A DNA stretch of 32,970 nt, filler included, from an uncultured virus (IMG/VR IMGVR_UViG_2522125174_000001) (lineage: Duplodnaviria; Heunggongvirae; Uroviricota; Caudoviricetes). It is 6 parts of one record of this genome, joined end to end, with 100 filler letters (N's around TTAATTAATTAA, not from the genome) between each part and the next. Parts side by side here need not be neighbours in the genome. Positions count along the whole stretch, not along the records: positions 5,615 to 10,711 come from IMGVR_UViG_2522125174_000001; positions 10,812 to 13,742 come from IMGVR_UViG_2522125174_000001; positions 13,843 to 17,258 come from IMGVR_UViG_2522125174_000001; positions 17,359 to 23,185 come from IMGVR_UViG_2522125174_000001; positions 23,286 to 32,970 come from IMGVR_UViG_2522125174_000001; 1 more part is not named here. One strand, written 5' to 3'. Within the stretch, counting starts at the first letter, position 1, and every line of letters begins with the position of its first letter. The notes beneath the pieces are model-generated. The model ran no database searches, was not told the DNA's origin, and saw only the letters and a program-made list of their open reading frames with translations. Positions 1 through 32,970 of the stretch are shown piece after piece. The translations under genes were made by a program, and so were the position numbers.

Positions 1-360
1 CACAGCCTCGATTGGTTCGTTGATGCCGTGCAAAAAGAAGTCGTCGCCACGTTACACCGCAGCCCCACCAAGATTCCGCTGACGGATGCCGGCACGCATC
101 AGCTCTTAGCGGCCGTTGAAAGCGTCTGCCGCGAAGGCGTGCGCAATGGCGCGTTTACCGCAGGGGTGTGGCGGGGTGATCCGTTTGGGCATTTACACAC
201 CGGCGAGCGGCTTGAAGACGGCTTTTATGTCTGGGTCGATACCGTTGATCGCCTCTCCAGCAGTGACCGTGAAGCCCGTAAAGCGCCCCCGATTCAAGTA
301 GCGCTGAAACTCGCCGGTGCGATTCATGCCGCTGACATTCTTGTGAACTTTGATCGTTAA
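1..360 (+). CDS. Phage tail sheath protein, C-terminal part (DUF3383-like); 5' end lies outside the window
   Basis: Frame is open from base 1 (HSLDWFVDAVQKEV...KIPLTDAG...REARKAPPIQVALKLAGAIH), a typical DUF3383 C-terminus. Lies directly upstream of the tube gene. Confidence 0.75.
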   Translation, partial: HSLDWFVDAVQKEVVATLHRSPTKIPLTDAGTHQLLAAVESVCREGVRNGAFTAGVWRGDPFGHLHTGERLEDGFYVWVDTVDRLSSSDREARKAPPIQVALKLAGAIHAADILVNFDR

Positions 361-365
361 TTCCT

Positions 366-806
366 ATGAGTACTACTTTTAGTCCCCGCGAGGTCTCTGT
401 TTTAATCAATGGCGTACGGCTCTCCGATTGGAGCGACGGCAACGATGTGATTCAGGCTAAATTGAATGCCGATGCTGGCAGCTACACGATGGGCGCGAAT
501 GGCACCGGCGTTTTTATTGCCAATCCCGATCAATCCGGCACGCTCACCCTCAAAATCAAGCAACATAGCCCAGACAATCACTATCTGGATCGCTTATTCA
601 AGCAACAGCGCTCAACCCTTAAAACCTTCACGCCGATGACGCTCTCCATTGTGGATTTACTCAATGATGACAAAGTCAGCGGCCTCAATGGCTATTTCAC
701 CACCGCCCCCGACTATACCCGCGGCATGGGCCATAACACCACCACTTGGACCCTCGTTTTTGAGCAACTCACGATTACTTTAGAAAAAGGTTTAAAACAC
801 GCATGA
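366..806 (+). CDS. Phage tail tube/structural protein
   Basis: 146 aa, beta-rich (SGTLTLKIKQHSPDN). Sits between sheath and chaperones in the canonical myovirus order. Confidence 0.7.
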   Translation: MSTTFSPREVSVLINGVRLSDWSDGNDVIQAKLNADAGSYTMGANGTGVFIANPDQSGTLTLKIKQHSPDNHYLDRLFKQQRSTLKTFTPMTLSIVDLLNDDKVSGLNGYFTTAPDYTRGMGHNTTTWTLVFEQLTITLEKGLKHA

Positions 807-1204
807 ACCCACATCAATTCGAACTGGATAGCATCACGTACCGCATGACGCCCGCTAACGCGATGGCCGGCTGGGCCGCCTTAAAGCAAGCCGGTAAATT
901 ACTTGAAGGGATTAAGGTGTCGCCGGAGAGTCAGGGTGAGATCGAAATCGGTACGCTCTTAGCCCATTTAGGCAGCCCGCAAGTCGCTGAGATCGAGCGC
1001 CTGATTTATGAACATACGACTGTTCAGAAGAGTCAAGATAAGCCGTTCCGGTTATTCCATCAGCTTGAAGTTCACTTTAATCAACATCGCTCGCACCTCA
1101 TTCGCGTTTTGCTAGAGGGCTGTAAGGTGCAATTCGCCGATTTTTTCAAAGGGGGCGCTTGGAACAGTCTAAGCGCCCTCATGCCCACGCCGGTTCAGAC
1201 CTAA
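803..1204 (+). CDS. Tail assembly chaperone (gpG-like)
   Basis: 133 aa with ATGA overlap to the tube gene. Precedes the tape measure gene and contains an in-frame T TTT TTC slippery site. Confidence 0.7.
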   Translation: MNPHQFELDSITYRMTPANAMAGWAALKQAGKLLEGIKVSPESQGEIEIGTLLAHLGSPQVAEIERLIYEHTTVQKSQDKPFRLFHQLEVHFNQHRSHLIRVLLEGCKVQFADFFKGGAWNSLSALMPTPVQT

Positions 1205-1362
1205 TCGACTGGTTTATCTGGCTACCCATCATGCGCAAGTACTGCACATTGCACGAGTTACGCACCCTATATACGTTGTCTGACTTGGTCGAGTTTCATC
1301 AAACCATAGCGCAGTGGGACACCATTCAAACCGAACTGACTCAAAACACCCATGGTCGTTGA
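1141..1362 (+). CDS. Second tail assembly chaperone segment (gpT-like), probably reached by -1 frameshift
   Basis: The -1 frame is open from the slippery heptamer at 1141-1147 to TGA 1362 (…DLIDWFIWLPIMRKYCTLHELRTLYTLSDLVEFH…). Confidence 0.6.
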   Translation, partial: FFQRGRLEQSKRPHAHAGSDLIDWFIWLPIMRKYCTLHELRTLYTLSDLVEFHQTIAQWDTIQTELTQNTHGR

Positions 1363-3136
1363 TGAATTTCTCTTTAAACTCGGCGTCGTCGCGGATCTAA
1401 AGCAAGCCAAACAATTCCGCAAAACCCTCTCCGATGTCGCCCGCAAAGCTTCAATTGCTACAACCGCCGTTAGCGTACTGGCGGGTGGCCTCACCGCTTT
1501 CTTTGCCAAAGCGTTGAACGGCCTCAATACGCTGAATCAAGCCGCACGCGAAACCGGCGTCAGCGCCGAGTATCTGCAACAACTCGGCTTTGCTGCGGCG
1601 CAAAATGGCGCGTCTCTTGAAGCGGCCACCGCCTCCGTACGCGGACTCTCTAAAGTCATCGGTGAGGCGGCCGATGGCATAGGACGTGGCGCACGCGCTT
1701 TTGAGCATTACGGCTTAAGCGCCAAAAACGCCAATGGCTCGATTAAATCCGTCACGCAGATGATGGGGGAATTGCAGGACAAAATGCAGCGCCTCTCGGA
1801 TCCTCAGCGCAGCGCCTTTTTACAAAAGATGGGCATCGATGCGGCGATGGTGCAAACGCTGCGCCTATCCAAAGCTGAGTTGCACGAGTTGATGCAAGAA
1901 GCGCACGATTTAGGGATAGCGACACAAGAGCAAGCGGATAGGGCTTCTGCCTGGGGTGATGCAATGGCCCGCGTAAATTGGATATTTAAATCGTTACAGA
2001 CACAAATTGCGTTGGGCCTGGCTCCTCAGTTGCTTCTCCTCGCAGATCGTTTCAAAGCTTTTTTATTACGCAATAAAGAGTTGATTCGAGATGGGCTAAG
2101 CCGGTTTATTGAGATTCTCTTGGCTATCGTACAAGCGCTGGTTCATACGGGGACTGCGATTGACAAAGTCATTCGACATACCGTCGGTTGGAAAACCGCC
2201 TTGTGGGCCTTAGTGGGCGTATTCATTTTAGTGAAACGGGCCGCCATTGCCGCTTTTATCACGAATCCCGTTATGTGGCTCGCTGCTGCCGTCGCAGGAC
2301 TCATCATCTTAATCGATGACTTCATGACCCATATCCAAGGCGGTGAATCCACTTTAGGCGCGTTTTGGCGGCCCTTTATAAAAGCATTCCAGTGGGCAAC
2401 CACCCTCATGCAACAAATGATCGGCCATACGCACACCTGGAAATTCGCGCTAGGGACTGTCATCACTGCGTTGGTTTGGGTCAAGCGCGCTACCCTCGCC
2501 GCTTTTTTGGCTAATCCCGTGTTTTGGATCATCACCGCCATCATCGCTTTAATCGCTCTCGTCGATGATCTATTCTCTTATCTACGAGGCGGTCCTTCAG
2601 TCATCGGCGATATCGTCGAGGCATTCAAACAGGGACTGGATACCGTAGACCAGCTTTGGCAGCGGATTCGAACTCAGGCAGAAGAATGCATTGAACGCCT
2701 CAAAGCCTTCTTCCTATCCCTATATACCTATTGCGGTAACCTGTGGGAACGCCTCGCCGATGGGATTGCACTGGCTTTTGAAGCCGCATTCACTCGCATA
2801 CAACACGCCTGGGATAGCGTCTTCGGATGGATCTCGAAAGGCTGGGACAAACTGCAAGCGAGCTTTCGTTGGATCGGCGAAAAATTGAATCTGACCCAGG
2901 GGATCGATATTGCTCAAGCGGTCAACTTGGCTTCAGCTTCCGCCCATCCAGCGGCCAGCCAGGTGATTCAGCATCACGCCAATCAGGCCAACCGGACCCA
3001 GAAAAATACCGTTCATCAAGACATTAAGATCCATATTGCGTCTTCCGATCCCGTCGCAGCAGGAAAGGCGACGGCCGATGCTCTGCGTCAACAGCGCATT
3101 GCTACGCACAATAGCCACAGTGCCGCCAAGCTATGA
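1352..3136 (+). CDS. Tail tape measure protein
   Basis: 594 aa, Ala-rich and helical, with repeated hydrophobic segments and W/F-periodic C-terminal repeats. Follows the chaperones. Confidence 0.85.
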   Translation: MVVDEFLFKLGVVADLKQAKQFRKTLSDVARKASIATTAVSVLAGGLTAFFAKALNGLNTLNQAARETGVSAEYLQQLGFAAAQNGASLEAATASVRGLSKVIGEAADGIGRGARAFEHYGLSAKNANGSIKSVTQMMGELQDKMQRLSDPQRSAFLQKMGIDAAMVQTLRLSKAELHELMQEAHDLGIATQEQADRASAWGDAMARVNWIFKSLQTQIALGLAPQLLLLADRFKAFLLRNKELIRDGLSRFIEILLAIVQALVHTGTAIDKVIRHTVGWKTALWALVGVFILVKRAAIAAFITNPVMWLAAAVAGLIILIDDFMTHIQGGESTLGAFWRPFIKAFQWATTLMQQMIGHTHTWKFALGTVITALVWVKRATLAAFLANPVFWIITAIIALIALVDDLFSYLRGGPSVIGDIVEAFKQGLDTVDQLWQRIRTQAEECIERLKAFFLSLYTYCGNLWERLADGIALAFEAAFTRIQHAWDSVFGWISKGWDKLQASFRWIGEKLNLTQGIDIAQAVNLASASAHPAASQVIQHHANQANRTQKNTVHQDIKIHIASSDPVAAGKATADALRQQRIATHNSHSAAKL

Positions 3137-3873
3137 GCATCTCGGTGCTGCATCGCCGCATTGGCACCGTCACGCTCGATGCAACGCTCGCTGAGCAACA
3201 TCAGTCGGTGTTACGCATTTCTGAAAACCCGATTGAATCTGGTGCGTTGATTGCCGATCATGCGGCGCTTGAGCCCAAACAAGTTACGATCACGGGGATT
3301 GTGACCGATTACCAGCCACCGCCCGCGATTCCAACCGGCATGACGGGGTCGCTGCTGCGCCAAAGTCCAGACTTTTTTAATCAGCTCCCTTTACCGACCG
3401 AAGTCAAATCAGTCACGATGCAATCCGCCTCGCGGATACGGCGCGAACTCGGCTCTGCACACAATGTTCAGCAGAGTACCGCTACGGCTCTTCAACCAGT
3501 TCGACCTTTGGCGCCATGGCTGCCGATTGGGTCTGGAATTGATTCAACTGCCAGTAACGAGCGTGTTCAGCAGGTCTATGAAGCCTTACTGGACTTACAG
3601 AGGTCAGCCGAAACCATCGAAATTATGACTGGCGCCAGGCTCTACAGCAATATGCTGCTACAGGCGATTAGCCTAAATCAACTGCAAGAGGGCGTGGCGG
3701 AATTCACTTTGACCTGCCGAGAAATCGTGATCGTCAACACGCACGCCATCGCAGGTATCAAACGGGCTTCTGGCAGAGCGGGCAAGCAAGCGGCCTCTAA
3801 AACGCAAAAAGGCAAAGTGCAGCTCCAATCGGCAGACAAAAAGAAATCCCTGCTCAAGCATTTATTGGGCTGA
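3133..3873 (+). CDS. Phage baseplate/distal tail protein
   Basis: N-terminal IGTVTLDATLAEQH…ISENPIESGALIADHA motif; position after the tape measure gene; ATGA overlap. Confidence 0.7.
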   Translation: MSISVLHRRIGTVTLDATLAEQHQSVLRISENPIESGALIADHAALEPKQVTITGIVTDYQPPPAIPTGMTGSLLRQSPDFFNQLPLPTEVKSVTMQSASRIRRELGSAHNVQQSTATALQPVRPLAPWLPIGSGIDSTASNERVQQVYEALLDLQRSAETIEIMTGARLYSNMLLQAISLNQLQEGVAEFTLTCREIVIVNTHAIAGIKRASGRAGKQAASKTQKGKVQLQSADKKKSLLKHLLG

Positions 3874-3876
3874 CAT

Positions 3877-4194
3877 ATGTATCAGATTCCGGTTGATTCC
3901 GCACCCTATCAAGAAATGACGATTGCGTTTAAAGCGCATGCGTTGCGCTTAACGCTACGCTACAACAGCCTCGTCGATTATTGGGCGCTGGATGTCTTCG
4001 ATTTAAAGCGTGACCGCTATACCACTCAAGGGCAGCCGCTGGTTGTGGGTGTGCCGATTTTATGGCGCAGACCGGTTGAGTATTGCTTCATCCTCACCGA
4101 CGAAAGCGGTATCGGCCTTGATCCAGTCGGCGGAGAGGATTTAGGCCAGCGCTGTTTCCTGTATATCGTTGATAAAACGCAGATTCCTCTATGA
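3877..4194 (+). CDS. Small phage baseplate protein
   Basis: 105 aa, tightly coupled in the tail operon. LRYN…W.LD…G.PLV.G pattern. Confidence 0.6.
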   Translation: MYQIPVDSAPYQEMTIAFKAHALRLTLRYNSLVDYWALDVFDLKRDRYTTQGQPLVVGVPILWRRPVEYCFILTDESGIGLDPVGGEDLGQRCFLYIVDKTQIPL

Positions 4195-5021
4195 AACAAT
4201 TTGGCCGACGCTATCAGTTGGCGCTGGGCAATCTACACGATGGGTTATTCATTGATGCACTGCGCGTTTCGTTTGACCTCTGTAAAACTATTGACGCTAA
4301 ACCCAATCCGGCTCAGCTCTGCATTTGGAATCTGAATCGCACACATCTCAATCAGCTCTTAAGTGGCACATTTAAACGAATCGCTTTATCTGTGGGCTAT
4401 GCAGAGCTGCGCTTACTGTATACCGGCGACATCCTCAAAGCCACGCTACAGCGCGATGGACTCGATTCGATTCTGGTGTTGGAGTGTGCGGATGGCGACA
4501 CCGATTATCGGCATGCGCGTGTCTCGCTCACGCTCAAAGCCGGTACTTCCGATCAACAGGCGATCCAACAGCTTGCACAATCCTTGGATCAAACCCAACT
4601 CGGTACCGTGGCTCAAGGTCGGCTGAATAGTCTACCTCGTGGGCGTGTCTTTTGCGGTAATACCCGCGATGCATTGCATCAAATCGCTCAGGCCAATCAG
4701 GCTGACTGGTCGATTCAAGATGGTGAATTGCTGATGCTGCCTGCCCAGCAGGTGTTAGCGGATGAAGTTACTTTGGTTTCACAAGACACCGGCATGATCA
4801 GCGCGCCTGAAGCGAGCGAAGACGGGCTGATCGTCACCACCTTACTGAATCCCGCCATCCGCATCGGCAGCTTAGTGCGTGTGCACTCTGTCACCGAATC
4901 CTTCAATGGCGATTATAAAGTCGTCAGCGTCTCACATTGTGGCGATACCTATGGCAATGAGTGGCTCACCACAATAACGGCTGTAGGCGGGGCCTTTACG
5001 CCTATTAAGGATAAATCATGA
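4191..5021 (+). CDS. Baseplate hub protein
   Basis: 276 aa with MKQFGR…PNPA…IWNL…WSIQDG…TGMI..P…LLNP motifs. Lies upstream of the spike gene. Confidence 0.7.
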   Translation: MKQFGRRYQLALGNLHDGLFIDALRVSFDLCKTIDAKPNPAQLCIWNLNRTHLNQLLSGTFKRIALSVGYAELRLLYTGDILKATLQRDGLDSILVLECADGDTDYRHARVSLTLKAGTSDQQAIQQLAQSLDQTQLGTVAQGRLNSLPRGRVFCGNTRDALHQIAQANQADWSIQDGELLMLPAQQVLADEVTLVSQDTGMISAPEASEDGLIVTTLLNPAIRIGSLVRVHSVTESFNGDYKVVSVSHCGDTYGNEWLTTITAVGGAFTPIKDKS

Positions 5022-5419
5022 AATGGCATACCCCTTCCCTCGATGCCGCTATTGAGGCGGGCATTACTGCCGCACTCAAAAAGCTGCATGTCGCCTTGCC
5101 AGGTCGAATTGTGAGCTTTGATCCCAGCACGCAAACCGCTTCCGTACAGCCATTGATCGAGCAGATTATACAGAATGATCAAGCCGCGCCTTTGCCGATG
5201 CTCACCGATGTGCCAGTGCACTTTCCACGCGGCGGGGCGTTTGTCATGACTTTTCCGGTGGCGCCAGGCGATGAATGCCTCATTCTCTTTGCTGAGCGTT
5301 GCATCGATGGTTGGTTTGCCAGTGGGCAATCTAGCATTCCGCTGGATTATCGCTTGCATGATCTATCCGATGGCTTTGCGTTAGTCGGATTTTCTTCTTT
5401 GCTTCGCGCTATTCCAGAG
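5018..5419 (+). pseudogene. Gp138-like baseplate spike protein, truncated by an IS insertion
   Basis: ALPGRIVSFDP…VPVHFPRGG…FPVAPGDECLILFAERCIDGW…LHDLSD is the Gp138 N-terminal signature. The frame runs into an IS end at 5420. Confidence 0.75.
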
Positions 5420-5514
5420 TGGATTAGCCCCCCTATAACCGGACACTATTTCACAGTTGGTTTACTAAACTTATCTGCTTCCTAAACTCACGCGGGGACC
5501 GGTACTGCAATGCG
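5420..5514 (-). mobile_element. Right end of an IS2-like (IS3 family) element
   Basis: Begins TGGATTAGCCCCCC, similar to the IS2 terminal repeat. Minus strand encodes ALQYRSPREF, an IS3-family OrfB C-terminus. Cut off by an assembly linker. Confidence 0.7.
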
Positions 5515-5647
5515 NNNNNNNNNNNNNNNNNNNNNNNNNNNNNNNNNNNNNNNNNNNNTTAATTAATTAANNNNNNNNNNNNNNNNNNNNNNNNNNNNNN
5601 NNNNNNNNNNNNNNCATTATTAAAACACTCTGCCTGTCTTAAAAAAC

Positions 5648-6793
5648 ATGGCTCAGCTCACCGAGCAAGGGTTCATCATTGAGCGATTGGATACCAATCT
5701 TGCTCAGCTCGATGCAGGTTTTCGCACGATTTATGGCGCGGACATCAATACCGATCCTGATAGTCCTGATGGGCAGCTCATTGGCCTCATCGCCCAAATT
5801 AAAACCGATCTAGAAGAGCTTGCTGAATCCATTTACAAAGCGCTCGATCCCGAAGCCGCCAGCGGCGTTTGGCTTGAACAGCGCGTCGCCTATGCCGGAC
5901 TCACGCGCAGACAAGCACGCTATAGCTATCTGCGCAATGTGATCTTAACGGGCGAACCAAGCACAAGCATACCTGCTGGCGCAGCCCTCACCGACCCGCA
6001 TCATCGCCGTTGGATTGTCGTGGCCGATACCACGCTGAATGAAAATGGCTCGGCGCACGCTGATTTAAGAAGCGAAGCACTTGGTGCATTTCCCCTGCCC
6101 GCACACACCGAACTCACCCTCGAAACGCTCTTTTTAGGCTGGCGCTCAGCTCAAAGCAGCGAAACCGCAGAAGTCGGAGAAGAGGAAGAAACCGATGCTG
6201 AGCTGCGACGCCGGTTCTTTATTAGCCGTGCAAAAGCGGCTCAAAACTCCGTCGATGGGATGATCGTTAAGTTGCTCCAACTCGCCGATGTTCGCCAAGC
6301 CGTCTGTTTAGAAAATAACACGGATCGAACCGATACGAATGGGGTACCCGCGCATAGCCTCAATATGATTGTAGAAGGCGGCTCGGATGCCGAGATTGCA
6401 CAGGTGATCTTTGAGAATAAAACCGCCGGAACTGGACTACGCGGTTCAGTAGAAACGCAGATTCTCGACAACAAGGGGATGGCGCGCTCAATCCGCTTTG
6501 ATCGGCCTGCGGTCATCGCTTGCGCCGCTTACCTCGAGGTGCGCCGCAATGTCCATTTTACTGCCGTCGACGTCGAGGCGATTAAAGCCACACTAACAAG
6601 AACCGCGTTCAGCATTGGCGAAACCGTACTGCTCTCGCGCCTCTATAGCCCCATCAATACCGTACAGGGGTTTTGGGTGGAAACGCTCAACATTGGCCGA
6701 CACGGCCAAACGCTTACCGCCAGCAATATTGAAATCGGTGTGCGTGAGATGGCCCGCTTCGCCCCTACTGATATTGAAGTCGTCGTGCTCTAG
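5648..6793 (+). CDS. Baseplate J/gp47-like wedge protein
   Basis: 381 aa with SPDGQLIG, G.EEETDAELRRR and ENNT…NGVPAHS…VEGG motifs. Confidence 0.85.
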   Translation: MAQLTEQGFIIERLDTNLAQLDAGFRTIYGADINTDPDSPDGQLIGLIAQIKTDLEELAESIYKALDPEAASGVWLEQRVAYAGLTRRQARYSYLRNVILTGEPSTSIPAGAALTDPHHRRWIVVADTTLNENGSAHADLRSEALGAFPLPAHTELTLETLFLGWRSAQSSETAEVGEEEETDAELRRRFFISRAKAAQNSVDGMIVKLLQLADVRQAVCLENNTDRTDTNGVPAHSLNMIVEGGSDAEIAQVIFENKTAGTGLRGSVETQILDNKGMARSIRFDRPAVIACAAYLEVRRNVHFTAVDVEAIKATLTRTAFSIGETVLLSRLYSPINTVQGFWVETLNIGRHGQTLTASNIEIGVREMARFAPTDIEVVVL

Positions 6794-6805
6794 GGACCAA
6801 CGATC

Positions 6806-7459
6806 ATGACCTATGAACCGCTTCTCATCTGGCAGTATAAAGGCAAGCCCAAAGCACGTGCTACCGCACAACTGATCGATCACTATTTTAGCGAAACCTG
6901 GCGCGGCCTCGCTGATTTACCGAATGTGCTCAACATTGAGACCGCTTCGGGCAAAAATCTCGATTTAGTCGGTCAACATGTCGGCCAATCTCGCATTTTA
7001 AAAGGGCTGGCCCCTCGCAGCTTGTTCGGCTTTGAGCGCGCCCCTGGCGCTCAAGGTCTCAGCCGGTTAGGTGTGGGGGGCGGCAAATGGTACCGCAAGG
7101 GCGATGTCATTACCGATTCCGTCGTGCTCGATGACGATGATTTTAGGTTTCTCATCAAATGCCGCATCGCCAAAAACCATATGACGGGTACCCTCCCTGA
7201 CATTACACACGCGCTGGATTTTATCTTTGGCGGGCAAGCCAGTGTCTATGACCCGTGCGATATGAGTTTTACCGTCACCATTCGCAGCGATCAAATTACC
7301 GCCTTTAAACGCTATGCAATTCAGACTTTAGATATTTTGCCGCGCCCAGCAGGCGTTAACGTCAAATATGTCGTCTTAGCCAACCTCACCGCTTTCGGAT
7401 TCGCCGGCTCACCTGGCGCATTCGCTTTTAACCATGGAAAATTTGCGAGGTATTTATGA
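6806..7459 (+). CDS. DUF2612-like baseplate protein
   Basis: LLIWQY..KPKA, A.G..LDLVG..VG.SR, L.DDDFR.LIK..I.KN and LPRPAGV motifs. Confidence 0.8.
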   Translation: MTYEPLLIWQYKGKPKARATAQLIDHYFSETWRGLADLPNVLNIETASGKNLDLVGQHVGQSRILKGLAPRSLFGFERAPGAQGLSRLGVGGGKWYRKGDVITDSVVLDDDDFRFLIKCRIAKNHMTGTLPDITHALDFIFGGQASVYDPCDMSFTVTIRSDQITAFKRYAIQTLDILPRPAGVNVKYVVLANLTAFGFAGSPGAFAFNHGKFARYL

Positions 7460-8445
7460 CCCTTTATCAACGTCCTGATGAACACGTCTTTGCTCAGGGC
7501 GCGCGCCCTGGCGAAGTTCAGCCCTTTCCCGATCTCTCTCGCGGTTGGGGCGTTGCCTTTGAGCAGACCGGCGGCATCCCACCGATGGAGTGGTTCAATT
7601 TTATCGGCAAACGCGCTGATGAAGCCATTCGCTATTTGATGCAGCGTGGCTTGCCCGAATGGTCCGAGACCGAAGACTATCCTGAAGGCAGTTATATTCA
7701 ATATTCTGGTAAAACCTATCGCGCCAAAGCAGCGAATCAAGGCAAACCACCTCAAATCAGCTTAGCCGAATGGGAAGAATGGGGCCTGACGCGTGAAGCG
7801 CTCGATGCGCATTTTCACCCCAAAGACGGCGAGTTGGCTTGGCCTAAAATCACCGAAACGCCCACCACATTAAACGGATACGGAATCACAGATGCGGCTA
7901 CGGCTCAAGAAGTACAAAACGAGTTCACCGCACTTCATCAGCGCTTTCATCCTAAAAACGGGCCATTGCCTTGGGCAAAAATTTCTGACAAACCCTCAAC
8001 GCTCACCGGATACGGCATTACAGATGCTGCGCCCATTGCGAACCCAGCTTTCACCGGACAGCCTACCGCACCCACTCCGTCAGCTCAAGACAGCAGTACC
8101 CGGATCGCTACCACCGCTTCCACCTGGGCCACCCTTCTTAGCCTCTTCACTGGACCAAACCGACAATCCTTTCAAGACAACGGATTCCAGAAACTTCCAG
8201 GCGGCCTCATTCTCCAATGGGGTTTCACCTCTACCCACGGCAATGGAATGTCTAATGTGATTTTCCCTATCAAGTTTTCAACGAAATGTCTGGCCATTCA
8301 TGGCACTCATCTCGGCACTGGATGTGCAACCGTCATCGAATATGTCGGGACTCGAACCAATATCGGCGCCACATTGCGCACTCTCGATGAAAATGCCATG
8401 ACCCGCGCAGGATGGGGCCTTCATTGGTTTGCTATTGGACATTAA
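7456..8445 (+). CDS. Tail fibre protein
   Basis: Two FHPK.G.L.W.KI…P.TL.GYGITDA repeats, FTG.PTAPTP…T.IATTA, and a C-terminal GFQKLPGGLILQWG (gp53-like) tip domain. Confidence 0.85.
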   Translation: MTLYQRPDEHVFAQGARPGEVQPFPDLSRGWGVAFEQTGGIPPMEWFNFIGKRADEAIRYLMQRGLPEWSETEDYPEGSYIQYSGKTYRAKAANQGKPPQISLAEWEEWGLTREALDAHFHPKDGELAWPKITETPTTLNGYGITDAATAQEVQNEFTALHQRFHPKNGPLPWAKISDKPSTLTGYGITDAAPIANPAFTGQPTAPTPSAQDSSTRIATTASTWATLLSLFTGPNRQSFQDNGFQKLPGGLILQWGFTSTHGNGMSNVIFPIKFSTKCLAIHGTHLGTGCATVIEYVGTRTNIGATLRTLDENAMTRAGWGLHWFAIGH

Positions 8446-8497
8446 TTTGCCCTCTCACGTCTATTCTTCTGTTTTCTATTTAAACCCACTTCATAGT

Positions 8498-8917
8498 ATG
8501 ACTTTTTATTATTCAAAATCAGAACCCGGATTTTACTGCGTCGGCATACATGGCGATAACATCCCTAAAGATGCTGTCTCGATTACTCAAGAAGAGCACA
8601 CCGCATTGCTCAATGCCCAATCCAAAGGTAAATGGATCCAGTCTGATGAGAACGGCTACCCAGTGGCGGTTGACCCGCCTCCACTTACCCCTGAGGAGTG
8701 GGCCGACATTAATTTACGCCGTCGACAAGCTCGGTTGAGTCAAGCGGCTTTAAAAGTCGCTCCTTTACAAGATGCCGTAGACCTCAACATCGCCACGGAT
8801 GACGAAAAACAGCTTCTCAAAGAATGGAAACTTTATCGGGTCGCTCTCAACCGCATCGAGCAGCACTCTAGCCTTTCCGCCGAGATCGAATGGCCTAAAC
8901 CGCCTGATGAGAAGTAA
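8498..8917 (+). CDS. tfa: Tail fibre assembly chaperone
   Basis: ATG at 8498 preferred (MTFYYSKS…GFY). APLQDAVDL.IATDDE…W..YRVALNRI…WP.PP Tfa signature. Confidence 0.85.
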   Translation: MTFYYSKSEPGFYCVGIHGDNIPKDAVSITQEEHTALLNAQSKGKWIQSDENGYPVAVDPPPLTPEEWADINLRRRQARLSQAALKVAPLQDAVDLNIATDDEKQLLKEWKLYRVALNRIEQHSSLSAEIEWPKPPDEK

Positions 8918-8935
8918 ATTCAATCGATAGTGTGC

Positions 8936-8962
8936 AGACCGCCTTAGAGCGGTCTTTTTTTT
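8936..8962 (+). terminator. Rho-independent terminator-like hairpin
   Basis: AGACCGC-cttaga-GCGGTCT followed by a T-tract. Conserved in the second copy at 23932. Confidence 0.7.
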
Positions 8963-8986
8963 CGTCTACACACTTATAAAAAATTC

Positions 8987-9412
8987 ATGACCGACACCTT
9001 TGACAGGGCCGCACTCATTTCAGAGCTTAAACGCGATGAAGGCGAGCGCTTTAAACCCTACTTCGATACCGTAGGCAAAATCACCATCGGCGTGGGACGA
9101 AATCTCACCGATGGGGGCATCTCTCAGAGCGAATGCGAGATTCTTTTACACAACGATATTGAAAATACGCTCGCGTGGCTGGATAGAAATCTCCCATGGT
9201 GGCGCATTCTCGATACAGTGCGGCAACGCGTACTCATCAACATGGCCTTTAACCTCGGTGGCAAGCTTCTGACTTTTGGTAACACGCTCGTCGCTATCCA
9301 ACACAACGATTACGCAGCCGCGGCTAACGGTATGCTCGCCTCTAAATGGGCTACTCAGGTCGGCCAACGAGCACTGCGCTTGGCTAATACGATGCGCACC
9401 GGAAAAATTTAA
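8987..9412 (+). CDS. Endolysin (GH24/T4-like lysozyme)
   Basis: LKRDEG.R.KPY.DTVGK.TIGVGRNL, NMAFNLG and SKWA.QVG.RA.RL motifs. Confidence 0.9.
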   Translation: MTDTFDRAALISELKRDEGERFKPYFDTVGKITIGVGRNLTDGGISQSECEILLHNDIENTLAWLDRNLPWWRILDTVRQRVLINMAFNLGGKLLTFGNTLVAIQHNDYAAAANGMLASKWATQVGQRALRLANTMRTGKI

Positions 9413-9428
9413 CTCTCAATATTAAAAA

Positions 9429-9722
9429 ATGAATCTTCACGAACATGATCGAACGCTGCTTGCCACATTGGCTGCGATGGGCGCAGCGATTGCGATTGGC
9501 AAATTGCTCACCGGTGGCGAGAAAATCACCGCTCGGCTGATTATCGGGCGCATGATTGTAGGGGCCGGCTTAAGCGTCGCCGCGAGCTCGATTCTCATGC
9601 TCTTGCCTGAACTCTCTCCGATCGCTGTTACAGGCCTCGGTGCAGCACTCGGCATTCTCGGCCAATCTTATTTGGAATGGGCTGTACAGCGCTGGTTAGG
9701 CAAACGCAACCATGCTGAATAA
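9429..9722 (+). CDS. Holin
   Basis: 97 aa with about three hydrophobic segments and a basic C-terminus. Lies between the lysozyme and Rz-like genes. Confidence 0.8.
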   Translation: MNLHEHDRTLLATLAAMGAAIAIGKLLTGGEKITARLIIGRMIVGAGLSVAASSILMLLPELSPIAVTGLGAALGILGQSYLEWAVQRWLGKRNHAE

Positions 9723-10254
9723 TTGGATTGTTAGCTTATTACGGCCATTGTGCGTTGCAGCAACGGCCTTTTGCTTTGGCGTAGGGTGTGCAGGCTCTTT
9801 TTACTATGGCCCGCGTATTCAAAAAGAACGCTCGGCGTTGGTGGAATACAAGGCCCAACTCGCCATGGCCCATGCCCAATTGATTGAAACCCAAGCCAAA
9901 GTCGTCATACAAACTGAAATTCAATTCCGTGAACGCATCAAAATCGTTAAAGAAAAAGGCGACACCATTATCAAGGAAGTGCCTATCTATGTTACCCAAG
10001 CTGATACTGACCGTTTCGGCGTTAACGTTGGCTTCGTGCGCCACTACAATGCCGCCTTTGCCAACGAACCTGCCGGATCTCCCGCTGAGCCTGATCGAAA
10101 ACCCACCGGAATTTCGCTTGCTGAGATTGCCGAGGTCAATGCCTATAACGCCAACATTTGCTGGCAGTGGCGCGAGCAAGCGCTTGGACTAAGAGCATTT
10201 TATCGACAGTTACAAAATGCTCAAACAGCATCCACACACATCCTGAGCCAATAA
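9712..10254 (+). CDS. Rz-like inner-membrane spanin
   Basis: N-terminal hydrophobic segment and helical body. Last gene of the lysis cassette and contains an out-of-frame lipoprotein ORF. Confidence 0.65.
   Translation: MLNNWIVSLLRPLCVAATAFCFGVGCAGSFYYGPRIQKERSALVEYKAQLAMAHAQLIETQAKVVIQTEIQFRERIKIVKEKGDTIIKEVPIYVTQADTDRFGVNVGFVRHYNAAFANEPAGSPAEPDRKPTGISLAEIAEVNAYNANICWQWREQALGLRAFYRQLQNAQTASTHILSQ
9989..10192 (+). CDS. Embedded Rz1-like outer-membrane lipoprotein spanin
   Basis: MLPKLILTVSALTLASC with lipobox LASC, Pro-rich mature part, AAGGAAG upstream. Same length and lipobox in the second copy. Confidence 0.65.
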   Translation: MLPKLILTVSALTLASCATTMPPLPTNLPDLPLSLIENPPEFRLLRLPRSMPITPTFAGSGASKRLD

Positions 10255-10329
10255 ACCTCTTAGCCAGCATCTGATCTAGCGAACCTTGTGTTTCCCTCCC
10301 TATCACAGCTTTGCATCCTTTCAAATCAC

Positions 10330-12976
10330 TCACCTACCGCTCTTCTTCCTACTTTCTAACGCGCCTCGCTGCCTCAAAAGCCGCCCATTCATCTCGCTTA
10401 AGCCTTCTACGCCTTCAAACAACATATCTGCTACACTCAATGCTCCATGCCCCGAACTCCAGTTCAGTTTCAACTTATAGCCTTCCGCTTCTTTTTGCAG
10501 CTCCCACTGGCGCACTGACCTGTCTCTACTGCCACTCACCAAATACTGGTGTCCATCCCGCTCCGTCCAGGCTACACTAGACACGCCCCCCCTAAATCCA
10601 TGAATCACGCGCAGACACACTCCCGAGGACACTTCCCACAGACGCACCGTCTCGTCCTCACTCCCCGAGGCAATCTGCGTGCCGCTCGGCGAATACACCA
10701 CGCTCTGAACCNNNNNNNNNNNNNNNNNNNNNNNNNNNNNNNNNNNNNNNNNNNNTTAATTAATTAANNNNNNNNNNNNNNNNNNNNNNNNNNNNNNNNN
10801 NNNNNNNNNNNCGCACCGTAGTGTCAGCACCCCCCGAGGCAATCTGCGTGCCGCTCGGCGAATACACCACGCTATTAACACTTTCGGTATGGCCTTCTAA
10901 GGTGTGGATTTTTGCCCAGCTTGAGGTGTCATAGAGGCGGATCTTGCCGTTTCCAAGGCCCATCGCACAGGTTTTCCCATCCGGTGAATACGCGCAGGAA
11001 TTGACTTCGCTCTCTTCTTGTATATACGCCCATTCACCAAACTGCACCCCAGCCATCTGCGCACCGCTTAAATTCGCCTCACGGAGCCAGCTGGAGTGAA
11101 GCTTCACTCCGCTTAAATCCGATCCCTGCAATTGCGCTGAATCCAATACCCCAAAACTCAGATCCGCTCCAGGGATCCGGATCCCCTGTAAATCCAGCCC
11201 ATTCAACTGGATCCCTGCCTTGACCAGAATCGTGATCGCATTCGCCGCACCCTGACTCACAGAGTCTGTCTGCTTTGAGCTTTTGAGCCAGGCCAGCAGC
11301 GGTTTCACCAGTGCTCTGTTCTGTTGTACTCGCTCCACTAAAAACTGCTGAATCGCTGCATCCTCCACCAGATTGAAGCGCTTCAATAATCCTTTCGGAT
11401 CCACCCGATCCGAGTCATTCAGCGCTTTCCAGAGGGACTGGACATTCTTCATCCCATTCAAGGGTTCGCCTGCGTCCCCTCCTGCCGACTCTTCCAGCTC
11501 TTCCCACATCTCACGCGCCACGAAATAGTCCCGCAACGATTTATGGATAAACTGGTATTGGTCTCCTTGCCTCGATAACGGCGCATTAAACCGTAAGAGA
11601 CGCGTCTTTTCGTCATCATTACTTAAAAAACGACTCCAATCTTGCCCCTCGCTGGCTTTACCGGTCGAATATGTCGCAACCAAAACCTGCTTTTCATACA
11701 ACGCAAGCGCAAATTCCTGGCTAAAATGAATCCCATGCTCTACAAAATCCTCTTCGGCTAAGCGGTTAAAGGTTTTTTGCTCTTCTTTAGTGAGCTGAAT
11801 CCCTTGTAACCGGCTCTGCGAGCGGCCAAACCAGTTTTTCGCAAACTGCTCATAGAGTGCGCCTCGAGTATAGGAATTCCGATTAGAAGAGCCTTCTTTT
11901 GAGCCCAACGAAGGCAACACCTCTAGCACAATCTTAAGTAAAAATGGATTGCCTATCAGCGCCTGTAAGTCTGGATGCGATAAAGCGCTTTCATACTGTT
12001 CCGCACTCCATTTGGGGGCTTGAGCATGTCTGACATGGCTTTCTACATAGCCTTTAATAGCAGACTTAGAAAAAGGCGCCAGCTCGCATTCTTCAAATAC
12101 CCTGGCTTGACCGGAAGGATAAAACTTGCTTTGATAACTCGGTCCTAAATATTCTGGACGACTACTGATTATCACTTTAGCATCCCACTTATCGAGCTTA
12201 TTATCCATATAAAATGCCCGTTGACGATGCTTGATCTCATCATAGCCATCGAGAATAAAAATAAACCGCCGATTTTGACGTAGCTGTTGGATCTGCTCTT
12301 TTGAAAACCCTTCCTCAGTAAAATATTCCATTAGGAGATTTTTATTCGGATCTTCTAGACTCGTCAGCGGAATAAAGACTGGAATACGCTCATCTTCTTT
12401 TCTATCTGCCTGCTCATATTTCTCCCATAAATCGCGGGCCAAAGAGCGATTAAACGTCGATTTTCCTGAGCCGGCCTCGCCTAGCAGTAAAAAGACTTTT
12501 TTATCCGATTCTAAAAACGCATCAAGCTTGTGTCTTAAATCAAAACGCTCACCCGATTCGCTACTGCTCACCGCCTTACCTTCAGCCCCCACATAAAGAC
12601 TCAATGCATCTCTTATCGTTTCGTCAATTTGTAGGCCTGATAAATAATTCTGTCGCATCGTTTCAATGCTTTCACCTAAATTAGCTAGGGGAGCAGTATT
12701 AGGTTGTAAGGCGAAGTTTTGATGACGTATTAGAGTTTCTAAAAGCTTCGGGTCTAAACCTGTTCCATGGTAATGAACTTCCACTTGGTGATTCGAACCA
12801 CTCACTGGGATACTCACTAAGCCTGTGCTAATTTGTGTGACAGATTGCATCTCTGCATCATAAGCCTCATACATTGAATCAGGTCGTGCTCGTTTATTTG
12901 AAAAAGATGAATCTATTTGAGGAAAATATGAAGCTAAGGAAGGTTGAGTATTCTGGCTTGGATTAATCGGCGACAT
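10330..12976 (-). CDS. NLR-like protein 1: NACHT NTPase + pentapeptide repeats + WD40 repeats (assembly gap within the WD40 array)
   Basis: Walker A GEAGSGKS, Walker B FIFILDGYDE, IISSRPEYL, GNPFLL, FIHKSLRDYFVA, pentapeptides (GADLS…EANLS) and WD40 repeats. Repeat sequence matches on both sides of the gap at 10712-10811. Confidence 0.85.
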
Positions 12977-13148
12977 GCTGGCTACCCCTTTTTAATAATT
13001 CGTATTTAACCTATATCTGAATGATTCGCTGTCGGATAAAAATTCAGCTTTCATTGAATAAAAGCTATTCACTCAAATTAAGACAGCATGGGCAATATCA
13101 GAAACTCTGAAAACGATCTCGCTATTTCTACTTTTATCCTGGATTCAC

Positions 13149-13291
13149 GAATTTGACCGAAAGCCCGCCGGAATTTCGCTTGCTGAGATTGCCGAAGTCA
13201 ATGCCTATAACGCCAACGTCTGCTGGCGATGATATGAGCAAACGCTTGGACTAAGGTTTTTTATCGGCAGTTACAGCACATTCACCAATAA
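13149..13291 (+). pseudogene. Remnant of the 3' end of the Rz/Rz1 gene
   Basis: GAATTTGACCGAAAGCCCGCCGGAATTTCGCTTGCTGAGATTGCCGAAG… aligns by eye with 25085-25228 and ~10090-10215. Carries a premature TGA and an indel. Confidence 0.85.
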
Positions 13292-13332
13292 AATTCAGCT
13301 AGCTTTTGTATTGAACCAGCCTGCCCTCCTTA

Positions 13333-16005
13333 TCAAAGTCTAACATTTCTTTGAATAAAATCTAACACGCTATTCTCTGAGTATCGGGCCCCGCGCTGAT
13401 TTAACAGCTTATGGTTCACTTCGCTTAACCCTCTTACGCCTGCTATTAACGTACCGTTCACCATCAGCTCCTCATGTCCTGGTGACCTCCAATCCAGTTT
13501 GACCTTATACCCTTCTCTCTCTTTTTTTATCTCCCATTGGCGCACGAACTTATCGCTACTACCAGTCAACAGATATCCCCCTCCGGCCCCCCCTTGCCAG
13601 GTTACACTTAAAACGGATCCCATAAAACCTTGAATCTGCCTCAAGCATTCACCCGAGGATACATCCCACAGACGGACCGTATGATCATCACTCCCCGACG
13701 CCAGCTGAGATCCCGTCGGCGAATACGCTACGCTATTAACCCNNNNNNNNNNNNNNNNNNNNNNNNNNNNNNNNNNNNNNNNNNNNTTAATTAATTAANN
13801 NNNNNNNNNNNNNNNNNNNNNNNNNNNNNNNNNNNNNNNNNNACTCCCCGACGCCAGCTGCCCTCCCGTCGGCGAATACGCTACGCTCATAACACTACCC
13901 GTATGCCCGCGCAAGATCGGACCAGCAGCGCCGCTTATGACATCCCACAGACGAACCGTATGATCCAAACTCCCCGACGCCAGCTGAGATCCCGTCGGCG
14001 AATACGCTACGCTCATAACCCAAGACTTATGCCCGCGCAAGGTCAGGATGTTTGCCCAGCTCGACGTGTCGTACACGTGAATCTTGCCATCCTTAAACCC
14101 CATCGCACACGCTTTCCCATCCGGTGAATAGACGCACGAACTCACCCCGTTCTTTACTTTTAGAGTCGGCCATTCGCCAAACCGCACCCCCGCCATCTGC
14201 GCGCCTCTTAAATTCGCCTCACGCAGCCACACCTGACGAAAATTCACTTCGCTTAAATCCGCTCCTTTTAACTGCGCTGAATCAAATATCCCATAACTCA
14301 AATCCGCACCAGGGATCCGGATTCCATTTAAATCCGCTTCATTAAACTGTATCCCTGCTCTGACCAAGAGCGTGATCGCATTCGCCGCTCCCACCGTCAC
14401 CGCAGCATTCCGATTTTTAGACACATCTATCCACGCACACAAGTGGGCTTTGAAAGCCGAGTACTGTTTAACTCGCTCCACCAAGAAATCGAGAATCAGC
14501 GGTTCATCCACTAATAAGAATTGATTCAACACCGCTTCAACGTACGGTTGAGCGCTGTTAAATTGCGGACCACAAATCGCTCGCGCCACACAATAATCTT
14601 GGATCGATTTATGGATAAACCGATAGTGTTGTCCTTGATGAATCAGCGGCGCATTAAACAATAATAAACGTTTTTCTGCATCTTTTTTATTAAGATATGT
14701 CCGCCAGGCTTCTGGAACAACCTCATCCTTTTCAGGGTCGTAGGAAGCTCGTATGATCCCCTTTTGAGTCAAGGCAATCGCCATTTCCTGGCTTGCTTTT
14801 AGTCCTTCTGCAGCCAGATGTTGACCCAACTTATTTCGTGCATCTTTCTCTTCCTTGGTCAATTTAATATGCTGCAACCGCTCGTTAGAGCGATTCCACC
14901 AACGCAATATAAATGCGTCATACAGAGCAATACGAGTCATCGATGCTAGCTCGTTTTTAGTCAGATCGGGTAAAAGATCGAGCGCCATCCGCAGTAAGAA
15001 TGGACGGCGTATCGTTTCTTTTAAAGTCGGTAAATTATTTAAGGCGTCTTGATATCGTTTTAAATCCCATCCTTTCCGTTTGGTATGTTGAATATATTTT
15101 TGAATATATGCGGTGTTCCAGTCATCTGAAATTGGAGAAAGCCAATATTCTTGCAAGGCGGAGGTTTGACCCCGTTTCTGGAATTGACTACGATACCCCT
15201 CTCCGAGATACTCTGGGCGAGAACTGATAATGACTTGCGCATTCTTCCAGCAGTCAAGCTTATTCTGCGTATAAAACGCTTCCGTACGATCTTGAATTTC
15301 ATCAAAGCCGTCCAAAATAAAAACCAACCGTTTTTCTTTTCGAAGCATAGCAATCGCTTCTGGCGAGAATTCTTGTTCCAGCAAATAGCTTTCTATTAAA
15401 TCTTCGCGAGAAGGCGTATGTTCGGCAAGTGCAATAAAAATCGGGAGGGGCGCAGCAGGAGATTGCTTATACTCATCCCAGAGCATGCGCGTTAAATGTC
15501 GATTAAAGGTCGATTTACCTGAACCTGCCTCGCCAAGCAGTAAAAGCACTTTTTTGTTAGATGATAAAAATTCACATACTTTATCAATGAGCGTAAAGGT
15601 AATCTTACTATCCGCCATTTCCTGCCCTTCAGAAGGAATATACAGCGCAAGGCTATCTCTTATTTCATCGGTTTCTTCAAGCACATTGAGGTAGGCAGTT
15701 CTAAGTTCCTCAATCTGTGTACCTAATTGGGCTAGAGGCTTATAACGCGCAGCCTCTGCATGGGCGTTTAACCTTTCAAATATCAGCTTGGTATTTGGAT
15801 CTGAATCCGTTAAGAAAAAATTCGTTGTGACTATGTGATTCTGCCCATAGAGTTGATTGCTCACCATGCAGTTTTCGCTAACTTGCACAATGCTCTGTCC
15901 CTCTATACTTTCTTGCGCATGGATTGCATCAATCTGTGTCAGCAGATTGGAGGAGGTTGAAGTAATGGAAGTTTGGGGGATTCTTGAACCTGAAACGGGC
16001 AACAT
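13333..16005 (-). CDS. NLR-like protein 2: NACHT + pentapeptide + WD40 (gap within the WD40 array)
   Basis: GEAGSGKS, LVFILDGFDE, FIHKSIQDY, pentapeptides and WD40 repeats. AGGAG RBS upstream of the ATG. Repeats match across the gap at 13743-13842. Confidence 0.85.
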
Positions 16006-16302
16006 GCTGACTACTCCTCTTATAGCTCGTGTTTACTTGCCTCTAAATACATTAGTCAACAATTTAGCTTCCACCAAATAAAACTCAATGCTTCGAGCTG
16101 GCGCTTAGGCAGTACCAAAATCCCCGAAAGAGTTCGGCTTTTATTCGAAATTTTACTTGCCCAATTTTACGTCAAATTTGCTTCGGAAAATAAACACCTA
16201 ATTCGCCCTAATAAGGCCTAAAAACGCATAAATTAGCTATTGCTCCGAAGCAGAGAATCGTCTATCCTGTTGATTATATTCACTTTTGTTGAATTTCAGC
16301 CA

Positions 16303-16364
16303 GGACTCGAAATCCGGTATACTGGTCCCCAGTATCGAGGGTTCAAATCCCTCCCTTTCCGCCA
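16303..16364 (+). other. att-core: 3' part of tRNA-Ser(CGA), copy 1 (not a complete tRNA)
   Basis: GGA-CTCGAAA-TCCGG anticodon arm, long variable arm (ATACTGG…CCAGTAT), GAGGG-TTCAAAT-CCCTC T-arm and CCGCCA end. No D-arm or 5' acceptor strand upstream. Confidence 0.85.
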
Positions 16365-16734
16365 ATTCCCTGTGTTTATAAGGCTTTACAGTTTCAACCC
16401 TCCGCTTCTGCGCCGGTTTTTGCTTCGCACTTCCTATTCTGACACCCTGTTTGACCCCATCACACCAAGCCCTGCGCCGGTCTTTTGCTTCGGAATGCAT
16501 TATTTCGTCTATTTCGTGTGCGGGCTTATCGCAACGATCAATAAGGGAGAAAAACGTTTGAGTTGAATCGGGGATTGAGATGATTTTTTATCGTCTTGTA
16601 CCTTGCTGTGGAGAACAGCAGAGCACGTCCAAGCCGGAAAAATTTCTGGATGTTTAAGAAGGAGGGAAGCTAACTGATCTGTTGGCTTCTTGTGCTACGA
16701 CAATGCTACTTTTTCCGGTGAGCCCGTACTAGGT

Positions 16735-16797
16735 CTGAGCGAGAACCCACCGGAATTTCGATTACTGAGTTTGCCAAAATCAACGTACAGCAAGCGT
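16735..16797 (+). pseudogene. Short degenerate Rz/Rz1 remnant
   Basis: CTGAGCGAGAACCCACCGGAATTTCGATTACTGAGTTTGCC reads ENPPEFRLLSLP, matching Rz1 ENPPEFRLLRLP. Confidence 0.7.
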
Positions 16798-16846
16798 AGC
16801 GGGATTCTCGAGTTAACTCAAAGACTCCCGCCTTCCGCCAATAGGC

Positions 16847-19479
16847 CTATATTGCGCCTCGTTGTCTTAACAAAGCTGCATTTTGAAAACTGAGATTACG
16901 GGCATCTTGGATGAGGGCTTTTGAAGCAACAAGCGTATCTTGATTTGAAACCCAATCTAGCGTGATTGTGCCTATTTTGCCTGAGCGATAAGGAATTTGC
17001 CAAAGACGAATCGTTTTATCGTCTCCTGCTGTGGCCAATATAGCTGCTTCATCCTGCACGGGGTGCCACGCAACGGTCCGAATAGAACCTACCCAGCCTT
17101 CGAGTACCGTTTGACAATCCCCTGTTAAGACAGACCAAAGCCTAACTGTTTGATCCTCACTTGCAGACGCGAGCCACTGTCCATCACTTGAGAGCGCGAC
17201 GCTCCGCACTGCATCTGTATGCCCTTCATAGGTATAGGCCAGTGCACGTTCTCCCCCTNNNNNNNNNNNNNNNNNNNNNNNNNNNNNNNNNNNNNNNNNN
17301 NNTTAATTAATTAANNNNNNNNNNNNNNNNNNNNNNNNNNNNNNNNNNNNNNNNNNNNACTCCCAGAGGCAAGCTGCGTTCCGCTCGGCGAATACGCTAC
17401 GCTATTGACACCATCCGTATGTCCGAGCAACGTCCGGACCGATTCACCGCTTTGCACATCCCACAGCCGTACCGTATGGTCAGAACTCCCAGAGGCAAGC
17501 TGCGTTCCGGTCCGCGAATACGCTACGCTATTGATACCATCCGTATGTCCGCGCAGAGTACGGATTTTTGCCCAGCTCGACGTGTCATACACGCGGACCT
17601 TGTCATCTTCTAACCCCATCGCGCACGCTTTACCATCCGGCGAGTAGACACACGAATGCACTTCGCTCTTTTCTTTCAGAGTCGGCCACTCCCCAAACTG
17701 CACTCCCGCCATCTGCGTGCTACTTAAATTCGCCTGATACAGCCATACCTGACGAAAATTAACCCCGCTTAAATCCGACCCTTGCAATTGCGCTGAATCA
17801 AATACCCCATAACTCAGATCCGCTCCAGGTATCCGGATTCTATTTAAATCCGCTCCATTAAACTGTACTCCTGCTCTGACCAAGATCGTGATCGCATTCG
17901 CCGCGCCCACCGTCACTACAGCATCAGGAACTTTAGAGGCTTCTATCCACGCACGAAGGTACGCCTTAAACTGAGGTTGCCCTTTAACCTGCTCAACCAG
18001 AAAATCTAAAATCACCGGCTCTTTCACCAGCGATAGCTGATTCAGCACATTTTCGGGATTGGCATCGATTGCATCAAAATCAGGGGCGCAAATGGCTCGC
18101 GCCACTAAATACTCCTGCATCGACTTATGCGAAAATTCATAATGCTGCTTTTGCTTTATCTGAAACGGCGCGTTAAAGCACAGTAGACGGGCCTTTGCAT
18201 CATTCGCAAAAAAAGCCGCATAGACTCCTTTATATCGCTTCTCAAAATCCTCACTATCCTGAGCAGATGTCAGCCCCGCTTTGGTGAGCTCTATCGCGCA
18301 TTTCTGTATATAAGTAAAACCTTGTCGTATAAACCCACCTTTGCGCTCACAGAGTTCTTTCTTAGCCTTTTTTTCATCATCCTCTAATGCGATAGCGCCC
18401 AAGCGATTCTGCCAGTTACTCCACCATTTCTGAAAGTAGTGTTCATAAATCGCACCGAGCGTTAAGGCTTTCTGGTTTTGATTCATTTTCCCCAATTCAG
18501 GAAGGATCTGCAAAAGCATTCGCAACACAACAGGCCGTTCTAGTTCCTTGCTTAAAGTTGTCAACTTGTTAAATGCCTGCTCATACTGTTCCACAGTCCA
18601 CGGGGGAGTGCTTTTGTTGACATAATTTTGAATGTAATTCGACCTTTGCTGCGCTGAGAATGGGGCCATCCTGGCTTCCCAAAGTGCATCAGGCGCCGCT
18701 TTTTTAGGGCGGAAATACGCTTGATAATTCGTATCCAGATACTCAGGTCGGCTTGTAATCACAAACTTGGCCTTTTCCCACGCCCATAATTTATTTAAAT
18801 CATAAAAATTACGATTCCTTTCCTTGATCTCATCGTACCCATCAAAAATAAAAATACAGCATTGGTGTAGGTGAGTCCGTAATAATTCAATTTGCTCCGA
18901 TGCAAAACCTTGGCCCTGCAAAAATTGTTCAATAACCTGCTTATTCGGATTCTCAATACTTCTCAGTTCGATAAAAAAAACTAAAGGCGGATCGTTTTGG
19001 GTTTGGGACAGACGTTGATAATCTTCCAACTTTTTGAGGGCTAAATGTCGATTAAAGGTCGATTTCCCTGTGCCCGCCACGCCTTGCAATAAAAATACCG
19101 CCGCCTTTGAAGCAAAAAATCGCTCTAATTCTGCTTCAAGCTCTACCGTCTCTTCTCCTTGTTGGCCTTTCTTTATGCCCTGTACCGGAACATACATCGA
19201 CAGCACATCCACTTCGCCGCTACGCTCTAAATGGCTTTTATACGCTTGCTTGAATCTATCGGCATCGACGCCGAGTTTGGCAAGAGGTTCAAGTATAGGT
19301 TGGAGCGCCTTCCTCTGATTTTCTTGGCTCTTTTCAATGCCTTGCATTAAAGCTTCTACGATCTTGGGATCTAAAGCCCCCGCGTCGAAATTCACTGTAG
19401 ATTCATTATGCGCACCATAGACTGAGATATTAATCAAGCCATAGCTGTTTTGCGTTACTGGTCGTGCCTCAGGAAACAT
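16847..19479 (-). CDS. NLR-like protein 3: NACHT + pentapeptide + WD40 (gap; pairing of the two halves uncertain)
   Basis: GVAGTGKS, IFIFDGYDE, FSHKSMQEYLVA, pentapeptides and WD40 repeats. AGGAG RBS. The C-terminal piece 16847-17258 ends in the family-typical …NAALLRQRGA. Confidence 0.8.
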
Positions 19480-19780
19480 GCTAATCGCTCCTCTCTAATC
19501 ATTCGTTGATCTGCTGAATACGCCACTACCAGCTAAGAATTCGGCCTTCGCTGAATAAAACCTCCTGCCTCAAAGCTGGCACATAAACAACGCCAAAACT
19601 TTCCAAATAATTCGACTTTTATTCGAAGTTTTGCTCGCGCAATTCTACTTCAAAATTGCTTCGGAAAACTCATGCCTAATTCGCATTAATAAGGCCTAAA
19701 AAGCCCTAATTTGGCTATTGTTCCGAAGCAGAGAATCGTCTATCCTGTTGATTAAATTCACTTTTGTTGAATTTCAGCCA

Positions 19781-19842
19781 GGACTCGAAATCCGGTATAC
19801 TGGTCCCCAGTATCGAGGGTTCAAATCCCTCCCTTTCCGCCA
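19781..19842 (+). other. att-core: 3' part of tRNA-Ser(CGA), copy 2
   Basis: Identical to 16303-16364. Confidence 0.85.
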
Positions 19843-20640
19843 ATTCCCTGTGTTTATAAGGCTTTACAGTTTCAAACCTCCGATTCTGCGCCGGTTTTTG
19901 CTTCGCACCCCCTCTTCTAATCCCTTGTTTGCCCCCATCACTCAAAGCCCTGCGCCGGTCTTTTGCTTCGGAATGCGTTATTTTGTCTGTTTTTCAGGCA
20001 GGCTTATTGCAACGATCAATAAGGGAGAAAAACGTTTAAGTTGAGTCGGGGATGGAGATGATTTTCTGCATAGCCTGCGCCCCGCCCAATTCAACGATGG
20101 GGTCAATTCAGCAAAAAAGTCTAGAGCGTTTCGGATAGAGAAAAGCGGACCAAAACAGAGGACTCAACGAAACACATAGCCCTTAGCGCATCACTCTTAT
20201 TTCTTCGTGACGCGCAAAAAGCAAGAAGAACCCGATGAGAAAATCTTAAAAAATAAACAACCCTCTCAATCTAAATCTTGGCTCAGCGATTACATATCTT
20301 TAAAAAATAGATAAAAATAGAAGGCTAGTGAAAAAGAACATCTCTACCTTAAAAATTTGACAATTCGTAGAAATTGACTAAAAATTCAAATCAGCAAAAA
20401 TAATTGCTCTAGATAAGTATTCTGTTCCTTTTTGCAAAAACATATTTTACTTCTTCAAATTGTATAGCTTGATTACCATTCTCTCTCAAAAGATTCAGGC
20501 ACAGTTTATTATTTTTCTGCTTTGATTCAGATAAATTCTTTAAACTCGTGCTACTGAATCCAGACAGTAATAATAGCTATAAAATTCCTTTTTGAATGTG
20601 TTGTTTTTTTATTTTATGAAGAACTTTACTGGAGCTTATA

Positions 20641-22164
20641 ATGGAAATTACGTCTTCGCAGTCAACATCTTCATCACCTTCAATATCCAGAACACCCTCT
20701 CCTTCTCCTACGCTTCCCACTTCTCAAGAAACAGAAAGCAATTCGGGAAAAAATCAATTATCAAATCAACACATAAAAGGTTTCGTAGTTGACGCGGGCC
20801 AGCCTTCTAATCAATCCGATATTGGCTCGGCTACAAGAGTAGGCCGCGATCCAAAAGTTGATACAGTCTCTCAACAGTTAGAGAAAACCAAAGACCGTAT
20901 TCCTAGCGCTCTAGACTCAATAACAACAAACTTGAATCGAATATCTGGAAGGCTCGGTCAATTAGAACCAAAATTTCTAACTATAGCGCTTCCCGTATGC
21001 GTAGCTTCTCTATCCTTCTGGCTTTATGCAACGAATACTTTCCAGACTTTTCAGGGCAAGCCTAATCATCAATCTGAACCTTTGTTAGATAATCTCTTAA
21101 AGCAGGTCAATCAATTCGAGCAAGCAAATGATAATATGCCTAACCGTCTAGATTTGCTGGAAGCTGAGCTTAGCCGCCTTTCTGCATTGCTGAATCAATC
21201 GAATCCGCAATCTTCACATCCCGCCCTTTCTGCCTGTGTCTTTTCCATATTCCTTTGCTTCTGCGTAATTAGTACTTTGTGGAAAAAATTGAATAGCCAG
21301 TCCATACAAAATAAAAAACTAGAAGAACAGCTTATCCAGCTCAAAAACGAAAAAACTGATCTAGCCATTGAATTTAATAACCAATCTGCGCTAAGCAAAG
21401 ACCAACTCTCAAAACTCCAAGGATTGGAACAACAGCTCAGCCAACTTACAAACGAAAAGACTGATCTAGTCATTGAAGTTAGTAACCAATCGGAACACAT
21501 TCAGACTTTACGAAATGAGTTTGATACTCTGCATAATCGCTTTCATTTGAAAAACGAAAACTTGCCTTGGGCTAAATTGACTGGAGTACCGACAACTTTA
21601 GGGGCATTTGGTATTACTGATGCTATAACAACTGAAAAATTTGAAGCCGTGTTTAACAGTTTTCACCCCAAAAACTGTGAATTGGATTGGCAAAAAATTT
21701 CCAATACGCCATCTACTATCAGTGGATATGGCATCACTGACGCCGCTCCTCTTGGCAGTCCATTTGTCGGCACGCCCACCGCTCCTACGCCCAACAAGGC
21801 CAGAAATTACAGTACCCAAGTTGCCACCACTGCTTTCACTCAGAACGCTATTATGTCTGCCTTTACTGGACCTGACCGGCAATCTTTAGAGACTCGAGGA
21901 GGTTATCAAGCATTACCTGGCGGACTTATTTTCCAATGGGGACTCACTTATAGCAACAGCGATGGAATGTCCAATGTGACTTTCCCTATCAAATTTCCAA
22001 CGAAATTTATAGGCATTCATGGCACTCACATCGGCGGTGGAAATGCAACCGTTATTGAATATGTTGGGACTCGAACTAATCTAGGTGTCACATTGCGCAC
22101 CATTAATGAAAATAGTCACACCTCCGAAGGATGGGGCGTTCAATGGTTTGCTCTTGGAGATTAG
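20641..22164 (+). CDS. Chimeric protein: Ser/Pro-rich N-terminus, two hydrophobic segments and coiled coils, fused to a tail-fibre C-terminal region
   Basis: Intact 507-aa ORF with a GGAG RBS. From ~21514 it is clearly paralogous to the 7456-8445 fibre (GITDA repeats, GTPTAPTP, LPGGLIFQWG, ATVIEYVGTRTN, GWG..WFA.G). Confidence 0.8.
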   Translation: MEITSSQSTSSSPSISRTPSPSPTLPTSQETESNSGKNQLSNQHIKGFVVDAGQPSNQSDIGSATRVGRDPKVDTVSQQLEKTKDRIPSALDSITTNLNRISGRLGQLEPKFLTIALPVCVASLSFWLYATNTFQTFQGKPNHQSEPLLDNLLKQVNQFEQANDNMPNRLDLLEAELSRLSALLNQSNPQSSHPALSACVFSIFLCFCVISTLWKKLNSQSIQNKKLEEQLIQLKNEKTDLAIEFNNQSALSKDQLSKLQGLEQQLSQLTNEKTDLVIEVSNQSEHIQTLRNEFDTLHNRFHLKNENLPWAKLTGVPTTLGAFGITDAITTEKFEAVFNSFHPKNCELDWQKISNTPSTISGYGITDAAPLGSPFVGTPTAPTPNKARNYSTQVATTAFTQNAIMSAFTGPDRQSLETRGGYQALPGGLIFQWGLTYSNSDGMSNVTFPIKFPTKFIGIHGTHIGGGNATVIEYVGTRTNLGVTLRTINENSHTSEGWGVQWFALGD

Positions 22165-22298
22165 CCGGGCGATTATTGATATAGTTTATGCGAATACCGG
22201 GTACCCCTCCGGTCGGGCTTTGCTTTCTCTCGGGAGCACCTTGTATTCGTACAACCGAAGTTGAACGGTGGTGTATCAGTTTAAATCGCTGTTGATAG

Positions 22299-22559
22299 CT
22301 ATTTCGTTGGCTCCACCTTTTCACCCCGCCGATTGCGAACATAGTGTTCCGTCATCTTGATACTCGTATGCCCCAACTGCTTTTGCGCGCGACGAATATC
22401 CCCCGATAACTCTGCCCTGTCTGTCCCCGCTTTCGCCCGCAAATCTCGAAACTGATACTCCTCTGCACATAAGCCTGCCGCAGTGCGCGCTTGCGCAAAC
22501 ATCGCTTGTAGCGTTTTTAACGCGACTCGCGCTCCTAACTCATTCACTACCAAATCCAC
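22299..22559 (-). pseudogene. int: Tyrosine integrase, C-terminal remnant
   Basis: QFRDLRAKAGTD…AQKQLGH…MTEHYVR.R.G contains the catalytic R, H and Y motifs. The N-terminal part is missing. Confidence 0.8.
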
Positions 22560-22725
22560 ATGCTGTTTGACAGCAATGGAATGTCTAATGTGATTTTCCC
22601 TGTCAAGTTTTCAACGAAATGTCTGGCCATTCATGGCACTCATCTCGGCACTGGATGTGCAACCGTCATCGAATATGTCGGGACTCGAACCAATATAGGC
22701 GCCACATTGTGCACTCTCGATGAAA

Positions 22726-23380
22726 GTAAGCGCGAAATTAAACCCACCTTGTCATTTTAAAAGTCAGAAAAGAGAATGATTCTTTTTTGAAAAGGGTCAG
22801 AAATGAAAACCAGTGAAGTGGTGTTGACGACCTTTGACGGACACTTTTAAACTACCTAAAAAGGAGTCTTTAATGCGTAAAAGCAAAGCGCCGTATCCAT
22901 CGGCATTCCGTGAACAAATACTAGAGCTAATACAAGCTGGCAAGAGTGTTAAAGAGTTATCCAAAGAGTTCGATTGCTGCCCTAAAACAATCCTGAGTTG
23001 GGTAGCGCAAGCCTCAATAGCTCAAGCTCCTAAATCATCGATCAAGGCGGGCCTAAATACTGCAGAGGGAGAAGAGCTCAGTCGCTTACGCCGTCAAGTA
23101 AGGCAGCTCCAAATGGAGCGGGATATCTTGGCAAAGGCTACGGCCTGGTTTGCCGCAAAAGGCGAGAAGATACACACTCCCTCTTNNNNNNNNNNNNNNN
23201 NNNNNNNNNNNNNNNNNNNNNNNNNNNNNTTAATTAATTAANNNNNNNNNNNNNNNNNNNNNNNNNNNNNNNNNNNNNNNNNNNNTTTACTCCCTTTTAA
23301 TTTCCACACAAGCTCTGACGCTTCTTGATAACTCTCTGAGTTGCACATTTATGTCAAGGTGGGGTTAATTTCGCGCTTAC
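22726..23380. mobile_element. IS66-family element (interior lost in an assembly gap) with an 8-bp target duplication
   Basis: Terminal inverted repeats GTAAGCGCGAAATTAAACCCACCTT / AAGGTGGGGTTAATTTCGCGCTTAC. CGATGAAA is duplicated at 22718-22725 and 23381-23388. Confidence 0.8.
22814..23185 (+). mobile_element. IS3-family element left end with OrfA (ATG 22873), nested in the IS66-like element
   Basis: TG…GGACAC end and AAGGAG RBS. MRKSKAPYPSAFREQILEL…ELSRLRRQVRQLQMERDILAKATAWFA is an HTH/leucine-zipper OrfA. Confidence 0.75.
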
Positions 23381-23493
23381 CGATGAAAATGCCATGACCC
23401 GCGCAGGATGGGGCCTTCATTGGTTTGCTATTGGACATTAATTTGCCCTCTCATGTCTATTCTTCTGTTTTCTATTTAAACCCACTTCATAAT

Positions 23494-23913
23494 ATGACTT
23501 TTTATTATTCAAAATCAGAACCCGGATTTTACTGCGTCGGGATACATGGCGATAACATCCCTAAAGATGCTGTCTCGATTACTCAAGAAGAGCACACCGC
23601 ATTGCTCAATGCCCAATCCAAAGGCAAATGGATCCAGTCTAATGAGAACGGCTACCCAGTGGCTGTTGACCCGCCTCCACTTACCCCTGAGGAGTGGGCC
23701 GACATTAATTCACGCCGTCGACAAGCTCGGTTGAGTCAAGCGGCTTTAAAAGTCGCTCCTTTACAAGATGCCGTAGACCTCAACATCGCCACGGATGACG
23801 AAAAACAGCTTCTCAAAGAATGGAAACTTTATCGGGTCGCTCTCAACCGCATTGAGCAGCACTATAGCCTTTCCGCCGAGATCGACTGGCCTAAACCGCC
23901 TGATGAGAATTGA
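23494..23913 (+). CDS. tfa: Tail fibre assembly chaperone, copy 2
   Basis: Near-identical to 8498-8917. Confidence 0.85.
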   Translation: MTFYYSKSEPGFYCVGIHGDNIPKDAVSITQEEHTALLNAQSKGKWIQSNENGYPVAVDPPPLTPEEWADINSRRRQARLSQAALKVAPLQDAVDLNIATDDEKQLLKEWKLYRVALNRIEQHYSLSAEIDWPKPPDEN

Positions 23914-23931
23914 ATCCATTGATATTGTGTC

Positions 23932-23957
23932 GACCGCCTTAGAGCGGTCTTTTTTTT
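23932..23957 (+). terminator. Rho-independent terminator-like hairpin, copy 2
   Basis: GACCGC-cttaga-GCGGTC followed by a T-tract. Confidence 0.7.
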
Positions 23958-23981
23958 CATCTACACACTTATAAAAAATTC

Positions 23982-24407
23982 ATGACCGACACCTTTGACA
24001 GGGCCACACTCGTTTCGGAGCTTAAACGCGATGAAGGCGAGCGCTTTAAACCCTACTTCGATACCGTCGGCAAAATCACCATCGGCGTTGGGCGCAATCT
24101 GACGGATGGGGGCATTTCTGAAAACGAATGCGAGATCCTTTTGCACAACGATATTGCTCGAACGCTTCAGTGGCTGGATCGGCATTTACCCTGGTGGCGG
24201 ACCCTGAAGGCGGTATGGCAACGCGTGCTGATCCATATGGCCTTTAACCTGGGCGGCCATCTTCTGACCTTTGTTCATACTCTGGACGCCATGCAACGCA
24301 ACGATTACACAGCCGCGTCTAACGAAATGCTCGCTTCAAAATGGGCGAATCAGGTCGGCCAACGAGCGCAGCGCCTCGCCAATATGATGCGCACCGGAAA
24401 AATTTAA
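23982..24407 (+). CDS. Endolysin (GH24), copy 2
   Basis: Paralogue of 8987-9412 with the catalytic E…D…T motif intact. Confidence 0.9.
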   Translation: MTDTFDRATLVSELKRDEGERFKPYFDTVGKITIGVGRNLTDGGISENECEILLHNDIARTLQWLDRHLPWWRTLKAVWQRVLIHMAFNLGGHLLTFVHTLDAMQRNDYTAASNEMLASKWANQVGQRAQRLANMMRTGKI

Positions 24408-24423
24408 CTCTCAATATTAAAAA

Positions 24424-24720
24424 ATGAATCTTCACGAACATGATCGAACGTTTGTTGCCACGCTTGCTGCGATGGGCGCGGTGATTGGGTTTGGCCAGCT
24501 GCTCACCGGTGGCGAGAAAATCACGGCTCGACTGATTATCGGGCGCATGATCGTCGGCGCGGGCTTAAGTGTCGCTGCGAGTTCAATCCTCACGCTTTTG
24601 CCTGAATTACCTGCGATTGCTATCACGGGTCTCGGCGCAGCCTTCGGTATTCTCGGCCAGTCTTACTTGGAATTAGCCGTACAACGCTGGTTGGGTAAAC
24701 GCTCAAATCATGCTGAATAA
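24424..24720 (+). CDS. Holin, copy 2
   Basis: Paralogue of 9429-9722. Confidence 0.8.
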   Translation: MNLHEHDRTFVATLAAMGAVIGFGQLLTGGEKITARLIIGRMIVGAGLSVAASSILTLLPELPAIAITGLGAAFGILGQSYLELAVQRWLGKRSNHAE

Positions 24721-25228
24721 TTGGATCGCGGCTCTATTGAGACCATTGTGCATCGCAGCAACCGCGTTCAGCTTTGGCGTAGGATGCGCAGGCCATTTTT
24801 ACTACGGCCCGCGTATTCAGAAAGAACGTTCAGCGCTGGTGCACTATAAAGCCCAACTCGCCATGGCCCATGCCCAATTGATTGAAGCCCAAGCCAAAGT
24901 CGTTATCCAAACCGAAATTCAATACCGTGATCGCATCAAAATCGTCAAGGAAAAAGGCGATACGATTATTAAGGAAGTGCCTATCTATGTTACCCAAGCT
25001 GATAACGATCGCTTCGGCGTTAACGTTGGCTTCGTGCGCCACTACAACGCTGCATTTGCCAACGAGCCTGCCGAAACTCCCTCTGAATTTGACCGAAGAC
25101 CCGCCGGAATTTCGCTTGCTGAGATTGCCGAAACTAATGCCTTTAACGCCAATATCTGCCACCAGTGGCACGAACAAGCACTGGGATTGAGGGCATTTTA
25201 CCGTCAGCTTCAGCACACTCACAAATAA
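24710..25228 (+). CDS. Rz-like spanin, copy 2
   Basis: Paralogue of 9712-10254. Confidence 0.65.
   Translation: MLNNWIAALLRPLCIAATAFSFGVGCAGHFYYGPRIQKERSALVHYKAQLAMAHAQLIEAQAKVVIQTEIQYRDRIKIVKEKGDTIIKEVPIYVTQADNDRFGVNVGFVRHYNAAFANEPAETPSEFDRRPAGISLAEIAETNAFNANICHQWHEQALGLRAFYRQLQHTHK
24987..25190 (+). CDS. Embedded Rz1-like lipoprotein, copy 2
   Basis: MLPKLITIASALTLASC lipobox, 67 aa, AAGGAAG upstream. Confidence 0.65.
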   Translation: MLPKLITIASALTLASCATTTLHLPTSLPKLPLNLTEDPPEFRLLRLPKLMPLTPISATSGTNKHWD

Positions 25229-25246
25229 GCCCTAATAACCGTATGT

Positions 25247-28200
25247 TCAGAGTTCTTCAACAGCGCTTTCTTCTTCATTCATAGCGTCCACCAAAACGAT
25301 ACTATCCATTTCGTCAGAATTCTCTTCGGAAAAGGCTAGAGCATTTCTTTGTTTTTGTGCGAGCAAACGAGCATTACCTGGACTTAAATCCCGAGTGCCT
25401 TCAATCAACAAATCGCCTACGAAAAGCTCGTTTTGATGTGAAGCCCAGCACAAACTAAATTTCCAGCCGTTTTCTTTGCGCGCTAGCTGAAAAATACGAG
25501 CCATATTTTCGTTCCCTCCCAGCACAATTCTAGCTGAGTCTTCCGCAACCTCTTGCCAAACAATTGAATTAACTTCCCCAACAAAAGCTTGAATCTTTGC
25601 TTTACATTTGCCTGTGTCTAACAACCACAGCCTCATTATTCTTTCAGCACCCCCAGATGCTAACCACTTGCCATCTGGCGAGAACGATACACTCATCACT
25701 TCCCCACGATGTCCTTCAAGCGTCTGACGCAACAACACTCCTGCGCTTCCTAGCTCCCACAACCTCACTGTCTTGTCAGCACTCCCAGACGCTAACCACT
25801 TGCCATCTGGTGAAAACGATACTCTCGTCACTTCCCCATGATGCTCTTCAAGCGTTTGACACAACAACGCTTCTGCGCTTCCTAGCTCCCATAGCTTTAC
25901 CGTCCTATCCCCGCTCCCAGACGCCAACCATTTACCATCTGGTGAAATAGATACATCCCACACTGTATCATGATGCCCTTCAAGCGTTTGACGCAACAAC
26001 GCTCCTGCGCTTCCTAGCTCCCACAACCTCACTGTCTCGTCAGAACTCCCAGACGCCAACCATTTACCGTCTGATGAAAACGATACTCTCGTCACTTCCC
26101 CATGATGCTCTTCAAGCGTTTGACGCAACAACGCTCCTGCGCTTCCTAGCTCCCACAACCTCACTGTCTCGTCAGAACTCCCAGACGCCAACCATTTACC
26201 GTCTGATGAAAACGATACTCTCGTCACTTCCCCATGATGCTCTTCAAGCGTTTGACGCAACAACGCTCCTGCGCTTCCTAGCTCCCATAGCTTTACCGTC
26301 CTATCCTCGCTCCCAGACGCCAACCATTTACCATCTGAGGAAATAGATACATCCCACACTGTATCATGATGCCCTTCAAGCGTTTGATGCAACGAAGCTC
26401 CTGTGTTTCCTAGCTTCCACAGCTGCAACTTCCCATTATTGGTCGATGCTAACCACTGGCCATCTGGCGAGATAGACAAACTCGATGTCGCCGTAGAACG
26501 CTCTTCAATCGTTTGATACGATAACGCGCTTACGCTTTCTATATCCCACAGCTTTACCGTCCTATCCCAACTCCCAGACACTAACCACTTACCGTCTGGC
26601 GAGAACAATACACTCCGCACTGGCTCATAATGCCCATCAAACATTTGGCGCAACAACGCTCCTTCGCCTCCTAGCTCCCATAGCTTCACCGCGCCATCCC
26701 AAGCACCAAAAGCTAGCCATTTCCCGTCTGACGAAAACGACACACTCGCCACTGCACCGCTATATCCTTCAATCGTCTGGCGCAACAGCGTTCTTGCGCT
26801 TCTCAGTTCCCACAGTTTTACTGTTCCATCAAGACTCCCAGACGCTAACCACTGGCCATCTGGCGAGATCGATACACTCATCACTCCCCCACGATGTCCT
26901 TCAAGCGTCTGACGCAACAACACTCCTGCGCTTCCTAGCTCCCATAGCTTTACCGTCCTATCCCCGCTCCCAGACGTTAACCATTTGCCGTCTGGTGAAA
27001 CCGATACACTCGTCACTTCCCTACGATGCCCTTCAAGCGTGTACTGCAGTTGACCCGTTTGTACTGCCCATAATTTGATCGTATTGTCGTAACTGCCTGA
27101 GACAAGCCATTGCCCCTCTGGCGAAAACGCAACGCTCGAAACCTGAGCATTGTGCCCTATAAATGTGCTCTGTAACCCACCCGATTCAACTGACCTTAGC
27201 TCCACGACAATAGTATTGGCCAACGCGAGCCATTGGCTATCTGGCGAAAACGCGATGCTTTTCACTCCCGATTCCCCCGTTCCAATATGCAGCGTGGCAT
27301 ACTTGAGTTCTAGAGTTTGCGCCTGATACAGTTTGACATAGCCACTAGCTGTGCCAACAGCTAGCCAGTGACCGTCTGTCGAATAACTGCAATCTTGAAC
27401 AAAATCTCCTACCTCTAACGCAGGCATTTCACCAAATTCAACATCTCTCAACGTTGCTGCACGCATATTGGCCCCGCGTAACCACACACCGAGCAATTTC
27501 ACCTCGCTTAAATCAGCACCTTCAAACTGGGTTCCATCAAATATGCCATAACTTAAATCCGCTCTGGGCACGCGTATCCCGTTGAAATTTTTGTTATTCA
27601 AATGCACGCCGGCTTTCACCAATAGAGTGAGTGCATTTGCGGCACCCCTCTCAAACTGAGCACCGTCTTCTCCTTTAGATTGCTCTACCACGCTCAAAAG
27701 CTTGCTTTCTAACTTCGGCTCTCGCTGCATGCGCTCGGCTAAAAACTGCAATACCGCTGGATCGTTCACAATATTTAACGTATTGAACGCAAAGGAAGGT
27801 TCAATCTTGTTATGAGTATCTAACTCTTCCCACAGCGCTCGAGCCACAAAATAATCCTGCATCGATTTATGAATAAACCGGTATTGCTCTCCTTGGCGGA
27901 TTAACGGCGCATTAAACCGCAATAACCGCGTCTCTTCACTCTTATTTCCAAAGTATTTTTGTTTCCAATCTTCCGCCTTTGCCCCACTTACTCCCGAATA
28001 TGTCACCACTACCGCTTTATCTTCATGCATCTGGACCGCTAACTCTTGGCTAAATACCAATCCATACGCCGTAAAATTATCTTCATCCAAACGATTNNNN
28101 NNNNNNNNNNNNNNNNNNNNNNNNNNNNNNNNNNNNNNNNNNNNNNNNNNNNNNNNNNNNNNNNNNNNNNNNNNNNNNNNNNNNNNNNNNNNNNNNNNNN

Positions 28201-30588
28201 NNNNNNNNNNNNNNNNNNNNNNNNNNNNNNNNNNNNNNNNNNNNNNNNNNNNNNNNNNNNNNNNNNNNNNNNNNNNNNNNNNNNNNNNNNNNNNNNNNNN
28301 NNNNNNNNNNNNNNNNNNNNNNNNNNNNNNNNNNNNNNNNNNNNNNNNNNNNNNNNNNNNNNNNNNNNNNNNNNNNNNNNNNNNNNNNNNNNNNNNNNNN
28401 NNNNNNNNNNNNNNNNNNNNNNNNNNNNNNNNNNNNNNNNNNNNNNNNNNNNNNNNNNNNNNNNNNNNCATTCTTCAAATACTCGTGCTTGACCGGATGG
28501 ATAAAATTTGCTTTGATAACGGTCTCCTAAATATTCGGGGCGGCTGCTTATTATGACTTTCGCCTGCCATTTCTCGAGTTTGTTATCGGTATAAAACGCA
28601 CGAGAACGTTGCGCAATCTCATCATAGCCATCCAAAATAAAAATAAATCGCACACCTTTACGTAAATCTTCTATCTGGTGTTTAGATAAACCTTGTTCTT
28701 CCAGATATTGTTCGATCAAATTTCTGCCGGGGTTCTCTAGCGTAGCCAGTGAAATGAATAATGGGATTGGCCTTTCTTGGGTATTTTCCGCTTGTGTATA
28801 GTCTTTCCATAACCGATGTGCCAGGTAACGGTTAAATGTTGACTTTCCGCTTCCGCCCTCACCTAACAGCAACAAGACTTTTTTATCCGAATCCAAAAAC
28901 TCATTGACCTTCCCTTCTAAATCAAAATGTTCTGTCGCCTCCGCTGTGAGCTTACCTTGCGGTGCAACATACATCGCCAAACCATCCTGGATTTCTCCAA
29001 GCTCTTCCCAGTCCTTGAAATATTCTGCCTGGATACTTTCACCTAAAATCGCAAGTGGCTCTTTCTTCGATTTCAGTTCTTTTTCTTGCTGATGCTTCAA
29101 TTGTTGATGGAGTTGCTGCACGGTAAGGGCAAGCTCGTTGTGTAACGCTTTCCGTATATCATCGAAAATACTGTCTACGAGTTGGGTAAACTCAAGCCCA
29201 TCAAACTTTGAATCGTTCTTCAAATGCGAAATACAATCGCTGTACCCCTGCCAAAACTTATTCAGAAACGTTTGGGCTTCGTCACTACCCGCTAACAGCC
29301 GCTCGATCAGCTTAAAGAGCACCCCATGCCGACTTTGATTCGCATACACTTCTCGCCCTGCTTGCGCTTGTTCTTCAAAGCGCGGTATGTCTTCCATCCG
29401 AACCGCTGTCGCTGAAACAAAATCTGACAAGCACGCATCGTAGCTATTCAAGGTTAACGCAACCGGAATAATCCCATGCTTATCTTTAAGCTCTTCTGCT
29501 CGGATTTGCAAAAATGCCATTTCTGTCAATACATGATGGAACCCGGCCTTATAGCTTTCCTCTTGCGAGAATTCTCTGACCACCTCACGTATCGCCATCG
29601 CGCTATCTTGCTCACTATCTTTAAGATACGCTTCTCGATCTTTGCGATACGCCTCTCGCAGTTTCTGATAAAAATGGCCATAATCCGACCACTTTAGATA
29701 ACTTCCCAATACCTCAGAACAACACACCGTGACCTTATCGACCGGGGTCACATCGCCTCGCAACCGCCCCGGTAATAGACACAGCTGATTGGTTAAAATA
29801 TCTTCTAGCTTGCCGTCCTTTTTCAGATCTCTCGAAACACTTGAATACGGTTGCCCCATCGGCGTTTGATCCGAATACAAAATCACTTGAATTTGAGAGA
29901 GCTTTTCAATTAAATATTTAGAGGTAGAGGCCTCAGCCTTTCCGTGGGCTGGATTGTCATGCGCATATACTAAAAACAGGCTGGGTTTATTCGCGACCTT
30001 TAAGGCACCCAGCGTCGACAGCGCCTTTTCAAACAGGTAATCCATCTGCTTGCTTTTTTCTTCGATAGACACATCAACCTCTCGTTGCAAAGGCGTTAGA
30101 CTCAGTTTTGAAGGCCGCGCATTTGCAACCCACTCTTTTGTTGGATCCAGTTGTTTTCTATTCCCCTCGCTCACACTCTCATTTTTAATTAAAAATGAGC
30201 CGTACCGTGCGCCTATTTGTTGATGCAACATTCGCGCGCCGGTTTGCTTCATATCCATATAAGGCGCGTACTCTAACGCCTTTTTATAATTCTCCTCAGC
30301 GCCGCATTTATCGTCTTTGCGTAGAAAAGTGCCATAGTAAAAATGGCTTGCGGCAAGTTGCTCTCTTATTTTTCTTAATTCAGACTCATTTTGAGTGCTT
30401 TGCAGCACGTCTTCTGCTTTGCGAATCCCCGCTTCAAAACATTCCTTTGCTTTCTCCAGATATCCTTGCGCCTCATAGCCCGTCGCTTCCTCTCGAAGCT
30501 TATTGGCTGCTGACAAGCCAGAAACTGAAGTGGGGGTCGGATTAACCCCTCTACCCCCAACCCCCATCAATACATTCAAATTAAACAT
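25247..30588 (-). CDS. NLR-like protein 4: TPR-like + TIR/SEFIR-like + NACHT + pentapeptide + ~14 WD40 repeats (gap 28097-28468)
   Basis: The N-terminal part has TPR-like helices, SLFLVYAHD…, GEGGSGKS and FIFILDGYDE. The C-terminal part has FNAPL…FIHKSMQDYFVA, pentapeptides and 44-aa WD40 repeats. The halves are colinear with NLR1 across the gap. Confidence 0.8.
25981..26287. repeat. Perfect 132-bp tandem repeat (about 2.3 units) within the WD40 array
   Basis: Unit starting CAAGCGTTTGACGCAACAACGCTCC recurs at 25981, 26113 and 26245. Confidence 0.9.
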
Positions 30589-30848
30589 TTTCTTTTCCTT
30601 TTATTACTTATTCGAATTACGTGGATAAAGAACGCCGCTCACCCGGCGAGCGTGGACGCGAAGATTTCATTGGCTTCGACGCTATCCCATTGAAGTTTAC
30701 TTCGCGCAATTCTACTGCAAAATTTGCTTCGGAAAATAAACACCTAATTCGCCCTAATAAGGCCTAAAAACGCATAATTTGGCTATTGTTCCGAAGCAGA
30801 GAATCGTCTATCCTGTTGATTATATTCATCTTTGTTGATTTCCCTCCA

Positions 30849-30910
30849 GGACTCGAAAGCCGGTATACTGGTCCCCAGTATCGAGGGTTCAAATCCCTCC
30901 CTTTCCGCCA
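30849..30910 (+). other. att-core: 3' part of tRNA-Ser(CGA), copy 3
   Basis: Same as copies 1 and 2 except one T>G in the anticodon stem (…CTCGAAAGCCGG…). Confidence 0.85.
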
Positions 30911-31280
30911 ATTCCCTGATGCTATAAGGCTTTCCCGTTTCAAACCTCCGCTTCTGCGCCGGTTTTTGCTTCGTTAGCCCGCTTCCAATCCCTTGTTTGG
31001 CCTCATCACTAAAAGCCCTGCGCCGGTCTTTTGCTTCGGAATGCGTTATTTCGTCTGTTTTTTTATATGGCTTATTGCAATGGTCATTACGGCGAAGAAA
31101 CGTTTGGGCTGAATCGGAGCTTGAAATGATTTTTTATCGTTTTGCGCCTTGCTGTGGAGAACAGCAGAACAAATATAAGATGGGAAAAATTTCTAGATGT
31201 TTTAGAGGGAAAGTAGCTGCCAGATCTATTGGCTTTTTGTACTAATATATGCCGCTTCTACTGGTGGGCCTGGTACGGGG

Positions 31281-31345
31281 CTGAACGAAAGCCCACCGGA
31301 ACTTCGATTGCTGAGTTTGCCGAAGTGAATACATTACAAGCGCTC
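31281..31345 (+). pseudogene. Short degenerate Rz/Rz1 remnant
   Basis: GAAAGCCCACCGGAACTTCGATTGCTGAGTTTGCCGAAGTGAAT, homologous to 16735-16797 and 13159-13202. Confidence 0.7.
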
Positions 31346-31352
31346 TGATTCA

Positions 31353-31562
31353 GAGAGCCTGTCATTATTTTTGTGTGCGGGGAAGCCTCACCTAGAAATT
31401 ACAGTCTCATGCTAAAGAAACAGTAAATCGGTCGCCAAATAAGATGGCAAATTGAATTTTAGCTGCTCGCCATATAATCGGAGGCATTTTCCACTCCTTA
31501 GAGATATTGCGCACGGCTAAATAAATTAATTTAATAGCGGCTTGGTCGTTAGGGAAATGGCC
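31353..31562 (-). mobile_element. IS256-family right-end fragment (inverted)
   Basis: Minus strand encodes GHFPNDQAAIKLIYLAVRNISKEWKMPPIIWRAAKIQFAILFGDRF. Terminal GAGCCTGTCA…TTTTTGTGTGC resembles the end at 31563. Confidence 0.75.
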
Positions 31563-32970
31563 GAGGGTGTCAGCTTTTTTGTGTGCAAGAAGTCATATGA
31601 TAATGAAACTAATAAAAAGGGAAACATATGACGAAGATAGACAAAGGGATATTAGATAAATTTCTAGAGGGAATAGATCTGTCCAACCCTCAATCGATAT
31701 TCACGGAAAGCGGGTTGTTTGGTCAGCTTAAAAAGTCACTGGCCGAAAGGATATTGCAGGCTGAGTTAGAACATCATCTTGATCAAGAGCGCAGCACAGG
31801 AGAGATAAAGGGAAATCATAAAAATGGAAGTAGCAAGAAATCGGTCTTAGCGTCAGAGGACAAACTTGATTTGGACATACCACGAGATCGAGAGGGTAGC
31901 TTCAGTCCACAATTGATAGCGAAGCATCAGAGGCGATTGCCGGGCTTTGACGATAAAGTGATCTCGCTTTACGCACGAGGTTTACCGGTACGGGAGATCC
32001 AAGCCCATTTGACAGAGCTGTATGGCATAGAGGTATCGCACGATCTGATCTCCAAGATCACCTCAGAAGTCATGGATGAGGTAAGGGAATGGCAGAACCG
32101 GCCAATAGAGCCAATGTATCCGCTGGTATTTTTTGATGCGTTACGGGTCAAAATCCGGGATGAGGGCAGCGTTAAAAATAAAGCGGTCTATCTTGCCTTA
32201 GGTGTGCGGCCAGACGGAATCAAGGAAATTCTGGGTATTTGGATTGAACAAACCGAAGGGGCAAAATTCTGGTTGAGGGTCATGACGGAGCTTAAAAATC
32301 GGGGCCTGACTGACGTATTAATCGCGGTAGTGGATGGACTAAAAGGTTTCCCAGAAGCCATTACAGTGATGTGCTCCCCGAAAGTTGGACGGTGGATTAA
32401 GCAGCCTTTAAGGACTGATTTCTGTACTCTACAGGACTCAGTCCTTTTAATTTAATCTTGATTCGTTCATGGTTGTAATAGTGAATATATTCTTTCACTT
32501 GTCGTTCCAAATCATCAATTGAAGCGAACTGCTCACCATGAAAGCACTCTGACTTCAATAGACCAAAAAANNNNNNNNNNNNNNNNNNNNNNNNNNNNNN
32601 NNNNNNNNNNNNNNNNNNNNNNNNNNNNNNNNNNNNNNNNNNNNNNNNNNNNNNNNNNNNNNNNNNNNNNTATCCGCCGATTGCCTCAATTTGGCAGCGC
32701 CACTGGCAAGAAGTCATTCCCTTTTTTGCTTACCCGCAAGAGGTTCGTAAAGTCATTTATACAACCAATGCTATTGAGAGCCTACATATGCAGGTGCGTA
32801 AGGTGATTAAAAATCGAGGCCATTTCCCCAATGACCAAGCTGCCATTAAGTTGATTTATTTGGCTTTGCGAAATATCACTAAAGATTGGAAAATGCCACC
32901 TATCACATGGCGCTCTGCAAAAATTCAATTTGCCATCTTATTTGGCGAGCGTTTTACAGCTTCACTATAA
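31563..32970 (+). mobile_element. IS256-family element; transposase (ATG 31628) interrupted by an IS3-family insertion and a gap, C-terminal part at 32671-32970
   Basis: IPRDREGSF.PQLI, YPLVFFDALRVKIR, VDGLKGFPEAI and IYTTNAIESL motifs. Confidence 0.85.
32367..32570 (-). mobile_element. IS3-family (IS150-like) right end inserted in the IS256 transposase
   Basis: TGATGTGCTCCCCGAAAGTTGGAC end. Minus strand encodes FFGLLKSECF…EYIHYYNHERIKIKLKGLSPVEYR. Confidence 0.8.

Follow-up and report, generated by a model that had tools for sequence, protein, structure and literature searches.

The 32,970-nucleotide stretch of DNA analysed here (the window) is probably, at about three chances in four, a section of an array in which related temperate tailed phages, both whole and decayed ones, sit head to tail, carry NLR-like cargo genes and are lodged at the 3' end of a tRNA-Ser(CGA) gene in a Mycoavidus-type endosymbiont of Mortierella fungi. 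The named relatives are Mycoavidus, an endosymbiont of these soil fungi. An initial annotation had described repeated phage and NLR-like features along the window as one locus; the repeats are real, whereas the window itself is a scaffold.

Tandem prophages in a complete related genome

Both the anatomy of the units and their tandem order are observed in G001, a complete related genome of 2.8 Mb in a single contig. An intact tRNA-Ser(CGA) (1739458-1739548) stands at the start of the array, followed head to tail by three full prophages of ~45 kb (1739549-1784226, 1784291-1830938 and 1831003-1877223) and then by decayed units up to about 1.95 Mb. The cores are 92-100% identical, and among four integrase-sized ORFs (356 aa) the one that was checked matches the integrase family phrog_1. 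The successive integration of related phages at tRNA-Ser(CGA), as initially proposed, is thus seen directly in this genome.

NACHT-pentapeptide-WD40 or WD40-only genes are found in the G001 prophages between the spanin gene Rz and att, and also between att and the integrase. All 18 of the 18 large genes at G001 unit ends encode WD40 proteins, 14 of them with a NACHT module. The cargo is variable: that of prophages A and C is 94.7% identical (versus 90% for the backbone), and that of prophage B is unrelated to either, with homology breaking off at Rz nt ~503 and resuming at att. That a fixed position between Rz and att holds different NLR-like genes, a central claim about the window, is therefore directly evident in G001, and the slot is also filled in other Mycoavidus records. 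Convergent NLR genes follow all four full Rz copies of the window's own genome (Rz1 and Rz2, Rz3 in record G003, and Rz4 in G004), a convergent WD40 or NACHT-WD40 gene lies at 8 of the 9 Rz loci with downstream DNA in Mycoavidus MAGs, and the same holds for 6 of 7 such loci in IMG/VR proviruses, which are not independent of the preceding genomes; the comparative evidence as a whole covers a few genomes of one genus, and several records duplicate the same genomes. DNA methylases occupy the Rz-att slot in a diverged Mycoavidus phage and in a Pseudoduganella phage.

Accessory-gene ("moron") and defence hotspots occur at prophage ends (e.g., the P2/P4 hotspots and the genes downstream of lambda Rz). 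The slot is like these in its fixed position beside lysis genes and att, in content that varies between related phages, and in genes that are on the opposite strand or have their own promoter. Unlike them, it holds almost only one family within the genus Mycoavidus, and the cargo of neighbouring prophages is proposed to be captured through inter-prophage deletions that leave Rz scars.

Phage genes and insertion sequences in the window

The right arm of a prophage occupies positions 1..10254 on the plus strand and comprises baseplate and tail genes and a lysis cassette (PHROGs). In order, its plus-strand genes include a tail fibre (7456-8445), a tail-fibre assembly protein (8429-8917), an endolysin (8987-9412), a holin (9429-9722), and an Rz-like gene (9712-10254) with a Rz1-like lipoprotein ORF embedded in the +1 frame (9884-10192). 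This arm matches provirus record G002 at 100% and is 88.6% identical to G001 prophage A. A second plus-strand lysis cassette (23381..25228), 90% identical to G001 prophage C, encodes a tail-fibre assembly protein (23425-23913), an endolysin (23982-24407), a holin (24424-24720), and Rz (24710-25228) with an embedded Rz1-like ORF (24882-25190). The two intact Rz/Rz1 copies of the initial annotation do end at 10254 and 25228; the Rz label is based on position, a membrane anchor, the embedded lipobox ORF and a weak PHROG match (E 7e-4).

Between the two cassettes lie the remains of a decayed prophage (20641..23185; Pfam and genome comparison): a chimeric tail-fibre-like ORF (20641-22164, plus strand), a C-terminal integrase fragment (22299-22559, minus strand), a tail-fibre fragment (22560-22760, plus strand), and the start of an IS3-type transposase (22834-23185, plus strand). 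The integrase fragment, of 86 aa, is the only one in the window, where an intact integrase is absent (Pfam). At its far end the window carries plus-strand IS256-family DNA (31352..32970, with the gap 32571-32670 inside), which consists of an inverted end piece (31352-31562) and a Mutator-family transposase ORF (31628-32455, plus strand; Pfam).

The att loci

One locus of ~0.5-0.7 kb is present in three copies, 76-91% alike, in which conserved DNA flanks both sides of a 62-nt piece identical to the last 62 nt of tRNA-Ser(CGA) (16303-16364, 19781-19842 and 30849-30910). The threefold repetition of a tRNA-Ser att locus is thus upheld, although each copy holds this fragment and not a tRNA; no whole tRNA was found in the window by ARAGORN. 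The loose end of a contig of the window's own reads places the 5' half of the tRNA exactly before position 16303. Att junction 1 (16150..16797, plus strand) consists of a P arm formed by the 5' flank of the gene (16150-16302), the core, a P' arm (16365-16678) and an Rz scar (~16679-16797) with its joint at Rz nt ~316. In att junction 2 (19628..20065, plus strand) the P arm and core are followed by a P' arm that breaks off after ~222 nt, and an Rz scar is absent; G001 has the same truncated form at 1911321-1911747. Att junction 3 (30696..31345, plus strand) has a P arm, the core, a P' arm (30911-31224) and an Rz scar (~31225-31345) that shares the joint of junction 1 and is cut short by IS DNA. 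The ~150-nt P arm is found upstream of NLR genes also where no core adjoins, and may represent promoter DNA of the gene itself instead of an integrase arm.

NLR-like genes and Rz scars

Genes with NACHT, pentapeptide and WD40 domains are present in the window (Pfam; NACHT 48-54 bits, cut-off 26.7), all on the minus strand, and their stop codons lie 19-76 nt from Rz pieces. Gene 1 (10330..12976) is a NACHT-pentapeptide-WD40 gene (Pfam) split between contigs c2, with the WD40 C-terminal end (10330-10711), and c3, with the N-terminal part (10812-12976), across a linker (10712-10811). It converges with Rz, its stop codon lies 76 nt past the Rz stop, and its N-terminal part shares 87% identity with a gene of G001 (1924110-1925727). 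Gene 2 (13333..16005; Pfam) is similarly divided by a linker, with its C-terminal end (13333-13742) on c3 and its N-terminal part (13843-16005) on c4. Gene 4 (25247..30588; Pfam and repeat analysis) comprises a ~575-aa N-terminal region, NACHT, a 372-N gap (28097-28468) and an array of 44-aa WD40 units; its stop codon is 19 nt past the Rz stop, and the cargo of G001 prophage C matches its N-terminal part at 96% identity (versus 90% for the backbone).

The remaining pieces belong to two genes. A C-terminal WD40 end whose N-terminus is not in the window (16847..17258; Pfam) has its best match in the integrase-adjacent WD40-only gene (890 aa) of G001 prophage B (80.6% identity to 1784770-1785239) and is absent from G003, which records the window's own genome without gaps (100% identity over 5,827 + 1,943 nt). 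The N-terminal 707 aa of "gene 3" (17359..19479; Pfam and G003) belong to a protein of 1,244 aa in G003, of which ~10 WD40 units and the C-terminal end are missing from the window; at its end in G003 the gene adjoins a further NLR gene and a complete phage carrying a third Rz. The join of c4 to c5 is contradicted by G003, and the window's "gene 3" therefore fuses the ends of two different genes. Each of four NACHT-WD40 genes had been paired with an Rz copy: three of these pairings stand, and that of gene 3 fails.

The three remnants of the Rz 3' region first reported are confirmed, with extents of 13149-13291, ~16679-16797 and ~31225-31345, and the last indeed abuts IS256-family DNA, which cuts it at ~31346-31351. 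The first belongs to a junction without att (12977..13291, plus strand) made up of a spacer termed j1 (12977-13148) and a scar spanning Rz nt ~381 to the stop; j1-type junctions also occur in G001 (1898946-1899230, 1826590-1826784 and 1925591-1925921). Scar joints are observed at Rz nt ~175, 216, 292, ~316 and ~360, the ~316 joint being common to seven copies, among them those that begin the full G001 prophages, and indels have built up in the scars. The remnants are scars left by deletion; at least three kinds of joint occur among them, and several copies have inherited each kind. At least 27 of the 37 Rz pieces in G001 face a NACHT/WD40-type gene, and an Rz piece adjoins the 3' end of 23 of the 74 NACHT genes. 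The expectation that NLR genes would rarely occur apart from Rz/att flanks did not hold, with 51 of the 74 (a count that includes one case corrected by hand) having no Rz piece at the 3' end; no visible tie to this phage is seen for most of the family in G001.

Contig joins

The window is a pseudo-molecule scaffold with five contig joins (5515-5614, 10712-10811, 13743-13842, 17259-17358 and 23186-23285), each consisting of 44 N, TTAATTAATTAA and 44 N, and further gaps at 28097-28468 and 32571-32670. Most of the five joins fall in WD40 repeats. The joins at 5515-5614 and 23186-23285 hide 2,109 nt and 3,260 nt, respectively, and the latter (c5-c6) is borne out by G003. Gene-specific repeat words common to both contig ends, of 42 nt for c2-c3 and 45 nt for c3-c4, are the sole backing for those joins; Logan contigs of runs X1 and X2 cover c4. 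The c4-c5 join is without support and contradicted by G003, in which the DNA left of c5, represented in the window by nothing but a 100-nt linker, holds a whole phage body, the third Rz and another NLR gene. Given this contradiction, and with repeat words alone behind c2-c3 and c3-c4, any order of units in that genome read from the window is provisional.

Putative function of the cargo

The chances are about even that the cargo proteins are intracellular STAND/NLR-type sensors that serve the prophage or the cell in conflicts with other phages. Hypervariable WD40 surfaces, with variability concentrated at 6 of 44 positions, would recognise a ligand, and a short amyloid-like N-terminal motif would relay the signal to small partners bearing the motif twice. 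The motif is common to the NLRs and the small proteins (E 3-5e-5; two copies per small protein), and its presence in many NLRs and these partners suggests NLR-type signalling. Four of the five partner paralogues found adjoin NLR genes, and for three of these an Rz piece is no more than about 10 kb away; the partners' other domain is TPR-like, and no known killing domain was found in them.

Amyloid-signalling NLRs have been described in the fungal NWD2/HET-S and bacterial BASS/Bell pairs (10.1101/2022.03.16.484565). As in those pairs, the NLR bears a single short G/N/Q-rich motif at its N-terminus, and a small protein encoded close by has two copies towards its C-terminal side. Here, unlike there, the partner's other domain is TPR-like rather than Bell or HeLo, the two motif copies are ~60 aa apart, and amyloid formation is putative; the relation is many-to-few, with about 30 NLRs to five partners, unlike the known pairs in that account. 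Like the bNACHT/Avs STAND anti-phage proteins of bacteria (bioRxiv 10.1101/2022.07.19.500537 and related papers), the cargo proteins have a central NACHT NTPase, a C-terminal repeat sensor and a location in mobile DNA. Unlike them, they have no PADLOC match beyond the P-loop and WD40 repeats, no NCBIfam match beyond the P-loop and no recognised enzymatic effector domain, their relatives are fungal NLRs, and phage protection is a candidate role.

A more tentative alternative is that the cargo is directed at the fungal host, in the manner of the eukaryotic association module (EAM) of Wolbachia phage WO, with proteins or genes reaching the fungus and interfering with, or feeding, its NLR repertoire. 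Among the best 120 homologues listed for a G001 cargo protein, every named one is Mycoavidus-type or fungal (Linnemannia at 62%, Mortierella, Gamsiella, Modicella, Glomeromycota and Pezizales); relatives outside Mycoavidus-type bacteria are solely fungal in this set, which would also fit a host-directed role. Mortierellomycota are reported to have acquired NACHT-PPR-WD40 NLRs from Mycoavidus (bioRxiv 10.1101/2021.12.02.471044), shared N-terminal NLR domains have been described (10.1101/2022.03.16.484565), and 74 NACHT copies are kept in the 2.8-Mb endosymbiont genome G001. The WO EAM contains a NACHT protein with relatives from animals (PMC5062602); it too lies in the prophage of an intracellular symbiont and encodes very large accessory proteins whose nearest relatives come from the host lineage. 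It differs in that the host here is a fungus and host-directed action putative, that the domain mix of the EAM is replaced by one expanded NACHT-pentapeptide-WD40 family (74 copies in G001), and that the cargo lies between Rz and att and across att. The motif partners are bacterially encoded, some adjoining NLR genes, which fits signalling within the bacterial cell, and the short fungal contigs with close homologues (e.g., a 4-kb contig) could be endosymbiont DNA.

Proposed history of the array

An order of events, with an active integrase and packaged cargo, can be proposed for the tandem array. A tyrosine integrase would recombine a 62-66-nt core identical to the 3' part of the tRNA, each integration restoring the tRNA and leaving a spare core at the far end as the entry point for the next phage. 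Accessory NLR-like cargo, either NACHT-pentapeptide-WD40 or WD40-only, sits at the ends of every integrated phage genome of the family: one slot follows Rz/Rz1, with one to three opposite-strand genes ahead of the ~150-nt 5' flank and core, and another lies across att, between the P' arm and the integrase. The Rz 3' pieces would be scars left where deletion removed the body of a phage from between two adjoining cargo genes; excision across the resulting composite would then bring a neighbour's cargo into a phage, and full-length prophages would now inherit the scars. The shared flanks (Rz to nt ~503, and the 5' flank with att) would also permit cargo exchange by homologous recombination.

Tandem prophages and integrative elements are known to accrete at tRNA att sites, including the CIME-type remnants of Streptococcus ICEs. 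The array is like these in that its core is a tRNA 3' end regenerated at each integration, its units lie head to tail, and integrase-less remnants are still bounded by att cores; unlike them, its units are tailed phages whose decay always spares one gene family at the unit ends. It is unlikely that the short att-flanked units are themselves integrase-less mobilisable elements, excised, moved and accreted by a neighbouring prophage's integrase. Such units exist in G001 (1893946-1903601 and 1903540-1911523), with cores 92-100% identical and one P'-scar joint in seven copies, as if a single unit had multiplied, but that joint begins each full prophage, so simple phage inheritance accounts for the copies. 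No excised form or empty site was seen, and the lone candidate in the window (16303-19842) hangs on the unsupported c4-c5 join.

The literal version of the initial annotation, in which near-total deletion of phage DNA left a compact stack of four cassettes serving a resident prophage as an integron-like library, is improbable. It does account for the phage-free junction within c3 (gene 1 start, 172-nt spacer, Rz scar, gene 2 stop), for the presence of only a scar and IS DNA after the third att, for short units in G001 (e.g., 1899128-1913479), and for inter-prophage homology that stops at Rz nt ~503 and returns at att. Deletions that removed phage DNA and kept the cargo are indeed supported by G001. 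The compact stack is not, since G003 contradicts the c4-c5 join, which conceals a whole prophage and another NLR gene; the stack is partly a scaffolding illusion. In G001 it is at a succession of att, P' arm, Rz scar and gene that full prophages normally meet, and this arrangement does not signal phage loss. Integrons likewise line up units of one gene each, with flanks in common, at a single site in the chromosome, but here there is no dedicated recombinase of the IntI type, no attI and no attC-like site at the cassette ends, the units bring their own 5' flank, and the flanks are att arms and phage gene scars that are decaying and differ in their joints. It is most doubtful of all that the NLR genes are ordinary chromosomal paralogues placed incidentally at phage ends by nearby integration or, for a few, by imprecise excision: the 51 NACHT places without an Rz piece and the provirus callers that stop at the Rz stop in at least five records (L045, L047, L049, L051 and L055) would agree with it, but in three full tandem prophages the genes fall within the att-bounded units and occur to either side of att, most Rz pieces in G001 face such a gene, and the same slot is filled in other strains.

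Under the preferred reading of the window as part of a tandem prophage array, cargo carried at the ends of the phage genomes makes these phages a likely vehicle by which the large NACHT-WD40 family is spread and reshuffled.

Tandem prophages at tRNA-Ser

The window most likely originates from a Mycoavidus-type Burkholderiaceae endosymbiont of Mortierella fungi, to judge by the Rz loci and the names of the cargo homologues. A scan of species-representative genomes by Rz alignment returned 11 loci, ten in MAGs titled Mycoavidus cysteinexigens and one in Pseudoduganella. The comparison set for the window consists of the nearest genome, G001, a complete relative in a single contig of 2.795 Mb that has 24% of the window's words in common, and three provirus records (G002, G003, and G004), which come from the window's own genome and are among the IMG/VR records located with Rz.

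An intact tRNA-Ser(CGA) lies at 1739458-1739548 in G001, and the array after it is all on the same strand. Three full prophages (A, B, and C; 44.7, 46.6, and 46.2 kb) follow the tRNA, and the junctions between them are built identically: a left flank of ~146 nt, a core of 63-66 nt that is 100% identical to the window's, a right arm (P') of ~365 nt, and a 3' piece of Rz. The core copies of G001 are 92-100% identical, and P' and an Rz piece are present even at the first junction, the one at the real tRNA. In each prophage, core, P', and Rz scar are followed by one large gene on the minus strand, then by the 356-aa tyrosine integrase and the early and structural genes; the other end has the tail fibre, the lysis genes endolysin, holin, and Rz, a further one or two large genes on the minus strand, and the left flank with its core. 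The fourth unit contains the integrase and an internal deletion, and is followed by shorter units with IS256 to about 1.95 Mb. All 18 of the large end genes encode WD40 proteins; 14 have a NACHT module (one seen only in part), and the remaining four (866-890 aa) have the pentapeptide-WD40 part only. This layout gives the phage two cargo slots flanking attP: slot A, between Rz/Rz1 and att, and slot B, between P' and the integrase. The window's succession of att, Rz remnant, and gene is thus the ordinary junction of two full prophages. Phages have integrated in tandem at the tRNA core, with cargo at both unit ends, and decay has spared the cargo. A second cluster, at ~437-485 kb of G001, contains eight or more NACHT genes on the plus strand, interspersed with Rz copies or pieces on the minus strand, and resembles the tRNA-Ser array in mirror image.

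In the window, one locus of ~0.5-0.7 kb is present three times, in copies 76-91% identical. The att cores (16303-16364, 19781-19842, and 30849-30910) are each identical to the 62-nt 3' end of tRNA-Ser(CGA), which spans anticodon stem to CCA, as identified by an antisense Rfam match and by comparison with the relative's intact tRNA. The initial annotation's tRNA-Ser att site stands in that all three loci carry the tRNA 3' end; a whole tRNA is absent from the window, where ARAGORN found no tRNA and Rfam detected the fragment only as an antisense match to a plastid 3'-UTR family, below gathering score. A Logan contig of the window's own sample joins the tRNA 5' half directly before 16303, so that an intact tRNA is present in the window's genome and the crossover point is exact. 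In G001, the core is the tRNA 3' part and the intact tRNA stands at the array end, the defining arrangement of a tRNA-targeting prophage. Summed word depth over att is ~4-6x that of unique parts, which is not a copy number and a hint at most. Outside the Rz scar, no homology was found between the P' arm and the lysis region. The 356-aa ORF is found in four G001 units, and the copy tested is a tyrosine integrase by its matches to PF00589 and phrog_1; the only integrase sequence of the window is an 86-aa fragment (22299-22559), and none was found in G002. At 20641-22164, a 507-aa ORF combines a Gp53-like_C tail-fibre domain with a long Ser/Gln-rich coiled-coil N-terminal part; set among integrase and tail-fibre fragments, it looks like a chimeric remnant.

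By PHROGs, the lysis cassette runs from tail-fibre assembly through endolysin (phrog_7) and holin (phrog_175) to the "Rz" gene, which is last. There are two full Rz copies, 9712-10254 and 24710-25228, with 86% protein identity, and the window has three further 3' pieces; the last, which is the fifth Rz sequence overall and was first annotated as abutting IS256, is cut by IS256-family DNA at about 31346-31351. The best PHROG for Rz is phrog_4952 ("signal peptide motif"; E 1.6e-37), and the match to the Rz-like spanin phrog_1403 is weak (E 7e-4). The gene's translation has a hydrophobic N-terminus, a membrane anchor, and embedded +1 ORFs resembling Rz1 (9884-10192 and 24882-25190) contain L-A-S-C, a lipobox with its Cys, and then a proline-rich tail. 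Position, hydrophobic N-terminus, embedded lipobox/proline-rich ORF, and weak spanin match together suggest the Rz label. Rz, Rz1, and the long N-terminal region of gene 4 gave no Pfam match.

NLR-like genes in the cargo slots

The four NLR-like genes of the window (genes 1-4) all have the domain order NACHT, pentapeptide repeats, WD40, with PF05729 NACHT scores of 48.6, 54.2, 48.5, and 36.3 bits (Pfam cut-off 26.7). The Walker A motif GEAGSGKS or GVAGTGKS is found in 12 of 12 aligned N-termini, and an acidic Walker B, DG[YF]DE after a hydrophobic strand, is read from the translations. With NACHT, Walker A and B, and a repeat sensor all present, the cargo is a NACHT-clade STAND NTPase (NLR-like). 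Mortierella-type fungi and Mycoavidus are described in one report as sharing NACHT-pentapeptide-WD40 (NACHT-PPR-WD40) NLRs (10.1101/2021.12.02.471044). PADLOC, applied to eight proteins, returned only P-loop (E 1e-4 to 1e-6) and WD40-region matches and no defence family; among NCBIfam models, EruA reached 18 bits where 1000 are required, and no family was found for the NLR-like proteins. By these comparisons, the cargo appears to match no known anti-phage NACHT/Avs family model.

The WD40 array of gene 4 (25579-27063) consists of 132-nt (44-aa) units of 70-90% identity. Nine 44-aa units of the gene vary mainly at positions 16, 18, 20, 21, 36, and 38, and one pair of neighbouring units shows no difference, a pattern that would be expected of a fast-changing binding surface. 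Fungal HNWD genes have hypervariable WD repeats, to which the gene 4 array is similar. The NACHT-less family, with pentapeptide and WD40 parts, is constant in length (866-907 aa) and lies mostly right after the Rz scar, in slot B; its members are found at 1784830-1787502, 1877803-1880403, 1904121-1906748, and 1925967-1928585 of G001, and in the extracted loci L033 (10539-13184) and L044 (13579-16302).

The initial annotation had placed the ends of the NLR genes at Rz copies, and the distance from their stop codons to an Rz copy or piece is indeed 19-76 nt. The record G004 adds a fourth Rz, then a convergent NACHT-WD40 gene; in the window's genome, therefore, 4/4 full Rz copies are followed by NLR genes. 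Among Mycoavidus MAG loci with DNA after Rz, a convergent WD40 or NACHT-WD40 gene is present in 8 of 9 (three of the eight genes are cut by contig ends within repeats). The ninth is a diverged phage (65% Rz identity) with an N6/N4 methylase in the slot (L038 10829-11584), the Pseudoduganella phage has a C5 methylase in the same place after Rz (L039 10406-11734), and the tenth Mycoavidus locus has a broken Rz only. The same pattern recurs in six of the seven IMG/VR records with downstream DNA, which overlap genomes already counted. The expectation that related genomes would hold variable NLR genes in the slot is thereby borne out, since the slot is filled in MAG, IMG/VR, and G001 loci and its cargo differs. 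At least five provirus calls (L045, L047, L049, L051, and L055) have their boundary at most a few bases from the stop codon of Rz, so that the viruses as called exclude the NLR-like cargo and att. As short-read assemblies also break in WD40 repeats, such cargo is systematically missed or mis-scaffolded.

Across the whole G001 chromosome, the NACHT module occurs at 74 places and Rz at 37. An interval test found 22 NACHT places with a convergent Rz piece at the 3' end, and one more was missed by the interval; with the four WD40-only genes, at least 27 of the 37 Rz pieces face an NLR-type gene. These counts make the link from Rz to NLR strong and let the reverse link hold for about a third of the family; the annotated tie of NLR genes to Rz/att flanks therefore stands when viewed from Rz and fails as a rule for the NLR family.

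N-terminal motif, partner proteins, and function

NLR genes with a short N-terminus have a common G/N/Q-rich motif of ~30 aa, found in the window at 12662-12850 (minus strand) and in the N-termini of the genes at 16005 and 19479. In G001, the motif region matches 30 NLR-size open frames (E <1e-6) as well as three much smaller proteins (234-269 aa). A profile made from 12 NLR motifs matched these three small proteins in two stretches each (E 3.1e-5 to 4.6e-5, Z = 2800) and 0 of the other 177 non-NLR ORFs in the 240-kb region, and the partners lie 0-7 kb from NLR genes; the BLASTP comparison of a small motif protein with the gene 4 N-terminus was not significant (E 0.08). The small motif proteins comprise five paralogues (G001 157544-158314, 348956-349606, 1623890-1624672, 1631164-1631802, and 2201754-2202524). 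Four of the five stand in a conserved order of small protein, ~860-aa ARM_5 protein (N-terminal motif), and NLR gene, and three are near an Rz piece. One prophage end, L044 (G001 1614001-1634000), consists of Rz (2288-2848, plus strand) followed on the minus strand by an NLR gene of 1,376 aa (3012-7142), an ARM_5 protein of 863 aa (7259-9850), and a small TPR-motif protein of 261 aa (9887-10672). This three-gene order recurs in G001 at 157-166 kb, 349-355 kb, and 2194-2202 kb (the last as pseudogenes).

Amyloid-signalling NLR/effector pairs have the same layout, with a motif in the NLR N-terminus and a nearby partner (the amyloid is putative here). Their partner carries a killing domain, whereas the other domain of the partner here is only TPR-like: a search of the small partners for killing domains (Bell, HeLo, and similar) gave only sub-threshold TPR matches. 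A further difference is that ~30 sensors are set against five common partners.

The cargo may be an intracellular sensor in phage-phage or phage-host conflict, a reading given a probability of about 50%. The principal alternative, that the cargo is directed at the host, is rather unlikely, and draws on the affinities of the proteins: among the best 120 homologues, the named ones outside Mycoavidus-type bacteria are all fungal, in agreement with published claims of transfer between Mycoavidus and Mortierellomycota. Cargo whose nearest non-symbiont relatives come from the host lineage is also a feature of the phage WO eukaryotic association module, and the same holds here among those 120. A broader scheme, in which ~70 NLR genes are carried, diversified, and exchanged by temperate phages of a fungal endosymbiont and signal by amyloid templating to a few shared partners, with the phages also serving as vehicles between the bacterium and its fungal hosts, is quite improbable as a whole.

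Exchange of cargo between prophages

In G001, the slot-A genes of prophages A and C are 94.7% identical, against 90% for the backbone. Prophage B has the same backbone level and unrelated cargo, homology going off at Rz nt ~503 and coming back at att. For window gene 4, identity to the cargo of prophage C is 96% over the N-terminal half, and the adjoining lysis genes are at 90%; genes 1, 2, and 3 are 87, 79, and 77% identical to G001 genes in different flanking contexts. The left flank of ~150 nt is also found upstream of NLR genes that have no core after them. Cargo thus varies between related phages and strains, and the scars beside it have different joints. The mosaicism appears to be of the kind that homologous recombination at shared flanks would give.

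A deletion from a prophage's P' arm to its own Rz would fuse the neighbour's att to that prophage's cargo, and excision across the composite would then yield a phage with a second cargo gene. Such a deletion followed by excision would explain why full prophages start with P', scar, and gene, and could equally account for prophage B and the G003 phage, in each of which two slot-A genes are split by a junction of the j1 type (a spacer without att). Short core-bounded units without an integrase could be moved in trans. The integron-style library first proposed finds no support: an integron has IntI and attI, with attC sites bounding promoterless cassettes, and here an IntI-type integrase is absent among the scanned window ORFs, cassettes are bounded by Rz scars with differing joints and a 5' flank, and no integron-like machinery was found.

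The att-type Rz pieces reach left to Rz nt ~316, with one joint in seven copies, of which the window has two and G001 five, the starts of all its full prophages among them. The att-less j1 type has another common joint (window 13149; G001 1899128 and 1826662), and a longer j1 copy at G001 1925729 has its joint at Rz nt ~292. At G001 1886617 the joint lies near Rz nt ~360, directly after a tail-fibre gene, and two other pieces have their start at nt 175 and nt 216. Deletions are present in the pieces, whose identity to full Rz genes is 69-86%; on the right side, homology among Rz copies stops near nt 503, and the last Rz codons vary with the cargo. As read from these alignments, the Rz pieces are decaying scars of several separate deletions, each inherited afterwards. 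A fixed left end at Rz nt ~381, considered as a recombination site, is rejected, as the alignment shows homology further left, differing joints, and internal indels that produced the BLAST end near nt 381 as an artefact.

Contig joins and gap-free copies

The window is non-contiguous, its six contigs (c1-c6) being connected by five joins (5515-5614, 10712-10811, 13743-13842, 17259-17358, and 23186-23285), each of which places the all-frame stop linker TTAATTAATTAA between two blocks of 44 N; there are also two plain gaps, 28097-28468 and 32571-32670. Because three of the joins fall inside WD40 repeats, the N- and C-terminal parts of genes 1-3 are on separate contigs. G002 (36.6 kb) matches the first phage of the window at 100% identity, extends as far as the Rz stop, and supplies 2,109 nt missing at the c1-c2 join (5515-5614). 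G003 (48.6 kb, no N) matches window 17359-23185 and 23286-25228 at 100% identity, and supplies 3,260 nt, including an IS3-type element, at the c5-c6 join (23186-23285). With these true gaps at the first and last joins, the 100-nt linkers are no measure of gap size. The one line of support for the c2-c3 and c3-c4 joins is shared gene-specific repeat words of 42 and 45 nt (other pairings at most 22 nt).

The full c5 gene in G003 encodes 1,244 aa, with about ten WD40 units beyond the window part. To its left are a 196-nt j1-type spacer without an Rz piece and a second NLR gene (1,288 aa), beyond which lie a third full Rz, holin, endolysin, and a phage body of ~30 kb. Contig c4 is not found in G003 left of c5, and the c4-c5 join (17259-17358) is unconfirmed. 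From the content of G003, the window's "gene 3" is the ends of two genes, and this linker conceals, at a minimum, a second NLR gene together with an entire phage, or else the contigs are no neighbours. The compact stack of four cassettes envisaged by the initial annotation accordingly dissolves in part. The C-terminal piece at 16847-17258 has its best match in the WD40-only gene beside the integrase of G001 prophage B, and would fit the slot-B gene of the next prophage. A contig of the window's sample (runs X1 and X2) tracks the P'-scar region to window 16783 and then diverges into other sequence, a loose end by which the genome holds at least one more copy of the P'-scar junction with another neighbour. 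Among public runs, no RNA dataset containing the sequence was listed.

Implications for Mycoavidus and its phages

Mycoavidus genomes are described as rich in prophages in one report, in which a term search found neither NACHT nor WD40 (PMC5877345). No paper was found that places the Mycoavidus NLR family on phages, subscription literature (e.g., Uehling et al. 2017) being outside the search. The anatomy is a variation on known kinds of arrangement: lysogeny in tandem at a tRNA, hotspots for cargo at the ends of prophages, and the WO eukaryotic association module (PMC5062602). If NLR-like genes are regular phage cargo, they would have a mechanism for expansion to ~74 copies in a 2.8-Mb genome, one that would also explain how they differ from strain to strain and possibly any passage between the bacterium and the fungus. 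Such cargo would also be a fungal-symbiont parallel to the phage WO module and would offer tractable natural NLR variants with defined flanks.

Follow-up and report, generated by a model that had tools for sequence, protein, structure and literature searches.

The chimeric open reading frame P0001, located in a window of 32,970 nt (the whole stretch of DNA that was analysed, filler included), is, judging from sequence comparison, a member of a genus-restricted modular protein family to which different phage tips have been added more than once. Tailocins and contractile injection systems are examples of particles known to reuse phage receptor-binding proteins. In P0001, a tip without the rest of the fibre is joined to a membrane-anchor and stalk module that is linked by position to type III secretion system (T3SS) genes, and this has happened repeatedly, with different tips, in bacteria dwelling in fungal cells. 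These bacteria thus appear to put phage binding domains to a use of their own. We favor the interpretation that the family comprises exported, probably T3SS-dependent, membrane-inserting effectors with exchangeable phage-derived binding tips, a reading to which the sequence comparisons give an even chance of being right.

Architecture and surroundings of the chimeric gene

The original prediction described an intact reading frame behind AT-rich DNA, between the second att copy and an integrase remnant, and all of these elements were located in the window:

7456..8445, + strand: intact prophage tail fibre, paralogue of the P0001 tip, followed by an assembly chaperone
8429-8917: fibre assembly chaperone of the prophage fibre
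19574..19951, + strand: att-like repeat copy 2, upstream of P0001
19979..20640, + strand: AT-rich upstream region, 34.3% G+C
20357-20385, + strand: promoter-like site TTGACA-17-AAAAAT, 286 nt 5' of the ATG
20631-20634, + strand: ribosome-site-like GGAG
20641..22164, + strand: chimeric ORF P0001, ATG start, 507 aa, frame open and intact
20641..20970, + strand: leader, aa 1-110, Ser/Thr/Pro/Gln-rich, without a hydrophobic stretch
20974..21030, + strand: hydrophobic helix 1, aa 112-130, KD19 peak 1.87, preceded by the conserved helix ...LNRISGRLGQLEPK
21223..21279, + strand: hydrophobic helix 2, aa 195-213, KD19 peak 2.38, followed by WKKLN
21286..21540, + strand: coiled coil, aa 216-300, internally duplicated, the unit number differing among homologues
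21523..22164, + strand: phage tail-fibre part, aa 295-507, two FHxK...W.K(I/L)...P.T..G(Y/F)GITDA repeats, then the Gp53-like_C beta domain
21913-22158, + strand: Gp53-like_C (PF21882) domain, aa 425-506, Pfam E 5.5e-17
22299..22559, - strand: integrase remnant, C-terminal 86 aa only, Phage_integrase 5.1e-10
22560..23432, + strand: third fibre-tip copy without its 5' part, Gp53-like_C 4.3e-06, tip end at ~23340-23432

The proposed Ser/Thr/Pro-rich leader, two helix-plus-hydrophobic repeats and duplicated coiled coil agree with the composition, hydropathy and shuffle scores. Residues 1-25 are 40% Ser and 76% Ser, Thr, Pro, Gln or Asn and include a single acidic residue; KD19 hydropathy shows no Sec-type hydrophobic stretch before aa 112. 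The two hydrophobic helices, both with KD19 above 1.6, are separated by 64 residues, and the remaining windows of the protein never exceed 0.88. The two helix-plus-hydrophobic units are true repeats (local score 78 vs. 21.7 ± 4.3 for shuffled sequences, reached by 0 of 2000), and the alignment demonstrates conservation of the helix 1 region among homologues. The coiled-coil duplication scored 81 vs. 23.7 ± 4.6 in shuffles (0 of 2000), with a single heptad register placing hydrophobic residues at 67% of the a/d positions, compared to 29% overall. According to the positive-inside rule, flanking positive charges mark the cytoplasmic side of a membrane helix. In P0001, RxxR..K precedes helix 1 and KK..KK follows helix 2; on the sides toward the loop, the counts of positive residues are 1 and 0. 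The location of positive charges on the outer sides of both helices suggests an N-in, C-in topology, with the tip being cytoplasmic if the protein resides in the bacterium's own membrane.

The predicted monomer model has a mean pLDDT of 49.3 and is poor outside the tip; residues 1-70 are without structure in it, and helix 2 continues into the coiled coil as a single helix spanning residues 194-301. A fold search with the whole model returned, outside the tip, only generic long-helix matches (Z about 7). For the N-terminal part, the sole match in the PDB sequence search was keratin (aa 1-294, E 0.21), and the ESM Atlas (aa 1-295) gave no usable feature match, its structure matches being generic coiled coils. 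P0001 matches no NCBIfam family, and its sequence contains no recognizable signal peptide, lipobox, beta-barrel or other outer-membrane anchor.

The gene is located in a prophage remnant, between attL and the integrase remnant, surrounded by genes that are truncated, by IS elements and by att copies in tandem. Three copies of the ~340-nt att-like repeat, near 16.1, 19.6 and 30.6 kb, agree at a mean column identity of 90%. The repeat contains a stretch resembling a tRNA 3' half (~19777-19845 in copy 2), with a long variable arm, T-arm and CCA; ARAGORN detected no whole tRNA, and an Rfam model of a plastid element matches antisense at 19787-19839. By its sequence, we read this stretch as tRNA-Ser, and the plastid match as overlying a tRNA-Ser gene. 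Promoter-like sites in the AT-rich upstream region are no commoner than in shuffles (3 vs. 5.0 ± 2.1). The same promoter-like word architecture precedes 6 of the 12 family genes examined, in a pattern that was defined after viewing them. The 5' part of the integrase gene was lost at a joint with a fibre fragment, which is common to the nearest genome, G001, with homology extending up to window position 22574.

Relation of the tip to the prophage tail fibre

The tip was originally described as a frame-intact paralogue of the tail-fibre tip, which BLASTP corroborated: homology begins at aa 295 (nt 21523), with 58% identity over 217 aa to residues 114-328 of the prophage fibre (E 8e-83). The closest unfused relatives of the tip are fibres of the resident-prophage type, at 52-61% identity. 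It also matches phrog_4209 (1.5e-19), and its modeled fold is similar to that of 4mtm, gp53 of phage AP22 (Z 9.6, rmsd 2.9, 92 aligned residues), and the R2 pyocin fibre (Z 8.9). By this fold likeness to AP22 gp53 and R-type pyocin fibres, the P0001 tip probably binds a sugar or glycan.

P0001 shares the C-terminal beta domain with AP22 gp53 (4mtm) and the R1/R2 pyocin fibres (6cu2, 6cl6, 6cxb), and in P0001 GYGITDA-type repeats precede this domain. In contrast to Gp53-like fibres, it has a leader, membrane helices and a coiled coil in place of the baseplate-attachment N-terminus, is encoded outside a tail operon without an adjacent chaperone gene, and is lower in G+C. In the true fibre at 7456-8445, residues 1-113 form the baseplate-side domain phrog_32540 (E 3.5e-39), to which P0001 has no match. 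The window holds two fibre assembly chaperone genes, neither directly after P0001; the nearest Caudo_TAP gene begins 1.26 kb downstream, past the integrase remnant and an IS. The view of P0001 as a fibre with a replaced N-terminus is right as to the absent baseplate domain but too narrow, since the protein is one member of a tip-swapping modular family.

The third tip copy is interrupted by an IS3-type element (22834-23241) with an HTH_Tnp_1 match, which contains an assembly gap; this gap consists of N runs with a ttaattaattaa linker. An invertible tip-switching system was considered and rejected, as the tip copies are direct rather than inverted and the recombinase that separates them is truncated. 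The sole inverted pair in the window is formed by the ends of an IS256-type element.

Distribution, genomic position and conservation of the N-terminal module

The N-terminal module (N-module) had 12 matches at E <= 0.001 among 1.84 billion representatives. Of 150 genomes scored within the bacterial family, it was found in five, all from one Mycoavidus-like genus (5 of 6), and in none of the 144 from 28 other genera, with one further genome unscored. An alignment-based pattern search of genome contigs for related loci produced 163 pattern matches, of which 0 were confirmed. A full-text literature search found no publication whose title or abstract describes this family.

Three of the 12 representatives carry a Gp53-like_C tip and two a phage Collar tip; the other seven have no Pfam tip. 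In P0027 and P0028, another subtype of the N-module, which shares 67% identity with the T3SS-adjacent P0012, is fused to a longer fibre part, and the fusion of each of two subtypes to fibre parts points to more than one fusion event. The extreme N-terminus, MQIxSS or MEITSS, is kept across subfamilies that are only ~30% identical overall. Two tipped members in genome G082 lie within a cluster of LPS-core and glycosyltransferase genes, and one Gp53-tipped G082 member is split by an IS. Family members of G082 and G049 sit outside prophages. The N-module was not found in the prophage regions of G001 or in the provirus record G002, both of which carry the fibre only, and it is not part of these intact prophages.

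The link of the N-module to type III secretion is one of gene position. With G001 standing in for the window's own genome, residues 17-256 of P0001 matched (33% identity, E 1e-23) a 441-aa protein containing the same two units. The genes for this protein and for a one-unit 388-aa paralogue lie past sctU, at distances of 2.4 and 5.1 kb, where a complete set of non-flagellar T3SS genes ends (YscD-like, secretin, SctI, J, L, V, N, O, Q, R, T and U). The sctU gene is present in all six genomes of the genus, and a tip-less N-module paralogue is located 1.2-5.1 kb from it in each of them. As a candidate export signal, the N-terminus of P0001 was assessed by its composition (40% Ser in aa 1-25) and by the conservation of MQIxSS across subfamilies. 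A translocator pair of the YopB/YopD type was rejected as an identity for the T3SS-side proteins: they match no Pfam family at E <= 0.001, the two are paralogues of each other, and in G049 both are one-helix forms rather than a two-helix and a one-helix protein.

The original prediction implied a fusion shared between strains, with a junction near 21510 upheld by reads, and both proved to be the case. The junction is bridged by read-derived contigs: in each of runs X3 and X4, which come from two further studies, one contig covers the whole of 20541-22264, with 21 differences in X3 and 25 in X4, and X1, the probable source, covers it as well. The G001 ortholog (502 aa, 97% identity) is located between IS elements. 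The 507-codon frame is open in the window, G001, X3 and X4, the sole length change being an in-frame deletion of 15 nt. The dN/dS of the N-module was 0.34 vs. G082, 0.42 vs. G049, and 0.27 between G082 and G049, and that of the tip 0.28 vs. the prophage fibre and 0.21 vs. the G082 copy. The between-species values demonstrate long-term purifying selection on the family, as the original prediction would have it. Among close strains, dN/dS was 0.89 (5 synonymous and 15 non-synonymous changes; tip 1.0), a value not distinct from neutrality. The prophage genes of the window, considered as a control for this comparison, match G001 at 80-90% identity only and in several paralogous copies.

The G+C content of the tip is 44.2% (GC3 36.7%) vs. 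52.1% (GC3 49.8%) for the prophage fibre tip, while the N-module has 40.5% and the T3SS-side paralogues 38-42%. This shift of the tip toward the composition of the N-module and the T3SS-side paralogues suggests that the fusion is old. Run X6, labeled as metatranscriptomic but flagged as probably DNA, contributed one 221-nt contig (20687-20907, depth 2.4), which is neutral on expression.

Candidate functions and comparison with known systems

The analysis establishes the architecture, homologies, distribution, T3SS-adjacent position, tip swapping and long-term purifying selection; export and its route, the target membrane, the oligomeric state and the ligand are proposals that go beyond these. 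The constant N-module of this small, genus-restricted family of Mycoavidus-like endofungal bacteria combines an unstructured Ser-rich leader bearing MQIxSS, two units of an amphipathic and a hydrophobic helix, and a coiled-coil stalk. It would serve for export, most likely via the T3SS, and for insertion into a membrane, most likely that of the host, potentially with both termini toward the cytosol, an arrangement shared with chlamydial Inc proteins. What follows the N-module is exchangeable, and in P0001 is the receptor-binding fibre end from the resident prophage lineage, with the coiled-coil stalk holding it where the fibre shaft would be; it would act as a ready-made binding domain, probably for sugar. 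An Inc-like secreted membrane effector receives indirect support from the T3SS-adjacent paralogues (6/6) and the conserved MQIxSS. Against the effector reading, the strong hydrophobicity of helix 2 (KD 2.38) could direct the protein to the bacterial inner membrane, and a gap of 64 residues between the helices departs from the tight bilobed hairpin seen in Inc proteins. A chaperone-dependent fibre tip may also fail to fold after T3SS passage, and P0001 has no adjacent chaperone gene. Finally, the close-strain dN/dS is near neutral, a G082 member is IS-split, and the model is poor outside the tip.

The charge pattern (N-in, C-in) and the very hydrophobic helix 2 would also suit a protein of the inner membrane whose ends both lie in the bacterial cytoplasm and whose tethered tip spoils or sequesters phage fibre subunits or their chaperone, as a means of defence or prophage taming. 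The 52-61% identity of the tip to resident prophage-type fibres, the two chaperone genes in the window and the location of the gene inside a prophage remnant are consistent with such a role, as are the prophage-rich genomes of Mycoavidus, of which prophages are reported to make up 7-11.5% (PMC5877345). We nevertheless consider this role unlikely: it leaves the tip-less paralogues beside the T3SS in all six genomes and the conserved leader unexplained, the G082 and G049 members are outside prophages, and PADLOC, a library of described systems, had 0 families matching P0001 or the two G001 paralogues. The notion that P0001 is a decaying relic, a chance chimera from rearrangement in a prophage graveyard that is open yet functionless, draws on the neighborhood described above, on the recent dN/dS of about 0.9, and on the one IS-broken relative. 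It appears distinctly unlikely to us, given a 507-codon frame kept open in DNA of about 40% G+C in the window, G001, X3 and X4, an architecture recurring with different tips and two N-module subtypes in several species, between-species dN/dS of 0.27-0.42, and retention of a family-typical ribosome site and promoter-like element.

Two other suggestions of the original prediction, an adhesin and a receptor-masking decoy, would place the tip at the bacterial surface, in a role of binding host glycans or covering the phage receptor. The receptor-binding fibre-end fold of the tip and the two tipped G082 members in an LPS-core/glycosyltransferase cluster speak for this role, but it is weakened to the point of being highly improbable by an anchor consisting of only two hydrophobic helices, with no signal peptide, lipobox, beta-barrel or outer-membrane anchor found in the sequence, and by a charge pattern that directs the tip inward to the cytoplasm. 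In Gram-negative bacteria, a two-helix inner-membrane anchor cannot put a C-terminal domain past the outer membrane. We give almost no credence to P0001 as a genuine virion part, that is, an unusual fibre of the degraded prophage with an N-terminus docking differently. Its C-terminal 213 aa are fibre-like, but it is missing the phrog_32540 domain, it lies outside a tail operon with no chaperone gene after it, the N-module was not found in the intact G001 prophages or in G002, and the N-module paralogues are chromosomal and adjoin T3SS genes.

Inc proteins are T3SS-exported proteins of the inclusion membrane, with a bilobed hydrophobic domain formed by two membrane helices and a short hairpin loop. 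P0001 is similar to chlamydial Inc proteins in its unstructured N-terminal leader, two hydrophobic helices and coiled-coil-rich parts, and in belonging to an expanded lineage-specific family of an intracellular bacterium with a T3SS. It differs from them in having no sequence likeness, in helices that are each part of a repeated unit and spaced too widely for a bilobed domain, in a fungal host, and in export that is putative. We know of no Inc protein with a phage fibre tip. The Tir protein of attaching-effacing E. coli is delivered by the T3SS and serves, with its two helices, as a receptor for the intimin of the same bacterium. On the boldest reading, P0001, which likewise has two membrane helices and is a candidate for T3SS export, would be a similar self-receptor in the host membrane. 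In this scenario, the family would be inserted into host endomembranes, leaving its ends in the cytosol of the fungus, which the bacteria inhabit, and the tip would bind the surface polysaccharide of the bacterium itself, the natural ligand of its own prophage's fibre. The bacterium would thus plant its own receptor on host membranes, in the manner of Tir and intimin, and tip swaps would track changes in LPS. Pyocin fibres bind LPS, and the scenario fits the two tipped genes in the G082 LPS gene cluster and the fold likeness to pyocin fibres; we rate it as a rather improbable variant. The binding part of Tir is its inter-helix loop, whereas that of P0001 would be the C-terminal phage-derived domain, and the two are not homologous.

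If exported, as the favored effector reading holds, the family would be a route by which prophages supply ready-made binding domains to the effector set of a symbiont, and would provide a defined, testable set of candidates for the poorly known interface of Mycoavidus and its fungus. If kept in the bacterial membrane, it would represent a new means for a host to disturb the fibre assembly of its own prophages.

The constant N-module with varied C-terminal domains and an extra partial tip copy downstream (22560-23432) resembles polymorphic toxin and effector loci (compare PMC3482391), but the variable part of P0001 is a binding domain rather than a toxin and no immunity gene accompanies it. The downstream copy is broken by an IS, and prophage decay accounts for it. 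Location between attL and the integrase remnant, a promoter-like site of its own and lower G+C are features that P0001 shares with enteric morons near att, integrase and tail-fibre genes and with the eukaryotic association module of the Wolbachia phage WO (compare PMC9203015). A further likeness is the presence of large NACHT-WD40 genes at the prophage ends. In contrast to these, the intact relatives of the prophage that were examined are without such a gene, and the G082 and G049 members are located outside prophages.

Architecture of the chimeric ORF and its locus

The chimeric target ORF is preceded by GGAG nine bases 5' of its ATG and by a 662-nt spacer (34.3% G+C) that begins past the second copy of a ~340-nt repeat. 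This repeat occurs three times in the window (~16.1, 19.6 and 30.6 kb; mean column identity 90%). The core of each copy can be read as the 3' half of a Ser-type tRNA with a long variable arm; ARAGORN found no whole tRNA, and Rfam gave only an antisense match on this tRNA-like stretch. The locus contains the following features:

20641-22164, + strand: chimeric ORF, open, 507 aa
22299-22559, - strand: integrase fragment (C-terminal 86 aa), 3' of the target ORF
Abutting the integrase fragment at 22559/22560: third fibre-tip copy without its 5' part, split by an IS3-type element holding an assembly gap
Downstream of the target ORF: second set of fibre-chaperone, lysozyme, holin and spanin-like genes

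The target therefore lies inside a gutted prophage, with attL upstream and the integrase stump downstream; this prophage is one of several tandem integrations at a single tRNA-type site. The assembly gap within the IS3-type element (23187-23285) consists of two N runs flanking a ttaattaattaa linker.

Ser accounts for 40% of aa 1-25, and S/T/P/Q/N for 51% of aa 1-110; aa 1-70 have no structure in the AlphaFold2 monomer model. Using a Kyte-Doolittle mark of 1.6 for hydrophobic helices, we found two windows above it, aa 112-130 (1.87) and aa 195-213 (2.38), with all others at or below 0.88. Each hydrophobic helix ends one of two homologous helix-plus-hydrophobic units (score 78 vs 21.7 ± 4.3 for shuffles, 0/2000 of which reach it). 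In the same model helix 2 is continuous with one long helix (aa 194-301). A single heptad register is kept over aa 216-300, with 67% hydrophobic a/d positions vs 29% overall, and a segment LE(E/Q)QL.QL.NEKTDL.IE is duplicated there (score 81 vs 23.7 ± 4.6; 0/2000 shuffles). From aa 295, the target matches aa 114-328 of the window's prophage fibre (58% identity, 217 aa, E 8e-83) and its last domain is Gp53-like_C (E 5.5e-17); it lacks the true fibre's baseplate-side domain (phrog_32540, aa 1-113). The fibre part is the sole well-modelled region (pLDDT 70-85), and its model resembles the AP22 gp53 fibre (4mtm; Z 9.6, rmsd 2.9, 92 aligned) and R2 pyocin fibres (Z 8.9). The original prediction had described an intact ORF behind AT-rich DNA between att copy 2 and the integrase remnant, with a Ser/Thr/Pro-rich leader, two repeated hydrophobic units and a duplicated coiled coil replacing the baseplate-attachment N-terminus of a diverged, frame-intact fibre-tip paralogue; this description of locus and protein was correct at every point checked.

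The concern that the fusion might be strain-unique, or its junction unsupported by reads, was dispelled. Single contigs of three sequencing runs, X1 (probably the source run of the window), X3 and X4, span 20541-22264 including the junction. Those of X3 and X4, from two other studies, show 21 and 25 letter differences from the window; X4 has an additional in-frame 15-nt deletion, also present in the 502-aa ortholog of the nearest genome, G001. The window and G001 are homologous across the tRNA-like fragment, spacer, ORF and integrase stump (19786-22574; 97.7% over the main block), and IS elements flank the G001 block. Since both share the stump, the integrase truncation is older than the split of these strains; the ORF is still open in all four.

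The N-module family and its type III secretion neighbourhood

Searches of Pfam, NCBIfam, PADLOC, PDB (by sequence) and Atlas gave nothing explanatory for the N-module (aa 1-294), and full-text literature searches listed no paper describing its family; source databases label its members hypothetical or 'gp53-like domain-containing'. When 1.84 billion representatives were searched exhaustively with phmmer, only 12 proteins reached E <= 0.001, and named relatives come from Mycoavidus spp. and from a single MAG with the label Glomeribacter sp. Within the bacterial family, of which 150 of 151 genomes were scored, the module was found in 5, all of one genus (5/6); none of the 144 genomes of 28 further genera gave a match.

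In G001, two fibre-less paralogues lie immediately beyond sctU in a complete non-flagellar type III secretion system (T3SS) cluster, one of 441 aa with two units (33% identity to target aa 17-256, E 1e-23) and one of 388 aa with one unit. A paralogue lies 1.2-5.1 kb from sctU in all six genomes of the genus; the one in G066 was identified by ORF reading because the window's query gave no match there. Three FlhB/SctU-family genes in G001 (C1 242162, 686693, 901093) and two in G024 (C1 219079, 661767) point to more than one type III or flagellar-type export apparatus; the neighbourhood in these two genomes refers solely to the copy adjoining the paralogues. In G001 (L011 3409-4413) and G066 (L032 8430-9185), sctU and the paralogues have between them a conserved lipoprotein-like gene (N-terminus ...AACGGG) that matches no Pfam family; in G049 (L021 2403-3197) this gene lies beside the paralogues.

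The extreme N-terminus MQI-x-S-S is retained across subfamilies with only ~30% identity. The 5' regions of family genes (27-37% G+C) have a common GGAGnnnATA-ATG start region. A TTGnnn-spacer-TAAAA element precedes 6 of 12 family genes (window 20357-20385, 286 nt before the ATG; 288 nt in G082), but the pattern was composed after inspecting the sequences and promoter-like sites in the target's 5' region are not above chance in number, so it is only a lead.

Tip exchange, constraint and proposed function

Among 12 representatives, three tips are Gp53-like_C, two are phage Collar domains and seven have no Pfam tip; two of these seven end in a non-fibre WGSW...PPSQ, as T3SS-side paralogues do. 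The module of P0004 is 87% identical to that of the target, yet it ends in a Collar tip, and P0005 retains the first fibre repeat before an unrelated end. Two proteins added by profile search, P0027 and P0028, carry the other module subtype (67% identical to T3SS-side P0012) and a longer fibre part, whose resemblance to the window's fibre is confined to the last domain; fibre parts were therefore joined to the N-module more than once. Coiled-coil unit number also varies among homologues. The surroundings of tipped genes vary between species. In G082 (L030, C1:1624001-1644000), positions 7545-12678 hold two divergently oriented fibre-tipped genes, one split by a Tn5-type IS, flanked by LPS-core genes (Kdo transferase, heptosyltransferase, phosphomannomutase, epimerase) and a glycosyltransferase row; G049 has a Collar-tipped gene among mobile elements. 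Intact G001 prophages and the provirus record G002 contain the fibre and no N-module.

Nei-Gojobori dN/dS ratios. Window-G001 pairs hold too few changes to separate neutrality from constraint; all other ratios are rough, since dS there approaches saturation (0.8-1.8).
Window vs G001 ortholog, whole gene: 0.89 (5 synonymous, 15 non-synonymous changes)
N-module, same pair: 0.73
Tip, same pair: 1.0
N-module, window vs G082: 0.34
N-module, window vs G049: 0.42
N-module, G082 vs G049: 0.27
Target tip vs prophage fibre (the tip-versus-true-fibre check proposed with the original prediction): 0.28
Target tip vs split G082 copy: 0.21

We found no orthologous control at equal window-G001 divergence. The tip (44.2% G+C, GC3 36.7%) is shifted from the phage value (52.1%, GC3 49.8%) and is close to the N-module and T3SS-side paralogues, which argues for a long residence outside a phage.

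Beyond the architecture, family, T3SS neighbourhood, tip swapping and long-term constraint, which we regard as shown, we give about an even chance to the target being a putative exported effector. The leader would be the export signal, and the two hydrophobic helices would insert into a membrane with, judging from the charge pattern, both protein ends facing the cytosol. The coiled coil would form a stalk in place of the fibre shaft, and the tip may take a sugar ligand, by analogy with its structural relatives. Such predicted working would be most like that of Inc-type or Tir-type membrane effectors, although the target falls outside the bilobed-domain definition of Inc proteins. Points against this reading are that helix 2 is very hydrophobic, that 64 residues separate the helices and that no fibre chaperone gene adjoins the target. 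As an alternative, a bacterial inner-membrane protein whose cytoplasmic tip interferes with fibre assembly seems unlikely.

Weighing the window-G001 ratios with the open frame in four strains and the lower ratios elsewhere, we consider a decaying relic rather doubtful. A surface adhesin or receptor mask is improbable, both ends being predicted to face the cytosol. The C-terminus genuinely belongs to the Gp53-like fibre-tip family, whereas the whole target lacks two of the three defining features of a phage tail fibre, and we hold a true virion part to be very improbable. We rate the family as a variant of kinds already known: phage receptor-binding domains put to new use, and effectors built from modules.

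NACHT genes and repeats elsewhere in the window

Four NACHT-pentapeptide-WD40 genes, all on the minus strand (10760-12976, 13795-16005, 17311-19479, 25247-30588), each follow directly on a prophage lysis cassette, or on ~100 nt copied from its end, and precede an att-like repeat, which is the position of prophage cargo. NACHT-PPR-WD40 receptors of Mortierellomycota fungi are reported to have been acquired from Mycoavidus endosymbionts (PMC11291939), so the prophage-end position could be a vehicle for such transfer. The 25247-30588 gene reads as a pair of overlapping ORFs, and G+C is 27-28% at ~27.5-29 kb. Its nine tandem 132-nt WD-repeat units (25579-27063) have 70-90% mutual DNA identity, which suggests ongoing repeat shuffling.

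The final ~50-120 nt of the spanin-like gene occur five times in the window (10092-10214; 13153, 16735, 25089, 31281), with about 25 further short matches (47-230 nt) scattered over G001, in the manner of a small dispersed repeat or of a scar from recombination at prophage ends. At 31417-32963, an IS256/Mutator-type transposase gene (275-aa ORF, truncated vs a 379-position profile) is flanked by 146-nt inverted repeats that are 83% complementary.
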